Origin: an uncultured Christensenella sp.
GTDB lineage: Bacteria > Bacillota > Clostridia > Christensenellales > UBA1242
NCBI GenBank assembly: GCA_949300385.1
Contig: CASGDZ010000001.1
Coordinates: 6,152 to 70,151 of the forward strand
Direction: 5' to 3'
Length of the DNA stretch: 64,000 nt
In this document: positions 1-64,000 of the stretch, piece by piece
Numbering within the stretch: the first letter of the stretch is position 1
Layout of the letters: every line of letters begins with the position of its first letter
Position numbers and translations under genes: made by a program
Notes under the pieces: generated by a model
The model's input: the letters and a program-made list of their open reading frames with translations, nothing else
The model's database searches: none
What the model was told of the DNA's origin: nothing

Positions 1-1
1 T

Positions 2-826
2 ACCTTTTTCACAGAGTACATGTCTAAATCCTAAAAAATCAATTCCGTTTTTAAGCCTGCCAATTTGTGTTTTGCTGTTAAGGGATAAATCAAGTTCTTC
101 CTTTACACATTTTTCGATTTCTTGTTTGCAGAATTTAAGATATTCTTTATTGTTATGAACTAAAATCATGTCGTCCATATAGCGAACGTAATACTTTATT
201 CGTAGTTTTTCTTTAATCAATCTATCAACCTTGTTCAGATAAAATAATGCAAACCATTGGCTTGTTTGATTTCCAATAGGAAGCCCAACTTTTGTGTCGT
301 TGTTTTTGCTTTGTAATATGGTGTTTATAAACCATAAATCTTCTTCATCAAGTGATGTTTTTGCCAGATTTTTAAGTAAAATTTCGTGATTAATGCTTTG
401 AAAATATTTTTTAATATCACATTTCAAAAAATATCCAGACTCGCCAAATTTGTGATAATAATTCTTTAAAAATTTATGCAATCTTTGAATGCCAAAAAAT
501 GTTCCTTTGCCTTTTCGGCAAGCAACATTGTCATAAATTAAAGATTTTTCTAACTTTTTCTCAATTATATTCGAGCAAAACGCCATTAACACAACTCTAT
601 CCTTGTATGAAAGTGCTTCAATTATTCGTTCTTTTGGCTCAAATATTTTAAATATTTTATATTTGCCCGGTTTATATTTTTTACTAAAAATGTCTTTTGA
701 TAAACTAGTTAAATTTTGTGATATATTTATTTCAAAGGAGACTGTATCTTTCCTATGTTGCTTAGAAACTCTGCACTTTTTGTGTGCGTCAAATAATTTT
801 TCAAATGTAAAAGCTTCTTCTAACAA
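2..826 (-). CDS. DGR-type reverse transcriptase (5' part; runs off the left window edge)
   Basis: Manual minus-strand translation from TTG at 826 (AAGGAG at 835-840): LLEEAFTFEKLF...FEPKERII...KCDIKKYFQSI...GLPIGNQTSQWFA...YYVRYMDDMI...GIDFLGF. GxxxSQ plus YMDD is the DGR RT signature. Missing from the ORF track because it has no stop in the window. Confidence 0.95.
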   Translation of the reverse strand, partial: MLEEAFTFEKLFDAHKKCRVSKQHRKDTVSFEINISQNLTSLSKDIFSKKYKPGKYKIFKIFEPKERIIEALSYKDRVVLMAFCSNIIEKKLEKSLIYDNVACRKGKGTFFGIQRLHKFLKNYYHKFGESGYFLKCDIKKYFQSINHEILLKNLAKTSLDEEDLWFINTILQSKNNDTKVGLPIGNQTSQWFALFYLNKVDRLIKEKLRIKYYVRYMDDMILVHNNKEYLKFCKQEIEKCVKEELDLSLNSKTQIGRLKNGIDFLGFRHVLCEKG

Positions 827-855
827 ATTATATGCTCCTTTATATATTTAAAACG

Positions 856-946
856 ATGGTCATCTTCCTTTCGGTAAACTTTCAAAGATTTCTCGTTGAT
901 TGTCAAGATGACCGTATTCTTCTATCTCTTATAAAGAGAGTAGAAA
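856..946 (-). other. Structured DGR spacer between TR and RT
   Basis: Inverted repeat ATGGTCATCTT (856-866) / AAGATGACCGT (905-915) plus a second hairpin at about 920-946, in the position of the DGR RNA 3' spacer. Confidence 0.5.
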
Positions 947-1041
947 AGATAAGATTCCTTTGCCTTACACACTGTATTGTTTTACATAAAACAATCATAA
1001 ACTGGCTGTTTTTTAACAAGCGGAAACTCGTTCTTCAAAGG

Positions 1042-1152
1042 CAAATCTGGACACAGCCCAGCGCTCTTTTTGTTTGCATTGTTATTGTTAAGCGAGCCAT
1101 CATTTTTAACTTTGTTTACATTATTCTTAGTGTTGGCCGAGCGCAGCCAAAA
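1042..1152 (-). repeat. DGR template repeat (TR)
   Basis: Lies between avd and RT. The minus strand reads WLRSANTKNNVNKVKNDGSLNNNNANKKSAGLCPDL, rich in AAC/AAT codons and matching the WLRS...G...GxxPxL C-terminal pattern of Firmicute DGR targets. Boundaries are approximate. Confidence 0.85.
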
Positions 1153-1209
1153 GAGACCAGGTTAAACAACAATCTTATCTTAATTAAAGCGTCGCCGCTA
1201 TAATCCAAT

Positions 1210-1779
1210 TTATTTGCAAAATCTATTGGCATCACTTTTACGCCAAGCAACCAAAAGATTTATACAATCGGCCACTTGTAGAGAAATTTGTTCATACTGT
1301 TTTTTAAGTATGCACCCACTTTCTAATGATAAGAAGGACATATATCCAAGCAGCTTTAATTTTAAAAATGCTTGATGTTGACACTCTTTTCTTCTTTCTT
1401 TGTTTTTAATGTTATCTATCCGCATTGAGTTGGCTTCAATAAGATATTCAAGACAATCTAAACAGTAATTTTGTATTCTATTTACAAAAACAGCACGAAA
1501 TTTTTTTGGGGATTTTTCTGTTATAGTTATCACATAGGCAGATAGTTTTTTAGTTTTCGTAATAACGAGTAATTCGCTTGAATTTTGCCTTATCTTTGTG
1601 TCTTTGTCAATATCTTCGAGTTCCTGTAAAAAAACTTTATTTTCTAAAAATTTCTTTTCATTTCCTTTTGCAACTCCTTTAGCAGTTGCAATTTTATCTT
1701 CGTCACTTTCTTTTCTGTTATCGGCCATAGGAATGGTCATTTGAAGCTGGCTCCATTGATTTGTTCCTTGTTTATCCAT
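1210..1779 (-). CDS. avd: DGR accessory variability determinant (Avd-like four-helix bundle) with N-terminal extension
   Basis: Basic helical protein (ELLVITK...SPKKFRAVFVNRIQ...LIEAN...QYEQIS...LLVAWRKSD) directly upstream of TR and RT. Confidence 0.88.
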   Translation of the reverse strand: MDKQGTNQWSQLQMTIPMADNRKESDEDKIATAKGVAKGNEKKFLENKVFLQELEDIDKDTKIRQNSSELLVITKTKKLSAYVITITEKSPKKFRAVFVNRIQNYCLDCLEYLIEANSMRIDNIKNKERRKECQHQAFLKLKLLGYMSFLSLESGCILKKQYEQISLQVADCINLLVAWRKSDANRFCK

Positions 1780-2059
1780 AAAACTTAATCTCCATCATTT
1801 TTACAAGTCTATAGGTTTTATATAATTTATTTTTAAAATATTTTATCATATTTTATTTATTGTTTCAATAAATTTTTCAAGATAGAAATTTTAAACATTT
1901 ATATAACTGTTCAAAAAAAACTATTAAAACTCAAATAAATTTATTCATTTTTAAAAAATATTATTTAACACATTATAACAAGACTTTTAACTATAAAATA
2001 AGAGATTTTAAGGGATTTGATAACACTAAAACAACTTGAAAAATAAATTTTATTTACAC

Positions 2060-2104
2060 CTCTTAATCAGTGGGTCCGGGGTTCGAGTCCCCGAGGGTCC
2101 ACCA
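2060..2104 (+). mobile_element. tRNA-Lys(CTT) 3' fragment, probable att junction of an integrated element
   Basis: CTCTTAATCAGTGGGTCCGGGGTTCGAGTCCCCGAGGGTCCACCA starts exactly at the anticodon loop and ends in CCA. No tRNA 5' half lies upstream. Confidence 0.8.
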
Positions 2105-2111
2105 CGAAAAC

Positions 2112-2140
2112 AAAAGCACTAGATAAGTCTAGTGTTTTTT
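2112..2140 (+). terminator. Intrinsic terminator after the tRNA fragment
   Basis: GCACTAGA-TAAG-TCTAGTGT hairpin followed by a T run. Confidence 0.7.
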
Positions 2141-2144
2141 ATTA

Positions 2145-2295
2145 GGACCCACTGATTAGGGGTCCCCATAAGTTAATGAAGTAGACTTATGGAGTAAAGG
2201 CAAAAGCAAATGAAAAGGCGAATTTGCATAAAGCAAATCGCGAAGAATGAGACTTTTGTCGCGGGTCCGGGGTTCGAGTCCCTGAAGGTACATCA
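2145..2295 (-). repeat. tRNA-associated element, family B, at tRNA-Lys(CTT)
   Basis: Second tRNA 3' copy at 2263-2295 (29/33 identical). Core has CCTTTACTCC-hairpin-GGGGACCCC on the minus strand. Bases 2145-2158 are an inverted copy of tRNA 2065-2077 region (TAATCAGTGGGTCC). Confidence 0.75.
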
Positions 2296-2329
2296 ACAAA
2301 AAATGAAAAATATTCGTTCTTTTTTATGA

Positions 2330-2884
2330 TTAAAAATTGTTATAAATATTAAAGATTTTTATCTCTGCATTTTTAAAATTTCTTAAATGTTTAGGATTGT
2401 TAAAATCAATATCGACTTTAGATATTATATCGGCAAGAAAACTAGCAATTACATTGTGAGTGACAATTAATACATTTTCATATTTGTTATTTGATATTAT
2501 TTCATTTATAAAATTTTTAGCCCTTTTAAAAGCACTTTCGTACGATTCCATTCCACAACTAGCACTACGCATAGATTTTAAAATTTTTTCTTCTTCGGTC
2601 AAACCTGCTTTTATTTTCCCTGAAAATATACCTTGGTCAATTTCAATTAGTCTATTATCTTTAATAATTTTAACATTATGATATTTATTCATAATATTTG
2701 CTGTCTGCATAGTTCGCATTAGGGGAGAAGAAAAAATAATGTCAAATTTTGTATTTTTGAATATATTAGCAGTTTGTTCTACCATGAATTTTCCTGTTTG
2801 ACTCAATCTATTATTTCTATAGCCTTGTGTTATTCCCTTTTCGTTCCAAATAGTCGTTCCGTGACGCAATATATATATTTTCAT
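2330..2884 (-). CDS. Histidine phosphatase (phosphoglycerate mutase family)
   Basis: RHG motif at the N-terminus, SSPLxR, late VTH. Confidence 0.9.
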   Translation of the reverse strand: MKIYILRHGTTIWNEKGITQGYRNNRLSQTGKFMVEQTANIFKNTKFDIIFSSPLMRTMQTANIMNKYHNVKIIKDNRLIEIDQGIFSGKIKAGLTEEEKILKSMRSASCGMESYESAFKRAKNFINEIISNNKYENVLIVTHNVIASFLADIISKVDIDFNNPKHLRNFKNAEIKIFNIYNNF

Positions 2885-3042
2885 TTTTGCTCCAAAATAA
2901 TAAAAGATTAAATAGTGTTATTTCATTGTATCATAAAATATAAAAATTGTAAATTTTATTGAAATTTTATATGATCAATTATCTAAAATTAATTCATTTT
3001 TAATAATTTTTGTAATATAATTGTTGTAAAGGTGGATTAAAT

Positions 3043-3564
3043 ATGCTTTGGTTTTGTATTGTAGGATTTTTATTTGTATCTATATTTGGAGCGCTTTCGC
3101 ATTTTTTTTATAAGTGGAGTGGGGAGAATTATATCATTGGTATCATTTTCCCTGTAAACGAAAGCACATGGGAGCATTTAAAATTATCAATTTTTCCAAC
3201 GCTTGTATATTTCTTAATAGGTGCAATTTTTTATAAAAATCCAAATTATTTATTTGCATTTTTTATAACATTAATTACACCAATGGTTCTAATACCTTTA
3301 ATATTTTATACAAATACTGTTTTTACTAAAAAATCAATACTTATAGTTGACATATTGTCTTATTTTGTTTCAGTATTGACAGCATTTATATTCTGTTATT
3401 TTATATTGGCACATTCTGCCTTAAATTCTGCATTTAATATAATCGCAGTTGTTGGAATCTTGCTAGTAATGATCGCTTATTTAACCTTTACAATATTTAC
3501 TCCAAAATTAGAGATATTTAAAGACCCAGTTACAAAAACATATGGCATTAAAAAATTAAGTTAA
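3043..3564 (+). CDS. Conserved membrane protein (DUF6512-like)
   Basis: Hydrophobic, with HFFYKW and PVNESTWEHLKL motifs. Confidence 0.7.
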   Translation: MLWFCIVGFLFVSIFGALSHFFYKWSGENYIIGIIFPVNESTWEHLKLSIFPTLVYFLIGAIFYKNPNYLFAFFITLITPMVLIPLIFYTNTVFTKKSILIVDILSYFVSVLTAFIFCYFILAHSALNSAFNIIAVVGILLVMIAYLTFTIFTPKLEIFKDPVTKTYGIKKLS

Positions 3565-3570
3565 AAAATA

Positions 3571-3600
3571 AAAAAGTTAAAACTAATGTTTTAACTTTTT
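3571..3600. terminator. Bidirectional terminator
   Basis: AAAAAGTTAAAAC-TAAT-GTTTTAACTTTTT between convergent genes. Confidence 0.8.
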
Positions 3601-3604
3601 ACTA

Positions 3605-4087
3605 TTATTTACGCTTATTGTCAGTTATATTGTCTACTGCAATTACGAGTGCAATACAAAATGGAATATCTTCTTCATTTGCTTCAAGTTCAAAAGAATC
3701 TCTAATAAATGTAATTTCTCGGCGTATTTTACCTATAATCTTGCCATTTCTAACTATGTTACATGATAGTGAAAATATTTTACCATCCAATTTAATTTCA
3801 TCTTTGTAACCTTCTATAAAATAGTCATTTTTAAAATTAAACCATTTATCTTTAACTGTTGCTATCTTATTATTGTCATTGTCATAGATAAATGCTTTAT
3901 GAACAAACCAATTAAACCATTTATTTCTAATAGTATATAATTTATTGCCTTGCAAATCATAGAGATATTTTTTTCTAGTGATAGAGAAGACTTTACCTTT
4001 TACTTCATAAACTGGATTCTTGTTTTCATCAACAACGGACGAACTTCCACCTAATGAAATTAACTTATTTTTAATATAAACTTTCAT
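3605..4087 (-). CDS. LURP-one/scramblase (tubby C-terminal-like) protein
   Basis: YIKNKLISLGG...YEVKGK...ALVIAVD pattern. Confidence 0.8.
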   Translation of the reverse strand: MKVYIKNKLISLGGSSSVVDENKNPVYEVKGKVFSITRKKYLYDLQGNKLYTIRNKWFNWFVHKAFIYDNDNNKIATVKDKWFNFKNDYFIEGYKDEIKLDGKIFSLSCNIVRNGKIIGKIRREITFIRDSFELEANEEDIPFCIALVIAVDNITDNKRK

Positions 4088-4097
4088 TTATAACTCC

Positions 4098-4604
4098 TTA
4101 AAATGCTTTTCTTAAATAGACGATTAAAGCGATTATGATAGCAATCCATACAACGACTTTAAATAGTGTGTTAATTCTTTTTCGAGTTTTTGCTTGTTTA
4201 TCTACAAAATATTCATTTTCTATCTCTTCAAATTCGTTTTGCGTTTCAATTTCCAATACACGACCTTGTTGTTTTAATGGATTGTACCTTAATTTAATAT
4301 CATTTGTTTCATTTAGTTTAAACTTAAATTGTGCTTTTATTGAAATACATTTTTTATCATACCAAGGTTCAAATATGCCAAAAATACTAATGACAAAACT
4401 AATGAACGAATACAACCACCACAATTTACTCTTTAATTCAAGTTCTCTATAAACGCTGACTACAATTTCGTCCTTTTCAGTTGAGTAATTAGTTTGATAT
4501 GAACCATATGAATTCTTTTTTAATTTTTGATATTGTCCATCGACAGATAGGAGAGGTTTAATTTTTGAATTTGCACCAACTAATTTTATTTTAACAGTTT
4601 TCAT
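4098..4604 (-). CDS. Hypothetical membrane protein
   Basis: 168 aa ORF with two hydrophobic segments, in an operon with its neighbours. Confidence 0.7.
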   Translation of the reverse strand: MKTVKIKLVGANSKIKPLLSVDGQYQKLKKNSYGSYQTNYSTEKDEIVVSVYRELELKSKLWWLYSFISFVISIFGIFEPWYDKKCISIKAQFKFKLNETNDIKLRYNPLKQQGRVLEIETQNEFEEIENEYFVDKQAKTRKRINTLFKVVVWIAIIIALIVYLRKAF

Positions 4605-5041
4605 TAAATCACCCCCAAAGCGATTATAATCGCAACTATTATTGCAAGGACGACAACTATAGAGGATATGACAATTCTAGCGACTGGGCGTTCGCGTCTA
4701 TCAACTAAAAGCAATATTAACGAAATGATAGACAATATGATAGTCAAAGTTATAAATAATGAAGCATGCTCCAAAAAGAAACTAGAAATCTCTGCCGATA
4801 TTCGCGAAGCCGATGTTAATTTATCCCAATAATTTGGTACAAGAACAAAGATTGTACCAATTGTAACTAAAATTAAGGTTAATCCTATCAATAATATAAT
4901 CGCGGTAGAAATAAAAGAAACAACCCCCACAAAGCATAACACTAAACAAATAATGGACATGTTCGAAAATATTTTTCCCATTCTAATACAAAAAGATAAG
5001 AAGTCGTATTTAAATGTAGAAGGAATGTTTGAATTATCCAT
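4604..5041 (-). CDS. Hypothetical multi-pass membrane protein
   Basis: About 4 hydrophobic segments. Start moved to ATG 5041, which follows GGAGG. Confidence 0.7.
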   Translation of the reverse strand: MDNSNIPSTFKYDFLSFCIRMGKIFSNMSIICLVLCFVGVVSFISTAIILLIGLTLILVTIGTIFVLVPNYWDKLTSASRISAEISSFFLEHASLFITLTIILSIISLILLLVDRRERPVARIVISSIVVVLAIIVAIIIALGVI

Positions 5042-5217
5042 AAGCCCTCCTATAAAATAATTTATTAATTTTATGATAGCATATAAAATATTATGTGTCA
5101 AATAATTTAATATATTAAAATGATATAATCTTTTCTATTTTTTAATACATTTAATCGTATTCGCATTACATATAAAATCATGCTTATAAAATTTATATTA
5201 TCGACATAAAATACAAT

Positions 5218-6270
5218 ATGAAAAAAATTGTATTTACAGGTGGCGGAACTTTAGGGCATGTAATGCCAAATTTGTATTTGATTGAAGACCTTTCAAAAAA
5301 ATATGAAATTAATTACATAGGTTCAAATGGTCTTGAAAAAAACATGGTCGGGAATAAAAATATTAATTTTTATGAAATACCGACTGTTAAACTTGTTAGA
5401 GGTAAAATATTAAAAAATCTTAAAATTCCTTTTGTTTTAATTAAATCAATTTATAAAGCAAAAAAATTATTAAAAGAAATCAAGCCAGATATCATTTTTA
5501 GTAAGGGCGGGTATGTTTCGCTCCCTGTTTGTATTGCAGGACGAATGTTAAATATCCCTATTATTGCGCATGAGAGTGATTATTCATTTGGACTTAGTAA
5601 CAAAATTATTTTAAAATTATGCAATAAAATGTGTGTTAATTTTGAGCATTTAACAAATAAAGATAAAAAGATTATTTATACGGGTCCAATTTTTAGTCGC
5701 GAATATGAAATGACTGAAAAAGCAAAAAAACTTAAATTAGACAAAAATAAACAAACCCTTTTAATTGTTGGCGGGTCATTAGGTTCAAAAAAAATTAATG
5801 AATTGATTTATTCCATTTTGAACGATTTGTTAAAAAATTTTAATGTCATTCATATTACAGGAAAAGGAAATAAAAAATACGATTCTTTCGATAATTACAA
5901 TGCCTTTGAATCTTTTAATAATATGGTTGAATTATATAATTCGTGTGATATAGTAATTGGAAGAAGTGGAGCAGGTGTTACAAGTGAGAGTTTTTACAAG
6001 AAAAAGCCAATGTTACTTATTCCACTTGAAAATAGTGCTACGCGTGGCGACCAACTATTGAACGCAAAATTCTACGAAAATTTAGGTGTGGCAGAAATAT
6101 TGCGTGAACCTGACTTGAATGCAAATAAATTATTGACGACTATAAAAAATATAAGTAAAAATTTAGTAAAATATAAAGATAATTATTCACATATAAAATT
6201 AGTTAATGGTCGTCAAACAATTTTAAAGTTAATAGATGAAATGTTATCAAATAATTCATTGATTAAATAA
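5218..6270 (+). CDS. murG: UDP-GlcNAc:lipid I N-acetylglucosaminyltransferase
   Basis: GGGTLGHVMP, KGGYVSLP, GGSLGS and RSGA motifs. Confidence 0.95.
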   Translation: MKKIVFTGGGTLGHVMPNLYLIEDLSKKYEINYIGSNGLEKNMVGNKNINFYEIPTVKLVRGKILKNLKIPFVLIKSIYKAKKLLKEIKPDIIFSKGGYVSLPVCIAGRMLNIPIIAHESDYSFGLSNKIILKLCNKMCVNFEHLTNKDKKIIYTGPIFSREYEMTEKAKKLKLDKNKQTLLIVGGSLGSKKINELIYSILNDLLKNFNVIHITGKGNKKYDSFDNYNAFESFNNMVELYNSCDIVIGRSGAGVTSESFYKKKPMLLIPLENSATRGDQLLNAKFYENLGVAEILREPDLNANKLLTTIKNISKNLVKYKDNYSHIKLVNGRQTILKLIDEMLSNNSLIK

Positions 6271-6417
6271 TACTAAACGATTAATAGATTAGTTATTAAC
6301 ATAAAAAATAATTTTATTATAAATTAATAAATTTTAATTTTGATTCGTTAACAAATTAGAACCCTGATAAATAAAAAATGATAACCAGATTTAGATTATC
6401 ATTTTATTATGTTTATG

Positions 6418-7156
6418 TTAATCGTCATTAAGGGTGTTTTCGTTCGTTTTTTCTTCGTTTTCTAAATTAGTTCCCGTTATTACGACCTTTTTATTTTCTT
6501 TAATCATTCGTGCTATTAAAGGTAGAGCATCGCCTAAACGCTCAACATTGCTTTCTTCTTGCTCATCGTCAATTAAGGTTATATTTACTTGTGGTTCTTT
6601 TTTGTTGTTTCTTTTTAATGCAGCTCGATAATCCATTTCCGCCATTTTGATTTTGTAGGAAGAATCACTAACTGTTTCAATTAAATCTTCTTTAAATTTT
6701 TCAGTTTCAAATTCTTTTTTCTTTATATTGAAGTCATTTGAATTTTCGAAAACCTTTAAATAAGCTTTGACATCTTCTATTTTTCCTTTCTTTTTTATAA
6801 GTTTATAAAGGTATTTATTAATTTTTTCTTCTGGAGATTTTTTTAAAAATAAAAGTCCCGCACCGATACAACATACAGGAACTATTAATAAAAACAATCC
6901 CCACAAAGTTTTCAAACTTATAGCAATGGTCATTAAAAGACTGAGAAGTGAAGTCCACATAATTGATAAGAAATCATAAAAAAAAATTTGATTTTAATCG
7001 TTCATGTACATTAATAACATTTTTTAATTTATCATAATTTTGATAAGTTAAATTTTTTAATGTTGAATCGAGATGATATTTGATAATGTCTTCAATTTTA
7101 TTGTACTCTCTATATTCTTCTGCACTAAAACTATTGATATTTTTATCTATGTTCAT
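6418..7156 (-). pseudogene. Hypothetical membrane protein split by a +1 frameshift
   Basis: ORFs 6974-7156 and 6418-6960 join in frame if one base is removed from the A9 run at 6978-6986. Confidence 0.6.
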
Positions 7157-7362
7157 AAAATACTCCTAAAAAGTTAATTAGGAGAATTATAACATAAATT
7201 TACAATTTGTCGATATTAAATTTAAATTTATTTAGTAGATTAGGTTTGTTTTGTACGACTAAATTATATTATTTAACTAATTGATTAAATTTTTTTCTAA
7301 TTATATAGTTGCTTAATATTTACGTCAATAACAAAATATGTTGATTAGATTAGCCCTTTTAA

Positions 7363-8247
7363 CTAATTTGAAGCGATATTTTGGATTAATTTTTCTGCAA
7401 TCACAAATATTTGTTTGCTTTCAGAAGTGGAGCAGGTTTTTAATTTCTTTTTTGTAGGTTGTCCACATATGTTAAAGATTTTTGGGCCTATCCATTCGTG
7501 ATAATCGCACGAACTATAAATTCCTTTTAATACATTCAATGTCGCTTTTTCTACATTTGGGAAAAGTAGTTTTATTCCAATTTTCACTAACCAATTTATT
7601 GCTTTCGGATAATGATTTGTCATATTTGTCAGTGTGACGCCAGGGTGGACGATAGACAATTTAACTTTTTTTTCTCGTTTAAATAACTCATATAAACTAA
7701 ACATCAAGAAGCGCTTTGAATTTCCATAAATTTTGCTTGATTTTTTTTCATTAGAGAAATCAATATCATTTTTGTTTATCTTCGAATAATTGTGAGCAAT
7801 ACTACCGAGTGCAATAACATGTCCGTTTGTTTGTTGTAAATTTTTAAACAAATTTTTTACCATGATATATTGCGATAAAAAATTAATTTGAAATATATTG
7901 TTGTATCCCAATTCTGTTTTGTATATAGGTACATTGTATACACCGGCGTTTAAGATAAGTATGTCAATAGAAAAACTTTTTAATTTTTCAATTGCATTAT
8001 TTAAAGACGATATATTTGATAAATCACATTCAATTATATGGATTTTGATTTTTTCATTATTATTTTTTAAATCATGTGCTTGTTTTTCAGCCTTATTCAT
8101 ATCTCGATCAATCAAAATAAGGTTTGCGTTTAATTTTGCGAGATATCTGCATACACAATTTCCAATACCGCCTGTTGACCCAGTTATTGCAATTGTTTTA
8201 TTAGATAAATCGCTACAATTATCATCTATCCACTTATTTATATTCAT
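7363..8247 (-). CDS. Short-chain dehydrogenase/reductase
   Basis: TGSTGGIG, LNAG, YGNSK (YxxxK) and HPG motifs. Confidence 0.92.
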   Translation of the reverse strand: MNINKWIDDNCSDLSNKTIAITGSTGGIGNCVCRYLAKLNANLILIDRDMNKAEKQAHDLKNNNEKIKIHIIECDLSNISSLNNAIEKLKSFSIDILILNAGVYNVPIYKTELGYNNIFQINFLSQYIMVKNLFKNLQQTNGHVIALGSIAHNYSKINKNDIDFSNEKKSSKIYGNSKRFLMFSLYELFKREKKVKLSIVHPGVTLTNMTNHYPKAINWLVKIGIKLLFPNVEKATLNVLKGIYSSCDYHEWIGPKIFNICGQPTKKKLKTCSTSESKQIFVIAEKLIQNIASN

Positions 8248-8307
8248 GCTTCAATTATAATACAAAAACATGAAGAAATAAAGCGAACTATTAGGATAAA
8301 TAAAAAA

Positions 8308-8435
8308 TGGTGCGTCAAGAGGGGTGAGCGCGTAAAGAAAACAGTTAATAACTGTTTTTAGCTAGCGAACGGGAGCAATCTATGATTGCGGTCCGCCCGA
8401 CAAGGGTCGAACCCGAAAGAGGGGGTTCGAATCCC
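8308..8435 (+). repeat. tRNA-associated element, family A, at tRNA-Arg
   Basis: 16-bp copy of the tRNA end (8308-8323), 72-bp core shared with 10122-10193, and 8421-8435 equal to the exact reverse complement of 8469-8483. Confidence 0.85.
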
Positions 8436-8455
8436 AAATCTATATAATAAAAAAA

Positions 8456-8532
8456 TGGTGCGTCAAGAGGGATTCGAACCCCCGACCCCCGCCTTAGAAG
8501 GGCGATGCTCTATCCAACTGAGCTATTGACGC
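8456..8532 (-). tRNA. tRNA-Arg(TCT)
   Basis: Cloverleaf, anticodon loop CTTCTAA, GTTCGAA T-loop, CCA end. Confidence 0.95.
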
Positions 8533-8748
8533 ATACCAAATACACAATATTTTACCATTATAAAATATCTTTGTCAATAATTTCGTGTAAAATTTACAAA
8601 TTTTTATATTTTATTGTAAGTTTATATGTTTAATTTATATAAAATTCAATTATTGTGTTTTCATTTAAATATGGATTTTAAAAATCTGATATTGACAATT
8701 TGAATGTTAATGTTATAATATTAACAAAATTTAAAAATAGGAGAGAAT

Positions 8749-9618
8749 ATGGAAGAATTTAAGAAAAATGACAAATATGATGAGGCAATTTTAAAAAGTA
8801 ATGATCGATTCAAATATTTTGTTAAAGAAGTTGAAAATATGAATTTAAGTACTATTTTAAATTTTCAAATTCCTTTAGAAATATCAAAACAATTAAATGA
8901 ACAAAATATTCAAATTGTAAATTGGTTTAAATTATTTGAAAGTTTTGATATTTGTTCAGTAAGTGATTTATCAGAAAAAATGGATCGAGTTTTTGTAAAA
9001 TTCGTTTTTGATAAGAATACAAATCAATGCAAAGCATTAAAATTATTATCAAAAGATAAACTTAATGAAATAGTAATAGAAGGAGAAGAATTAACGGATT
9101 TAATAAATGTATTGAACTTAAATGGAGTAGATGTTAATGTACCATATCGCCGATATACTATAAATGATTATATTCGATTAGATATGTTTGATAAAAACTT
9201 TCAAACAAATTCACATGAAGAAATTTTAAAAAATTTACAAAAAATGAGTTGCCAATTATTCAAACAAGATAGCTTTACCTTATTTTATATTAAGCAAATG
9301 ATTAAAGAAAAGATCATGCCACTAATAGAAGAATTGAAATCTATACAAAAAGCATGTGACATTAGTGAGAAGCAAAGAGAAATTAATAAATTAATTTCAT
9401 GTTATAAAGAAATTTTAGAAACTAAACAATACGAGTATAAGTTATATCAAAGAGCGCAAGATCTTAAAAATGGAGGATATGGCGCATATGTAAAATATTT
9501 AACTAGTATGTTGGATAAATTCCACCACAATAGAATTGATGATACAATTGTTAACAAAAATGAAATTAAGGCAAAAAATTGCGAACAATTAATGAACGAT
9601 TTTAATAATAATTTATAG
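8749..9618 (+). CDS. Hypothetical protein
   Basis: 289 aa ORF with AGGAG RBS and a TTGACA-17-TATAAT promoter upstream; no recognisable motif. Confidence 0.75.
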   Translation: MEEFKKNDKYDEAILKSNDRFKYFVKEVENMNLSTILNFQIPLEISKQLNEQNIQIVNWFKLFESFDICSVSDLSEKMDRVFVKFVFDKNTNQCKALKLLSKDKLNEIVIEGEELTDLINVLNLNGVDVNVPYRRYTINDYIRLDMFDKNFQTNSHEEILKNLQKMSCQLFKQDSFTLFYIKQMIKEKIMPLIEELKSIQKACDISEKQREINKLISCYKEILETKQYEYKLYQRAQDLKNGGYGAYVKYLTSMLDKFHHNRIDDTIVNKNEIKAKNCEQLMNDFNNNL

Positions 9619-9764
9619 AATTTAGGTAAGATAACACAAAAATACAAGGAATTATCTTAAAACTTTAATATTTTTTAGTAGATTGCTATAAATTCAAAAA
9701 ATTAATAAAAACAATATATTGACATAAAACAAAAAATCCGCTTTTAAATCGGCGGATTTTTATA

Positions 9765-9838
9765 TGGAGCGGGTGAAGAGAATCGAACCCTCGTAACTAG
9801 CTTGGAAGGCTAGCGCTCTACCATTGAGCTACACCCGC
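9765..9838 (-). tRNA. tRNA-Gly(TCC)
   Basis: Cloverleaf, loop CTTCCAA, CCA end; terminator hairpin at about 9732-9761. Confidence 0.95.
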
Positions 9839-10078
9839 ACGATGAATACAAGTATATTATCATATTTTTTTCGTAGTTGTCAAGATAATTTATTATGTTT
9901 TTCAAAAATATTTAAGTCTTAATAATAATTTTATTTAAAATTTTTTAAAAATTTTGTAAAATTCACTTGTTTTTTTCATTTCTATGTTGTATAATACAAA
10001 AGTCGCAAACATAAAAGAGTTGTTCACTCATATAAAATCATTTATTCAAACACAAAAATTTAATATACCAAATAATAT

Positions 10079-10226
10079 GGTTCATTAGCTTTAGGTGAGA
10101 GCACATGACTTTTAATCATGGGTGAGCGCGTAAAGAAAACAATTGATAATTGTTTTTAGCGAGCGAACGGGAGCAATCTATGATTGCGGTCCGGTTCCGA
10201 CAGGAGATCCCGGTTCCCTGGGACAC
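10079..10226 (+). repeat. tRNA-associated element, family A, at tRNA-Lys(TTT)
   Basis: Copy of the tRNA 5' half through the anticodon arm (10079-10121, D-loop altered), shared core 10122-10193, and 10217-10226 matching the reverse complement of GTGTCCCGGG at 9/10. Confidence 0.85.
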
Positions 10227-10253
10227 AAATATCTTAATATATCAAACTAATAT

Positions 10254-10329
10254 GGTTCATTAGCTCAGTTGGTAGAGCACATGACTTTTAATCATGGTGT
10301 CCCGGGTTCAAGTCCCGGATGAGCCACCA
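10254..10329 (+). tRNA. tRNA-Lys(TTT)
   Basis: Cloverleaf, loop CTTTTAA, CCA end. Confidence 0.95.
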
Positions 10330-10362
10330 TTTTATTTTAAGTGGCATTTAATAATGTCATAT

Positions 10363-10526
10363 GCGGATGTGGCGAAATTGGCAGACGCGCGCGTCATAAT
10401 GCGCTTTTTAGTCAATTTGCTAAGCGCAAATATAGACCTTTCGGCGATTATTCCTTTCCCCATTAGACTTTTGTCTAACGTGGACCCCGAAAGTCTAGCG
10501 CTAATATAGTCCATAGTATAATGACG
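10363..10526 (+). repeat. tRNA-associated element, family B, at tRNA-Leu(TAG)
   Basis: 28-bp exact copy of the tRNA 5' end (10363-10390), core with TCCTTTCCCC-hairpin-GTGGACCCC, and 10491-10501 equal to the reverse complement of tRNA 10574-10584. Confidence 0.85.
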
Positions 10527-10549
10527 ATAAACTTATATACAACAAAAAT

Positions 10550-10632
10550 GCGGATGTGGCGAAATTGGCAGACGCGCTAGACTTAGGATCTAGTGGGTGA
10601 CCGTGGGGGTTCAAGTCCCTTCATCCGCACCA
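10550..10632 (+). tRNA. tRNA-Leu(TAG)
   Basis: Cloverleaf with variable arm, loop CTTAGGA, CCA end. Confidence 0.95.
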
Positions 10633-10751
10633 TACAAGAATAAAACGAACCTTGAGAACTCAAAGTTTGTTTTTTAATATAATTAAATTCGACATATTTT
10701 TGTATTTTAGTTGCATCTATTTCAAGTATATTATATTATATTATTATTTAC

Positions 10752-11319
10752 ATGTATATCACGTCGCAAATTCTAGTTTTTATAGGATTAATCATTGATT
10801 TAATAGGTAAGTGCTTAAAAAGGAAAGGTCAAGTTTTAACTTTCAATATTATAGCATCAATTTTTTATACTCTAAGTTATGTATTTTTAATAAGTTGGTT
10901 AGGAGTGATTGTAAATTTCCTAAATCTTGTTAGAAGTTTATGGTTTGTTTATTTGACGAAGAAAGATAGCGGATATAAAAAATACATTTTTTCCAATTTT
11001 TTGCATTTTATTCATTTTTATAATAAATATGTTTATCTTTTGGAATAATGCATTAGATTTAATACTTTTAGCATCAATATCAATATCAACTATTGGTTTT
11101 TCTTTAAAAAATATGTTTCATGTTAGAATTTCAATGCTTATAAATGGATTTTTATTTATTGTCTATAATTTTACATTACAAGGATATGTTAATATGTTCT
11201 GTGATTTGACCGGTATAATTATATCTATAACATTTATAATTATTTACGATATCATACCTTATATTAAAAATAAAAAATCAATTAAAAACTCTAATAATAA
11301 AATGGAAGAAAAAACTTAA
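10752..11319 (+). pseudogene. YgjV-like inner membrane protein split by a +1 frameshift
   Basis: Two hydrophobic ORFs (10752-11048 and 11029-11319) join in frame if one T is removed from the T6 run at 10987-10992. Confidence 0.6.
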
Positions 11320-11427
11320 ATAATATTTAAGATTTTTAAGTTTTTTGATTTTATTTGTTAAAAATAATTGACTTTTTTGTTTTTTATGCTAATATTATCT
11401 AGTACACTTTTAAAAATTGTACTTTAT

Positions 11428-11502
11428 TGGGGTATCGCCAAGCGGTAAGGCACAAGACTTTGACTCTTGCATGCGGTAGTTCGAATCTACCTACCCCAGC
11501 CA
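11428..11502 (+). tRNA. tRNA-Gln(TTG)
   Basis: Cloverleaf, loop CTTTGAC, CCA end. Confidence 0.95.
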
Positions 11503-11583
11503 TATAACATATTCGTAAACTAGTTAGGTTTTGATTATTCTAATGGTTTAGAGTGTGCTATTTATTCTTATCAAGATTCGTAT

Positions 11584-11660
11584 GGTGGCTATAGTTCAGT
11601 TGGTAGAGCGCCAGATTGTGGATCTGGTTGTCGTGGGTTCGAGTCCCTCTAGCCACCCCA
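11584..11660 (+). tRNA. tRNA-His(GTG)
   Basis: Cloverleaf with G-1, loop TTGTGGA, CCA end. Confidence 0.95.
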
Positions 11661-11842
11661 TTAAGTCGTGTTTTATACACGATTTTTTTTATTTATAAGT
11701 AAAATTAAAACACAAAAAATTAAATTTAATAGAAAATATTTAGGATAAAAATTTCTTAAAATGATAAAAAAGATTTTAAGTTTTGTTTATTTATGATATA
11801 ATAAATTTATCAATAAATAGGAAATAAATGATAGGGGTATTT

Positions 11843-14203
11843 ATGGATAAATTTTCAACTAATGAATATTTGACAAAACTTGACGGATATTGGCGGGCTA
11901 CAAATTATCTTTCACTAGCACAATTATATTTACTTGATAATCCGCTAATGCGTGATCACGAACTGTGCATGGACGACATTAAGAAAAAACTTGTTGGACA
12001 TTGGGGAACTGTGCCGGGGCAAAATTTTATTTATGCGCATTGCAACAGAGTTATTAACAAGTATAATCTTGATATGATATTATTGTCAGGGCCGGGACAT
12101 GGTGGCAATTTTTTGACATCTAACTGTTATTTGGAAGGAACATATAGCGAGTACTATCCCAATATTTCGCGTGATAAAGAGGGAATGAATCGCTTTTGCA
12201 AGCAATTTTCTTTCCCAGGTGGAATAGGCTCGCATTGTGTGCCTGAAACGCCAGGCTCTATTCATGAAGGCGGAGAGTTGGGATATGTGTTAGCGCACGC
12301 ATATGGTGCGATTTTAGATAATCCAAATTTAATATCAGTTGCGATTGTTGGCGATGGAGAAGCAGAGACAGGTCCGCTGGCGACTTCGTGGCACAGCAAC
12401 AAGTTCATTAATCCAAAGACGGATGGCGCAGTTTTGCCTATACTTCATTTAAATGGATATAAGATAAGCAATCCAACTATTTTGTCGCGTTTAAGCAAAA
12501 AAGAATTGACTGACTTATTTAAAGGATATGGGTACAATCCATATTTTGTTGAGGGGTGTGATCCCATGAAAATGCACGCGCTTATGGCACAAACGATGGA
12601 TAAATGTATTGAAGAGATTAAGTCAATACAGACTATCGCGCGTGAAAATAAGGAATATGTGCGCAAACCTTTCCCTATGATAATACTCCGAACACCAAAG
12701 GGGTGGACATGTCCAAAAATGTTAGATGGAAAACAAATAGAAGGAAGTTTCCGCGCACATCAAATCCCGCTAACACAGGACAATAAAGACTTCTTAGCTA
12801 TATTAAAAAATTGGTTAAATTCATACAAACCAAATGAACTTTTTGACAAAAATTATCGTTTAAAGCGTGAATATTTTAGCATTGTTCCAAAACCTGAAAA
12901 ACGCATATGCGCTAGTCCATATGCAAATGGTGGCAGATTATTAAAACCGCTAAAAACACCTAATATTGACGATTATGCTGTTAAATTTAAAGGTCATGGC
13001 ACGATCAAGGCGCAAGACATGCTTGAATTAGGTGGATATATTCGCGACATATTTAAATTAAATAAACGCAATAAAAATTATAGGATATTTAGTCCAGATG
13101 AGGCGATGAGCAACCGATTGTATAAAGTTTTTGAAACAGAGAATAGAGACTTTAATGCAACAATTTTACCGACGGACGACAAACTTTCGCCAAATGGCAG
13201 AATCATGGATTCATTTTTAAGCGAACACGCGTGTGAAGGCTGGTTAGAAGGATATTTGCTTACAGGTAGACATGGAATGTTCAATAGTTATGAGGCGTTT
13301 ATTCGCGTTGTAGATAGTATGGTTGCGCAACACGCTAAATGGCTAAAAGTTTGCAACGAAATACCATGGCGCGCGCCAATATCATCGTTAAATTTGATTT
13401 TGACTAGCAATGTATGGCAACAAGACCACAATGGATTTACTCATCAAGACCCAGGATTTTTGGACCATATGGCAAATAAAAAAGCAGATGTAGTTCGAAT
13501 ATATCTCCCTGCGGATGCAAACTGCTTGTTGTCCTGCTATGACCATTGCGCAAATAGCAAAAATTATGTCAATTTAATAGTCGCTTCAAAGCACCCGACA
13601 TATCAATGGCTAAGCATGAAAGAGGCAAAAGTTCATTGCAAGAAAGGGGCTAGCGAATGGAAATGGGCGTCCGTTGGTGATAGCAAAAATCCTGATGTTG
13701 TGATTGCGTCATGCGGAGATACGGCGACAATTGAAAGTTTAGCTACCATTAGTCTAATCAAAAAATATTTACCTGAATTAAATGTAAAATTTGTCAATGT
13801 AGTTGATTTGATGAAATTAGTACCGAGCGACTCGCACCCACATGGTATGACGGACAAAGAATATGATGAACTTTTCACCACAAATAGTCCTATTCTATTT
13901 AATTTCCACGGATATCCTCAACTAATTCACATGTTGACATATAAACGCCATAATCATAATAATTTGCATGTCGCTGGATATATGGAAGAAGGCTCAATAA
14001 CTACTTCATTTGATATGCGCGTTAGAAATCATATTGATAGATATCATCAAATTTTAAAATTATTGAACTATATAAATGTTGATGAAAGTAAAAAGAAAGA
14101 GTTAAAATCGCTTATGGAGCAAAAGTTAAAAGAACATCATGACTATATTGTTGAATATGGGGTAGATATGCCAGAGGTGGCGGATTGGTATTGGAACAAT
14201 TAA
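11843..14203 (+). CDS. xfp: Xylulose-5-P/fructose-6-P phosphoketolase
   Basis: GHWGT, GPGHG, EGGELGY, GDGEAETGPLA and QDHNGFTHQDP motifs. Start at 11843 or 11828. Confidence 0.96.
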   Translation: MDKFSTNEYLTKLDGYWRATNYLSLAQLYLLDNPLMRDHELCMDDIKKKLVGHWGTVPGQNFIYAHCNRVINKYNLDMILLSGPGHGGNFLTSNCYLEGTYSEYYPNISRDKEGMNRFCKQFSFPGGIGSHCVPETPGSIHEGGELGYVLAHAYGAILDNPNLISVAIVGDGEAETGPLATSWHSNKFINPKTDGAVLPILHLNGYKISNPTILSRLSKKELTDLFKGYGYNPYFVEGCDPMKMHALMAQTMDKCIEEIKSIQTIARENKEYVRKPFPMIILRTPKGWTCPKMLDGKQIEGSFRAHQIPLTQDNKDFLAILKNWLNSYKPNELFDKNYRLKREYFSIVPKPEKRICASPYANGGRLLKPLKTPNIDDYAVKFKGHGTIKAQDMLELGGYIRDIFKLNKRNKNYRIFSPDEAMSNRLYKVFETENRDFNATILPTDDKLSPNGRIMDSFLSEHACEGWLEGYLLTGRHGMFNSYEAFIRVVDSMVAQHAKWLKVCNEIPWRAPISSLNLILTSNVWQQDHNGFTHQDPGFLDHMANKKADVVRIYLPADANCLLSCYDHCANSKNYVNLIVASKHPTYQWLSMKEAKVHCKKGASEWKWASVGDSKNPDVVIASCGDTATIESLATISLIKKYLPELNVKFVNVVDLMKLVPSDSHPHGMTDKEYDELFTTNSPILFNFHGYPQLIHMLTYKRHNHNNLHVAGYMEEGSITTSFDMRVRNHIDRYHQILKLLNYINVDESKKKELKSLMEQKLKEHHDYIVEYGVDMPEVADWYWNN

Positions 14204-14235
14204 TATAAATTATTAATATTTATAAGGAGGCTGAT

Positions 14236-16842
14236 ATGTTAGAATTAAAATCAATTAGTAAGAACTATGTTTTAAAAGACCAGTCAGTTATGGCGTTAAA
14301 TCAAGTTAGCGTTTGTTTCCGTCGAAATGAGTTCGTATCAATTTTAGGACCAAGCGGATGTGGTAAAACTACACTTTTAAACATAATAGGCGGACTAGAT
14401 AGATATAGCGATGGTGATTTAATTATTGACGGAGTTTCAACAAAAAAATACAAAGATAAAGATTGGGATAACTATCGAAATCATAGAGTAGGTTTTGTAT
14501 TCCAAAACTATAATTTAATTCAGCATTTGACAGTGTTGGAGAATGTTGAACTTGCTCTCACTTTGTCTGGCATAAAGCCGAAAGAGAGAAAAGCACGTGC
14601 GACAGAAGTTTTGAACCAAGTGGGATTGGGAGACAAATTACATTCACGCCCAAATCAGTTGTCTGGTGGTCAAATGCAAAGGGTTGCAATAGCGCGTGCG
14701 TTAGTAAATGACCCTGAAATCATTTTAGCCGATGAACCAACAGGTGCGCTTGATAGTAAAACAAGTGTGCAAATCATGGATCTATTGAAAGAAGTTAGCA
14801 ATGACCGTCTTGTTATTATGGTAACACACAATCCAGACTTAGCAGAAAAGTATTCAACTCGTATTGTGCGCTTGCTAGACGGAGAGTTGATCGCAGATTC
14901 TATGCCTTATAGCGAAAAGGAGAGCAAGAAAGAAGTAAAAAATCATAATAAACAATTAGAAGAAAAACTAAAAAAAGAAGAAAAAATTGCTTCAAAATCA
15001 CAAGGACGCTTTAAAAAGACAGAGAAAAAGAAATCCATGTCATTATTTACTGCACTTTCTTTAAGTTTTAAAAACTTATTGACTAAGAAAGGGCGAACAA
15101 CAATGGTCGCATTTGCAGGAAGCATAGGAATTATAGGTATCGCACTTATCCTTGCCGTTAGTGCCGGTATGACCAATTACATAAATAACATGCAAGGGGA
15201 GTCGTTAGCCAATTATCCAGTGGCAGTTTCTACTGTCTCGCTTGACTTGAGTGGAGCAGTAGACTCAATCATGTCATCAGTTGTAGTTGGTGGAGATAGC
15301 GACGATGCAATTAATGTTAATGATGAGTCTACACAATTAATGCGTTTAGGACGAATTAACTACTTAAATGATGACTTTGTGAGTTATGTTTTAAATTATT
15401 ATAAAGACGAAGATAACGCAAAAAATATTAATGCTTTATCAATTAGTTACGCAACAAACCTTAAATTAATAAGCAAAACGACTAACGCGAACGATTCAGA
15501 TATATATAAGAAAATTTATAGTGAATTAACTTTGGATGCAACATCAGGTGTATATAGTTCATTGTTCTTTGAAGGATTTAGTGAAGAGTATACTGATTAT
15601 GTGCTATCAATGTACGATGTAGTTGGAGGAGATGAAGCACATTTTCCTAATAATAAAAATGAAGTTGCATTAGTAGTCAATTCATCATCAATTTCAAAAA
15701 AACTACTTGATAATTTAGATATAAAATACGATGTTGAATATGGTATTGTAAAACCTGTTGAATATTCCAGTATCATTGGGAAAACATATCGTCTGTTATT
15801 AAATGATGGTTATTATGATGAAACAGGCAAGCCATATTATAATTTTAAAGGAGAAGTAGAGCAAACTGCATTGCAAGATTTGTATAATAATACGAGCGAA
15901 GAGAACTATATTGATTTGATCATTAGTTGTATTTTAATTCAAAAAGAAGATAGTTCGGGAGATTTATTTAATGACGGAATTATGTACACGCACGAGTTGG
16001 CAGAATTTTATCATAATAATGCAACGCAATCTGATGCAGTCGCAGGGGTAAAATCAAAATATCTTAATGACGGCGTGCTAATAAATAATGGTGATATTTT
16101 ATTTGATGAACCTTATGTTTTAAATATAGGTGAATTATCATTATTGGAATATGACAAAGATATGTTTACTTATGAAACACCTAACGAGATGAAGAGTGCT
16201 ATATCAAATGATTTGTTTGAATTAGATTTAACTGATGAAGAATTGATAGATTTCTATTTGCAGATGTATGGAGCTAGTAGTATTCCTATAGGTGTCTATT
16301 TATACGCAAAAGACTTTGATTCAAAAGATAGCATCGTTTCTATGTTAAACGCTTACAATGAAAATCCGGATCATAGAGCGATAACTTATAGTGATAATAG
16401 TGCATTTATAACAAGTATTCTCGGTGATTTGGTTAACATTATTTCATATGTACTTATCGCGTTTGCTGGAATATCGCTAGTAGTATCTAGCATTATGATA
16501 GGTATAATAACATATACTTCAGTTATTGAAAGAACGAAAGAAATTGGAGTATTACGAAGTATCGGTGCTGCAAAACGCGATGTTTCGCGCGTGTTCAATG
16601 CGGAGACTATCATCATTGGATTATTTGCTGGAATTATTGGTATTATTATGTCTGGCTTGTTTAGTCTATTGATAAGTTTAATATTGAAATCTTTAACAGG
16701 TATAGCATGCTTGGCTACTATGGAAGTTTGGTCTAGTTTGATATTGATTATCGTAAGCGTCGTTTTAACATTTGTTGCGGGACTAATTCCTGCTCGAATC
16801 GCTTCTAAAAAAGACCCTGTTATTGCACTTCGAAGTGAATAA
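14236..16842 (+). CDS. MacB/FtsX-type ABC transporter, ATPase-permease fusion
   Basis: GPSGCGKT, LSGGQ, DEPTG motifs; C-terminal ERTKEIG..R.IGA FtsX domain. Confidence 0.92.
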   Translation: MLELKSISKNYVLKDQSVMALNQVSVCFRRNEFVSILGPSGCGKTTLLNIIGGLDRYSDGDLIIDGVSTKKYKDKDWDNYRNHRVGFVFQNYNLIQHLTVLENVELALTLSGIKPKERKARATEVLNQVGLGDKLHSRPNQLSGGQMQRVAIARALVNDPEIILADEPTGALDSKTSVQIMDLLKEVSNDRLVIMVTHNPDLAEKYSTRIVRLLDGELIADSMPYSEKESKKEVKNHNKQLEEKLKKEEKIASKSQGRFKKTEKKKSMSLFTALSLSFKNLLTKKGRTTMVAFAGSIGIIGIALILAVSAGMTNYINNMQGESLANYPVAVSTVSLDLSGAVDSIMSSVVVGGDSDDAINVNDESTQLMRLGRINYLNDDFVSYVLNYYKDEDNAKNINALSISYATNLKLISKTTNANDSDIYKKIYSELTLDATSGVYSSLFFEGFSEEYTDYVLSMYDVVGGDEAHFPNNKNEVALVVNSSSISKKLLDNLDIKYDVEYGIVKPVEYSSIIGKTYRLLLNDGYYDETGKPYYNFKGEVEQTALQDLYNNTSEENYIDLIISCILIQKEDSSGDLFNDGIMYTHELAEFYHNNATQSDAVAGVKSKYLNDGVLINNGDILFDEPYVLNIGELSLLEYDKDMFTYETPNEMKSAISNDLFELDLTDEELIDFYLQMYGASSIPIGVYLYAKDFDSKDSIVSMLNAYNENPDHRAITYSDNSAFITSILGDLVNIISYVLIAFAGISLVVSSIMIGIITYTSVIERTKEIGVLRSIGAAKRDVSRVFNAETIIIGLFAGIIGIIMSGLFSLLISLILKSLTGIACLATMEVWSSLILIIVSVVLTFVAGLIPARIASKKDPVIALRSE

Positions 16843-16987
16843 AAATTAATTAAATAATAAATTGTAAATTCAAAAAAAATGATTTTTAATATAAAATTAA
16901 TACCTTTTGTTAAAAATCATTTTTTTATTTATATTTTATACATATAAATTTTTGACAATATTTTATTTTTAATATAAAATTATAAGC

Positions 16988-18295
16988 ATGAGAATTTATA
17001 AAAAATATAAGAAAATAAATTTAATTAATGGTGGTGTTTTGTACTACACTAAAAATACTATAAGCAAAACTACTAAAGTTAGCCTTGCTTTTGATTGCGG
17101 TTCAAGAGTTGAAAAAATACCCGGATTAGCGCATTTTACTGAGCATATGTTTTTTGCAGGTACAGACGAGTTACGCACTAAACAAGAGGTGGCGGATAAA
17201 TATTTCAAATTTATTGGGGCTAATGCCTTCACCAACATTTATAAGATTAATTTTGCAGGGAATATATTTACAGAAGAATTAGAGGATTATGTTAAACTTG
17301 TATCGCATTTAATTACGCATAGTACCTTTAATAAAAAAGCTGTAGAAAGTGAAATAAAGGTTGTCCAACAAGAAATTGCTAATAGTATAGACAATAATAG
17401 ACAAATGGTTGGATATATTGATGATTACAATGTTTTTAAACATGAAACATTTAAAAATACTATTTTGGGTTCAGCAAAATCAGTTGCTACAATTAAAAGT
17501 AAAGATGTTAAAGATTATGTTAAAAAATATTTTGTTGCCAACAATTTAGATGCTTTTGTAGTGTCGCCTTTATCGTTAAAAAAAGTCAAGAAAATTATAG
17601 AAAATAATTTATCAAATAATTTGCCTGTAAATGAAAATTTTGAACGCTTAGATTACAACTTCTTAGATATAAAGGATAATAATTTTTATTCAATTACTAC
17701 TAAAAAAATTGGTAAAGCGTATGTTTACATTCATTTTAGTTTAAATAAAACAATGAATGACCGCAAATATATTAATAAATTTTTTCTAGTAATGGATATG
17801 ATGAATGATTTTTCACACGGAATGAATAAAGAATTACGCTTAGATAAAAATCTTGTTTATGGTTCTAGTATATCATTCTCTGCATTTAAAAATAGCGGAT
17901 ATTTAACATTCAAAACAGAGTGTGATAACGAAAATGTAAATCAAGTTATAACAGCACTATCTAATTATATTAAAAAAGTGCTAACTAATGGATTTAGTCA
18001 AGAAGAATTGACTAATGTTAAACGATATTTTAGATTTACTGATAAGAATAACGAACCGCGTACAAATAACTTAAATAATAAGTTGTTCTTTTACAAGAGA
18101 CACGGTTACATTGAGAGATATAAAGATATTAAAAAATTATGTTTATCGACTACTTTAGATGAATGTAACCGAATGTTTAAAGAAGTATTTACTTCCCCTA
18201 AAGTTAGTTTAACATTAGTGAGCGATTTGGATAAAAAATCAGTTATGACGAAGAAAGAATTTAATAAATTATTTGACAATACGAATATTGATTAA
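16988..18295 (+). CDS. M16 (pitrilysin) family peptidase
   Basis: GLAHFTEH inverted zinc motif and NAFT. Confidence 0.88.
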   Translation: MRIYKKYKKINLINGGVLYYTKNTISKTTKVSLAFDCGSRVEKIPGLAHFTEHMFFAGTDELRTKQEVADKYFKFIGANAFTNIYKINFAGNIFTEELEDYVKLVSHLITHSTFNKKAVESEIKVVQQEIANSIDNNRQMVGYIDDYNVFKHETFKNTILGSAKSVATIKSKDVKDYVKKYFVANNLDAFVVSPLSLKKVKKIIENNLSNNLPVNENFERLDYNFLDIKDNNFYSITTKKIGKAYVYIHFSLNKTMNDRKYINKFFLVMDMMNDFSHGMNKELRLDKNLVYGSSISFSAFKNSGYLTFKTECDNENVNQVITALSNYIKKVLTNGFSQEELTNVKRYFRFTDKNNEPRTNNLNNKLFFYKRHGYIERYKDIKKLCLSTTLDECNRMFKEVFTSPKVSLTLVSDLDKKSVMTKKEFNKLFDNTNID

Positions 18296-18628
18296 TGAAA
18301 ATTTTTTAAATATTGCAATGGAAAAAATAAAAATTTGAAATTTAATAAAAATTAAATTATCTTTACAAAAAATTATAAAAAATAGAGCAAACAATGCTCT
18401 ATTTTTTGTATTTTTGTCGAATTGAAAAATTCTTATTAAATACTTGACTTATCTCTAAATTCATGTATAATAAGAATAAGTTATTAATTAAGTGGCTGTT
18501 CACTTACTGATTTCAATGTAGCAAAGACATATTTGTTTTTGTAACATTTTGTGTATGGGGAAAATACGAAATTTAAGGTTAATGCCTTTTTAATAATTTT
18601 CAAATATATTTTAAATTAAGGAGAAATT

Positions 18629-20485
18629 ATGGATAATTTAATGACGAGTGAAGAATTCGATTCAAGCATTGTAAATAATGCAGATTTAAACACAAATATA
18701 AATAATAAAGTTACGAAGCCTAGACAAAAATCGGTCAAATTAAAACCTATTGACGCACCTATTGATGCAACAGTTGAAGAAGATTTAAGCAAAAACGAGG
18801 TAGTTATTTCAAAGGGTAGGACGCGAGCAAATAATTTAAAAGTTATGTTTTTAGGCGGTATTGGCGAAATTGGTAAAAACATGACCGTTTTAGAGTATGG
18901 CAATGATATTATTGTTATTGATTGTGGTGTAATGTTCCCATCTGTTGATATGCTAGGTATTGATTTGGTCGTACCTGATATAACTTATTTGGTAGAGAAT
19001 AAAGATAAGATTCGCGGATTTTTAATCACACACGGGCATGAAGATCATATTGGTAGCGTACCATATGTGATGAATGAGATTAAAGCGCCTATATACGCTA
19101 GTAAAATGACATGTGGTCTTATAAAGAAAAAGATGGAAGAGCACAAGAAAATAGAGTATAAGACAATTGCTGTTAAAGCAAAGCAAAAGATTAAATTAGG
19201 TTGTTTTGAAATAGAGTTTATACATGTCAATCATGCTATACCTGGAGCGTTCGCGCTTGCAATAAAGACACCTGTCGGCATGGTAGTTCATACTGGTGAT
19301 TTTAAGATTGATTTAACGCCTATCTATGATGAAAAATTTGATTTCCATACCTTTGCAGAATTAGGTAAGCAAGGCGTTTTGCTATACATGAGTGATTCAA
19401 CGAATGCGGAGCGTGAGGGATATTCATTATCTGAGCGCGTTGTTGGCGATACGCTTGAAAAACTATTTATTGAGAATAAGGATAGACGAATAATAGTTGC
19501 GGCTTTTGCGTCAAATGTTGACAGGGTGCAAGAAGTAATGAATTTGGCTGAGAAATATAAGCGTAAAGTTGTATTGACTGGTCGAAGCATGGTTAATGTT
19601 ACAGATGTAGCATGCGAAATAGGTGAAATGAAAATTAATCGCGACAATATCATTGAAGTAGAGAAGATGAAGAACTATAACGACAGTGAATTGTTAATTT
19701 TGTCTACTGGTAGTCAAGGCGAACCACATAGCGCATTATCGCGCATGTCCACTGGCGAATTTAAAGGTATTGAAATAGGAGATAACGACACAGTTATATT
19801 CTCAAGTAGTCCAATCCCTGGAAATGAAAAATCAGTTAATAACATTATAAATAAACTTATCATACTTGGTGCTAAGGTTATATATAGTCAGTTGGAGCAA
19901 GTTCATGCATCTGGTCATGCTTGCAAGGAAGAGATGAAGATAATGTTAAACCTTGTTCGACCTAAATACTTTATACCAGTACATGGCGAACAAAAACATC
20001 TACTTGCACAGCGCGACACTGCTGTTATGGTCGGTATGGACAAACATAATGTATTGTTACCTACATTGGGTATGCGCGTTGAAGTTAATAAAAATTATTT
20101 AAAAGCAACAGGTACAGTTCCGTTTGGAAGTAGGCTTGTTGACGGTGCAGGGATAGGCGACATTGAGAGCAATGTACAAAAAGAGCGTAAACAACTTAGC
20201 GAAGATGGTTTATGCATTGTAATTTTGAATGTAAATACTAAACGCGGAGAGTTAAATTCGCGACCAGAGATAGTTTCGCGTGGATTTACTTACATGGGAG
20301 AAGCACAAACATGGCTTGATGATGCACGAAATACAATAATTAATAGCATTGACCATGATAGTTTGCGTGCGCGTGATTATGTAAATGTTAAAATTGCATT
20401 AAGGAAGGCATTGTCTAACTATTTAAATAAAAAATTAAAACGCAGACCAATGATAATTCCTATCATAATTGAAAGTAATGATTAA
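18629..20485 (+). CDS. rnj: Ribonuclease J
   Basis: LGGIGEIGKNM, THGHEDHIG, HASGHA and PVHGE motifs. Confidence 0.96.
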   Translation: MDNLMTSEEFDSSIVNNADLNTNINNKVTKPRQKSVKLKPIDAPIDATVEEDLSKNEVVISKGRTRANNLKVMFLGGIGEIGKNMTVLEYGNDIIVIDCGVMFPSVDMLGIDLVVPDITYLVENKDKIRGFLITHGHEDHIGSVPYVMNEIKAPIYASKMTCGLIKKKMEEHKKIEYKTIAVKAKQKIKLGCFEIEFIHVNHAIPGAFALAIKTPVGMVVHTGDFKIDLTPIYDEKFDFHTFAELGKQGVLLYMSDSTNAEREGYSLSERVVGDTLEKLFIENKDRRIIVAAFASNVDRVQEVMNLAEKYKRKVVLTGRSMVNVTDVACEIGEMKINRDNIIEVEKMKNYNDSELLILSTGSQGEPHSALSRMSTGEFKGIEIGDNDTVIFSSSPIPGNEKSVNNIINKLIILGAKVIYSQLEQVHASGHACKEEMKIMLNLVRPKYFIPVHGEQKHLLAQRDTAVMVGMDKHNVLLPTLGMRVEVNKNYLKATGTVPFGSRLVDGAGIGDIESNVQKERKQLSEDGLCIVILNVNTKRGELNSRPEIVSRGFTYMGEAQTWLDDARNTIINSIDHDSLRARDYVNVKIALRKALSNYLNKKLKRRPMIIPIIIESND

Positions 20486-21062
20486 AATTGATGAAAATTT
20501 AAAATTATATGGACAAAAAAGTAATGTGCCAATAAGTCTTGATGACACATTGGTATTTTTGTGTGATACAATTAATAAAAACAACTGTAAAGAGATTTTA
20601 GAGATAGGCACAGCGATAGGTTTTGGCAGTATAACAATGACAGAGAATACTAATCTATCACATATTGACACAGTCGAGATTGACGAAAATAGGTACAAAT
20701 TAGCAGTTGAGAATATTTCTAATCATGGGCTAAATGATAAAATTTCAATCTTTCACACTGATGCTATGGATTATTTAAAATCTAATACAAAAAAATACGA
20801 TTTTATTTATCTAGATGGGCCGAAAGGTCAGTATATAAATTATTTACCCTACATTAAAAAATCATTGAACAAAGGTGGAATAATAGTTGCTGATAATTTA
20901 TATTTTCATGGTATGGTAACAGGTAAAATACTTGTTTCTAAAGGTTGTAGGGCTATGATTAAAGGATTAAAAAAATATATTGATGCAATAGTGACTGACG
21001 ATGAACTAGATAGTAAAATTTTAGATATTGGTGATGGATTAGGCATATCTATAAAAAAATGA
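20478..21062 (+). CDS. O-methyltransferase (TrmR/YrrM-like)
   Basis: LEIGTAIG, DFIYLDGPKGQY and ADN motifs; near a U32 gene. Confidence 0.88.
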   Translation: MIKIDENLKLYGQKSNVPISLDDTLVFLCDTINKNNCKEILEIGTAIGFGSITMTENTNLSHIDTVEIDENRYKLAVENISNHGLNDKISIFHTDAMDYLKSNTKKYDFIYLDGPKGQYINYLPYIKKSLNKGGIIVADNLYFHGMVTGKILVSKGCRAMIKGLKKYIDAIVTDDELDSKILDIGDGLGISIKK

Positions 21063-21088
21063 AAAAGTGAGATTATTCTCACTTTTTT
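21062..21088. terminator. Bidirectional terminator
   Basis: AAAAAGTGAGA-TTAT-TCTCACTTTTT. Confidence 0.8.
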
Positions 21089-21120
21089 ATATTAATAAAG
21101 TCACATAATGTTTGGATTTT

Positions 21121-21690
21121 TTATGCTTTAATGGTCATATTTGTTTCAAGCGATACATTTTCATCAATGCTTTGGTTAATATTTTTCTCTAACTTTATTA
21201 TACAAAAATGGTCATTAAATAATTTGTTTGCATCAAATTCTTTAGTATTGAATTTTTGTAGCGCGATCCATGTAAAATATTGACATTTTATACTTAGTGA
21301 GCAAGCGCCTAAATCATGCCTTGTGTTTGTTTCATCAAATATTTGTTTATGATTAAATTTTACGGACAAAGCATATATTGTTCTTGAATTATGAGGTATA
21401 CAAATCATGTATTTGTTTTCTTCTTTAGGTAATTGTATTTTGATATATTCATCATTATTTAAATATTTGTCAATTTGATCAATATTAACTGACTTTATAC
21501 AGCCATTTTTTATATTTTGTTTATCTTTGTCAACATAAAAACTATTGCATTGCGATAATTTTTTCCTATCATCATGTTTGCTATTGTATAAAATTTTGTT
21601 TGGTATTGCCCCATAGTTTTCTTGCAAATCGCTGTCGTATGCATAAAAATTACAAATGTTTTTGTCCGTACTATAAATTATATATTTCAT
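21121..21690 (-). CDS. Hypothetical protein
   Basis: 189 aa ORF with AAGGA RBS; no motif recognised. Confidence 0.65.
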   Translation of the reverse strand: MKYIIYSTDKNICNFYAYDSDLQENYGAIPNKILYNSKHDDRKKLSQCNSFYVDKDKQNIKNGCIKSVNIDQIDKYLNNDEYIKIQLPKEENKYMICIPHNSRTIYALSVKFNHKQIFDETNTRHDLGACSLSIKCQYFTWIALQKFNTKEFDANKLFNDHFCIIKLEKNINQSIDENVSLETNMTIKA

Positions 21691-21898
21691 AAATTCCTTT
21701 TATTAAATCAATTATATTTTATATTCGCACTAATATTATTATACTTTCTAATTATAAGTTTTCTTTAATTAAAATGAGAAAAATTTTTTCAGTGCGATTG
21801 TGATTTTATCACAAATTGGTCATTTTTTCAAGTCTTTTTAACAAAATGGTTGAAAAAAAGATTCAATTGTTTTATAATGTGTAAATAAAGGAGAAAGT

Positions 21899-23095
21899 AT
21901 GGAGTTACTCGCGCCTGCTGGAGATAAAGACAAATTAATAATGGCGATAAATTATGGCGCAGACGCGGTGTATTTAGCATCGACGCGCTTTGGTTTGCGC
22001 TCATTCGCAGGCAATTTTGACCTTGACGGACTGAAATGGGCGGTTGAATATGCACATGCTCACAATGTTAAAGTACATGTTACTGTCAACATTATACCAC
22101 ACGAAAGTGATTTAAGTGACTTGCCTAGTTATATCGAATATTTATCAAAAATTCATGTTGATGCGATTATATGCGCGGATTTAGGTGTTATAAGTATTGC
22201 AAAGCGCGTGGCACCAAACTTGCCAATACATGTCAGCACACAAGCCAATATTACGAATAGTGAATCAGCGCTTATCTACATCGGATTAGGTGTAAAAAGG
22301 CTTATTCTTGCTCGCGAAATGACCATTGATGAGATTGCCGAGTTGCGCTCTAAAATACCGAATGATATTGAATTAGAGGCATTTGTACATGGTGCAATGT
22401 GTATCAGTTATTCAGGTAGATGTTTGCTCTCTAACTTTTTTACAGGAAGAGATGCCAATCGTGGGGCGTGCGTGCAGGCGTGCAGATGGAACTATGCAAT
22501 TCGTGAAATAAACAAAGAACAAGAATATCCTATTGAAGAAGATGCACATGGTACATATATATTAAATAGCAAAGATTTATGTATGATTGACCACTTGGAT
22601 AAACTTGAAAAAGCAGGTGTGAATTCTATCAAAATTGAAGGTAGAATGAAAACGGAATATTATGTAGCGAATGTAGTAAATGCCTATCGCTTAGCGCTAG
22701 ACTACCTTAAAACACATAAAGAATATAATCTTCCTGATTTTATAAGGAACGAAATTTATAAATCTAGTCATAGGGACTATTCATTCGGTTTCTATTTTGG
22801 AGATCCAAAAGAAAGTTTAGACTCTAGTTTGCCTGTTAGTGAATATGAATTTATTGCTGTCGTTTTAGAAGACAGTATAGACGGAAAGACAAAAGTTGAA
22901 ATGCGCAATAGATTTGCAAGCAATACTGACCTTGAACTCCTATCAAGGTTAAAAAATAATGAAATAGTACATATAGATAGTATAGAAGATGAAGAGGGTA
23001 ATGTTTTATCAGAATGTAAAATTCCAAAACAACAAGTTTATATCTATACATCAACACCATTAAAAAAATATGAAATATTAAGAAGGAAAAAGTGA
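21899..23095 (+). CDS. Peptidase U32 family (TrhP-like tRNA hydroxylation protein)
   Basis: ELLAPAG, HGAMCISYSGRCLLS, NRGACVQACR and KIEGRMK motifs. Confidence 0.93.
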   Translation: MELLAPAGDKDKLIMAINYGADAVYLASTRFGLRSFAGNFDLDGLKWAVEYAHAHNVKVHVTVNIIPHESDLSDLPSYIEYLSKIHVDAIICADLGVISIAKRVAPNLPIHVSTQANITNSESALIYIGLGVKRLILAREMTIDEIAELRSKIPNDIELEAFVHGAMCISYSGRCLLSNFFTGRDANRGACVQACRWNYAIREINKEQEYPIEEDAHGTYILNSKDLCMIDHLDKLEKAGVNSIKIEGRMKTEYYVANVVNAYRLALDYLKTHKEYNLPDFIRNEIYKSSHRDYSFGFYFGDPKESLDSSLPVSEYEFIAVVLEDSIDGKTKVEMRNRFASNTDLELLSRLKNNEIVHIDSIEDEEGNVLSECKIPKQQVYIYTSTPLKKYEILRRKK

Positions 23096-23982
23096 ATAAT
23101 CCTAGCAGTTTATTAGTTATATATAACCCACAGGCGATGCGCGGTAAAATTGATAAATTTTTACCTATAATTAAGCAGCGCTTATCTTTGCGCTATTCAA
23201 CTGTGGATTTAATGACGAGTTTATCTGATAATGGGGCAGAAGAATTAGCCTACAAATTTGCTAGTAAATACGATATAATTATATCGTGTGGCGGAGATGG
23301 AACGCTTCATCAAGTTATAAATGGTGTGATAAAAAGTGGATCTGACCCTATTGTTGGTATACTTCCTTTTGGCACATGTAACGATGTCTCTCGAACATTA
23401 GGTATACATCGCGACCTTAATTTAGCGATAGATTCAATATTAAGGTTAAACACAACTAAATATGATATTATGACGGACGGAAAAGATTATATATCATATA
23501 CTTTAGCAACAGGATTTCTTACGAATGTATCTTTTGAAACAAGTAGTACAAAAAAAAGAAGATTAGGTAGGTTTGCATATGTAATGTCGGCACTAAAAGG
23601 TCTATTTAATTTTAAATCATTACCTATGACCATTAAACTTAAAGATGAACGGATACATGATAAATTCATATACCTAATGCTATTTAATGGTAAATATGCG
23701 GGAGGATTTAAATTAGATTCTAGTGAGCAAGTGGACAATTCGCATTTTAAGTTTATTGCTATTAAGAAAGGCAAACGATTAAAAAGTTATTTTGATATGT
23801 TAAATTTGTTTTTGTATGGGGTAAAGGCAGTTAGAAAGAGTAAAAATGTAATTATTCGTGATGTAAAATCAATTGAAATAGAGAATCATTCTAATGAACC
23901 ATTTACAGTAGATGGAGAAAAATATGCATTTTTAAAGCAAAAATTTGTAGTTAATAAGCAAATTACAATGATAAAGAATTAA
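23092..23982 (+). CDS. Diacylglycerol/lipid kinase family protein
   Basis: YNP, GGDGT, PFGTCND and DGE motifs. Confidence 0.9.
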   Translation: MNNPSSLLVIYNPQAMRGKIDKFLPIIKQRLSLRYSTVDLMTSLSDNGAEELAYKFASKYDIIISCGGDGTLHQVINGVIKSGSDPIVGILPFGTCNDVSRTLGIHRDLNLAIDSILRLNTTKYDIMTDGKDYISYTLATGFLTNVSFETSSTKKRRLGRFAYVMSALKGLFNFKSLPMTIKLKDERIHDKFIYLMLFNGKYAGGFKLDSSEQVDNSHFKFIAIKKGKRLKSYFDMLNLFLYGVKAVRKSKNVIIRDVKSIEIENHSNEPFTVDGEKYAFLKQKFVVNKQITMIKN

Positions 23983-24029
23983 TGCTCATATTTGGGCATT
24001 TTTTTTGTACTAAATTAATAATATAATTT

Positions 24030-24254
24030 ATGAGTCTATATGATGTAAAATTAAACACAAAATGTATAGTTAAAGATATTGCAATAGAAGAAAAAACAAA
24101 ACTTCGACTGATGGAACTCGGAATAATTGAGGGTAGTGTGATAATAGTTAAAAGTAAAAGTCTATTAAAACATACGCTTTTAATTTCATTTAATTACTCA
24201 TGTTTTACAATAAAGGACAACCTTGCAAAATCTATAGAGGTGAACTATGTATAA
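24030..24254 (+). CDS. feoA: Ferrous iron transport protein A
   Basis: RLMELGIIEG; overlaps the feoB start. Confidence 0.88.
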   Translation: MSLYDVKLNTKCIVKDIAIEEKTKLRLMELGIIEGSVIIVKSKSLLKHTLLISFNYSCFTIKDNLAKSIEVNYV

Positions 24255-26406
24255 AGTTGCATTAATAGGAAATCCAAATGTGGGGAAATCTACACTATTT
24301 AATTCATTAACAAAATCAAGCGAGCATACAGGAAATTTTCATGGAGTAACAGTTGAAGAAAAAAGGAAAATTATAAATTTCGAAAACGAAAAGTATGAAT
24401 TTATTGACTTGCCAGGTATGTATTCATTGAATAGTTATACTTTTGAAGAAGAAGTGTCGCGAGATATAGTTTTAAATGAAGATGCTTATAGACTGATGAT
24501 AGTGGACGCCAACTCTATTAGAAGGAATTTATATCTCTGTTTGCAACTAGACGAATTAAATCTTGATTATAAAATTCTAATAAATAATTATGATTATTTT
24601 AGTAAAAATAAAAATTCTATAAATATAGAAAAATTATCACAAAAATTAAATAGAGAAGTAGAAATAATAAATGCAAAGAAAATAAAATTAAATAAAAATT
24701 TATTAAAAAATGTAAAAAATATTAAAAATAATAGCAAAAATATAATAAAAAACGATAAAAAAATAAAAAATTATGAAAATTTTAATAATTTTGAAAATAA
24801 TAATTATATTTTTTATGAAAAACAAATTAAAAATGATTATAAAAATTTAAATAAAATAAATTCATATTTAATTCCAATTATTAATAAAGTTTTAGCTAAA
24901 ACAAACATAGATATCGATAAAATAATTTATGTATTAAATGGAATAAAAACAGAAATAAAAGATGATGATAAAAAAATAGTTGAAGGGTTTATACAAGAGG
25001 CAGTTAAAGCTAGATATGATTATATAGATTCGGTATTGCGCGAATGTATAAAGGTAGACAAAAACTATGTATATGGGCAGTCGCGTGCAGACAAAATTTT
25101 ACTCAATCCATTCGTGATGACTATAGGTTTTGTCTCTTGTTTTTTGCTTAGCATATATATAATATTTTTCCTTTTAGGACCCCTTATTAGTGATGGATTA
25201 AATTTTGTTATTGATAAATTAATTTATACTCCCTTTATGAATTTTTTATATCTTAAAACTGAGAACATTTGGCTTATCGAATTTTTTAAAGGAGGATTTT
25301 TTTCTGCCTTTTCAATTGTCGTAAGTTTTTTGCCACAAGTCGTTTTGTTATTCATATTTTTAACACTGATAGAAGACAGCGGAATTATTGCACGCATGGC
25401 ATATGTGTTCGATGATTTGTTATCGTATTTTGGCTTAAGTGGGAAAGCGATTTATATAATGCTCTTAGGTATTGGGTGCAACACAATGTCATCTATGGCT
25501 AGCAGAAACATGAATAGCAAAAATTTAAAAATCAAGACGCTTATTTTAAATCCATTTATCAGTTGTATGGCGAGATTGCCTGTGCTTGTTTTGATTGCAT
25601 CTGCATTCTTTTCTTCTAAGGCATTTTTCGTAATCGCAGGTCTATATCTATTAGGTATTATTCTATTGCTTATAGTTGCTAAAATTTTAAACAAAACAAT
25701 TTTGCCGACAAGTTCTAGTTCTTTACTACTTGAATTTCCGCCACTTCGCGCTCCCGATTTTAAGCATATATTAGTTGTTGCGAAAGTAAATGCAATAGAT
25801 ATGTTAAAAAGAGTATTCTCGATTGTTTTATCAGTGGGAATCATAGTCTGGATATTAACTCATACAACATTTAATTTTCATTATGCTGACATCATAACTA
25901 ATAGCATTTTGTTTATAATAGCGGACAAAATATCATTCCTTTTTGCGCCTATTGGTTTAAATTCTGCGGGAATCGTATGTGCACTTATAGTTGGTATACT
26001 TGCAAAAGAAATGATTTTATCTACAATTTCAATTTGCAATAATGTACTAGACAACGCAGGACTTATTGCGTCATTATCGCTTGCTACAAGTGTCATTCAT
26101 TTCAATAATGCGACTGCTGTTTCGTTTTTAATCTTTACACTAATTTATGCACCATGTGTGTCCACATTATCGGTCATTAAAGCAGAGGCGGGCAGATTCT
26201 ATATGTGGCTCGGTTTGCTAATTGAATTTACTATCGCGTATTTGCTATCTTTCGTTGTATATCAGTCAATTTTAAACGGAATAACATTTGCTTTAATTTG
26301 TATAGTAGTTATAGCGCTGATAATGCTGGCTATTACTTACATATCAAAGAATATTAAAAATAAAAAATTGGCATGCCTGTTTTGTAACAAGTGTAATAAA
26401 AAGTAA
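24247..26406 (+). CDS. feoB: Ferrous iron transport protein B
   Basis: GNPNVGKS, GVTVE, DLPG motifs; membrane domain with EDSG, PFISC.ARLP and YAPC. Confidence 0.95.
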   Translation: MYKVALIGNPNVGKSTLFNSLTKSSEHTGNFHGVTVEEKRKIINFENEKYEFIDLPGMYSLNSYTFEEEVSRDIVLNEDAYRLMIVDANSIRRNLYLCLQLDELNLDYKILINNYDYFSKNKNSINIEKLSQKLNREVEIINAKKIKLNKNLLKNVKNIKNNSKNIIKNDKKIKNYENFNNFENNNYIFYEKQIKNDYKNLNKINSYLIPIINKVLAKTNIDIDKIIYVLNGIKTEIKDDDKKIVEGFIQEAVKARYDYIDSVLRECIKVDKNYVYGQSRADKILLNPFVMTIGFVSCFLLSIYIIFFLLGPLISDGLNFVIDKLIYTPFMNFLYLKTENIWLIEFFKGGFFSAFSIVVSFLPQVVLLFIFLTLIEDSGIIARMAYVFDDLLSYFGLSGKAIYIMLLGIGCNTMSSMASRNMNSKNLKIKTLILNPFISCMARLPVLVLIASAFFSSKAFFVIAGLYLLGIILLLIVAKILNKTILPTSSSSLLLEFPPLRAPDFKHILVVAKVNAIDMLKRVFSIVLSVGIIVWILTHTTFNFHYADIITNSILFIIADKISFLFAPIGLNSAGIVCALIVGILAKEMILSTISICNNVLDNAGLIASLSLATSVIHFNNATAVSFLIFTLIYAPCVSTLSVIKAEAGRFYMWLGLLIEFTIAYLLSFVVYQSILNGITFALICIVVIALIMLAITYISKNIKNKKLACLFCNKCNKK

Positions 26407-26469
26407 TTAAAACATTTTTAAATGTAAAAACTATTGAATATTGAAAAAAAATTTGTTATAATAAGCATT

Positions 26470-27786
26470 ATGAAGAAACCATTAGTTGCAATAGTAGGCA
26501 AACCAAATGTCGGGAAATCGACCTTTTTCAATAAGATTGCGGGCGAAAAGATTAGTATAGTTGAAGATATCCCAGGGGTTACAAGGGATAGAATTTTTGC
26601 CAACGCAGAATGGTGCGGATATTCATTTCAAATTGTTGATACGGGCGGATTAGATTTTAATAAGGAAGACGAGATTAATAAACGCATTATAGAACAGGCA
26701 AATCTTGCGATTGACTTAGCTGATGTCATAGTATTTTTTGTAGACGGGAAAGAGGGATTAACTTCGCAGGATATGGAAGTCGCAAATCATCTGCGTAGAG
26801 CAAAAGCGCCCAAGATTGTCGCAGTAAATAAACTGGATAACTACGAGAGAGAAAAAGCGTACGAGTTTTATGAATTAGGTTTAGGTGAACCTATTCCAAT
26901 TTCGGCTGAGCAAAGTAAAGGTATCGGTGACCTATTAGATGAAATTGTAAAGAACATAAAGAAGATTGAGAAGAATGATGAAACGGAAGATATTAAAATA
27001 GCGATAGTCGGTAAACCAAATGCAGGTAAATCATCTATTACAAATAGACTTTTAGGCGAAGATAGAGTAGTGGTAAGTTCGGTGGCGGGAACTACGCGTG
27101 ACGCAATAGATAGTCCGTTTAGGTGGAATAATAAGGATTATTGTCTAATAGATACAGCAGGACTTAGACGAAAATCAAAAATTGAACCTGATAGTATAGA
27201 GCGATATAGTGTAATACGAAGTTTAAATGCTATTGAGCGTTGTGATGTTGCGCTTTTAGTTATAGACGCCGACGCTGGTATAACTGAGCAAGATGTGCGA
27301 ATCGCAGGACTTATTCACGAACAGGGCAAGCCGAGCGTCATTGTAGTCAATAAATGGGATTTAATCGAGAATAGCGAAGAGAAGAGAAAGGCGTTTGAAA
27401 AGCAATTTGAAATAGACCTTGCTTTCATGAAATACTATGTAACAATTTATGTTTCTAGTTTAACTGGTCAGCGAGTTAGTAAAATCATGGAAATGGTAGA
27501 TTATGTTTTATCCAATGCTAAACGCGAAATACCGATGGCACTATTCAATAATGTACTTACAAATGCAATAAGTGTGACAGAACCGCCGTCTAAAAATGGT
27601 AAACGATTAAAAATAATTTTCGGAAAACAAGTTTCAACCTGTCCTCCAACATTTAATATCTATTGCAACAATTCGGCATTAGTCGAAAATTCGTATATTA
27701 GATATATTGAAAATAGTCTTCGTCGGGCGTTCGATTTTAAAGGAACACCTATTAAAGTACAATTTAAAAATAAAAATGAAGATTAA
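26470..27786 (+). CDS. der: Ribosome biogenesis GTPase Der
   Basis: Two GTPase domains (GKPNVGKS, GKPNAGKS). Start set at MKKPLV. Confidence 0.97.
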   Translation: MKKPLVAIVGKPNVGKSTFFNKIAGEKISIVEDIPGVTRDRIFANAEWCGYSFQIVDTGGLDFNKEDEINKRIIEQANLAIDLADVIVFFVDGKEGLTSQDMEVANHLRRAKAPKIVAVNKLDNYEREKAYEFYELGLGEPIPISAEQSKGIGDLLDEIVKNIKKIEKNDETEDIKIAIVGKPNAGKSSITNRLLGEDRVVVSSVAGTTRDAIDSPFRWNNKDYCLIDTAGLRRKSKIEPDSIERYSVIRSLNAIERCDVALLVIDADAGITEQDVRIAGLIHEQGKPSVIVVNKWDLIENSEEKRKAFEKQFEIDLAFMKYYVTIYVSSLTGQRVSKIMEMVDYVLSNAKREIPMALFNNVLTNAISVTEPPSKNGKRLKIIFGKQVSTCPPTFNIYCNNSALVENSYIRYIENSLRRAFDFKGTPIKVQFKNKNED

Positions 27787-27883
27787 TATGTATAGAATAT
27801 TTATCTAAAAAATCATCATGTTTTAAAAAATCCCTATTGACAATTACATTTTTTGTTGTATAATTTTGTCAAAAGGATTAATT

Positions 27884-28633
27884 ATGAATACAAATAAACT
27901 TGAAGTTAATAGCAAAGAAATATCTTTAGTTAAAATGGCAGAATTGATGAGTCAATATTGCAAAATTTATACAAAATATTATCCTTCAATGCGTAAATTG
28001 ACAAATAAAGAATATAAAGTTTTTTTAGAAAAAGCAGATTTAAGTGATAAAAATGCTAGAATCAAACTTTTAAATTCAATGATTATAAATATTTATGAAG
28101 TCATGGCTAAAATCTATGTAAAATATGATATGGTCATACCTTTTGAAGATAATATGAGTACTATGTATGAAATAGCTTATATATACATTATAAATAAAGA
28201 TGAACTCCCTAAATATATATCGCATTTGTTGGCAGAAGTTATGTGGATTGCGACAAATAAATTAAAAGTTAAAGAAATAAATTATAAATTACATAACATC
28301 GATGTTAACTATAGCGATATATCTAGAGATGTAGATAATATTGCAGTAAATGAAAATAATGAATATTATGATGAAGTATATCAACATGAATTAAATCAAA
28401 TATTAAAAGACCAAATCCATGAATTATGCAAAAGATATAGGCGCAGTGATATTGAAAAAATTATTTTAGATTATTTTGGTTTTCTTGATAGAAATAGTAA
28501 GAAATCATATAAAACACTATCAGAAGAATGTGAAATTTCATCAGAGCGAATTAGGCAAATAATTACAAAATATTTAAGGATTTTAAGACATCCGTACAAT
28601 TCTATGTATACAAAAGATTTCCTATACGAATAA
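27884..28633 (+). CDS. Divergent sigma-70 family protein (region 4 HTH)
   Basis: C-terminal ISSERIRQIITKYLRILRHP resembles RpoD region 4.2; weak region 1.2/2-like N-terminus. Confidence 0.6.
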   Translation: MNTNKLEVNSKEISLVKMAELMSQYCKIYTKYYPSMRKLTNKEYKVFLEKADLSDKNARIKLLNSMIINIYEVMAKIYVKYDMVIPFEDNMSTMYEIAYIYIINKDELPKYISHLLAEVMWIATNKLKVKEINYKLHNIDVNYSDISRDVDNIAVNENNEYYDEVYQHELNQILKDQIHELCKRYRRSDIEKIILDYFGFLDRNSKKSYKTLSEECEISSERIRQIITKYLRILRHPYNSMYTKDFLYE

Positions 28634-28673
28634 AAAAATCTCGCTATATGCGAGGTTTTTTATTATTTGTTAT

Positions 28674-28916
28674 TTATATATGAATGCAGTAACTTTTATT
28701 TAAATTTTTTGAAAACACAGACCATTTTTTAGTTAAAATTTTATCAAATACATCATTAATAAAAATACTATCATTAATTATGTCTAGTTTTATATCACAA
28801 TCATTCTTCTTGAATTTTACGGATATTAAATCTTTTGTTGAAGAAAATGAGTAAAAGTCAACACCAAATTCTTGAAAAACAAATTTTTGAACATCAATCA
28901 TACTTATTTCGTTCAT
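28674..28916 (-). CDS. Hypothetical small protein
   Basis: 80 aa, AAGGAG RBS, TTGACA-17-TACAAT promoter. Confidence 0.65.
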   Translation of the reverse strand: MNEISMIDVQKFVFQEFGVDFYSFSSTKDLISVKFKKNDCDIKLDIINDSIFINDVFDKILTKKWSVFSKNLNKSYCIHI

Positions 28917-29017
28917 AATTACTCCTTTTTATAATTGTATCATATTAATTTTGTTTGTCAATACTAACTTTGATAAAATTTGTTGATTTATTTTTTATTA
29001 AGTGATAAAATTCTTAA

Positions 29018-29752
29018 ATGCAGTATTTATATTATGTGCTTTTAGCAGTAATAAGTTATTTTATTGGCAATGTGAACTTTGCTCGTGTTATTTCACACGC
29101 AAAACATGGAGATATTACAAAATCGGGTAGTGGCAATCCGGGTACGCTCAATATGTGGCGAACATATGGTTTTTGGCCTGGGGTTTTAACTTTTATCTTA
29201 GATATGATTAAAGGCATAATACCTACACTCATTGCTTATTTGTTGTTTGATTTTATAGGTTGTAATTCTGAAATTGCAGTATATGTTGCAGGATTTAGCG
29301 TAATATTAGGTCATGTATTCCCTATTGTATCAAAATTTAAAGGTGGTAAAGGTATTGCTACTTCTATTGGCGTATTTTTAGTTGCTAATTGGTGGGTGAC
29401 ATTAATCGTTTTTCTAGTAATGATTATAGGAATGATTTTTATAAAATACGCTTCAATTTTGACCATAGGTTTTGTAATTGCAATGTCTATTGTCGAAATG
29501 TGTTTAACAAATCCTATTAATTGGGTTAATTATATATTAATTAGCGGAATATTGTTATTAGTTTTGTACGCTCATAGAAAAAATATATATCGATTATTTA
29601 CTGGGAAAGAAAATAAGACAGAATTACTCGCCATGTTAAAAGGTATAGCAAGCCACAAAACAAAAAATAATAATCAACCCTTAGATAACGCTGATTTAAA
29701 CAACGAAAAGGATAATCAAAATAACGAGAATAAAAGCACAACTCAGGAATAA
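29018..29752 (+). CDS. plsY: Glycerol-3-phosphate acyltransferase PlsY
   Basis: GSGNPG, D..KG, GHVFP, FKGGKGIAT and HRKNI motifs. Confidence 0.95.
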   Translation: MQYLYYVLLAVISYFIGNVNFARVISHAKHGDITKSGSGNPGTLNMWRTYGFWPGVLTFILDMIKGIIPTLIAYLLFDFIGCNSEIAVYVAGFSVILGHVFPIVSKFKGGKGIATSIGVFLVANWWVTLIVFLVMIIGMIFIKYASILTIGFVIAMSIVEMCLTNPINWVNYILISGILLLVLYAHRKNIYRLFTGKENKTELLAMLKGIASHKTKNNNQPLDNADLNNEKDNQNNENKSTTQE

Positions 29753-29754
29753 AA

Positions 29755-30528
29755 ATGATTGATTCGCATTGTCATTTAAATGACTTACAATATAAAGACG
29801 ACTTAAAATTTGTCGTCAATAATTTTTTATCTTACGGAATAGAAAAAGCAATATGCGTCGGTTGGGATTATGAATTTAGCCTGAAAGCAAAAGAAATTGC
29901 CAACACATATCCGTGTGTGTATTATTCAATAGGAGTACATCCAGACGATTGTGCGAACTATAACGAAAAAGAGATAGAAGAATTAATAAAGTCTAGCATA
30001 TTAGATAAAAATTCTAAACTTGTAGCAATAGGGGAGATAGGACTAGATTATTTTCATAATGAACAGAATAAAGACGAGCAAAAACGCGTATTTATATCGC
30101 AAATTGAACTTGCAAAAAAATACAATCTACCAATAATTATTCATTGTAGGGACGCATATGGTGACACTTTGGATATTTTAAAGCAATGTTCATCATATCT
30201 TACAAAAGTCGTATTCCATTGCTATAGTGGAAGCCTAGAATATGCAAAAGTTTTGATAAAAATGGGTATTAAAATTTCTTTTACAGGCACTGTTACATAT
30301 AAAAATGCAGTAAATATTCAAAATGTTGCAAAAAATATACCACTTGATAGCATGTTTTTTGAGACTGATAGTCCATACTTGACTCCTGTTCCTAATCGGG
30401 GTAAAAGGAATGAGCCAAAAAATGTGGCAGATATAATAAAGTTTGTGGCAGATTTACGCGGAATTAGCGCAGATGAATTGATAGCAATAAGCGACAAAAA
30501 TGCCAAAGAATTTTTTAAACTTGATTAA
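29755..30528 (+). CDS. tatD: TatD family hydrolase
   Basis: DSHCH, GEIGLD and ETDSPYL motifs. Confidence 0.94.
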   Translation: MIDSHCHLNDLQYKDDLKFVVNNFLSYGIEKAICVGWDYEFSLKAKEIANTYPCVYYSIGVHPDDCANYNEKEIEELIKSSILDKNSKLVAIGEIGLDYFHNEQNKDEQKRVFISQIELAKKYNLPIIIHCRDAYGDTLDILKQCSSYLTKVVFHCYSGSLEYAKVLIKMGIKISFTGTVTYKNAVNIQNVAKNIPLDSMFFETDSPYLTPVPNRGKRNEPKNVADIIKFVADLRGISADELIAISDKNAKEFFKLD

Positions 30529-30667
30529 ATGTACATTACAAAAATGCAATATTTAATATATAAAAAATGATACCTAATAATGGTATCTTTTTTCTGTAAA
30601 ACAAAAAATGAAGAATGAGTCATATCTCATTCTTCACCATCCAAAATGGATGAAAGCATTTAGGTAG

Positions 30668-31008
30668 CAGTTTGGTCTATAAGCCGAGTTCTGTATTTGA
30701 CGGTCATCTATCTAGTACATAGATTGCTCTATGTATCAAGCGGTGTTTATGTCCTGGCGAGCAACCGTAACGGACATTTTACCTTGCTTCGGGTGGGGTT
30801 TACATGGACCAAGTTTGTCGCCAAACTCGCGGTGAGCTCTTGCCTCGCCTTTTCATCCTTACTAACCACTCAGGGGTATAGCGGTTATTTTCTGTTGCAC
30901 TTTCCTTCTAGTTGCCTAGACTTGCCGTTAGCAAGCACCCTGCTCTGTGAAGCTCGGACTTTCCTCAAACTGAGTTTGCACTCAACTTGCGACCATCTGA
31001 CCAAGCTG
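30668..31008 (-). ncRNA. rnpB: RNase P RNA (class A)
   Basis: Minus strand has GAGGAAAGTCC, AGTGCAACAGAAA and ACAGAACTCGGCTTAT, with P1 pairing CAGCTTGGTC / GACCAAACTG. Confidence 0.95.
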
Positions 31009-31134
31009 ACAATCATATTGTAGCATGTTTTGAAGATTTGTCAATACCAAAATTAAAATTTTTTTAATTTTTGTCAAACTATTTTACTTTACACCAAAAA
31101 TAACAAAATCATTACAATTTATTATTTTTATAGT

Positions 31135-31839
31135 TTAAGGGTCGATATTAAACTCTTTAAACTCGTTTTTTAATAGTGATATTGCTTTGCCTTCTATTCG
31201 TGATATGTAACTTCTGCTTATTTTCATAATTTTTGCCACTTCTTGTTGAGTATGTTCGACTCCGTCTATCATTCCATAACGCAGTGCTATTATTTTATAT
31301 TCACGCTCATCAAGAAGTTTTTCCATTTTTTCTTTAATTTCTTCCATGTACACCCGTTTTATAACGATTCTATCTGGGTCATCTTCTTCTTTTTGTGGTA
31401 TAATATCGCGAATTGTTAATTCGCTTCCGTCTTTGTCTGTTCCTATGCATTCATCAATGCTCATGCAAACCTTATGTTTTTTGTTTGCGCGTAGAAGCAT
31501 CAATATTTCGTTCTCAATACATCTGCTTGCATAAGTAGAGAGTTGTGAGCCCTTTTCTGCTTTAAATGAATCGATTGCTTTAATAAGTCCAATTGAACCA
31601 ACCGAAATTAAATCGTCCGCTTCTGCTGACTGACTGTACTTTTTTGCTACATGAACAACTAATCTTAAATTGTGGTTAATAAGTTTGTCACGAGCATCTT
31701 TATCTCCAGCACGCATTTTTTCAACTAAATCCTGTTCTTCATCGCGCTTTAATGGTTTAGGAAAGCATCCTGCTTCATTGACATAACCATGGAAGAACAT
31801 CAATTTTGACATGAATTGCCCTAATGATTCAAATACCAT
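31135..31839 (-). CDS. sigK: Sporulation sigma factor pro-SigK (uninterrupted)
   Basis: GYV...FPKPL pro-sequence region, HNLRLVVHVAKKY, YASRCIENEILM, ISRSYISRIE. Start at ATG 31839 after GGAG. Confidence 0.9.
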   Translation of the reverse strand: MVFESLGQFMSKLMFFHGYVNEAGCFPKPLKRDEEQDLVEKMRAGDKDARDKLINHNLRLVVHVAKKYSQSAEADDLISVGSIGLIKAIDSFKAEKGSQLSTYASRCIENEILMLLRANKKHKVCMSIDECIGTDKDGSELTIRDIIPQKEEDDPDRIVIKRVYMEEIKEKMEKLLDEREYKIIALRYGMIDGVEHTQQEVAKIMKISRSYISRIEGKAISLLKNEFKEFNIDP

Positions 31840-32042
31840 ATTTTTACTCCAATAGTTTATATGCTGAAATATGTCGCATTTTGTCTGTCCTATTGAAATA
31901 AACACGCGTATAAGATGATAAAAATTAAATTTAAAGATTATAGATTTAAAATTTTGATTCTGGATAATACTAAAAATCATGAAATGAGCGATAGTCTTCA
32001 ATTATTTTGACAATATAACTATAGTTTGATATAATTAACTTT

Positions 32043-33842
32043 ATGGAAAGACAAGACAAGATACGCAATTTTTGTATAGTGGCACATATAGACCATGGCA
32101 AGTCAACACTCGCCGACCGAATTATGGAATATACTGGGGCGGTTAGTTCGCGTGATATGGAAGATCAGTTGTTAGATAGCATGGATATTGAACGCGAAAG
32201 GGGTATTACCATTAAACTTACGCCTGCTACTATGAAATACAATTATAATGGGGAAGAATATACATTAAATTTGATAGATACACCCGGGCATGTAGATTTT
32301 TCGTATGAAGTGAGCAGATCTTTAGCGGCATGTGAGGGTGCGCTTTTAGTTGTCGACGCCAGTCAAGGCGTACAAGCACAAACCATTGCGAATGTATATT
32401 TAGCGCTTGACGCCAATTTAGAGATTATACCCGTACTTAATAAAATTGATTTGCCGAGTGCGGATATAGAAGGTACGAAAAAAGAGATTGAAGATATAAT
32501 TGGAATTCCGTGCGATAATGCGTGCGAAATCAGTGCTAAGACAGGACTTAATATAGATTCTGTTTTAAAATCAATAGTTGAATATATACCAGCACCAAAA
32601 GGCAATATTGATTCTCCGCTTAAAGCGTTGATATTTGATAGTTTTTATGATTCCTATAAAGGTGCAGTCAGTATGGTGCGTGTATTTGACGGAAGGGTCA
32701 AAGCAGGCGACGAAATCTTGTTCATGCAGACAAATAAAAGTTTTATTGTCACAGAAGTTGGCATATTCGCACCACAACAGCAACCTATAGATGAATTAAG
32801 AGCGGGAGATGTAGGATATATATGTGCTTCAATCAAGACAGTGAGCGACACAAAGGTAGGAGATACTATCACATTAAAGAATAATCCTGTAGACAAGGCA
32901 TTAGAAGGTTATAAGGAAGCGACAAGCGTAGTATTCTGTGGCATATTCCCACTCGATGGCGATAAATATCAAGAACTTAATGATGCACTAGAAAAACTAA
33001 AGTTAAATGACGCAAGTCTGCATTTCACAAAGGAAACTTCGCTGGCGTTAGGCCATGGGTTTAGATGTGGCTTCTTAGGTTTGCTCCATATGGAGATAAT
33101 AACTGAGCGATTAGAGCGCGAATTTAATTTGGAGATTATCACTACCGCGCCAAGTGTAGAATATAAAATTTACGACAATAAAGGTAAAGAATATGATGTA
33201 ACTAATCCAAGTGAAATGCCACCTATGGCAACAATCTCTAAAATGGAAGAACCTATTGTAAAAATGGAGATTATTACACCAAAAGATTATTTGGGCGGAA
33301 TAATGGATTTATGTTCGGATAGAAGGGGCATATTCCATGATATGCAATACATTGACGCAAATAGAACGCGACTGATTTATACAATGCCACTTAATGAAAT
33401 CGTCTACGACTTTTTTGACAAAATTAAGTCAATAAGTAAGGGTTACGCTAGCATGGACTATGAACTCAATGGATACCAAGAGAGCGACCTTGTAAAATTG
33501 GATATTTTGTTAAATGGCGAGATCTGTGACGCACTATCATTAATTGTCCATAAAGACAAGGCATATAATCGTGGGCGTGCACTATGCGAGAAACTTAAAA
33601 AAGTCATTCCGCGTCATTTATTTGAAATACCTATTCAAGCGGTTATAGGTGGTAAGGTAATAGCGCGTGAGACGATCTCTGCTATGCGAAAAGATGTCCT
33701 TGCTAAATGTTATGGCGGAGATGTTACGCGTAAGCGCAAACTTTTAGAAAAACAGAAAGAAGGGAAAAAACGCATGCGTAGGTTAGGAAGTGTCGAATTG
33801 CCTAGTGAAGCATTTGTAACTATATTAAAACTTGATGATTAA
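32043..33842 (+). CDS. lepA: Elongation factor 4
   Basis: [28 protein letters not shown] and KCYGGD motifs. Confidence 0.98.
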
Positions 33843-33923
33843 TCAAAATAATTAAAATGTCAAAGTGCGATTAAATCCAATCAGCCCTTTGACTTTTTCA
33901 ATAATAGAAATATAATAAGAGTA

Positions 33924-35057
33924 GTGAACAATTTAGGTTTATACATACACATACCATTCTGTTTGTCAAAGTGCGATTATTGCGACTTTGTATCTTTTTG
34001 CATGAATGAAAGTGAGCAACGAAAATATCTCGACGCGTTAAAGACGGAAGTTGAATTGCGCGCTATTGAATTTAAAGATAAAGTTTTTGATAGTATTTTC
34101 ATAGGTGGTGGGACGCCTACTGCTGTATTTAACGGCTTTTTATCTGAATTGATGAATAAAGTTTACGATTGTTTCAATTTTTCTCGTCAAACTGAATTTA
34201 CTATTGAGGTTAATCCTTCATCCTTTAATGAAACAAAACTAAATGAATTCAAATCAATAAAAGTTAATCGAATTAGCATGGGCGTGCAATCTTTAGATGA
34301 TGACCTTTTGAAATTTATTTCTCGTAAACAATGTAGGAGTGATGTCGAAAAGGCTGTAGATATTTTACAAAAATCAAATTTTGATAACATAAGTGCAGAT
34401 GTTATGCTTGGTCTACCTAAGCAAACCATTAAATCTATAGATGAAACTATTGAATTTTTAATCAACAATAAATTTAAACATTTATCAGTATATACTCTGC
34501 AAATCGAAGAGAAAACACCATTATTTCAAAAAATGCAATCAGGAACTTTAAAAGCACTAGATGACGATATTATCGCTAACATGTATAATCATGTATATAA
34601 AAAGCTAAAGAAATCAGGATATATTCGCTATGAACTTTCAAACTTTGCGCTACCAGGATATGAATGTAGGCATAATATTAAATATTGGGACGATACTCAA
34701 TATTTGGGCTTAGGATTGTCCGCTCATAGTTATATTGACGGAGTGAGATTTTGGAATACAAGCAATTTTAGTAAATATATTGCACTATTAAATTCACAAA
34801 AACTTGCTATTGAAAATAGTGAGATACTAGATATGCCCACTAAACGAACAGAAAAAATAATGCTTTCATTACGAAGAGAAGACGGATTAAATTTAAAAAA
34901 TTTTGAAAAGGAATTCAATGAAAATTTGTTAATGAGTCATGCCGATGCTATAAAAAATCTTGAAGAAATGGGATTAATTGAAATAAAAAATGACTATTTA
35001 AAAATTAAGGAAGATAAATTCGAGTTATTAAATTCAATAATATTAGAATTACTATAA
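33924..35057 (+). CDS. hemW: Radical SAM heme chaperone HemW
   Basis: YIHIPFC...CDYCDF and GGGTP; located between lepA and hrcA. Confidence 0.92.
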   Translation: MNNLGLYIHIPFCLSKCDYCDFVSFCMNESEQRKYLDALKTEVELRAIEFKDKVFDSIFIGGGTPTAVFNGFLSELMNKVYDCFNFSRQTEFTIEVNPSSFNETKLNEFKSIKVNRISMGVQSLDDDLLKFISRKQCRSDVEKAVDILQKSNFDNISADVMLGLPKQTIKSIDETIEFLINNKFKHLSVYTLQIEEKTPLFQKMQSGTLKALDDDIIANMYNHVYKKLKKSGYIRYELSNFALPGYECRHNIKYWDDTQYLGLGLSAHSYIDGVRFWNTSNFSKYIALLNSQKLAIENSEILDMPTKRTEKIMLSLRREDGLNLKNFEKEFNENLLMSHADAIKNLEEMGLIEIKNDYLKIKEDKFELLNSIILELL

Positions 35058-35180
35058 AATTTTATAAAAATATATTGACAAAATTAAAATAAGTATTAAT
35101 ATATATTATACGAAATTTTAAATGACCGAAAAGAAAATGTATCGGTCATTTTATAATCTAAAAATATAAATGGAGGGAAA

Positions 35181-35591
35181 ATGAATATATTTGATAGGAT
35201 TAGTGCTAAAAATTTTGCCACAGAGTTAAAAGATAAAGGATTGATAGCAAAGAAAGTTTATAGCAATATATTAAATAGTTTTAATAATTATAAACATCTA
35301 TCAACATTTTATAGGGACTTAATTATCGAAAATAACATTGCATATAAAGATTTGCTAGAATACAACCCTAGATTGTACATTAAATTGGTAAAAGATATTT
35401 GTCTTGATCGTAATGAATATTTAATTCAAATTCGTGACATCGATTTACAAATGTATTATTCAATTATAAATAATCTAACAACAACAGAAATAGATAATTT
35501 GACAGATAAAGTTAGACGAAAAGTTGTAAAAGATATACGCAAAGTAAATAATTCAAATAGTGAAATGAAATCTACAATTAAAAATACTTAA
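35181..35591 (+). CDS. Hypothetical protein
   Basis: 136 aa with GGAGG RBS. Confidence 0.65.
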   Translation: MNIFDRISAKNFATELKDKGLIAKKVYSNILNSFNNYKHLSTFYRDLIIENNIAYKDLLEYNPRLYIKLVKDICLDRNEYLIQIRDIDLQMYYSIINNLTTTEIDNLTDKVRRKVVKDIRKVNNSNSEMKSTIKNT

Positions 35592-35890
35592 AATGGCATT
35601 TATTAATCAATGTCATTTTTTTATTTTAAATTTATAGTTTGAATAATAAATAATCTAACTATTAATCTAATAAGTAAATATATAATCAATTAGATTAAAT
35701 TATAACATATTTACAATATATTATAGTCATTATGTATAATAATATATTTTCTATTGGAGTATATACTTATTTTAAGTGTATATTGATAATAAAAATAGTG
35801 CTATTATTTTAAAAATTAAAGTAAATAAAGGAATTATCCAGAAATTATTTTTATAAATTTAAAAAAATTAAAAAAAATTTGCAATTTTAG

Positions 35891-35950
35891 TTGACTTTTG
35901 TTAGCAGTCTGCATAGAATATAGTTAGCAATCTAAATAAAAGAGTGCTAA
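35891..35950 (+). promoter_or_regulatory. SigA promoter plus CIRCE operator
   Basis: TTGACT(35891)-17-TAGAAT(35914); TTAGCAATC-N9-GAGTGCTAA at 35924-35950 upstream of hrcA. Confidence 0.92.
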
Positions 35951-35972
35951 AAATATATTAAAAGGAAGAAAA

Positions 35973-37016
35973 GTGAACATTGACGATAAGAACAAACGCA
36001 AGCATGATATTTTAATCTATGCGGTTGATGAATATATAAAAACTGCGCAACCGGTTACAAGTGGTGGGCTTAATAATCATTTTAAAGATATAAGTTCAGC
36101 GACTATTAGAAATGAACTTAATGCTTTGGAGAGTATGGGATATTTAAAACAACTTCACACTTCAGGCGGGCGAGTTCCGACAGCGCTTGCTTATAAAGAA
36201 TATGTAAATTCGTTGTTGGCAGACGATAAACTAGATTATGAGTCAATCAAGCAAGTGGTAACATCATATGAAGACCGCTCAGTTAGTCTTATAAGTACAT
36301 TATCAGCATTGGCTAAGCGATTAAGTCGTGTAACTAATTGTCCAACCGTTCTAGTACAGCATGGCTTGCAAAATTTGACCATCGAAAACATTCAGATTAT
36401 TCCGCTAATAAACAAAGACGCTTTATTATTGGTTGAAACGAATGCGGGGATAATTGACGATAGCATGTCGCTTGATAGCAACATAGATAGGCGCGCGTGC
36501 CAAGAAGCGAGCGATTATCTTATAAAGCACTTTAAAGGTAAAACGATTGAATACATGATAGATAATATCAATTCAGTTTGTTTAAAAGCTGGCGGACAGA
36601 TAATCAAATTTAAAGAGTTGATAGATAGTGTAGCGGGTGCTTTAGTTGAAGTTATTCAAACGAGATGTGATGTATCTAACGAAAATCCTACAAAATTGCT
36701 AGCAGGATTGGATAGATCAGATATAGACGATGCTAAAAATGTGTTGGAATTTTTAGAGAATGCTGATAATGTAATAGATGTAGTCACTAACGAAAATGAA
36801 GGAGAACTCAATTTCACAATCGGAGAAGCGGGCGAAAATAGCAAACTAAAAGGTGGTATGATGATGAGTGCACCTATCGTTATAAATGGTGTTCCAATAG
36901 CAAGTTTAGCCCTTGTAGGTCCTAAACGAATTGATTATGCCAATGTTGCAGCAGCGCTAAAGTTTATTGTCAATCAAATAGATAATCAGAAAGGAGGCGG
37001 AAGTGAAAAAACATAA
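35973..37016 (+). CDS. hrcA: Heat-inducible transcription repressor
   Basis: SSATIRNEL..LE..GYL.Q.HTSGGRVPT and VGPKRIDY motifs. Confidence 0.95.
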   Translation: MNIDDKNKRKHDILIYAVDEYIKTAQPVTSGGLNNHFKDISSATIRNELNALESMGYLKQLHTSGGRVPTALAYKEYVNSLLADDKLDYESIKQVVTSYEDRSVSLISTLSALAKRLSRVTNCPTVLVQHGLQNLTIENIQIIPLINKDALLLVETNAGIIDDSMSLDSNIDRRACQEASDYLIKHFKGKTIEYMIDNINSVCLKAGGQIIKFKELIDSVAGALVEVIQTRCDVSNENPTKLLAGLDRSDIDDAKNVLEFLENADNVIDVVTNENEGELNFTIGEAGENSKLKGGMMMSAPIVINGVPIASLALVGPKRIDYANVAAALKFIVNQIDNQKGGGSEKT

Positions 37017-37662
37017 AGATACTGAGCAAGATTGCAATTGCAAAAACGAATGTGGTTGCAAAGACGAATGCAAATGTGAAAACGAATCTACTTATCAAAG
37101 CGAATGTAATTGCGAAAGTGATTGCCATTGTGGAGGCGATTGCAACTGCGATAATTGTGAATGTGACAAAGACGAACAAAATTGCACATGCCACGAAGAT
37201 AAAACAAAAGATCATGAGCAATCAGATAGCGAGAGTCAATCAGACAGCGACGCAAAATCTAATGACTATTTAACAGATTTGATGAGATTGCAAGCCGAAT
37301 TCGACAATTATCGAAAACGAATGCAGAGTGCTTTATCCGACTCCCGAACGGACGGATTTATAGACGCGATTGAGCAGTTCCTTCCCGCACTTGATAGTTT
37401 CAAAATGGCGACCGATATGATAACAGACAAAAATACACTTATGGGTATTAAATTCATAGAGAAAGGTATTTTGGATACATTAAGGAAAATGGGGGTAGAA
37501 CCTATTGATTGCACTGGAAAGTTCGATCCAGAATTGCATCAGGCGATAGACACTGATAACTCAGCAGATGTCGAGTTAGGCATGATCGTAAAGGAGGCGT
37601 ATAAAGGTTTCACATATAAAGGGAAAGTTATTCGCTACGCACAAGTTATAGTTAAAAAGTAG
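37003..37662 (+). CDS. grpE: Nucleotide exchange factor GrpE with a Cys-rich N-terminus
   Basis: RLQAEFDNYRKR, FDPELHQA and GKVIRYAQVIV motifs. Confidence 0.95.
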   Translation: MKKHKDTEQDCNCKNECGCKDECKCENESTYQSECNCESDCHCGGDCNCDNCECDKDEQNCTCHEDKTKDHEQSDSESQSDSDAKSNDYLTDLMRLQAEFDNYRKRMQSALSDSRTDGFIDAIEQFLPALDSFKMATDMITDKNTLMGIKFIEKGILDTLRKMGVEPIDCTGKFDPELHQAIDTDNSADVELGMIVKEAYKGFTYKGKVIRYAQVIVKK

Positions 37663-37668
37663 GTCAAA

Positions 37669-38301
37669 ATGGTAGAGAGCATTAAAACATTTTGGAAATC
37701 TAATGAACTAAAACAAAATACGCATTTACTGATATTTGAAAATGGCTGTATTGTGATTGACGCAGGGTGTCCAATAAGTGAGATAAAAAGTGTATGCGAT
37801 AAGCCGATAGTGGCATGTTTCATAACACACGGACATTATGACCATATAAAGCATATTGAAGAGTATGACAAATTAAATATTCCGATATATGCAAATAAAA
37901 ATATAGTCTGTTTGTTAGAATCTCCATGGCTTAATACAAGTGAGATTTTCGCTAAACCTACGAAATATAATGTTAACAATTTATATTTTGTTGATGACGG
38001 CGATGAGATTGATGTATTAGGCAAGACGATTAAATGTTACTATACACCGGGACATTCATTTGATAGCATGTGCTACTTATGTGATGGCAATTTGTTCTCT
38101 GGCGACACACTATTCTCAGTCGCAATTGGTAGAGTTGATTTACCAACAGCGAATGTAGAGCAGATGATGACTAGTCTAAGCAAATTAAACAATATAAAAT
38201 ATTCGACGATGTATACGGGACATTGGCGAACAAGCACAAAACAAGAGCAAAATTCAAATATAGCATACTATAAAAACATATTACAAAAAGAATTAAATTA
38301 A
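37669..38301 (+). CDS. Metallo-beta-lactamase fold hydrolase (glyoxalase II-like)
   Basis: THGHYDH, TPGH and SGDTLF motifs. Confidence 0.9.
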   Translation: MVESIKTFWKSNELKQNTHLLIFENGCIVIDAGCPISEIKSVCDKPIVACFITHGHYDHIKHIEEYDKLNIPIYANKNIVCLLESPWLNTSEIFAKPTKYNVNNLYFVDDGDEIDVLGKTIKCYYTPGHSFDSMCYLCDGNLFSGDTLFSVAIGRVDLPTANVEQMMTSLSKLNNIKYSTMYTGHWRTSTKQEQNSNIAYYKNILQKELN

Positions 38302-38320
38302 ATAAAAAGGAGTAAAAATT

Positions 38321-40138
38321 ATGTCAAAAATTATTGGTATTGATTTAGGTACAACTAATAGTTGTGTAGCTGTTATGGAAGGTGGTCAACCTACTGTTAT
38401 CCCTAATAGCGAAGGTGGAAGAACTACACCTAGTGTAGTTGGATTTAAAGATGGAGAACGCTTGATAGGTCAAGTGGCTAAGCGTCAAGCAGTCGCTAAC
38501 CCAGAAAAGACTGTTATATCAATTAAGCGTGAAATGGGTACTCACTATAAGGTTAATATTGATAGTAAATCATATAGCCCAGAAGAGATCAGTGCTATGA
38601 TTTTATCAAAATTAAAACAAGACGCGGAAGCATATCTTGGTCAAAAGGTAACACAAGCAGTTATCACTGTCCCTGCATACTTTAACGATTCACAGCGTCA
38701 AGCAACTAAGAATGCAGGTAAAATTGCAGGACTTGAGGTTCTTCGTATAATCAACGAACCAACAGCAGCAGCACTTGCATACGGACTTGATAAACAAGAT
38801 AGAAAAAATCAAAAGATTCTAGTATACGATTTGGGTGGCGGCACATTCGATGTATCAATTCTTGAAATAGGTGACGGTGTATTTGAAGTATTGTCTACTA
38901 ATGGTAATACTCGTCTAGGTGGCGATGACTTTGATAATCGTATTATGGACCTTTTAATTTCAGAGTTTAAGAAAGAAACAGGTATTGATTTATCAAATGA
39001 TAGATTAGCAAAACAGCGTTTAAAAGAAGCAAGTGAGAAGGCAAAAATCGAATTAAGCACATTATCTCAAACAACAATTAGTTTGCCATTCATCACAGCA
39101 GACGCAACTGGTCCTAAACACCTTGAATATACTTTAACTCGTGCGAAATTTGAGAACATGATTGCCGATCTTGTAGAGCAAACACTTGTATGTACTCGTA
39201 ATGCATTAAAGGACGCAGGACTTAGCAAGAATGATATTTCAAATGTAGTATTGGTTGGTGGTTCAACTCGTGTACCATGTGTTGTAGATGCGCTTTCTAA
39301 AGAAATCCCTGTTACACCATTTAAAGGTATCAACCCTGACGAATGCGTTGCAATCGGTGCTGCAATTCAAGCAGGAGTATTAGGCGGAGAAGTTAAAGAT
39401 GTATTGCTTCTTGATGTAACTCCATTGTCATTAGGTATTGAAACTTTGGGTGGAGTATGCACAAAACTTATTCCAAGAAATACTACAATCCCTACTAAGA
39501 AATCTCAAATATTTAGTACTGCACAAGACAATCAACCAGGTGTTGAAATCAATGTATTACAAGGTGAGCGTGAGTTTGCCGCACAAAATAAATCACTCGG
39601 TAGATTCCAACTAACAGGTATTCCACCAGCTCCAAGAGGTGTTCCACAAATTGAAGTTACATTTGATATAGACGCAAATGGTATCGTAAATGTTAGCGCT
39701 AAAGACTTAGGCACAAATAAAGAGCAAAAAATCACTATTACTGCTAGCACAAATCTAAGTGAAGATGAAATCAATAAAGCAGTTAAAGAAGCAGAGCAAT
39801 TTGCAGAAGAAGATAAGAAGAAGCGTGAAGTAATCGACGCTAGAAATAACCTTGATGGTATGACAATGAATATCGAAAAGGTTATGAAAGAGAATGGCGA
39901 CAAGTTAAGCGAAGAAGATAAAAAAGCGCTTACTGACGCTGTTGAAGAGGCTAAAAAGCATATCGCTAGCGAAAGCATGGATGAGATAAAGAAAGCAACA
40001 GACGATTTAACAAAAGTTTCTAACGAAGTGTTTACTAAGATGTATCAAAACATGTCTAGCCAAGCACAAACTAATGGTCAAAATCCTACAGGCGACAAGC
40101 CAAAAGATGACGGCGATCCAGAAGTTGTAGTTGAATAA
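38321..40138 (+). CDS. dnaK: Chaperone DnaK
   Basis: GIDLGTTNS and [10 protein letters not shown] motifs. Confidence 0.98.
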
Positions 40139-40146
40139 AGGTAATT

Positions 40147-41271
40147 ATGGCAAATAACGATTATTATGCAACCTTAGGGGTGAGCAAGTCGGCGACTGAT
40201 GACGAGATTAAATCGGCATATAGAAGCCTTGCAAAAAAATATCATCCCGACCTTAATAAAACCCCTGAGGCGGCAGAAAAATTTAAAGAAATAAATGAAG
40301 CCTACTCTGTCTTAGGAGATAAGCAAAAGCGTGCTAACTATGATCAATATGGGAGTGCGGACGGCCCACAAAGTTTTGGCGGAGGTGGCCAAGGTTTTTC
40401 AGGCGGTTTTTCTAGCGATGGCTTTGGCGGATTTGAGGATATATTCAATATATTTTCAAATTTTGGCTCACGCTCAAATGCTCGAGCAAGGGAAGAAGGC
40501 GACGATGTAAATATCAACCTTGTAATATCTTTTACTGAGGCGGCTTTTGGTTGTGAAAAGGAAGTTACTGTCACACGAAAGGAGCGTTGTCCAGATTGCA
40601 ATGGCACTGGTGCAAAATCTAGTAGCGATTATGTAACATGTACTGAGTGTAATGGAACTGGTAGAATGACCTACACTCAACAGACTTTGTTTGGTATGAC
40701 GCGAACGGTTGGCACATGTAGAACATGTGGCGGTAAAGGTAAAATCGTTAAAAATAAATGTCCTAATTGCCATGGCACAGGACTTAAGACAACTACTAGC
40801 AAAATCAAGGTAAAGATCCCTGCAGGTATTGACAACGAACAAGTCATTCGCCTAAATGGAGAGGGTAACCAAACCGCTTCACCAGATGGAATCGCGGGAG
40901 ATTTGAGAATCGCAATAACTGTAACACCGCATTCATTGTTAGTCAGAAAAGGATTTGATCTATATGTAGATGTGTATGTCCCTATAACTACATTAATGCT
41001 AGGTGGCAAAGTTAAAGTTCCTACGTTAAAAGGTACTACTACGATCGATGTCGCACCACTTACACAATCTAATACAAAATACACTTTGAAAGGCAAAGGC
41101 GTAAAATACCTTAAATCAATTGGAAGTGGCAATTTGATCGTTACTTTAAAGGGTGAAATGCCTAAAGATATAGATAAAAACACAATAAAATTAATTAAAG
41201 AGTTAGAAAGTTCTATTAGTGAAAAATCTTATCCAAAAACTATTAATTATAACAATAAATTAGACAAATAA
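40147..41271 (+). CDS. dnaJ: Chaperone DnaJ
   Basis: HPD, G/F region, four CxxCxGxG repeats. Confidence 0.97.
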
Positions 41272-41297
41272 AATGGCAGATATTTCTGCCATTTTTT
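41271..41297 (+). terminator. Terminator of the dnaK operon
   Basis: AAATGGCAGA-TATT-TCTGCCATTTTTT. Confidence 0.8.
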
Positions 41298-41603
41298 GTA
41301 TAAAGTAATATCTATACATATAAAAACAAAAAATAGTTTTAAATATGGTAAACTAAATAAAACATTGGCATATGAAAGATAAGATAGCAACGGCTACTTA
41401 AATTTTAAAAGAATGATTTATTATTTACTATTTTCCTATATAATAGACACTCTTTTTAAACAATAATTTTATTAACGGAGATAATATCTTAGGCATTTTA
41501 AAACAATATATTTTCATATTACATTATACTATTATTTAATAAATTTTGTTATTATGCTTACAATTACATTTATAAATTAAATAATTTAGCACAAAAAAAG
41601 AGA

Positions 41604-41789
41604 CTATTTAGTCTCTTTTTTCATAGTTTTTAAACATTTAGCGCAAATATTTTTCTTACCTTTCTTTCCGTCTAATTCAACATTAACTTTTTGTATATTA
41701 GGATCGAAAGTAGTTTTAGTATGGCGCATGCTGTGACTAACATTGTTTCCTGATGTGCGACCTTTACCGCAAATTTCACAAACTTTCAT
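41604..41789 (-). CDS. rpmB: 50S ribosomal protein L28
   Basis: CEICGK...GNNVSHS...PNIQ...CAKCLK. Confidence 0.95.
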   Translation of the reverse strand: MKVCEICGKGRTSGNNVSHSMRHTKTTFDPNIQKVNVELDGKKGKKNICAKCLKTMKKETK

Positions 41790-42068
41790 GATTTTACCTC
41801 CGTTAAAATTTCAATTGCTTGTAAATAATATCATAAATTTAAAGAAAATGCAAGTATTTTATTAAAATTTACTAAATCATATATTAAACTAAGACAAATA
41901 ACATACAATACCAATATCGAACCTTTGTCTAAGTAAAATATTTTCATATAAAATAAAAGTTTGTCATTTTTTATATTTTAAACGCTAAATATGAGAAATT
42001 TTAGCAAACTATCAAAAAAACATTTGCTAAAATATAATTTATGTTATATAATAACATAGGAGAGTGAA

Positions 42069-42416
42069 ATGAACTTAACCACTTTTAACTCATTTGGGAA
42101 GATAAGCATCAGCAAGCGCGCTATCAGCAAGGTCGCTGCTGTTTCTGTTATGGAGTGTGTGGGGGTTGTTGGTTTGGTATCACAACGCAGTTTTTTTAAA
42201 GGCAATGCACTAACCACAGCACATAAAGGGGTCGTTGTCACTAACCTAGAAAATGATAGTATGAAGATAGATGTCTATGTGATAATGCGTCACTGCGGTG
42301 TTTCAGCGTCTGCTGTTGCCGAATCTATCAGACAAAGCGTGAAATATTCAGTTGAGCGCTTTGCTGGAATGATAGTTAAAGATGTGACTGTACATATCGT
42401 AGACGTGAAGATATAG
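42069..42416 (+). CDS. Asp23/Gls24 family protein (YloU-like)
   Basis: Sequence pattern and conserved position between rpmB and the DAK2 gene. Confidence 0.88.
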   Translation: MNLTTFNSFGKISISKRAISKVAAVSVMECVGVVGLVSQRSFFKGNALTTAHKGVVVTNLENDSMKIDVYVIMRHCGVSASAVAESIRQSVKYSVERFAGMIVKDVTVHIVDVKI

Positions 42417-42430
42417 GAGTTTAATTTAAT

Positions 42431-44065
42431 ATGATAAAAACAATTAACGGATCTGCGTTGAGGAAGATGTTTTCTAACGCGTTCTCATTGGTTGAAGAGA
42501 ATAAAAAGACTATTGATGCACTAAATGTTTTTCCTGTGCCGGATGGAGATACTGGTACAAATATGAGCCTAACCTTAAAAAGTGCGACTAGCGAAATGAA
42601 TGCTTGTGAGAGCAATACAATTGAATCTATTTGTATAGCATTTAATCGTGGAGCATTGAAGGGTGCAAGAGGCAATAGCGGGGTTATTACATCTCAAATC
42701 ATTAAAGGTATTTGTACTTGTTTAATGAATTGTCAAACAGAGATAACTATCAAAGATTTTGCTAAGGCTATTCAGAATGGTGCTGAGATGGCATATAAAG
42801 CCGTTACTGTGCCGAAAGAAGGAACAATACTTACTGTTATCAAAGCTATGGCGGACAAGTCTAAACAAGCAGCGAAATCTGCCAAGACCTTTGAAGATTT
42901 TTTGAATGAAATCATTACTCATGGCGAAGCGACTTTACAAATGACACCTGATATGTTGCCAGTTTTGAAGAAAGCAGGAGTTGTTGACGCTGGTGGTCGT
43001 GGTCTTATCTTCATTTTTAGCGGTTTTTATAAGGCTTTAACTGGTGAAATGACCGAGGTTGCTTTTATCGATAATGTAGAGAAAGATATCACGAGCGAGG
43101 ATTTACATGTAAATTATGAATCGCTTGCAGATATAAAATATGCATATTGTACAGAATTCTTTGTAATAAACATTTACGAAAAGACGACTGACGCGGATAT
43201 TAACACCTTGCGCTCAAGACTTATGGAGATAGGTGATTGTGTGCTTTGTATAGGTGATTTGCAATTAATTAAGGTGCATGTACATACTAATGAACCAAAT
43301 CGTGCGCTTGGCTATGCATTGCAATTAGGCGAACTTAATGGCGTTAAAATTGAAAATATGTTAGAGCAAAATCGTCAATTAAGGAAACAAAAAGAGAAAG
43401 AACCTGAAAAAGAATTCGGAATGATAGCAGTTGCAGCGGGAGATGGTCTTAGCAGTGTCTTTAAAGATATTGATGTAGATTATATTATAAGCGGTGGTCA
43501 AACAATGAATCCAAGCGCTAATGATATAGCCACTGCTGCTGATAAAGTTAATGCAAAGAATATATTTGTATTCCCAAATAACAAAAATATTGTTATGTCT
43601 GCTGAGCAAGCTAATGATATAACGGATAAAAATTTAATCGTTATTCCTACTAGAAGCGTACCAGAGGGTATAAGCGCTGTATTAGCATTCGATTCTACAG
43701 CCTCTCTTGATGAAAATAAACAAAACATGATGGATATGATTTGTAATGTAAAGTCAGGTTCAGTTACTTATGCTGTAAGGACAACAAATGTAGACGGAAT
43801 TGATGTTAAAGTCGGCGACATTATGGGACTAGATGAACATTCAGTTTTGACAACAGGCAAAGAAGTTTGTGATACTACAATTGAGTTGATAGAAAAATTA
43901 ATTTCAAATGATAGTAGCAATATTACACTTTTCTATGGCGAAGGAGTCACAGAGGAAGATAGTGCTAAACTTCAATCAAAACTTGAAGAGCGTTTCCCTG
44001 ATATTGATATTTCGATGGTATATGGAGGTCAACCTGTATACTATTATATAGTTTCAGTTGAGTAA
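42431..44065 (+). CDS. fakA: DAK2-domain fatty acid kinase subunit A (YloV)
   Basis: LNVFPVPDGDTGTNM, GARGNSGVI and GGQTMNPS motifs. Confidence 0.92.
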   Translation: MIKTINGSALRKMFSNAFSLVEENKKTIDALNVFPVPDGDTGTNMSLTLKSATSEMNACESNTIESICIAFNRGALKGARGNSGVITSQIIKGICTCLMNCQTEITIKDFAKAIQNGAEMAYKAVTVPKEGTILTVIKAMADKSKQAAKSAKTFEDFLNEIITHGEATLQMTPDMLPVLKKAGVVDAGGRGLIFIFSGFYKALTGEMTEVAFIDNVEKDITSEDLHVNYESLADIKYAYCTEFFVINIYEKTTDADINTLRSRLMEIGDCVLCIGDLQLIKVHVHTNEPNRALGYALQLGELNGVKIENMLEQNRQLRKQKEKEPEKEFGMIAVAAGDGLSSVFKDIDVDYIISGGQTMNPSANDIATAADKVNAKNIFVFPNNKNIVMSAEQANDITDKNLIVIPTRSVPEGISAVLAFDSTASLDENKQNMMDMICNVKSGSVTYAVRTTNVDGIDVKVGDIMGLDEHSVLTTGKEVCDTTIELIEKLISNDSSNITLFYGEGVTEEDSAKLQSKLEERFPDIDISMVYGGQPVYYYIVSVE

Positions 44066-44080
44066 TCGTATTATTATAAA

Positions 44081-44113
44081 AATAAAGCACACTATAAAAG
44101 TGTGCTTTATTTT
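44081..44113 (+). terminator. Intrinsic terminator
   Basis: AATAAAGCACAC-loop-GTGTGCTTTATTTT. Confidence 0.8.
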
Positions 44114-44254
44114 GTGTGTTATGTATTTGTAATACGCTATATGTTGATATTAATAATATAATTTAATAACATAAAAATTGTTTATATCATGAATTAAAAT
44201 GAAAAAATTTCACATAATAATTGTGTAGTTATAATCTACATAAAAGGAGATATT

Positions 44255-44506
44255 ATGTTTGGAAGAAAGAACAAAGCATCTAGCGTAAGTACAAAAAACT
44301 GCTCTAACTCATATGATTCTCAGTCTATGACAAACGAGTCAACTAAATCATGTGGAGGTAAATGTACTTCAAACTCAACTAGTACAAAGGCATGCAATTC
44401 TACAAAAAATTGTGGCTCTAAAAATGAGAGTGCAAAGTCTGCGTCTGTTAAGTCTAGTTCAGCAAAAGGATGCGGAGCGTGTGCGAACACTAAGTCATCT
44501 AAATAA
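44255..44506 (+). CDS. Small Ser/Lys/Cys-rich protein
   Basis: AAGGAG RBS, its own terminator at about 44517-44548, repeated STKxC motif. Confidence 0.7.
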   Translation: MFGRKNKASSVSTKNCSNSYDSQSMTNESTKSCGGKCTSNSTSTKACNSTKNCGSKNESAKSASVKSSSAKGCGACANTKSSK

Positions 44507-44973
44507 AATAATCCGTATAAAAAATCTCAGATAAACTGAGATTTTTTATGTAATCAATTAAATAAAACTTTATTAATGTAAAATTAAGAATTTTTATATA
44601 AAATATAATGCTTTTAAAATTTATATTTATAATATTATTCTTGCCAACTTGAAAGATAAATAGAGTAAACATATAAAAATTTTTTATTTTATAACTAAAA
44701 ATATAAATAAAAATTAATAGATAATAAGACAATAATATATACTAATAAAATTCATTATAGAGATTTAACAGAATTAAAAAGATACAATAGACTTCGAGAT
44801 ATAATTGTTATTATAAGATAAAATGCTTACAACAATTAATATGTTAGTCAATATAAATATTAAAATGTTTTATAAAAATTGTACACAAATTGTACACAAT
44901 AAAAAAAATGACCCAAAATAACTATACAAAATATAGTGTTTAAGTCATTTGTTTACTACAAAATGTAGTATTA

Positions 44974-45048
44974 TGGAGCGGAAGACGAGATTCGAACTCG
45001 CGACATTTGCCTTGGCAAGGCAACGCTCTACCACTGAGCCACTCCCGC
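44974..45048 (-). tRNA. tRNA-Gly(GCC)
   Basis: Cloverleaf, loop TTGCCAA, CCA end. Confidence 0.95.
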
Positions 45049-45116
45049 AAATTTTAATGAATAATATAATATATTCATTTTTTCATTATCCTGTTATAAA
45101 GCAAAATGCAATCTAG

Positions 45117-45192
45117 TGGTGGGAGATATAGGACTCGAACCTATGACCCTCTGCTTGTAAGGCAGGTACTCTACCAACTGCGCTAATCTCCC
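45117..45192 (-). tRNA. tRNA-Val(TAC)
   Basis: Cloverleaf, loop CTTACAA, CCA end. Confidence 0.95.
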
Positions 45193-45332
45193 ATACGCGA
45201 TTGCACTATAAATATATCATATTATGAAAATTATGTCAACAATTTTTTTATAGATTTTAAAAAATATTTTTAATGTTTAAAAATGCGAATGAATGATGAT
45301 AAGAAAAAATGAACAAAAATTTGTTCATTCTC

Positions 45333-45420
45333 TGGTGCCGGTGGTCGGGGTCGAACCGACACGTCCTTTTACGGACCCAGGATTTTAAGTCCTGTGCGTC
45401 TGCCATTTCGCCACACCGGC
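45333..45420 (-). tRNA. tRNA-Leu(TAA)
   Basis: Cloverleaf with long variable arm, loop CTTAAAA, CCA end. Confidence 0.95.
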
Positions 45421-45452
45421 AAATTAAGATAGTTAAAATTTATACAATATAA

Positions 45453-45608
45453 GTCGTAGTGCTAAAGGCGCACAGGACGGGGACCCCGCAAATATTTATA
45501 TTTGAAGGGGAAGAGGAGTAATCTTACTATAAATATTATTGCGAGTGTGGCGAGCAATATATAAAGATTGCTGATTACGACGAGCGTCTGCCATTTCGCC
45601 ACACCGGC
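45453..45608 (-). repeat. tRNA-associated element, family B, at tRNA-Leu(TAA)
   Basis: 25-bp exact copy of the tRNA 5' end (45584-45608), core TCCTCTTCCCC-hairpin-GGGGTCCCC, then GTCCTGTGCG (45469-45478), the reverse complement of tRNA CGCACAGGAC. Confidence 0.85.
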
Positions 45609-45613
45609 ATAAT

Positions 45614-45688
45614 TGGAGGCACCAACCAGATTTGAACTGGTGAATAAAGGTTTTGCAGACCTTTGCCTTACCACTTGGCGATGGTGCC
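45614..45688 (-). tRNA. tRNA-Cys(GCA)
   Basis: Cloverleaf, loop CTGCAAA, CCA end. Confidence 0.95.
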
Positions 45689-46066
45689 ATATTGCGCAAC
45701 ATATTATGTTGTTTAACAATTGAGTTTTATGGTAGACATATTGCAAAACTTTACAAAAATGCCTTATATGTTAAAACTCTATTATTATATATGAAAATTT
45801 TAAAAATTGCAACATATTTTTACTATTTTTTTTAATTTTATTTTTTTATGATACAAATATATTATATTTTCATTAATACAAGTAAATTTAATATATATTG
45901 ATTAATATAATTTTAAGTTTATAAATAATGACATATAGATAAATATAAAACTCAAAACTAATTATTAAACTTATTTTACTATTTAAAGAAATGTTAAACG
46001 CAATTGGAAATAAAAGGAAATATACTGCTTTATTTAATAAGATAAAAAAATACCTAAATAGGCATT

Positions 46067-46756
46067 TTATTCAAAACATTCTTCTAGTGACATATATGCT
46101 GGTTTTGTTTTTTTGTTAATTCTTGAAAAATAATCAAGTGCAATCATTAATGAATAAACTAATTTTTTGTCATTTTGTTCGCTCGCTAAATATAGAGAGT
46201 TGAGTAACATTGTAAATTCTTCTTTTTCATTCATCTTTAATTTATAATTGTCTATGTTTCTCGCAATTAACTTAACAGTTGTCATAATCTTATTGTAGTA
46301 ATTTTTCTGATAATCATCTGTTTCAACAATTATGTGTCGTTTTGAATATATAGAATTTATGGCTTGTTTAAATGGTATTATTATTGCATTAGCAAAATTA
46401 TAAAATTCTTTACCCGGCAAGTCACTATCAACTTTGTAAAATTGAGATATAAAATCGTAAAAATTGATATCTTTATTATCTAATTTATAGAGCAGAGAGA
46501 AGGCAAACGCAATAATTTCCTTTTCATTTGTTGGAACATCTAAAACATAACCATTGCCCTTTGAGTGAATGGAATGAGTAAACTTGTCATTAAAATCGTA
46601 TGATTCTAAGCATGAAGACACTATATCTTTTAATTTTTCATCTTCAGCAATTATTCTTAGTATAGAAGCAATCTTTATATCCGCTAAAATATATTTGCCT
46701 GATATGAACTCGTCACATGCGTTATTAAAAGGAATTAATTCTGCAATTTGTGCCAT
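46067..46756 (-). CDS. Hypothetical protein
   Basis: 229 aa ORF with GAGGAG RBS. Confidence 0.75.
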   Translation of the reverse strand: MAQIAELIPFNNACDEFISGKYILADIKIASILRIIAEDEKLKDIVSSCLESYDFNDKFTHSIHSKGNGYVLDVPTNEKEIIAFAFSLLYKLDNKDINFYDFISQFYKVDSDLPGKEFYNFANAIIIPFKQAINSIYSKRHIIVETDDYQKNYYNKIMTTVKLIARNIDNYKLKMNEKEEFTMLLNSLYLASEQNDKKLVYSLMIALDYFSRINKKTKPAYMSLEECFE

Positions 46757-46899
46757 AAATACTCCTCATATTAAAAAAAATATACTAAAAATATTATATC
46801 AAATAAAAATTTTATTCGCAAGTCTTTTTATACCTTTTAAAAAACTTGTAATTTTGTCGAAATTGATATATAATTATACGGAGTAAGAGGGAAAGATTT

Positions 46900-47436
46900 A
46901 TGGATTTTGTACCGGATAACACTATTAACAAGTTAATTCTTTTGTATGTATTGGATAAGATGGAAATACCATTGACGGAAAATTCAATTTTGGAAATATG
47001 TTCAAGTCAAAATAATTGGGTCAACTGGATGGATTGTAAGGATTTGTTATCTCAATTGCTTTCATCAAAATTTGTTTATAAGCCAAACACAGACAACAAT
47101 GAAAATCGTTACAATATAACGGTTGCTGGGAGAGAGTGCTTAAGTCAATTTTATACCCGCATTCCTGCAAGTTTGCGTGAGCAAATAGCGACTTTTGCGC
47201 AAGATAACAAAATGCAATTTAAGCGAAATCAAGAATATGTAGCCAAATCGTACAAAAATGAAGATGGCAGTTATACGGTTGAATTAAATATACTTGAACC
47301 ACTTACAACAGAATCTATATTTTCGTTATCCATAAAATCAGACACACGCCATAATGCAACAATAGCATGTAAAAGGTGGAGAGAGCTTGCAGCAAATATA
47401 TATGAATATGTTTATAGCAAAATCATTGATAATTAG
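46900..47436 (+). CDS. DUF4364 family protein
   Basis: NKLILLYVLDKM..PLT...Y.IT..GRE.L pattern typical of clostridial DUF4364. Confidence 0.8.
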   Translation: MDFVPDNTINKLILLYVLDKMEIPLTENSILEICSSQNNWVNWMDCKDLLSQLLSSKFVYKPNTDNNENRYNITVAGRECLSQFYTRIPASLREQIATFAQDNKMQFKRNQEYVAKSYKNEDGSYTVELNILEPLTTESIFSLSIKSDTRHNATIACKRWRELAANIYEYVYSKIIDN

Positions 47437-47595
47437 ATTAAAATTTTAATATACTAAATCTTATGATACAATATAAATAATAAATAAATGAATATAAATA
47501 TATTTGAAACTAATTAAATAAACATAAAAGGAACTTTACAGATAGTAAAGTTCCTTTTTTATAACTTTTATTAGATATATATAATAAAAGTATTT

Positions 47596-48144
47596 TTAAT
47601 ATATACTATTAAATTCTTGAACTGATTTTACTGTATTTATTTCATTGCTGATGTGATATACGCAATTAAAACCAGTAAGCGATATTACAAATAAAATCGG
47701 TAAATAATATGATACATTAGAGTAGTATATTATTTCTAAAACGAACATAGTGATTCCACACGACAAAACAGCAATCATCGCGATAACTATAATAAAGTTT
47801 ATGATATAATAAAGCTTAGCAAAACTATTTTTTTCAATACCGAATACGGGGGTCAATGGTCGGATTGCTTTTCCTCTTTGTCTAATTTGATTAAGAATTT
47901 TTACATCTCTAACCGCAAACAATAGTGAGATTAGTCCCATTATTAAACTAAATACCATTACAAAGATTGTTGAACCAATTGTTAGAGCGGTAATCTCTTG
48001 CTCATTTGCGAACATGAAGAAACACATAATCGTCTGCCAAAAAAATACAATAAAGAAGAGTACAGAGAATAAGACTCTAACGGAAGTATCTTTCCTTAAA
48101 GTAGGCACATCTTTGTAATGATATTCAAATTTTTTAGTTAGCAT
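47596..48144 (-). CDS. Hypothetical membrane protein
   Basis: Four hydrophobic segments and a GAGG RBS. Confidence 0.75.
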   Translation of the reverse strand: MLTKKFEYHYKDVPTLRKDTSVRVLFSVLFFIVFFWQTIMCFFMFANEQEITALTIGSTIFVMVFSLIMGLISLLFAVRDVKILNQIRQRGKAIRPLTPVFGIEKNSFAKLYYIINFIIVIAMIAVLSCGITMFVLEIIYYSNVSYYLPILFVISLTGFNCVYHISNEINTVKSVQEFNSIY

Positions 48145-48213
48145 AAATTACCTCGTTAATATTTTACCTAATAGTCTAGCAAAAAGTCAAATATTTTAGT
48201 GAAAATAATAAAT

Positions 48214-49206
48214 TTATAAAAATAATGAACTCAATATTATAGCAATTATTAAAGTAAGTATAGATTGCGTAAACTTTTGTTTAAACATGTTTTTTATGGG
48301 CAGATTAAGTTTATTTAAAAACGATATTGATTGCATCATTACGCTTATTCCACCAAAAGAGATTAGTGCACTTGATATAATTGTCATAATTTGAATTGAG
48401 CAATTTGTATGTGATAATTCTAAAATACCCCTTGTCATTTCAAAACAACCTATTATAGTTGATTGCACAATATCATGACTATTATTCAAATTAAATACCC
48501 AACATATAGTATTAGTTACAAATTCAAATATTTTAATATTTTTTAGTATGTCAATAAGTAGAAAACTAAGTACAATATATGCCCCAACCATAAGTATTGA
48601 GATAAGAGAATCATACACAGAATCGGATAAGATATTAGTATTTTTTCTTTCAACAAATTTTGGAGTATATATGTTATTATTTGATTTTCCTCTATATAAA
48701 AGACCATTTAATAGACTACCAATGATATTTGAGATTAGTATAATAATCCCAGCGAAATAATTTTTTAGGAAAGCAACTCCAACTGTTCCAACAATAAACA
48801 TCGGTCCGCTTACTGAACAAAACGAAAGCATTCTATTCGCGTCCGTTCTATCTATTGCGTCTGTATCAAATAAAGTGCAAATCAATTTCGCACCCATTGG
48901 ATATCCAGACAATATGGATAAAAAATAGATAAAGAAACTCGGCGATGGGGTATGATATGCTTTACTAAAAAACTTGTCCATACGATTAGGTTTTAGACTA
49001 ATTAAATTCACAATCAATCTAGTGAAGATAAAGAAAGGGAACATGACAGGTAAGACATTAAGCACCCAAACGGATATAGCGTTCAAACATGATGACGCAT
49101 AAAAGCTGGGATTAGTTATAAATATTACACAAATTGATAATAATAAAAAAATAGTTATAATGCGACTAAGACTTGTTTTTTTATTTGCTTTATTGCGATT
49201 AATCAT
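48214..49206 (-). CDS. ylbJ: Sporulation integral membrane protein YlbJ
   Basis: VLP.MFPFFI, SGYPMGAK, GPMFIVGTVG, FEMTRG and FGGISV motifs. Confidence 0.88.
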   Translation of the reverse strand: MINRNKANKKTSLSRIITIFLLLSICVIFITNPSFYASSCLNAISVWVLNVLPVMFPFFIFTRLIVNLISLKPNRMDKFFSKAYHTPSPSFFIYFLSILSGYPMGAKLICTLFDTDAIDRTDANRMLSFCSVSGPMFIVGTVGVAFLKNYFAGIIILISNIIGSLLNGLLYRGKSNNNIYTPKFVERKNTNILSDSVYDSLISILMVGAYIVLSFLLIDILKNIKIFEFVTNTICWVFNLNNSHDIVQSTIIGCFEMTRGILELSHTNCSIQIMTIISSALISFGGISVMMQSISFLNKLNLPIKNMFKQKFTQSILTLIIAIILSSLFL

Positions 49207-49236
49207 ATATAATTATATTAAATATTGAGGGTTATT

Positions 49237-50067
49237 ATGAGGAATAAAAAATTTGTATTAGTTTTAGGTGGAGGTGCATCTAAGGGCTATGCGCATATTG
49301 GCGTTCTTCGTGTTTTAGAGTCACAAGGAATAATTCCTGACCTTATTGTTGGGACATCAATGGGTGCGCTTGTCGGTGGTTTGTATGCAGTAGGCAAGAC
49401 TGTAGATGAATTGGAAAAATTGGCGCTAAATTTTAATTATTTAGGAACTTTTAGTCTTATCAATATGATTTTTAAAGACAACATATTAGACACTAGTCGA
49501 GTAAAAAAGATTATCAAACGCGAAGTAGGTGAAAAGACTTTCGAAGAGACTAAAATTAAATTTATAGCAGTTGCTACTGAAATTGATACTGGTAAAGAAA
49601 AACATTTTGATAGTGGGCCGTTGATTGATGGTATAACAGCGAGCATATCAGTACCTGGACTATTTGCGCGTGTCAAAATAGGCGAACACTATTATGTAGA
49701 CGGCGGATTATTAAACAACTTGCCTGAAGATGTTGCGCGCGAGATAATGCCAGATGCGGTTATTGTATCATTAGATCCAATAGGCGAGTACACTAAACAA
49801 CTTGACCGCTCACGAAACAAGACAATGCAATCGCTAATTAATTCAATCACGCTTATGACGCAAAAAATTGTTGAAGCTAAACCTGTTAATGCTGATTTAA
49901 GAATATTGTTAACACAACCGCATGTCAGTCAAACGGACTTTACGAAGCAAACGGCAATCAAATCAATTAAGCGAGGAGAAAGAGTTGCAAAAACATATTT
50001 GCCACAAATAAAAAAATTACTGAGGATAAAAGATGAAAATAATAAAAGAACTAAAAAGACGGGCTAA
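49237..50067 (+). CDS. Patatin-like phospholipase
   Basis: GGGASKG, GTSMG and DGG motifs. Confidence 0.92.
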   Translation: MRNKKFVLVLGGGASKGYAHIGVLRVLESQGIIPDLIVGTSMGALVGGLYAVGKTVDELEKLALNFNYLGTFSLINMIFKDNILDTSRVKKIIKREVGEKTFEETKIKFIAVATEIDTGKEKHFDSGPLIDGITASISVPGLFARVKIGEHYYVDGGLLNNLPEDVAREIMPDAVIVSLDPIGEYTKQLDRSRNKTMQSLINSITLMTQKIVEAKPVNADLRILLTQPHVSQTDFTKQTAIKSIKRGERVAKTYLPQIKKLLRIKDENNKRTKKTG

Positions 50068-50998
50068 GGCAATAGATTCAACCATCATATTACCCGAAGC
50101 GAATTTGGACGCGCGAGTGATGAATGCTTGTGAGATAATAGTTAAGAGAAAATTATCTAAAATTATTGTTTTTGGTAAGTATAGCGACTTTCCTAGTTTA
50201 CTCAAAAATAGCGATTTATGCACAATTATTGATATTGAAAAATATAAAGACATAAATACACTGGCAAAAAGGTTATATCAATTAAGAAAACATAAAGGAA
50301 TGACTTTAGAACAAGCGCAAGAATTGATAAAAGAGCCAGCATATTTAGCATGTATGATGTTAAAATATAATTTAGCAGACGGAATGGTAGCAGGGGCAAA
50401 ATGGACTACTGCAAACACCCTAAGACCGGCATTGCAAATTATAAAAACTAAACCTAATAAGTCCGTAGTAACAGGCATTATGCTTATGTTAAAGCAAAGC
50501 AAGGAACCAAGAGTATTTGCAGATATTTCATTAAATGAAAATCCAACGAGTGAAGAGCTCAGTGAAATAGCAATTTCTAGTGCAGAGTTTATGCAAAATG
50601 TTGTAGGTATAGAGCCAAAAGTGGCGATGCTTAGTTATTCTACGCATGGAAGTGCAAAGAGCGATATGGTCGCTAAAGTACAAAATGCTACAAATTTAGC
50701 AAAACTTTCAAAATTTAATGTAGACGGAGAAATGCAGGCAGATAGTGCATTGAATCCCGCCACCGCAAAGAAGAAGGGAATAACGAGCGTTGTAGGTGGT
50801 CATGCAAATGTGCTAGTGTTCCCAGATTTAAATGCTGGCAATATAGGTTATAAACTTGTATCGTATTTTGGAGAATATCGCGCTATTGGTCCTATTATGC
50901 TGAACTTTAATAAACCAGTTAACGACCTAAGTCGTGGCTGTACAGTAGATGAAATAATAGATACTGTCTGCATAACCAAGATATTATCAAAAATATAG
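50033..50998 (+). CDS. pta: Phosphate acetyltransferase
   Basis: MLSYSTHGS, DGEMQAD, FPDLNAGNIGYK and NDLSRGC motifs. Confidence 0.95.
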   Translation: MKIIKELKRRAKAIDSTIILPEANLDARVMNACEIIVKRKLSKIIVFGKYSDFPSLLKNSDLCTIIDIEKYKDINTLAKRLYQLRKHKGMTLEQAQELIKEPAYLACMMLKYNLADGMVAGAKWTTANTLRPALQIIKTKPNKSVVTGIMLMLKQSKEPRVFADISLNENPTSEELSEIAISSAEFMQNVVGIEPKVAMLSYSTHGSAKSDMVAKVQNATNLAKLSKFNVDGEMQADSALNPATAKKKGITSVVGGHANVLVFPDLNAGNIGYKLVSYFGEYRAIGPIMLNFNKPVNDLSRGCTVDEIIDTVCITKILSKI

Positions 50999-51252
50999 AA
51001 TATAGAAGGATAATATATTTAATATATCGAAAATATAAAAAGTATATAAAAGTGATAATATAAAATATAAAGTTAAAAGTATATTATATTATTTCTATTA
51101 TTATAAATATTGACGATAGACAAAAATCTTTACAATCAAATCAATTATAAATTTAGCAAAACTAATACAATATAATTAAATTATATTTAAAATTGTTTTG
51201 CTTTTTTATTTAAATATCGTATAATATTCATTATAAATTTATAGGAGAAAAT

Positions 51253-52437
51253 ATGAAAGTTTTAGTAATTAATTCAGGCAGTAGTTCATTAAAAGCACAA
51301 TTAATGGAAACAGATAATGGCAAAGTTTTAGCAAAAGCGTATTGCCAGCGAATAGGTTTAGACAAGTCTTTTATGGAATATAAGACAAGTGAAAAACATG
51401 TTATCGAACATGATATGCCTAGCCATAAACAGGCCTTCCAACTTGTATTAGACACATTGACAGATAAAAAAATCGGTGTCATTTCTTCACTCGATGAGAT
51501 TAAAGCCATAGGACATAGAATGGTGAACTTCGGTGAGAAATATAATAAGTCTATTGTTGTTACAAAGGAAGTTTACGAAGATTTAAAAAATTATATTCAT
51601 TTTGCACCATTGCACAATCCGGCTGCACTTTTGGGTATCGGAATTTGTATGGAAATTATGCCAAAGATTAAAAATGTGGCAGTTTTTGACACGGCATTCC
51701 ATTCTACAATGCCAGAAAAAGCATACATGTATGCAATACCTTATGAATTTTATGAGAAAAACAAAATCCGTAGATATGGTGCGCATGGTACAAGTCATAG
51801 ATATATCGCTTTAAAGTGTGCTGAACTATTTGGCGATTTAAAAGGCAAGAAAATCATTTCATGCCATATTGGTAGCGGAAGCAGTGTATGTGCCATTAAA
51901 GACGGAAAATGTATAGACACATCTATGGGATATACGCCACTAGCAGGTCTTGTTATGGGTACACGCTCAGGAGATATTGACCCTAGCGTATTAAAAGACA
52001 TTATGGAAATAAAAAATATTGACATAAGTCAAGCAATTGACCTTTTGAACAAACAAAGTGGTCTTGCTGGAATTACTGGCGGATTGAGTGATTTAAGAGA
52101 TATAGATGAAAATCTTGATAAGCCGAGAGTAAAACTTGCTTTTGATATGTTAGTCTATTCTATTAAAAAATACATCGGATCATATGCCGCTGCAATGAAT
52201 GGAGTTGATTATATCATATTTACGGCAGGAGTGGGCGAGAACGACGCTTTAGTAAGAGAAGCAGTATGTAAAGACATGGAATATTTAGGTATTGACTTTG
52301 ATACAGAATTAAATATGAATGCACCTAGAGGAACTATACAAGAATTTACGAAAAAAGATAGTAAAACAAAAGTTTATCGTATTCCAACGGACGAAGAATA
52401 TATGATAGCAATGGATACTGCTAGTTTGATTAAATAA
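51253..52437 (+). CDS. ackA: Acetate kinase
   Basis: VINSGSSSLK, APLHNP, FDTAFH and FTAGVGEN motifs. Confidence 0.96.
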   Translation: MKVLVINSGSSSLKAQLMETDNGKVLAKAYCQRIGLDKSFMEYKTSEKHVIEHDMPSHKQAFQLVLDTLTDKKIGVISSLDEIKAIGHRMVNFGEKYNKSIVVTKEVYEDLKNYIHFAPLHNPAALLGIGICMEIMPKIKNVAVFDTAFHSTMPEKAYMYAIPYEFYEKNKIRRYGAHGTSHRYIALKCAELFGDLKGKKIISCHIGSGSSVCAIKDGKCIDTSMGYTPLAGLVMGTRSGDIDPSVLKDIMEIKNIDISQAIDLLNKQSGLAGITGGLSDLRDIDENLDKPRVKLAFDMLVYSIKKYIGSYAAAMNGVDYIIFTAGVGENDALVREAVCKDMEYLGIDFDTELNMNAPRGTIQEFTKKDSKTKVYRIPTDEEYMIAMDTASLIK

Positions 52438-52511
52438 TAAATATAACAACATTATTAATTTTAATAAAAAAAGAGAGTTAATGGTTTAATCATGCTCTCT
52501 TTTTAAATCAT

Positions 52512-52892
52512 TTAGATTTCACTTTTTATAAAATTTCGTCTAAATTGATTATCTAATGTATACTTTACAGATAAGCAAGATGCTCTTAAATTAAACAATT
52601 TATTTAGACATGAATTAATGCTTGATCTATCCTTTAATTCGTTATCGTTGTCAATAATAGCATAATATATGTCGTTATTTTCTTTTCTAATTCGTTTAAC
52701 AAGCGAAAGAATAGAACTACATTCTGGGCTTATTACATAGACTGAATCTTTAGCACGCGACAAAATTCCTTCTGCTTCGTCTCGAATTTCTGAATAAACA
52801 TCGGACAATTCTTGTTCAACATCGTCTATTTGTATTTTTTCTATTTTTACATCTTTATCTTTTGTAATTAATTTTGAAATTAATGTTTTCAT
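52512..52892 (-). CDS. Hypothetical protein
   Basis: 126 aa, GAGGT RBS, TTGACA-17-TAGAAT promoter. Confidence 0.65.
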   Translation of the reverse strand: MKTLISKLITKDKDVKIEKIQIDDVEQELSDVYSEIRDEAEGILSRAKDSVYVISPECSSILSLVKRIRKENNDIYYAIIDNDNELKDRSSINSCLNKLFNLRASCLSVKYTLDNQFRRNFIKSEI

Positions 52893-53086
52893 ATTTTACC
52901 TCACACGCGTATTCTATCACAAATATCTAATTTGTCAATACAAATTTTAAAATCTAGTTGACAAATAAATTTAATTGTGATAAAATCTTTTCATATTTTG
53001 TCGAGTGTTCGTTTGATTTGGTCAAAAAGACTATTATTTATTACTAAAATTAGAATTACGAGCACGAATAATTATGGAGGTATAAA

Positions 53087-53278
53087 ATGGCAGTTCCAAA
53101 AGGTAAAGTGTCAAAATCACGCCGTGATAAGCGTCGTGCAAACTGGAAAGCATCTGTTCCAACATTAGTTGAATGTCCACATTGCCACGAGAAAAAGGTG
53201 GCTCACCAAGTATGTAAGAATTGTGGTTATTATGATGGAGCAGAAGTTATTTCACAAGAAAAGAAAGAAAATAAATAA
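53087..53278 (+). CDS. rpmF: 50S ribosomal protein L32
   Basis: MAVPK...CPHC...HQVCKNCGYY. Confidence 0.96.
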   Translation: MAVPKGKVSKSRRDKRRANWKASVPTLVECPHCHEKKVAHQVCKNCGYYDGAEVISQEKKENK

Positions 53279-53641
53279 TTTAATTAAATTGGCGAGTTTA
53301 ACTCGTCTTTTTTTTACCAAATCATAAAACAATCATTTTATTAATAACAAAATTCGAATAGTTGTTAATATATTTATATATTATAAACATATATAAAATA
53401 TTACAATTTATATAAACTTATTTAATTGAAATAACATTTACATAATATTTGTAAATTATATCAAGTCAATCAAAATTAAAAAATTTATTCAATAAACTGC
53501 AAAATATTAAATTAAATATATAAATCAATTAATTATGTAAAAATTTTCTAATTTTGTCTTAAATCTTAAATATGCGAAAATCTTTTTACATTTTTTTCCT
53601 ATTATTGTATAATATTATTATAAACTGATAATGGGAGAATT

Positions 53642-54652
53642 ATGATGAAAATAGTAGTAGATGCTTTTGGTGGGGATTATGCACCTAGCGAAATAGTAGC
53701 GGGCACAATAAAAGCACTTCAAGCAAATCAAGATTTAAATATTGTTTTGGTTGGAGATAAGGATAAAATTACGGAGTTATTGCAACAATTAGTCTTTGTC
53801 AGTGATAGATTAGAGATAGTGCACGCACCTGATGTTATCGGCATGGACGAAGTGCCTACTATCGCGATTAGGACAAAGAAAACTTCAAGTATTGTAGTCG
53901 CTTACGATTATTTAAAGCAAAATGACGATGCTGTTGCTCTAGTTAGTGCGGGCAGTACAGGTGCTACATTGACAGGTGCGGTACTGAAATTGGGTAGAAT
54001 ACCAAACATTAGCAGACCGGCGCTCGCTCCAATTTTACCTACAGTTAATGATAGGGGTGTAATGCTTCTAGATTGTGGTGCAAACGCTGATTGTAAATCT
54101 GAAAACTTATTAGACTTTGCAATAATGGGTGCTGAGTACATGAAAGCCATGGGAGTCAAAAAACCACGAATTGGTTTACTCAATATTGGCACAGAAGAAG
54201 AAAAAGGCAACGAAATGGTTAAGCGCGCACATGAGTTAATTAAATCTTCTAAACTAAATTTTGTTGGAAATATTGAGGCGCGTGATGTATTAAGAGGCAA
54301 TGTAGATGTTGTTGTATGCGACGGATTTTCAGGAAATGTTTGTTTAAAAACTATAGAAGGTACTGCGGAAATTTTGTTTGGGGAATTAAAGGATATTACA
54401 CATTCTTCTTTAAAAGCAAAATTGGGCGCATTAATGCTTAAGAAAAATCTATATGGTTTAAAAAAGAAATATGACTATAAAAAAGTTGGTGGAGCGCCAC
54501 TTCTTGGTGTAAATAAAATTGTTATAAAATGCCATGGAAATAGTAAAGCAGATAACATCGCTTCATCAATAGAACAAGCATATACTTTGGCTAAAAACAA
54601 ACTAGTTGAAAAGGTAAAAAAACAAGTAGAGAAAGAAGAGAATGAAAAATAA
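53642..54652 (+). CDS. plsX: Phosphate acyltransferase PlsX
   Basis: DAFGGDYAP, SAGSTGA, LDCGAN and DGFSGN motifs. Confidence 0.96.
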   Translation: MMKIVVDAFGGDYAPSEIVAGTIKALQANQDLNIVLVGDKDKITELLQQLVFVSDRLEIVHAPDVIGMDEVPTIAIRTKKTSSIVVAYDYLKQNDDAVALVSAGSTGATLTGAVLKLGRIPNISRPALAPILPTVNDRGVMLLDCGANADCKSENLLDFAIMGAEYMKAMGVKKPRIGLLNIGTEEEKGNEMVKRAHELIKSSKLNFVGNIEARDVLRGNVDVVVCDGFSGNVCLKTIEGTAEILFGELKDITHSSLKAKLGALMLKKNLYGLKKKYDYKKVGGAPLLGVNKIVIKCHGNSKADNIASSIEQAYTLAKNKLVEKVKKQVEKEENEK

Positions 54653-55298
54653 TTTTATTCAACTTTTTGAAAAATGTGATGATGAATTGAAAGCTTTAGC
54701 GTTCACTCATTCTTCATATGCACATGACAAAAACATTATGAGCAATGAGAGAATAGAGTTTTTAGGCGATAGTGTATTGTCAACTATTGTCAGCGATTAT
54801 CTATATAAACATGCGAAAGCACCTGAAGGGAAAATGAGTAAGATTAGGGCGAGTCTAGTCTGTACTGAAAATTTAAGTGAACTTGCAAAATCACTAAAAA
54901 TAGAAGATAGAATAAAGTTAGGTAAAAGTTTTAAATCGCACGATATATCAAACGCAATACTTGCAGATACAATTGAAAGTATGATTGGCGTAATGTATTT
55001 ATCCTTTGGATTATCTTCAATATCTAGTGCAGTATTGGACGCATTAGATGTAAAAAACAAACTAAAAGCAGGCTTTAAACCCGCGGACTTTAAAAGTGAA
55101 CTTCAAGAATTAATACAAGATAAAAAGCAAAAATTAGTTTATACTACAGAGAAATACGAGACAAAGGGCGGACAAGAAAATTTCCGCGCTACAGTATTTA
55201 TCAATGGAGAATTTATCGCTTATGGTCAGGGCTCAACAAAACGCGAAGCAGAGCAAAACGCCGCGCATTTGGCACTTGATAAATTGCAAAATAAATGA
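54642..55298 (+). CDS. rnc: Ribonuclease III
   Basis: NERIEFLGDSVL and a C-terminal dsRBD. Confidence 0.94.
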   Translation: MKNNFIQLFEKCDDELKALAFTHSSYAHDKNIMSNERIEFLGDSVLSTIVSDYLYKHAKAPEGKMSKIRASLVCTENLSELAKSLKIEDRIKLGKSFKSHDISNAILADTIESMIGVMYLSFGLSSISSAVLDALDVKNKLKAGFKPADFKSELQELIQDKKQKLVYTTEKYETKGGQENFRATVFINGEFIAYGQGSTKREAEQNAAHLALDKLQNK

Positions 55299-55356
55299 TA
55301 TAATTATATTTGACAAAACATATAAATTTTTATAACATGAAAAAGGGTAGGTAATT

Positions 55357-55890
55357 ATGGAAGATAAAGATCTATTTTCACAGATTCTAGATAGTGATGA
55401 ACAAATCATAAAAACATTTCGTCCGCTCAGAAGTAGAGCATATGTTTCAACAATATTTAGTATTTTGTTTATGACAATCATTTTAGTAATATGGTTTGTG
55501 GCAGTATTTTATGACACGACGGCTGGTGTGATTGCTTGGATTGTACCTATATTTATTGAATTGATATATATTATTTTTTCAATAATTTTTATCGAATTAT
55601 GGTGCAACAAAACTGTGTATGCCGTTACTAACAAACGCGTTTTAATTAGGACGGGTTATATTGGAGTAGATTATAAAAGCCTCAATTATGATATGTTAGG
55701 GGCAATGACTGTAAATGTTAATTGGATTGATAAATTGACAGGAAAAGATACTGGTACTATCTCATTTGGCAGTATGTCTAGTCCATTAACTTCACAAGGT
55801 GTGGCTAAATTTATGTTCCAATATATCAAAGCACCATATGAAATTAATCGCGAAGTAAAAGCGATAATTGACTCAAATAAGAAAAATTAA
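55357..55890 (+). CDS. Membrane protein with a bacterial PH domain
   Basis: Two TM segments followed by YAVTNKRVLIRTG. Confidence 0.75.
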   Translation: MEDKDLFSQILDSDEQIIKTFRPLRSRAYVSTIFSILFMTIILVIWFVAVFYDTTAGVIAWIVPIFIELIYIIFSIIFIELWCNKTVYAVTNKRVLIRTGYIGVDYKSLNYDMLGAMTVNVNWIDKLTGKDTGTISFGSMSSPLTSQGVAKFMFQYIKAPYEINREVKAIIDSNKKN

Positions 55891-55949
55891 TTTGACATTT
55901 TTTACATTTTATTTTATAATATAACTATAATTTAATTGAAGGAGTAAAT

Positions 55950-56147
55950 ATGCTATTTGAACCACCTATTGATTTATTAGTAAGCATCGCAGGTTGCAGA
56001 TATGCGGTTGCTGTTATTGTGGGCGCTCGTGCTAAAGATTTGGAAAATAAAATCCCTGCACTTTTAAACGGAAGTGCTAACCTTGCTATTGATTATGCTG
56101 CGGGCGAATTAGTTAGAGGCGAGGTTATAGGCGTTCAATCTAAATAA
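55950..56147 (+). CDS. rpoZ: RNA polymerase omega subunit
   Basis: P.IDLL....RY......ARA..L pattern; directly upstream of priA. Confidence 0.85.
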   Translation: MLFEPPIDLLVSIAGCRYAVAVIVGARAKDLENKIPALLNGSANLAIDYAAGELVRGEVIGVQSK

Positions 56148-58321
56148 TGTATGCACAAGTAATTGTCGATATATCAAACGATGCTCTTGATAGAGTGTTT
56201 GACTATATCGCGCTACCTGATACAGAAGTTGGTATGCGAGTGCGTGTGCCATTTGCAAATCGTACGATATTGGGTTATGTTATTAAACTCAGTGAAACGA
56301 CTGACTTCGATGAGACTAAAATTAAGCCTATTATTAAAAATCTAGAGAGTGTCCCTAAATTGAAGCCCGAAATTTTAGAGGTTTGTAGATTTTTGTGCGG
56401 ACGCTTTTTTTTGCGTTTGTCGGATGCGATTAAGTTAGTTTTGCCTTCATGCGTTAGATTGGATAAATCTAAGGAGCAATATTCTTCATATGTTCGACCA
56501 CTTTTAGATATTGATACTGCTATCAATATAATAGGCAAACGCGCAAAATCTCAATTATCAGTTGTTGCATTTTTATGTGAGCAAGGAGAATCGGATTATA
56601 CAAAACTATGCGAAATGTTTTCGCGCTCAAGTGTTAACGCGCTGATAGATAAAGGTATTATAGAACGCACATATACTAGAAAATTGCGTTCGCCAGAGAG
56701 TAGCGAAGCGAGTGTAGAGAAAAATGTTTTAACCGATTTACAACAAAAAGCGGTTGATACAATTGCAAATAATGATGATATATTTTTATTAAAAGGCGTT
56801 ACTGGTAGTGGTAAAACTGAAGTATATATGACCATTATTGAGAAGGCACTTTTACAAGGTAAAACTGCCATAATGTTAGTACCAGAAATATCGCTTACTC
56901 CACAGATGATGTCGCGATTTAATTCGCGTTTTCCGTCATTGGTTGCAGTTTTACATAGCGGACTAAGTGAGGGAGAAAGGTATGATGAATGGGATAGAAT
57001 TTTTACAGGTCAAGCACGCGTCGTTCTAGGCGCAAGATCTGCGATTTTTGCCCCTGTCGAAAACTTAGGTGTTATCGTTATAGATGAAGAGCATGATAGT
57101 TCATACACAAGCGAAACAAACCCTAGATATTTTACACATGATGTCGCTCAGTTTAGAGCAAGGTATAATCATTGTCCGCTGATTTTAGGGAGTGCAACGC
57201 CTAGTATTGAAAGTTATAAAAAGGCAATGGATGGCGTTTATAAATTAGTCGAACTACCCGAGCGTATAAACAATATTGCAATGCCTAAAATCGAAATTGT
57301 AGATATGTTGTCCGAATTAATGGAAGGCAACACATCTCCATATAGTAAAAAACTAATTGCGAAATTAGATGAATGTATTGCAAATAAAAAGCAAGCAATT
57401 TTGTTTATAAACAGGCGCGGTTTTGCTTCGTTTGTACTTTGCCGTGAATGCGGATATAGGGCTAAATGCGACGATTGCGAAGTGAGTTTGGTGTACCATA
57501 AAGAAGATAATGAATTAAAATGTCATTTTTGTGGTAAGCGTTATCGCGCACTCACAAATTGTCCGAACTGCCATAGCACAAATATAAAATATGGTGCTTT
57601 GGGGACAGAACGCGTTTGCGAAGATTTAAAAAAGATGTTTAATGTATCAATTTTTAGAATGGATAATGACACGACGCGTGTTAAAAATGGACATAAGCAT
57701 ATATTAGAGCAATTTGCGAATACAACACCAAGCATATTAGTAGGAACGCAGATGATAGCAAAAGGTCATGACTATCCAAATGTGGCGTTTGTTGGAATAC
57801 TCGATGCAGATGTGAGTTTATACAATAGCGATTATAAGTCGAACGAACGCACATTCCAACTGGTTACTCAAGTTTCTGGCAGAGCGGGAAGAAAAAATGG
57901 CGATGGATCGGTCGTATTACAGACATATGCTCCTAAACATTATGTCTATCGATTTGCAAAAAATTATGATTATAACTCATTCTATGAAAAGGAAATTAAT
58001 TTGCGCGAGACAACTAAATTTCCACCATTTAGTACCATTTTACGAATTTTAATCAGTAGCGTAAGCGATAATAGGGCAAAAGAAGTAACTAAATTACTAT
58101 ATGATAAGGCGCAAACAATAAAAGAAAAATACGGCAAGGATATTTTCTTCCTACAAGCGATGCCAGCGCCCGTAAAGCGAATACAAACAAAATATCGCTA
58201 TCAAATCTTGACTAGATATAGTCCATGTGATAAAATAACTAGCGATTTCTTTAGTATTTGTGATATAATAGAGAAAGATGTTTCAATTTTTGTTGAAATA
58301 AATCCAAATAATTTGAGGTAG
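56147..58321 (+). CDS. priA: Primosomal protein N'
   Basis: GVTGSGKTEVY, DEEH, Cys cluster and GTQMIAKG motifs. Confidence 0.97.
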   Translation: MYAQVIVDISNDALDRVFDYIALPDTEVGMRVRVPFANRTILGYVIKLSETTDFDETKIKPIIKNLESVPKLKPEILEVCRFLCGRFFLRLSDAIKLVLPSCVRLDKSKEQYSSYVRPLLDIDTAINIIGKRAKSQLSVVAFLCEQGESDYTKLCEMFSRSSVNALIDKGIIERTYTRKLRSPESSEASVEKNVLTDLQQKAVDTIANNDDIFLLKGVTGSGKTEVYMTIIEKALLQGKTAIMLVPEISLTPQMMSRFNSRFPSLVAVLHSGLSEGERYDEWDRIFTGQARVVLGARSAIFAPVENLGVIVIDEEHDSSYTSETNPRYFTHDVAQFRARYNHCPLILGSATPSIESYKKAMDGVYKLVELPERINNIAMPKIEIVDMLSELMEGNTSPYSKKLIAKLDECIANKKQAILFINRRGFASFVLCRECGYRAKCDDCEVSLVYHKEDNELKCHFCGKRYRALTNCPNCHSTNIKYGALGTERVCEDLKKMFNVSIFRMDNDTTRVKNGHKHILEQFANTTPSILVGTQMIAKGHDYPNVAFVGILDADVSLYNSDYKSNERTFQLVTQVSGRAGRKNGDGSVVLQTYAPKHYVYRFAKNYDYNSFYEKEINLRETTKFPPFSTILRILISSVSDNRAKEVTKLLYDKAQTIKEKYGKDIFFLQAMPAPVKRIQTKYRYQILTRYSPCDKITSDFFSICDIIEKDVSIFVEINPNNLR

Positions 58322-58324
58322 AAT

Positions 58325-58795
58325 ATGGCAATAAGAGAAATTGTTAGACATACAGATAGTTTTATTCGAAAAAAGAGCAAACCAGTTAAAGTGTTTGATG
58401 AAAAATTGTGGGAACTATTAGACGACATGTGGGAGACTATGGAAGAGCGCGCAGGCGCAGGACTTAGTGCAGTACAAGTAGGAGTTTTAAAACGCGCTTT
58501 CATAATCAATATAAACAATATGCGAATCGAATTCATTAATCCGACAATTTTGCATACAAGCGGAAAACAATATAAAAAAGAAGGCTGTTTAAGTGTTACC
58601 GACCTTCCATTTGGCTATGTAGAGCGCCCTAAAAAAGTGACAATATCCGCTTATGATAGGTATGGCAATATGTTTAATCTAACTTGTGAAGATTGGACCG
58701 CGGTTTGCGTTTGTCATGAAAATGATCATTTAGACGGAATACTCTACATTGATAAATTATGTACTCCACCAAAAGGCATGGAAGAGGACGACTAA
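58325..58795 (+). CDS. def: Peptide deformylase
   Basis: GAGLSAVQVG, EGCLS and HENDH motifs. Confidence 0.95.
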   Translation: MAIREIVRHTDSFIRKKSKPVKVFDEKLWELLDDMWETMEERAGAGLSAVQVGVLKRAFIININNMRIEFINPTILHTSGKQYKKEGCLSVTDLPFGYVERPKKVTISAYDRYGNMFNLTCEDWTAVCVCHENDHLDGILYIDKLCTPPKGMEEDD

Positions 58796-59715
58796 TGAAA
58801 ATAATATTTTTCGGCACAAATGAATTCAGTACTACCATTTTAAAAGGTCTTATTGATGATAAACATGAAGTTGTAGCGGTCGTTTCGCAACCTGATAAAG
58901 TAAATTTAAGAAATAATAAGGTTAAATTTTCTTGCATTAAAGATTATTGTTTAAAAAATAATATTCCTATTTTACAATTTGAAAAAGTTAGTAGAGACGG
59001 GGAAGATATTTTAAAAAATTTGAACGCGGACATTTTTGTTACAGCAAGTTATGGTCAAATTTTAAAACAAAATATTTTAGACATTCCAAAATATGGAGTA
59101 GTAAATATTCATGCAAGTCTACTGCCAAAGTATAGAGGTTCGTCGCCAATTCAATGGGCAATTATGAATGGCGAAAAATCTACAGGCATAACAATTATGC
59201 GTACAGATATTGGATTAGATACAGGCGATATATACTTTTCGCGTGCGATTGATATTGAAAGAAACGATACTTCATCTAGTGTATTTAATAAACTTGCAAC
59301 ACTAGGTGTTGAATGCCTTCATGAGTTTTTTAAAAATTTTGATTATTATAAAGATAATCATTATAAGCAAGATGAAGATAAATCTAGTTATTATCCTATG
59401 ATAAGGAAAGAAGATTATAAATTAGATTTTAATCTTGACGCGGAAAGTTTATATAACAAAATTCGCGCATTAGAAAAATGCTATTTTATTTATAACTCAA
59501 CACGCTATATTGTAGGGTTTGCTGCCATTGAAGAGCAATCGGGTATGGCAGGCAAAATTTTATCATGCAATGGTAAGTCTGGGCTTATTATAGCATGCAA
59601 AGATAAAGCGTTAAAGATTGAGACTATTCAACCAGAAGGTAAACAAATGATGCAAGCAAAAGCATACATGAATTCTAATAAATTTAGATGTGGGGATATA
59701 ATTGAAAATACTTAG
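58795..59715 (+). CDS. fmt: Methionyl-tRNA formyltransferase
   Basis: MKIIFFGT and NIHASLLPKYRG; start coupled to the def stop (TAATG). Confidence 0.95.
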   Translation: MKIIFFGTNEFSTTILKGLIDDKHEVVAVVSQPDKVNLRNNKVKFSCIKDYCLKNNIPILQFEKVSRDGEDILKNLNADIFVTASYGQILKQNILDIPKYGVVNIHASLLPKYRGSSPIQWAIMNGEKSTGITIMRTDIGLDTGDIYFSRAIDIERNDTSSSVFNKLATLGVECLHEFFKNFDYYKDNHYKQDEDKSSYYPMIRKEDYKLDFNLDAESLYNKIRALEKCYFIYNSTRYIVGFAAIEEQSGMAGKILSCNGKSGLIIACKDKALKIETIQPEGKQMMQAKAYMNSNKFRCGDIIENT

Positions 59716-60718
59716 CGATTATTCATTAACTGAATTAGAAAATGAGTTGTCAAATTTTCCGCGATATCGTGCGAAACAAATTTTTGACACTATAAAACAA
59801 GGTAAAGATTATAAAGATATTGCATTACCAAATGGAATGAAAAGCGAGCTAAAGGAAAATTATATTTTAAAACCGCTCGAAATTTTTAAAACCCTAACGG
59901 GGAAAGACGGCACAAAAAAATATCTTTTAAAATTATATGATGACAATCTAATAGAGTGCGTTTTTTTACATCAGTCGTATGGCAATACAATATGTATGTC
60001 CACACAAGTCGGTTGCAGAATGGGATGTAAATTTTGCGCGTCTACACAAAATGGATTAATTCGAAATTTAACTGCAGGTGAAATGCTATCTACAATAGCA
60101 ATTGTAAATGCAGATAATGGTCGCTCAGTTGATAGAAATTTTACGAATATAGTTCTCATGGGTAGTGGTGAGCCATTTGATAATTACGATAATGTAGTAA
60201 AGTGGCTTTCTCTAATTACTGACGCACGCGGATTTAATGTGAGTGAGCGAAACATATCAATTTCAACTTGCGGATTAGTAGATAAAATAATTCAATTTGC
60301 TTCATTAAAATATAATATCACGCTATGCGTATCATTACATGCAACGACAGATGAGATTAGACGAACAATAATGCCTATAGCTAATAAATATACAATAAAA
60401 AAAATTGTTGATGCACTAAAATTATATGTACATGAAAATAATAGGCGAGTAGTATTTGAATATTGCTTAATAAAAGATAAAAATGATAGCGATGAAGACA
60501 TTAAAAGGTTAAAAAATATAACCTCAAATTTACTATGTCATGTAAATGTTATATGCTTAAATCCTAATGGTGGTAGCTTAAAAGCAACTACGCGTGATGA
60601 AGCAAAAATGTTTGTAGAAAAGCTTAATAAAATTGGTGTTTCTGCGACTCTTAGACGAAGTCAAGGGGAAGATATAGCAGGAGCGTGCGGAATGCTTAGA
60701 GCAAAATCTTTAAAATAA
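59702..60718 (+). CDS. rlmN: 23S rRNA m2A2503 / tRNA m2A37 methyltransferase
   Basis: STQVGCRMGCKFCAS, MGSGEP and DIAGACG motifs. Confidence 0.95.
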   Translation: MKILSDYSLTELENELSNFPRYRAKQIFDTIKQGKDYKDIALPNGMKSELKENYILKPLEIFKTLTGKDGTKKYLLKLYDDNLIECVFLHQSYGNTICMSTQVGCRMGCKFCASTQNGLIRNLTAGEMLSTIAIVNADNGRSVDRNFTNIVLMGSGEPFDNYDNVVKWLSLITDARGFNVSERNISISTCGLVDKIIQFASLKYNITLCVSLHATTDEIRRTIMPIANKYTIKKIVDALKLYVHENNRRVVFEYCLIKDKNDSDEDIKRLKNITSNLLCHVNVICLNPNGGSLKATTRDEAKMFVEKLNKIGVSATLRRSQGEDIAGACGMLRAKSLK

Positions 60719-60798
60719 AAAATAATTTTAAATAAAATTTCGTTTTATTAATTTTTTATTTTGCTATAATTATGATATAATATTATACGGAGTTAAAT

Positions 60799-61458
60799 AT
60801 GAAAAAAGTTGTTGTTAGCGCGTCTAGTCTACCAGCAGGTAGAAATATGTCGAGCCAAATTGAATATTTATCGAGAGTAACGCAGTATGGTGCAGATATG
60901 TATCATCTTGATGTCATGGATGGCAAATTCGTGAAATCTAAGACTTTAGATTATACATATTTTGAACAACTTAGAGAGAAATCTGCGCTTTTATTTGACG
61001 CTCATCTAATGGTCAATAATGTAGAAAAAGTACTAGATAAATATATTAAATCAAGTGCAAATATCATAACTATTCATTATGAAGTTTTTTCTGATACTGA
61101 GGCATTAATCTCAGCATTAAAAAAGATACGAGCAGGTAAGAAAATGGTTGGTCTTGCTATTGATTCGCCAACCGACATATCTGTAGTCGATAGTTTATTA
61201 AAATATGTAGATATGATACTTATTTTATGCGTTAAAGCGGGCAAAGGTGGCCAAGAATTTTCAAAAGACGCATTAAAGAAAATTAAATATGTTAGAAATC
61301 TTAGTCCAGATATATTAATTGAAGTAGATGGCGGTATAAACGATGTTACTGGTGCGCAGTGTGTGCGTGCTGGTGCAGACATATTAGTTAGCGGTAGTTA
61401 CATTTACAATAATGATACATATGAAGCGATCCAAAAGTTGAAGGGTAAAAATGGATAA
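60799..61458 (+). CDS. rpe: Ribulose-phosphate 3-epimerase
   Basis: HLDVMDG.FV, DAHLMV and EVDGGIN motifs. Confidence 0.93.
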   Translation: MKKVVVSASSLPAGRNMSSQIEYLSRVTQYGADMYHLDVMDGKFVKSKTLDYTYFEQLREKSALLFDAHLMVNNVEKVLDKYIKSSANIITIHYEVFSDTEALISALKKIRAGKKMVGLAIDSPTDISVVDSLLKYVDMILILCVKAGKGGQEFSKDALKKIKYVRNLSPDILIEVDGGINDVTGAQCVRAGADILVSGSYIYNNDTYEAIQKLKGKNG

Positions 61459-62146
61459 CAGGTACTACTTTGAAGAAAAAGAAAATGACATCGTAACATT
61501 TAAAGACAAAGAAGCAAATCATATCGCGCGCGTTCGCAGATGTAATGTCGGAGACGATATCACAGCATTTAATGGCGACGGATATGACTATCATTTGCAA
61601 ATCATAGAGATAACAAAGTCGGTTGTTAAAGCAAAAATTTTAGATAAAATTTTAAATAGAGCAACTAACGAGCCAAAAATTATCGTGTATTTAGCAATGC
61701 TCAAAAACGAAGCATTAACTACTACAATTGACCATTTGGCTGAACTAAATGTCTCAGAAGTAAAAATATTTAAATCAGATTTTTCGGTTGCAAACATTGA
61801 TATGCAAAAAATATCTAAACTTCAAACTATTGCTACACAGGCGAGCAAACAATGTGAGCGCGCGACAATTATGTCTGTTAGCATTATCAATAAATCGGAT
61901 ATAAAATCTGACATTTCATGGTGCAAAAATATATTTTTCTCATATGAAGACGCAACGAATAAAGCGAACGAGTTTACAGGAGATTTTGCTGTTATAATAG
62001 GACCTGAAGGTGGCTTTTCTAAAGTAGAAGTCGAGTATTTTTCTTCTTTTGCAAGCACAATTTCGTTAGGAAAGACAATTTTACGCGCAGAAGTTGCCTC
62101 ATCAGTTGCAGTTGCTATGTTAAAGGCGGTGAACCATGCGAGCTAG
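61451..62146 (+). CDS. rsmE: 16S rRNA m3U1498 methyltransferase
   Basis: IGPEGGF and SLGKTILRAE motifs. Confidence 0.94.
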   Translation: MDNRYYFEEKENDIVTFKDKEANHIARVRRCNVGDDITAFNGDGYDYHLQIIEITKSVVKAKILDKILNRATNEPKIIVYLAMLKNEALTTTIDHLAELNVSEVKIFKSDFSVANIDMQKISKLQTIATQASKQCERATIMSVSIINKSDIKSDISWCKNIFFSYEDATNKANEFTGDFAVIIGPEGGFSKVEVEYFSSFASTISLGKTILRAEVASSVAVAMLKAVNHAS

Positions 62147-63383
62147 TGTGATAACTTTAGGTTGTAAGGTTAATGAATACGAAAGTCAGTCAATGTTGAA
62201 CCAATTAAAACAGGCAGGGTATGATATAAGCGAAGGATTAGAAGTAGCAGACATTTACATTGTGAACACTTGTGCGGTCACAAACATAGCAGAGAGAAAA
62301 TCACGCCAAATGTTGGCAAAGATTAAAAAACTCAATCCACAAGCAAAAATAATAGTTTGTGGCTGTGCGTCGCAAAATAATCCCACTCAATTTTCAACTA
62401 ATAATCAGGTTATAGCGGTAGTAGGTAATCAAGGTAAAGAAAATATATTTAACTACATTTCAAATCAAAATAAAGTTTTGACACCTATTGATAATACTAA
62501 TTTTACAGAGATGACTCAACCGATTAACACTCGGACTAGACAATATATAAAGATACAAGATGGTTGCAATTATTTTTGTACATATTGTCTTATTCCATAT
62601 GTTCGTGGTAGGAGTAGAAGCAGAAATTTAAATTGCATACTACATGAAATAGAGGTGTCAAATGCTAGTGAGATTGTCTTAACTGGCATAAACATGAGTG
62701 ATTATAGGATAAATGGCGAACTCGCCCTAAAAAAACTAATTAAGGCGGTTGATTCGCTAAATGTTAGATTCAGAATATCTTCTATTGAATGCAATGTCAT
62801 AGATGACGAAATGATAGAGATACTAAAAAACTGTAAAAACTTTTGTCCTCACTTTCATTTGAGTTTGCAATCAGCGTGCAATAGAACGCTAAAGCGCATG
62901 AACAGACGCTATACTATTGAGCAATTTATCGAGATAACAAAAAAATTAAGAGAAGCATTCCCTTTGGCTTCGATTTCTACCGATATTATAGTTGGATTCA
63001 AGGGAGAGACGGACGAAGAGTTCGAAGAAACTTTAGAAAATATTAAGAAAATACAATTTAGCTTTATGCATATATTCCCGTACAGCGAGCGTAGTGGAAC
63101 GGCTGCGAATTCGCTAAATAGCACTGTCGATTCAAAAACTAAAAAATTGCGTGAAGATAAATTGAAAAAATTAAATTTACAATTTAAACATAAATTTTTT
63201 GAAGCAAATTGCGGAACTAAACATAAGGTGTTGATAGAAGAAATAGTTGACGAAAAATATTCTTTAGGATATACTGATAATTATATATACACATACATCC
63301 CAAACATCTATCCGATTGGTAGTATACAGACAGTGGAACTGACGGACGAATATAAAGATGGTATGTTGGGTATTGTTAAATAA
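62136..63383 (+). CDS. mtaB: tRNA methylthiotransferase MtaB
   Basis: TLGCKVNEYES, NTCAVT and KIQDGCNYFCTYC motifs; follows rsmE. Confidence 0.92.
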   Translation: MRASVITLGCKVNEYESQSMLNQLKQAGYDISEGLEVADIYIVNTCAVTNIAERKSRQMLAKIKKLNPQAKIIVCGCASQNNPTQFSTNNQVIAVVGNQGKENIFNYISNQNKVLTPIDNTNFTEMTQPINTRTRQYIKIQDGCNYFCTYCLIPYVRGRSRSRNLNCILHEIEVSNASEIVLTGINMSDYRINGELALKKLIKAVDSLNVRFRISSIECNVIDDEMIEILKNCKNFCPHFHLSLQSACNRTLKRMNRRYTIEQFIEITKKLREAFPLASISTDIIVGFKGETDEEFEETLENIKKIQFSFMHIFPYSERSGTAANSLNSTVDSKTKKLREDKLKKLNLQFKHKFFEANCGTKHKVLIEEIVDEKYSLGYTDNYIYTYIPNIYPIGSIQTVELTDEYKDGMLGIVK

Positions 63384-63392
63384 GGAGAAATT

Positions 63393-63728
63393 ATGGAAGA
63401 TTGCATATTTTGTAAGATTAGATTAGGCGAGATACCGAGCACAAAATTATATGAAGACAATGACTTTATGATAATAAAAGATATAAATCCACAGGCTAAA
63501 GTGCATTTAATCGCAATACCAAAAGAACATGCGCCATACATTGATATGCTTACACAAAAAGGTGCTGAAATGCTTGGTAGAATTATGGGCAAAATCTCGC
63601 ATATGCAAGAAGAATTAGGCATAACCAATGGATATAGATTGATTATAAATCAAGGTCAAGACGCAGGACAAACGGTCGCACATATCCATATTCATATTTT
63701 AGGTGGAGAAAAATTAAAAGAATTATAA
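63393..63728 (+). CDS. Histidine triad nucleotide-binding protein
   Basis: CIFCKI and HIHIHILGG motifs. Confidence 0.94.
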   Translation: MEDCIFCKIRLGEIPSTKLYEDNDFMIIKDINPQAKVHLIAIPKEHAPYIDMLTQKGAEMLGRIMGKISHMQEELGITNGYRLIINQGQDAGQTVAHIHIHILGGEKLKEL

Positions 63729-63798
63729 AAAATTTACAAAACTTGTTGACAATAACACATTTTTATTTTATAATAAACATATTCTGAAATAAAAGTGG

Positions 63799-63996
63799 GT
63801 GAAGAAATTGACAACAGTTCGTTGCGGAGAGAACGAATCGCTTGAGAGCGCTTTAAAGCGTTTTAAACGCAAGTGCCAAAAAGATGGTATAATCGGCGAT
63901 TTAAAGAAGAAAACTGAATATGTTAAACCTAGCGTTCGTCGTAAAGAGAAGAGTAAAGCTGCTCGCAAACGCGCTATGAAGAAAAGTCGTTATTAA
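63799..63996 (+). CDS. rpsU: 30S ribosomal protein S21
   Basis: [14 protein letters not shown]...YVKPS...KSKAARKR. Confidence 0.95.
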
Positions 63997-64000
63997 TAAT

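Follow-up and report, generated by a model that had tools for sequence, protein, structure and literature searches.

Structured repeats inserted within gene ends of a Christensenella sp. and its relatives: two candidate families of miniature integrative cassettes

An uncultured Christensenella sp. and its relatives carry two families of structured non-coding repeats, A and B, that are inserted within gene ends and flanked by sequence matched to the gene they occupy. We tentatively propose, with somewhat less than even confidence, that both families are miniature, protein-free integrative cassettes. Read in the orientation of the core, their parts are ordered D - core - rc(d+Y) - spacer - D' - Y, where D is a displaced copy of the gene end, D' is the gene-adjacent copy, and d is a short overlap at the junction. 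The core (∼80 to 120 nt) is followed by rc(d+Y), a reverse complement of 7 to 16 nt that spans the insertion point, and by an AT-rich spacer between rc(d+Y) and D' that often contains a terminator; the whole cassette is non-coding and 150 to 300 nt long. A first-pass annotation of the window, the 64,000-nucleotide stretch of DNA analyzed here, had described this order at five tRNA loci, naming the displaced copy X and the inverted segment rc(Y), and the order holds at all five, far above chance.

At locus 1 the target (D'-Y) is the 3' half of tRNA-Lys(CTT) (anticodon loop through CCA; 2060-2105, plus strand). This is an incomplete gene and not the tRNA locus originally assumed: ARAGORN calls no tRNA at 2060-2105, and a matching 5' half is found on contig C4. 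The rc(d+Y) (2145-2158, minus strand) is the reverse complement of 2064-2077 at 14/14 positions, as first reported, and is followed by a family B core (2159-2262, minus strand, 89 bits) and by D, the displaced tRNA-Lys(CTT) 3' end (2263-2295, plus strand), whose register lies one base further left than first given, matching 2072-2104 at 29/33 positions. At locus 2, D (8302-8323, plus strand) is the reverse complement of the tRNA-Arg(TCT) 3' end together with a T-run, 22 nt that are 100% identical to D' and include the X noted earlier (16/16); next come a family A core (8324-8404, plus strand, 100 bits), a target-matched 3' hairpin (8405-8435, plus strand) whose 3' strand at 8421-8435 is rc(d+Y) with 15/15 matches, and the intact tRNA-Arg(TCT), D'-Y, at 8456-8532 on the minus strand. 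Loci 3 and 4 lie entirely on the plus strand. The D of locus 3 (10049-10121, with a left edge that is approximate and set by eye) comprises ∼30 nt of upstream flank and positions 1-44 of tRNA-Lys(TTT) with a decayed D-loop, the 43-nt X being exact over 12 + 24 nt and differing only in that loop; it is followed by a family A core (10122-10204, 107 bits), a target-matched 3' hairpin (10205-10226) that holds rc(d+Y) at 10217-10226 (9/10), and the intact tRNA-Lys(TTT) (10254-10329). Locus 4 consists of D, positions 1-28 of tRNA-Leu(TAG) (10363-10390, 28/28), a family B core (10391-10490), rc(d+Y) (10491-10501, 11/11), and the intact tRNA-Leu(TAG) (10550-10632). Locus 5 lies on the minus strand, with intact tRNA-Leu(TAA) at 45333-45420, rc(d+Y) at 45469-45478 (10/10), a family B core at 45479-45583 (108 bits), and D, positions 1-25 of the tRNA, at 45584-45608 (25/25), 5 nt after tRNA-Cys. 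The overlap reported at the breakpoint is present, with a range of 0 to 8 nt rather than 1 to 6 nt. Several loci have a duplication that extends into the flank, so that X is not purely tRNA sequence; D ranges from 11 to 110 nt and frequently runs on in this way, and we conclude that X duplicates the target and does not act as a guide.

We scanned all 35 tRNAs of the source genome, within ±450 nt, for exact matches of at least 10 nt. Inverted matches were present at 6/35, all 6 directly 3' of a core, and at none of the other 29, and the scan revealed three further loci beyond the window, at Leu-CAG, Leu-CAA, and Met-CAT. In relatives, an inverted match of at least 9 nt falls exactly at the junction in 30 of the 59 copies with a detectable duplication and in 0/59 when the control is displaced by 45 nt; across all 112 copies such a match lies downstream in 50 and upstream in 9. 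The earlier proposal of locus-matched flanking arms is supported. In an independent public DNA run, which may be the sample from which the window was assembled, contigs span both the D-core junction (9900-10191) and the junction from tRNA-Lys to D(Leu) (10280-10388) with no differences.

The tRNA specificity suggested by these five loci is not supported. In relatives, a tRNA lies within 200 nt at only 8 of the 25 best loci, and the targets of family B include a 5S rRNA end, ppdK, and the ends of other protein genes. The full architecture is present at a 5S rRNA end with its terminator (L033), at protein-gene 3' ends (L036 and L028), and at tRNAs in other families of Christensenellales, and a ppdK cassette is carried by 14 of the 32 species inspected, one remnant included. 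Family B cores are present in all 24 genomes of the genus that were searched, with 2 to 35 matches per genome, and family A-like cores in 20 of the 151 genomes from the order Christensenellales; the carriers are small-genome gut Clostridia (∼0.8 to 1.1 Mb). Cassettes use both 5' and 3' gene ends, with the core sense or antisense to the gene, and their junctions range over tRNA positions 19 to 72 on either side of the gene, with insertion points that vary in sequence too and no conserved att core found at a fixed tRNA position. The core ends (GCGTC... / ...GGGGWCCCC; GYGAG... / ...CCGACAGG) are not inverted repeats, and duplications of 11 to 110 nt are not the short fixed-length target duplication of a MITE. 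Cores cluster by target across species (Met, Leu-CAG, and ppdK), as would be expected of target-specific lineages. About half of the 112 family B copies from relatives have the full architecture; 53 have no D, 62 have no inverted match of at least 9 nt, and many copies without either are placed among other repeat modules. That about half of these copies lack both D and rc(d+Y) weighs against the cassette reading.

Both cores have a conserved secondary structure with compensatory changes, as found in structured RNA or single-stranded DNA elements. In family A 98.1% of cells are paired, with covariation in 10/23 pairs, and in family B 93.6% are paired, with covariation in 9/10 pairs; the observed score was reached by 0/500 shuffles in each. 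Three G.U pairs of family A are almost invariant (18, 17, and 18 of 18 sequences), and hence its fold belongs to the core-sense strand. The rc(d+Y) falls outside the conserved core. Rfam returned only tRNA, RNase P, and chance-level matches for the whole window at the gathering threshold, with none to the cores, and likewise gave no family for them at E values up to 5 over window positions 1900-10700.

A fold of this kind may also mark a non-coding RNA or DNA that the host keeps for its function, for example a terminator or processing module, with the pairing selected and the element immobile, and we regard this as distinctly unlikely. Such a role is suggested by the family A core itself, whose A-tract, hairpin, and T-tract resemble a two-way terminator, and by tRNA-Arg(TCT), which has no hairpin of its own. 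The A core is also 92 to 94% identical between species where ppdK is ∼81% identical (93% versus 81% in G007), which could mean host function rather than a selfish element, and at ppdK the rc(d+Y) tracks species-specific synonymous Arg-Leu codons in 12/14 filled alleles, which calls for recurrent re-formation, continual correction, or selection that favors pairing. A-like cores are present in contigs from three RNA libraries, although presence there is no proof of transcription. Against a host role, cores in either orientation leave no single RNA that would pair alike at all loci, a terminator stands between the gene and rc(d+Y) in many downstream-type loci, genomes carry anywhere from 2 to 35 copies, tandem arrays and truncated core copies are both seen, and presence differs between species ∼2% apart.

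Comparison of filled and empty alleles places the insert inside the gene: the copy on the gene-body side arrives with the cassette, and the displaced native end stays behind. At tRNA-Met, G055 is empty, and its relative G053 has the native terminator and flank after the distal copy and a different terminator on the proximal copy. The empty tRNA-Met of G005 has a T-stem of the ACAGG/CCTGT type; in its sister G046 (ppdK ∼2% apart) the functional tRNA-Met has a GTTGG/CCAAC T-stem, and the displaced distal copy and its terminator are of the G005 type. These two species pairs, both at the single locus tRNA-Met, show by their sequences that D' can be foreign in origin. At ppdK, whose tree requires at least 6 changes of filled state, the single end copy of G005 resembles a product of recombination between the two D copies in G046. 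Tandem arrays with 96 to 100% identical D occur at L024, L084, L103, and L171, and both these arrays and precise loss are explained by the direct repeats. No excised circles or new insertions were observed.

In the cassette reading, the mobile unit would consist, in order, of a structured strand-specific core, a reverse complement of the target, a spacer, and a replacement gene end, D'. Placed inside a 5' or 3' gene end, it would leave the gene intact, since the gene body runs into the D' of the cassette, and the native end, D, would come to lie beyond the core and then decay. Homologous recombination between D and D' would excise or precisely delete the cassette, amplify it in tandem, and move it between related genomes. 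The first-pass suggestions of a non-autonomous element, and of a gene kept intact by a duplicated end after the manner of integrative elements, are both supported. Homologous recombination alone accounts neither for the exact junction j1 when D and D' differ nor for the first capture of a new target.

Among the enzyme families searched, no known mobility enzyme accompanies the cassettes. The source genome, 90% complete, contains 0 matches to the IS110 transposase (DEDD_Tnp_IS110, PF01548), 0 to Y1 HUH/RAYT (PF01797), no serine recombinase (resolvase), and no TnpA or TnpB match above the cut-off; one rve integrase lies on another contig. The single PF00589 tyrosine recombinase (C1:142 kb) is far from every copy, at about the point where GC skew changes sign, as would be expected of an Xer-type enzyme. 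The earlier statement that no transposase or recombinase lies beside any copy was not fully borne out as worded, in that a DGR-type reverse transcriptase lies ∼1.2 kb from locus 1; no integrase is near any copy. Several named candidates were rejected: an IS200/IS605-type transposon or TnpB guide RNA, given the TnpA/TnpB result and the lack of a lagging-strand template bias (orientation relative to replication is 12 to 7 in G005 and 4 to 5 in the source genome); a REP/REPIN with RAYT, given the PF01797 result; a SINE-like repeat mobilized by a retroelement, with RVT_1 in 11/61 genomes and B cores in 24/24; and a tRNA-targeting integrative element or CIME with a cognate integrase, for which direct repeats are present and the integrase and fixed att core are not.

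A CIME-like remnant moved in trans by a site-specific recombinase, with d as the crossover region, would account for the gene-end direct repeats around the insert, the restored gene, the overlap of 0 to 8 nt at every junction, and junctions that are exact even where D and D' differ, and one tyrosine recombinase is present in the genome. We consider it very improbable given the lack of an integrase near any copy, insertion points that vary in sequence and tRNA position, the use of both gene ends and of protein genes, the missing att core, and a sole tyrosine recombinase that sits where an Xer-type enzyme would. The analogy to IS110, in which X and rc(Y) would be the target guides of a bridge RNA, fits the geometry, as the arms match opposite strands across the junction and overlap. 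It is already contradicted by an X continuous with native flank for up to ∼110 nt, by a D that is native where D' can be foreign, and by the null results for the transposase and for Rfam matches to the cores, and we judge it extremely improbable. We found no evidence for the decoy or att-protecting role also suggested.

The outer edges of D bear on a further possibility, in which copying of the core RNA starts from a target RNA fragment or its strong-stop cDNA as primer, the resulting cDNA jumps to the target RNA and runs off its end, and the product assembled by a reverse transcriptase is integrated beside the gene. The outer edge is no more than 3 nt from the mature tRNA end in 9/20 family B tRNA loci, at the CCA end in 7/11 downstream-type loci, and on the final base of the terminator T-run at Met-CAT of the source genome, the 5S locus L033, L014, L069, L071, L064, and L301. 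Such coincidence with RNA ends, targets with abundant RNAs (tRNA, 5S rRNA, and ppdK), the strand-specific fold, and the reverse transcriptase near locus 1 all speak for retro-insertion, and we nevertheless hold it to be unlikely. RVT_1 is present in only 11/61 genomes of the genus, does not follow the elements in its distribution, and is absent from G005, G007, and G024, each with 19 to 31 B matches; the ppdK D ends ahead of the terminator; mature-tRNA edges are equally explained by interspecies transfer in which homology stops at the gene end; and one orientation would require target RNA but the other target cDNA.

Returning to protein-free cassettes, the inverted junction signature points to fold-back or template-switch synthesis, which was among the origins proposed initially and is still the best reading of the inverted copy. 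We suggest, with low confidence, that a core is picked up when a break in a heavily used gene is repaired or replicated, that the new strand turns back on the target and so writes rc(d+Y), and that synthesis restarts further out to write D', perhaps with the target's own transcript as template. That the two families represent a new class of mobile cassettes, in which a folded nucleic acid is captured at a gene break, host replication and repair enzymes alone write the gene end and inverted tag, possibly from the gene's transcript, and the product spreads by recombination across species, is a broader proposal that we consider unlikely. If the reading is right, streamlined gut bacteria of ∼0.8 to 1.1 Mb harbor mobile DNA able to do without its own enzyme, essential gene ends, tRNA arms included, are overwritten with foreign alleles, and species have a new route for gene-end exchange. 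Partial tRNA duplicates would gain another source, able to mislead annotation and assembly, and the inverted junction copy would be a natural record of template switching. The conserved A core, present across an order, may in addition represent a novel structured nucleic acid that has its own function.

The cassettes share features with several known systems. Integrative elements and genomic islands in tRNA genes have a copy of the tRNA end within attP; CIMEs are their remnants without enzymes. As in the cassettes, an end copy borne by the insert restores the gene, the native end forms a direct repeat, and tRNA genes are favored, but the cassettes are 150 to 300 nt, non-coding, and without a nearby integrase, occupy 5' and 3' ends alike, in protein and 5S genes too, and have a repeat of 11 to 110 nt and an extra inverted junction copy. 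The MITE- and REP-like repeats of bacteria, which include REP/BIME, Correia, RUP, BOX, and Rickettsia palindromic elements, are likewise small, structured, non-coding, multi-copy, lineage-restricted, and sometimes mosaic with other modules; the cassettes differ in having target-derived flanks, no terminal inverted repeats, no short fixed target duplication, and no RAYT/HUH or matching insertion sequence that we could find. In the bridge (seek) RNAs of IS110/IS1111, as in the cassettes, two arms match opposite strands of the target and overlap briefly where they meet, whereas the cassettes come with no IS110 enzyme, have one long, flank-continuous arm, and place neither arm in an internal loop of a conserved RNA. 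A short inverted copy beside a duplication junction, with overlaps of microhomology size, can also be left by templated insertions, by quasi-palindrome correction through fold-back or template switching, and by cDNA capture at chromosome breaks; the cassettes differ in inserting the same discrete core each time and in being heritable and spreading. Finally, in CTX-phi and other IMEX a single-stranded hairpin mimics the Xer target site, and the family A 3' hairpin similarly re-creates the target junction as a duplex in a protein-free element that forms tandem arrays; the cassette target, in contrast, is not dif and changes between loci, and by our derivation the cassette hairpin is not at the junction that joins the chromosome.

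The architecture that the first-pass annotation had described at five tRNA loci consists of a displaced copy of a gene end (D), a structured noncoding core, a short reverse complement spanning the insertion junction (rc(d+Y), where d is the junction overlap and Y the rest of the gene), a spacer, and a replacement copy (D') joined to the gene body. Ten tRNA genes were called in the window by ARAGORN, and direct comparison of each D and inverted copy at the first-pass coordinates bore the architecture out at all five loci. D and the inverted copy match at 16/16 and 15/15 positions for Arg-TCT, 28/28 and 11/11 for Leu-TAG, and 25/25 and 10/10 for Leu-TAA; at Lys-TTT, D is exact over 12 + 24 nt, with mismatches confined to the D-loop, and the inverted copy matches at 9/10, and at Lys-CTT, D matches window 2072-2104 at 29/33 and the inverted copy at 14/14. 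At this last locus the inverted match stands and the complete tRNA does not: window 2060-2105 holds only the 3' half of tRNA-Lys(CTT), and the matching 5' half lies on contig C4, directly upstream of a complete tRNA-Lys(CTT) (L004, G000:C4:900-1700, G000 being the window's own genome). The 3' half in the window adjoins a retroelement and the 5' half on C4 lies near an rve-type integrase (C4:453-749), and the split gene may be the trace of an integration or rearrangement that took place long ago in the anticodon loop. A permuted tmRNA at this locus (weak match, E 0.9) was rejected; the match is due to the two T-arm copies, and the genome has an ordinary tmRNA.

As a control for chance, all 35 tRNAs of the own genome (838,645 bp, 31% G+C, eight contigs) were scanned over ±450 nt for exact matches of at least 10 nt; the window occupies C1:6152-70151 of this genome. 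Inverted matches occurred at 6 of the 35, each directly after a core, and at none of the other 29, so that the inverted copies are better than chance. The scan added three loci beyond the window (Leu-CAG, Leu-CAA, and Met-CAT), and a family B core lies upstream of all four single-locus tRNA-Leu genes. Two junctions are bridged without differences by contigs of an independent public DNA run, which may be the source sample of the assembly.

The cores fall into two families, A and B. A covariance model of family B, built from six own copies, found matches in 24/24 genomes of the genus (2 to 35 each) and only three weak matches (E 2e-4 to 2e-3) in 16 genomes from the order's other families; across 34 copies taken from relatives, pairing holds in 93.6% of cells and covariation supports 9 of 10 pairs, with 0/500 shuffles reaching the score. 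Family A, with two copies in the own genome, was found by BLAST in 24/60 other genomes of the genus and, with a model of 18 copies, in 20/151 genomes of the order (A-like cores in 17/96 genera). That model has 23 pairs, 10 of them covarying, and three G.U pairs that are nearly invariant, which assigns the fold to the core-sense strand. Rfam returned no match to either core, whether the whole window was searched at the gathering threshold or window 1900-10700 at E up to 5.

Several features of the B cores are recorded here in their own right. Every B core contains CTCCTYTTCCCC (e.g., window 10455-10466), which resembles the 3' tail of 16S rRNA, and its opposite strand is a strong Shine-Dalgarno-like GGAG. 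In relatives, many B cores without the duplication (L017, L082, L108, L129, and L134) are bordered by a second short repeat, of the type ...TTCGACT..CGCTCAGRATGACA, and one relative (G022) carries a B core within a larger inverted-repeat unit. A weaker core (33 bits; G000:C2:13660-13768) stands head-to-head with the Leu-CAG cassette, with a decayed tRNA-Leu copy between them common to both. A 26.5-bit candidate in the own genome (C2:62137-62256) was left out as a B copy; by eye it overlaps an apparent T-box leader on the opposite strand.

The element was first taken to be specific to tRNAs, and this did not hold. Among relatives, the 25 best B loci include only 8 with a tRNA within 200 nt, and ten of the others, which we read, share the order D - core - 1 to 5 nt - rc(d+Y) - 0 to 60 nt - D' - Y. 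Their targets include the 3' end of 5S rRNA with its terminator (L033), protein-gene 3' ends (L036 and L028), and the final 13 codons of ppdK, the pyruvate phosphate dikinase gene (L016, L019, L024, and own C1:227209). In the ppdK flanks of 80 named genomes, most of them outside the genus, B cores were found at only 4 loci. We scored 112 B copies drawn from 24 genomes. A duplication is detectable in 59 of them and measures 11 to 110 nt (a tandem run-through accounts for one value of 159); exactly at the junction, 30/59 carry an inverted match of at least 9 nt, compared with 0/59 in a control shifted by 45 nt; over all 112 copies, such matches number 50 downstream and 9 upstream. About half of the 112 lack the signature, many of those lying amid other repeat modules. 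tRNAs are strongly favored: in G005, a relative, 10 of 19 B matches lie within 250 nt of one of its 39 tRNAs. Family A is nearly always found at a tRNA, with D ending in GG, and past the 3' end of its core stands a hairpin in which the 3' strand reproduces rc(d+Y) exactly and the 5' strand approximates Y in the sense direction. The same hairpin arrangement occurs in the order's other families, for example at tRNA-Ala and another tRNA cut in the D-loop (L276 and L279) and at tRNA-Ser, tRNA-Gly, and tRNA-Arg; nine A-like loci in other genera have no neighboring gene in common.

The displaced copy, called X in the first-pass annotation and likened there to an arm of a guide, is a duplication without a guide role, and it often extends past the tRNA into the flank. 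In the own genome's Met-CAT locus D includes a copy of the terminator, at Leu-CAA it includes 16 nt of upstream flank, and at Lys-TTT about 30 nt. The position of D's outer edge was measured at 20 B loci with a junction within a called tRNA. Nine of these edges fall no more than 3 nt from the end of the mature tRNA (among them those of 7 of 11 downstream-type loci, at the CCA end), 10 lie farther out than that, and 1 falls within the tRNA; several longer copies stop at the last base of the terminator T-run. The corresponding A edges lie within 3 nt in 4/15, in the flank in 9, and inside in 2. Two further observations concern tRNA flanks. At L005 (G000:C4:82800-83658), tRNA-Ala(TGC) is followed by three tandem copies of its last ~25 nt and, further on, by a partial 5' tRNA-Ile(GAT)-like copy and then a second copy without a proper acceptor 3' strand. 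The sequence ATCTTAATAT is repeated immediately upstream of several tRNA genes, in native flanks as well as in spacers (Leu-CAG, Leu-CAA, and Leu-TAA, in addition to window 10227-10253), and may be a promoter or processing signal.

Filled and empty alleles were compared in close relatives at ppdK and tRNA-Met. Of 32 species inspected at ppdK (including those of L016 and L019), 14 carry a cassette or remnant and 18 carry none, and on a ppdK tree of 30 species the filled state requires at least 6 changes. The filled G046 and the empty G005 are ~2% apart; the single ppdK end of G005 looks like the product of recombination between the two D copies in G046, and both genomes retain an older remnant in which a D copy leads into nine bases from the start of a core. 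Of 17 loci retrieved, 8 contained tRNA-Met, and the alleles of G055, G019, and G005 are empty. Where the gene is filled, in G053 and G046, it is the distal copy that leads into the native terminator and flank, and the proximal copy has another terminator; the functional tRNA-Met of G046 has the T-stem type of G053, G055, and the own genome, and the displaced distal copy in G046 matches the sister G005 in both T-stem and terminator. At this one locus, therefore, the insert lies inside the gene and D' is foreign, the copy joined to the gene body having come with the cassette, which crossed a species boundary recently. Cores also cluster by target across species, as expected of target-specific cassette lineages.

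At ppdK the inverted copy tracks species-specific synonymous Arg-Leu codons (CGTTTA, AGGCTC, AGATTA, AGACTC, and CGCTTA) in 12 of 14 filled alleles, the exceptions being L019 and the remnant L167. Three explanations would produce this tracking: repeated re-formation of the cassette at one site, template-switch correction that keeps the short inverted repeat perfect, or selection on pairing. The A core is better conserved than ppdK in the same species pair (93% versus 81% identity, with G007), which leaves room for a host function. A-like cores also appear in contigs of three RNA libraries from relatives; these contigs, from metatranscriptome runs, have small word shares and are silent on strand, ends, and expression level. 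One of them (run X11, record 9) reads as a complete tRNA-Lys, then tRNA-Lys positions 21-44, the A core, tRNA-Lys positions 50-76, and tRNA-Leu, which would be an A core inside a second, partial tRNA-Lys copy with both flanks present.

We demonstrate here the anatomy of the cassettes and that their D repeats recombine, and we infer that ordinary homologous recombination through D can excise, amplify, delete, and transfer a cassette once it exists. Such recombination accounts neither for the exact junction when D and D' differ nor for how a cassette first arises at a new target. The inverted copy stops 0 to 8 nt past the junction and D' restarts further out, the pattern expected of growing-strand switching: the growing strand would leave its template at the junction, copy the core, then copy the opposite strand back to the junction, and finally restart upstream. 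The target's transcript may be the template, given the D edges at RNA ends, although transfer between species would place those edges equally well, the edge then being the end of a conserved gene. Strand-by-strand models (group II-like reverse splicing, hairpin opening, Xer with a single-stranded hairpin, tRNA-primed cDNA, and RNA-templated break repair) each need an extra assumption to give both orientations, and we regard none of them as established.

The first-pass annotation had suggested looking for a co-occurring enzyme, and we searched the own genome (90% complete) for the families IS110, Y1 HUH, resolvase, TnpB, rve, tyrosine recombinase, and RVT_1. No IS110 transposase, Y1 HUH (HUH/RAYT) enzyme, or serine recombinase was found in it, nor any TnpB match over the cutoff; one rve integrase (C4) and one tyrosine recombinase (C1:142 kb, far from the copies) are present, neither beside any copy. 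A reverse transcriptase lies at the start of the window, about 1.2 kb from the Lys-CTT locus. It belongs to a diversity-generating retroelement on the minus strand (window 1-1779; C1:4676-7930), is 339 aa long with an IGNQTSQ motif, and is accompanied by a weak bAvd-like protein of 189 aa and a DUF6273 target protein; the template repeat (C1:7194-7301, window 1043-1150) and variable repeat (C1:5544-5651) differ at 19 positions, 19/19 at template adenines. As a mobilizer it was rejected on its distribution, RVT_1 being present in only 11/61 genomes of the genus and absent from B-rich genomes. The sign of the GC skew flips near C1:10 kb (at about 4,000 in the window) and again near C1:140 kb, which suggests a replication origin near the window's first tRNA cluster and a terminus beside the single tyrosine recombinase. 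The Leu-TAA, Leu-CAG, Leu-CAA, and Arg-TCT tRNA genes are transcribed against the replication direction so assigned. The copies have no replication-strand bias of the kind seen in single-strand transposons, at 12 to 7 in G005 and 4 to 5 in the own genome (one copy ambiguous).

A full-text literature search returned nothing describing this architecture, which is not known to be in print. When compared with what defines each class, the cassettes fall outside integrase-borne islands, MITEs, REP/RAYT, IS110, and IS200/IS605 elements. They resemble integrative elements in that they also restore their target, and what sets them apart is the 3' inverted copy of the junction together with the apparent lack of a dedicated enzyme.

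Follow-up and report, generated by a model that had tools for sequence, protein, structure and literature searches.

In the stretch of DNA analysed here (the window, 64,000 nucleotides from an uncultured Christensenella sp.), nearly the same short sequence stands beside a tRNA-Arg gene and beside a tRNA-Lys gene, each time together with displaced pieces of the neighboring tRNA. What kind of unit is this repeat, and how did it come to lie at two unrelated tRNA genes?

Two copies of a repeat at two tRNA genes

Comparison of the two copies gave a direct repeat of 74 nt (8322-8395 and 10120-10193; repeat family D1) with 95% identity, which is the same result as the 68 identical positions in 72 counted in the initial annotation. 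Within the 838,645-base genome (G000), these were the only full copies (E 2.8e-33 and 7.5e-28), the other two matches being weak (E 0.35 and 4.25). Two of the four differences form the compensatory pair that had been proposed, located in hairpin 1 (G>A plus C>T; CAGTT/AACTG versus CAATT/AATTG), while the rest fall at unpaired positions, namely the loop of hairpin 1 (AAT versus GAT) and a bulged position of helix P1 (GCTAGCG versus GCGAGCG). Hairpin 2 (GCAATC-TAT-GATTGC) was indeed invariant between the copies, and the core proved to be antisense to tRNA-Arg(TCT) and sense to tRNA-Lys(TTT), as first described. The boundary of the 72-bp core had to be redrawn, since it had been placed about 12 nt short at the 3' side: the conserved unit extends 11-13 nt further, to 8406 and 10206, and the additional nucleotides form a small hairpin, yCC-GACA-GGr.

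The displaced flanks and the terminal hairpins of tRNA sequence reported earlier were both recovered (Table 1). At the Arg locus, the displaced piece repeats 8444-8471; its 16 nt of tRNA comprise the 3' strand of the T-stem, the 3' strand of the acceptor and CCA (repeat length 30), and it terminates in GGG at the core junction. Copy 1 then forms P1, in which GUGAGCGC is paired with GC-AA-GCGAAC and which contains a tandem G.A, followed by hairpin 1, by P2 (CGGG with UCCG), which encloses hairpin 2, and by P4 (CCC-GACAA-GGG); the predicted fold has an energy of -26.8 kcal/mol (z -2.14). The fold-back behind it starts with TCGAACCC, which extends the T-loop of tRNA-Arg in antisense but lacks about 3 nt, and continues through a loop, GAAAGA(G), into GGGGGTTCGAATCCC, which reads as the target in reverse complement, spanning the junction. 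The intact tRNA-Arg gene has its own promoter-like site at 8577-8549 according to the promoter scan.

At the Lys locus, 10098-10121 repeats 10274-10297 with 100% identity (D3) and 10070-10090 repeats 10245-10265 of the 5' flank with 95% identity (D14). The tRNA part of this displaced piece begins at 10079, has a decayed D-loop and an intact anticodon arm, and terminates in GG at the junction. Copy 2 has the same layout as copy 1, with TTCC-GACA-GGAG as P4 and a fold of -26.3 kcal/mol (z -2.86). Its fold-back (TCCCGG-TTCC-CTGGGA-CAC) consists of ATCCCGG, corresponding to tRNA-Lys positions of about 47-53, a TTCC loop, and CTGGGACAC, which is the reverse complement of tRNA-Lys positions of about 45-53 with one change. 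Between the two loci, the open reading frame at 8749-9618 had no usable match in a protein atlas search, and neither it nor three cassette reading frames matched a Pfam or PADLOC family.

Table 1. Features of the Arg and Lys loci, in positions of the window.
Feature	Position	Strand	Evidence and remarks
Displaced tRNA-Arg(TCT) 3' end	8296..8323	-	last 16 nt plus about 12 nt of 3' flank; repeat D6, 93%
Family A core, copy 1	8322..8406	+	covariance model 78.1 bits, E 2.7e-15
Target-derived fold-back, Arg locus	8407..8435	+	inverted tRNA-Arg match at 8421-8435
Spacer, Arg locus	8436..8455	+	right part (8444-8455) lies in the repeated tRNA-Arg 3' flank (D6)
Intact tRNA-Arg(TCT)	8456..8532	-	ARAGORN; Rfam tRNA, 70.5 bits
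Displaced tRNA-Lys(TTT) 5' flank plus positions 1-44	10062..10121	+	repeats D14 and D3; 12 Lys-type copies compared
Family A core, copy 2	10120..10206	+	covariance model 89.7 bits, E 6.5e-18
Target-derived fold-back, Lys locus	10207..10226	+	same arrangement in 10/12 Lys-type copies
Spacer, Lys locus	10227..10253	+	repeated 5' flank (ATCTTAATATATCAAACTAAT) before the intact tRNA (D14)
Intact tRNA-Lys(TTT)	10254..10329	+	ARAGORN, Rfam; first gene of a Lys-Leu-Gln-His cluster

Fold, covariation and distribution

The unit is a four-helix core of 85-87 nt, composed of P1, hairpin 1, P2 with hairpin 2, and the small P4 (loop GACA), with G(G)GUGAG at its 5' end and CCGACAGGnn at its 3' end. A covariance model (R1) gave 111 matches, 108 of them distinct. 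Among these 108 copies, changes on both sides were found in 28 of 30 pairs, and 92.8% of the cells were pairing, compared with 70.3% in shuffles; these pairing counts are favored because alignment A3 had been built to fit the structure of the model. The covariation score was 0.515, compared with 0.161 in shuffles, and slid controls gave at most 0.101. Likewise, 642 cells were changed on both sides, compared with 186 +/- 11 in shuffles and at most 124 in slid controls; none of 500 shuffles reached the observed value in either measure. The module is defined by its four-helix fold rather than by its sequence. The proposal that structure is under selection is supported by these data, and the covariation anticipated for a larger alignment was present beyond shuffles and slid controls.

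Three columns varied solely between G-C and G-U or between A-U and G-U (76 GU/27 AU, 60 GC/39 GU and 84 GU/11 GC). Outside of them, G-U (48) was about as frequent as A-C (54), and the strand signature is therefore narrow, being limited to these three columns. In all 15 copies compared, the core strand gave a fold that was 3-11 kcal/mol better than that of its complement; the z-scores of fold energy, which ranged from -2.1 to -3.1 on both strands, did not distinguish the two. The variable helices are linked by near-invariant junction bases (CGUUAAG, UAGC, CGGGAG, CGGUCYGG and CGACAGG). We weighed a likeness of the core to the 5' motif of tmRNA, to the T-box sequence and to the 11-nt tetraloop receptor, and claim none of them.

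Within the genus, searches with the covariance model detected the module in 44 of the 64 genomes, with 0-6 copies per genome and 20 genomes having none at E <= 0.001; across the order, 24 of the 151 genomes carried it, and these represent 21 of 96 genera. The hosts are a group of low-GC bacteria with small genomes. An Rfam 15 cmscan of 7500-12500 at E <= 1 returned nothing at either core, the matches being tRNAs and chance matches overlying tRNAs; for five further module loci, the gathering score yielded one tRNA and nothing else. Phage and plasmid records gave no blastn match to the module. A loose pattern scan of genome contigs returned at least 120 stretches, with the element among none of those listed; a strict scan returned one stretch from viral contigs, attributed to chance, and five from metagenome contigs, two of them real (L154 and L157). 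In the parts of the full-text literature that were covered, no description of such an element was found.

Insertion points and layout of the flanks

We tallied 110 copies with respect to neighboring tRNA genes, and the insertion points fell at fixed positions: one antisense site or one of three sense sites. The antisense class comprised 56 copies, spread over 14 different tRNA genes, in which the upstream flank ended 15-18 nt from the tRNA 3' end (exactly 16 nt in 43) and the junction was in every case the boundary between T-loop and T-stem (tRNA position 60/61). Fourteen copies were sense, in tRNA-Lys at 44/45 (10 copies), Leu-AAG at 38 (3) and His at 19 (1); D-loop insertions were also found in other families of the order. 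The upstream flanks all ended in GG(G). For 39 of the 110 copies, no matching tRNA lay within 500 nt; 12 of these were no more than 350 nt from a contig end, and many others had a flank resembling a tRNA 3' end. The earlier argument from strand independence to a DNA-level event held in part: both orientations do occur, but they are not random (56 antisense, 14 sense). Since one contig (G009:C58) carries copies on both strands within 1.3 kb, orientation follows the tRNA and not the direction of replication, and a replication-strand rule was rejected on the same ground.

On the 3' side of the core, a few target bases are followed by the target fold-back, the target repeat and the intact tRNA. 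The interrupted target copy runs 5-9 nt beyond the module and then turns back, so that near-perfect target palindromes adjoin the core; the inverted arm is a copy of the uninterrupted target and not of the core, and the tips of the palindromes measure 2-6 nt, with no 6-8-nt overlap region beside the junction. The shortest direct target repeats measure 13-20 nt and the longest about 94 nt, and some reach through the terminator or the 5' flank. For 53 of the 110 copies, the nearest relative lies at a different tRNA in a different genome, and the fold-backs match the local tRNA (CGGAC in a tRNA-Gly, TTGAAC in tRNA-Arg(CCG) and Leu). Because the cores are ungrouped by target while the fold-backs match the local tRNA, the target-derived parts appear to have been made at each insertion. 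Snap-back synthesis, as initially suggested, is a possible route that fits the near-perfect palindromes; at one locus (L017), the module interrupts a repeat resembling a tRNA 3' end with neither a fold-back nor an extra repeat, an uninterrupted repeat lying about 600 nt away. A template switch onto the intact target strand fits better than simple self-priming.

Comparison of genomes at the tRNA-Arg(TCT) locus revealed one copy in G000, two in tandem in G032, a short form in G034 and none in G007 and G016. Tandem arrays of the unit were found at five loci (L005, L032, L181, L233 and L232), and at tRNA-Asn the module shares arrays with cassettes that bear open reading frames and are bounded by repeats resembling tRNA 3' ends. 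Twelve Lys-locus copies have kept both the core and the anticodon arm of the displaced tRNA-Lys sequence, with flanks that have drifted too far apart to be aligned. Displaced downstream copies of the last 15 nt of a tRNA numbered 64 distinct cases, of which 54 abut an antisense family A core (30 assigned by pattern and 24 by eye), eight abut a sense-oriented relative, one is itself a second tRNA and one adjoins masked bases. That a displaced tRNA 3' end was never seen alone is a biased result, because the loci were selected for holding the module; the unbiased scan for such ends covered the whole of G000. Empty tRNA-end hairpins that might have served as prior targets were absent from the module loci, a biased sample, and from the whole of G000. 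Neither a circular or free form nor insertion polymorphism within a species was seen.

Mobility and the alternatives

The boundaries and fold of the module, its spread across tRNAs and genomes, and the layout of its flanks are established by these comparisons, and the module fits no known mobile element or RNA family. We favor, at a probability of roughly 0.5, the reading that it is a non-autonomous mobile module of about 85-87 nt that is defined by its fold and inserts after GG in tRNA genes. Insertion would occur in tRNA genes or tRNA-like hairpins, directly behind GG at a stem/loop boundary, with the antisense strand between T-loop and T-stem 3' strand (60/61) as the preferred site and D-loop G18G19, the 3' side of the anticodon loop and the start of the variable loop as rarer sites on the sense strand. 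Insertion alone would abolish an essential tRNA that has a single copy; copies would survive where the target was copied as well, in the same event or by immediate repair, and the target repeat (16 nt to about 90 nt) would restore an intact tRNA. Movement may proceed by copy-choice or template switching of a DNA strand ending in GG, in which a first switch would be guided by GGG microhomology to the module 5' end and the fold-back by palindromic TTCGAA or CCCGGG in the target. The fold would presumably be needed in single-stranded form, either as DNA during insertion or as RNA. Against mobility, the retention of core and anticodon arm at the Lys locus could mean a host function. If mobility holds, bacteria would have an element that finds tRNA genes through structure plus GG, rebuilds the gene so that it still works and requires no linked enzyme, a combination outside insertion sequences, MITEs, integrative islands and known retroelements.

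A more far-reaching version, which is possible but which we hold to be rather doubtful, is that the module represents a new class: a folded 87-nt unit, possibly a ribozyme or self-recognising single strand, that would home to GG where stem and loop meet in tRNA genes, on either strand, and regenerate the tRNA, its insertion being mechanistically coupled to fold-back and partial target duplication. If this were true, tRNA flanks would be a site of cassette accretion that operates without a dedicated transposase or integrase gene.

Several known element classes were rejected as the source of the module. The IS200-type transposase (Y1_Tnp) was present in 8 of 64 genomes, and 37 of 44 module carriers lacked it; an IS200/IS605 derivative (PATE) was dismissed because IS flanks matched R1 with at most 10.4 bits (E 1) and the IS hairpins were unrelated. 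A TnpB/IscB omega RNA remnant was discarded, PF07282 scoring above cut-off in none of 64 genomes. The module is not a MITE, since its ends (GGGTGAGCG... and ...CCGACAGG) are not inverted repeats and the target repeat has no fixed length. Hairpin 1 and its T-run are not an intrinsic terminator: neither window copy was flagged by the terminator scan, and several copies have the T-run replaced (for example by GGTCAGTAGCC and GACTGTCAGTAGCC). IS200/IS605-derived palindrome elements and REP-type repeats, which are single-strand, hairpin-recognised elements, are likewise small, non-coding and strand-specific, have hairpins with compensatory change, insert behind a short specific motif and lack terminal inverted repeats. 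In contrast to them, the module has a fold with long-range helices rather than two end hairpins, and its insertions carry long target repeats and fold-backs.

The module could instead be a structured RNA of tRNA transcription units that benefits its host, is kept by selection and multiplies by local duplication only; it might serve as a leader, in processing, as a decoy, or perhaps as a ribozyme that cleaves itself at its 5' edge. We consider this unlikely, although near-invariant junction bases that join variable helices are also seen in ribozymes and riboswitches, the G-U signature marks one strand in three columns, the Lys-locus core lies sense inside a tRNA operon with its conserved anticodon arm, and the module extends across 21 of 96 genera. 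Such a function is difficult to reconcile with the 56 of 70 placed copies that are antisense, behind the reverse complement of a tRNA terminator, and with a promoter scan that found no promoter-like site upstream of the Arg copy. Copy number varies down to none, the module is present or absent at the same tRNA between sister species, no Rfam family matched at E <= 1, and local duplication cannot yield more than 14 different tRNA sites with locally matching fold-backs. Should the module nevertheless prove to be an RNA gene, it would represent a structured RNA that is order-wide, unnamed and tied to tRNA loci, with conserved bases at its junctions.

Two further accounts invoke enzymes acting from elsewhere. 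Insertion through RNA, which we regard as improbable, supposes that a reverse transcriptase makes cDNA chimeric between tRNA or pre-tRNA and module RNA by jumping at GG/CC microhomology, and that this cDNA enters a tRNA gene by target priming or recombination. It would account for a variable target repeat plus an inverted piece, and the repeats often end where RNAs end (CCA, the end of the terminator T-run, or 0-4 nt from the tRNA 5' end). The insertions have one precise junction with microhomology, one variable junction and a target repeat of variable length, as does target-primed reverse transcription; R2, a site-specific non-LTR retroelement that resides in 28S rRNA genes and carries a self-cleaving ribozyme at its 5' end, and Penelope-like elements, which have an inverted 'tail', resemble the module in occupying one position in the gene of an abundant structural RNA, in a structured 5' part, and in sharp and variable junctions, target repeat and inverted end piece. 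However, the module is bacterial and 87 nt long, has neither a linked reverse transcriptase nor a match to a known ribozyme in Rfam, and its inverted piece is target sequence rather than element sequence. Reverse transcriptases (RVT_1) occurred in 11 of 64 genomes and did not track the module (present in 6/11 genomes with the enzyme and in 38/53 without it). G000 does encode one, 7.5 kb from copy 1, but its neighbor is a weak bAvd-like match, indicative of a putative diversity-generating retroelement. Moreover, antisense and sense types would require module RNA of both polarities, and several repeats reach 5' flank that does not look transcribed.

About as improbable, in our view, is an origin by site-specific recombination at tRNA genes, with a recombinase in trans, that left scars or minimal cassettes; here the displaced tRNA end would be an attR-type repeat, and the core with its inverted arms would be an attachment site folded from a single strand. 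Integrases that target tRNA genes usually have an identity block running from the T-loop boundary to CCA, and in many copies the repeat is exactly the last 17-19 nt of the tRNA, over that same span. Elements integrating in this way also stand at a tRNA gene that stays intact, accrete in tandem and leave a tRNA-end fragment on the far side, often from T-loop boundary to CCA; tandem arrays, including those shared with ORF-bearing cassettes at tRNA-Asn, would agree with this. CTX phage attP with Xer and integron attC are folded single-strand attachment sites in which, as in the module, structure is kept over sequence, one strand is specific, units form arrays and inverted target-like arms lie about 90 nt apart, as in the CTX attachment hairpin. 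However, the module targets many tRNAs rather than one site, and its arms are copied from the local target while cores remain ungrouped, so the site would need rebuilding for more than 14 tRNAs. The module unit, at only about 150 nt, contains no recombinase, and no tyrosine recombinase (PF00589) lay within 3 kb of a copy among the 150 of 187 matches listed, the closest of these being 5-13 kb away, in four genomes; the one tyrosine recombinase of G000 (C1:142143-142679) is about 126 kb away. An att-like identity block describes the antisense copies with repeats of 17-19 nt, whereas others reach the terminator and, in sense copies, the 5' rather than the 3' portion of the tRNA is duplicated. The core also differs from integrative elements in its RNA-like covariation and its inverted target copy (lacking in L017), the palindromes show no overlap region beside the junction, phage and plasmid records lacked a match, and no integron integrase or phage genes were linked to the module.

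Under either reading, as mobile element or RNA gene, the module explains the pseudo-tRNA fragments and palindromes at the tRNA flanks of these reduced genomes, its covariance model lets annotators recognise such fragments, and it offers a tractable case of recurrent rearrangement by fold-back and duplication. Three tRNA-Leu genes of G000 carry the flank layout described here around a core of a second, unrelated family (B).

Fold of the family A core

The family A core, a folded module found beside tRNA genes, occurs in the window as two members of a 74-nt direct repeat with 95% identity, and the source genome (838,645 bases, 31.2% G+C) has no further full copy. The copies differ at four places: two form a compensatory change from G:C to A:T within hairpin 1, one lies in the loop of that hairpin and one is a bulged base. 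The displaced tRNA piece 5' of copy 1 consists of the last 16 nt of tRNA-Arg and its 3' flank, while that 5' of copy 2 consists of the tRNA-Lys 5' flank and positions 1-44. On the 3' side of both cores, tRNA sequence forms a short fold-back, after which a spacer leads to the intact tRNA. The initial annotation had described the repeat and its flanks correctly apart from the 3' boundary: it gave a 72-bp core, and alignment of copies from relatives revealed that the conserved unit extends approximately 12 nt beyond.

This alignment defined a core of 85-87 nt with four helices. P1 pairs GUGAGCGC with GC-AA-GCGAAC and contains a tandem G.A; in other subfamilies it is formed by GAAAUAGCG with CGUAAUUUC, or by GCGACGC with GCCAAAGC. 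Hairpin 1, which has 11 bp of free sequence, is connected to P1 by CGUUAAG and UAGC, both nearly invariant. P2 pairs CGGG with UCCG and encloses hairpin 2, and P4 is a hairpin of 3-4 bp with a GACA loop. A covariance model, R1, was built from 11 copies, and 111 matches (108 distinct) were aligned to it. Although fitting the alignment to the model favours pairing, the margin over controls was still large: 92.8% of pairing cells were paired versus 70.3% in shuffles, 28 of 30 pairs had changed on both sides versus 19.7, and the covariation score was 0.515, which 0 of 500 shuffles reached, versus 0.161, with slid controls at or below 0.101. The earlier proposal that the structure is under selection is borne out by this covariation.

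In three columns all variation preserves pairing on the core strand (G-U 76 and A-U 27; G-C 60 and G-U 39; G-U 84 and G-C 11), while outside them G-U (48) and A-C (54) were balanced. The core strand also folded better than its complement by 3-11 kcal/mol in 15 of 15 copies; fold z-scores did not separate the two strands. On the basis of the three columns and the folding energies, we conclude with moderate confidence that the core strand is the one on which the fold acts, as RNA or as single-stranded DNA. No Rfam family matched the core in the window copies or further loci.

Coordinates of the modules and of neighbouring and related features
Feature	Location	Strand or orientation	Remarks
Family A copy 1	window 8322-8395 (74-nt repeat)	antisense to tRNA	tRNA-Arg(TCT) 8456-8532(-)
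Family A copy 2	window 10120-10193 (74-nt repeat)	sense to tRNA	tRNA-Lys(TTT) 10254-10329(+)
Reverse transcriptase (RVT_1, E 3.7e-20) and adjoining ORF	window 2-826, 1210-1779	both (-)	RVT_1 frame leaves window start
ORF, 289 aa	window 8749-9618	+	between tRNA-Arg and tRNA-Gly; perfect sigma-70-like promoter 8692-8719
Family B inserts, ~160 nt	window 10363-10547; 45421-45608; source genome (G000) C2:219479-219664		upstream of tRNA-Leu TAG, TAA, CAA
Decayed tRNA-Lys(CTT) copy	G000 C4:1277-1400		23 nt upstream of intact gene
Related module	L160 967-1032; L234 352-448; L235 610-677; L163; L219; L267	sense	loci sharing P1 and hairpin 1 with the core
tRNA-Asn cassette arrays	L017 1587-2729 (G021); L180 215-1600 (G035)		downstream of tRNA-Asn
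Dispersed repeat	L256, L257, L258; L162, L171		tRNA-Arg flanks of G007, G034, G016; upstream of core

Insertion sites and junctions

Position classes were assigned for 110 copies. Antisense copies (56) lie at 14 different tRNA genes, their junctions being 15-18 nt away from the tRNA 3' end (exactly 16 nt in 43); sense copies (14) lie at position 44/45 of tRNA-Lys (n=10), 38 of Leu-AAG (n=3) and 19 of His (n=1). A further 39 had no matching tRNA within 500 nt, 12 of them being no more than 350 nt away from a contig end and many others having a tRNA-3'-end-like flank, and one at a contig end was unreadable. D-loop insertions were also found in further families of the order.

The 5' junction is sharp and falls directly after GG; GG(G) ends every upstream flank and overlaps the first G's of the module. 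At the 3' junction, target sequence comes first, then the intact target copied in inverted orientation, and last a direct repeat. Specifically, P4 is followed by 5-9 nt in which the target resumes, about 3 nt of it being lost, and a tip of 2-6 nt then leads into the reverse complement of uninterrupted target. This inverted arm extends 3-8 nt back over the junction in antisense copies and stops just at the junction in Lys copies; a few bases, the target direct repeat and the intact tRNA then follow. In many copies the direct repeat corresponds precisely to the final 17-19 nt of the tRNA; in others it is 46-94 nt long and runs across the terminator or into the 5' flank. In every case the fold-back matches the tRNA at its own locus, and at some loci whole units form tandem arrays.

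Snap-back synthesis had been suggested for these events. It would fit the palindromic target sequence beside the core, but simple self-priming on the new strand fails as an explanation because the inverted arm copies uninterrupted target. A GG-ended strand may switch onto the module template at the module's GGG and then back to the target; it would then flip to the complementary-sense target strand at palindromic TTCGAA or CCCGGG and resume upstream, so that the target is duplicated. An event would survive only if it restored the essential tRNA.

Several enzymes were considered as the driver, and none was supported. Reverse transcriptase occurs in 11 of 64 genomes, and the module is present in 6 of these 11 versus 38 of the 53 without it. 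IS200 transposase was found in only 8 of 64, with IS ends unrelated to the module, and TnpB in 0 of 64. Tyrosine recombinase is present in 61 of 64, unlinked to copies among the matches listed; the source genome has one such gene. The reverse transcriptase gene at the window start is the sole one of that genome. The ORF beside it has a weak bAvd-like match (E 4.7e-4, under the family cut-off), and the locus is probably a diversity-generating retroelement; a search of window 1-3000 revealed neither a template nor a variable repeat. The 289-aa ORF was unmatched in Pfam and PADLOC, and the protein atlas gave no usable match.

Probable mobility and possible origins of the module

Of 110 copies compared by identity only, with target labels partly inferred, 53 had their nearest relative in another genome beside a different tRNA and 34 had it in another genome beside the same target, suggesting that cores do not group by target. 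Sister species differ at tRNA-Arg(TCT), where the core is absent, single, double or shortened, depending on the species. At one locus in a relative (L017) the core is a plain insertion within a tRNA-3'-end-like repeat, lacking fold-back or extra repeat, and an uninterrupted version lies approximately 600 nt away. In a biased sample of 64 displaced tRNA 3' ends, 54 adjoined an antisense core, 8 adjoined a sense-oriented relative and none was solitary, in agreement with a whole-genome scan of the source genome. The layout recurs with a different core, family B, beside three tRNA-Leu genes of that genome. These observations point to the core as a separable and probably mobile unit.

R1 matches at E <= 0.001 occurred at least once in 44 of 64 genomes of the genus (0-6 copies per genome). 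Across the order, 24 of 151 genomes were positive, in 21 of 96 genera, the P1/hairpin-1 half being best conserved. A strict pattern scan recovered 2 genuine copies from a metagenome collection and none from viral contigs, and the core was unmatched in the phage and plasmid records searched. The module is real and not ordinary: it is defined by structure, order-wide, tied to tRNA genes, bears a reproducible signature of fold-back and duplication, and is outside every family tested. The part of the published literature covered by full-text search held no precedent for such a module.

A resident functional RNA would account for the invariant junction bases and for the Lys locus, where the core and the displaced piece's anticodon arm are kept in 12 copies with diverged flanks, but the majority of copies are antisense and presence is patchy. 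Alternatively, the modules could be attachment-site scars or folded single-strand sites, a reading which the 17-19-nt repeats, the arrays of units and the ORF cassettes at tRNA-Asn all fit; against it, the arms follow the local target although cores mix between targets. RNA-mediated insertion would fit the coincidence of repeat ends with RNA ends but lacks a reverse transcriptase that tracks the module.

Related elements

Family B is unrelated to family A. At each locus the first 25-28 nt of tRNA-Leu stand foremost, the interior holds the target's reverse complement across the junction, and a promoter-like stretch precedes the intact tRNA-Leu; the copy at window 10389-10404 starts with a terminator-like hairpin. 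The decayed tRNA-Lys(CTT) copy covers the first ~50 nt of the gene, with no core between.

The related module has P1 and hairpin 1 in common with the core and differs in its 3' half. It lies in the sense orientation with an inverted T-arm piece on one side and, on the other, the displaced 3' end of a tRNA (Gly, Thr, Ser, Leu-TAG), so that an unchanged flank scaffold holds a flipped insert.

The tRNA-Asn cassettes have as boundaries a repeat resembling the 3' end of tRNA-Asn, a hairpin similar to a T-arm (GAGGYGG, 12-13-nt loop, CCRCCTC) and a terminator, and their ORFs of 73, 113 and 346 aa had no match in Pfam or PADLOC. Their layout resembles integron-style accretion, here at a tRNA. A dispersed repeat, GGGKTCCCnCnAG...CGnAGTGGGAA, fills tRNA-proximal spacers of relatives and is itself a target of family A insertion in two genomes; its one weak match in the window (2160-2172) was equalled in 29 of 100 shuffles. 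At L008 (G029:C11) and L025 (G016:C39), truncated tRNA-Glu 3' ends (~25 nt) are fused to conserved sequence with repeated TTCTACTCAG motifs, possibly the terminus of a larger element integrated at this same T-loop position.
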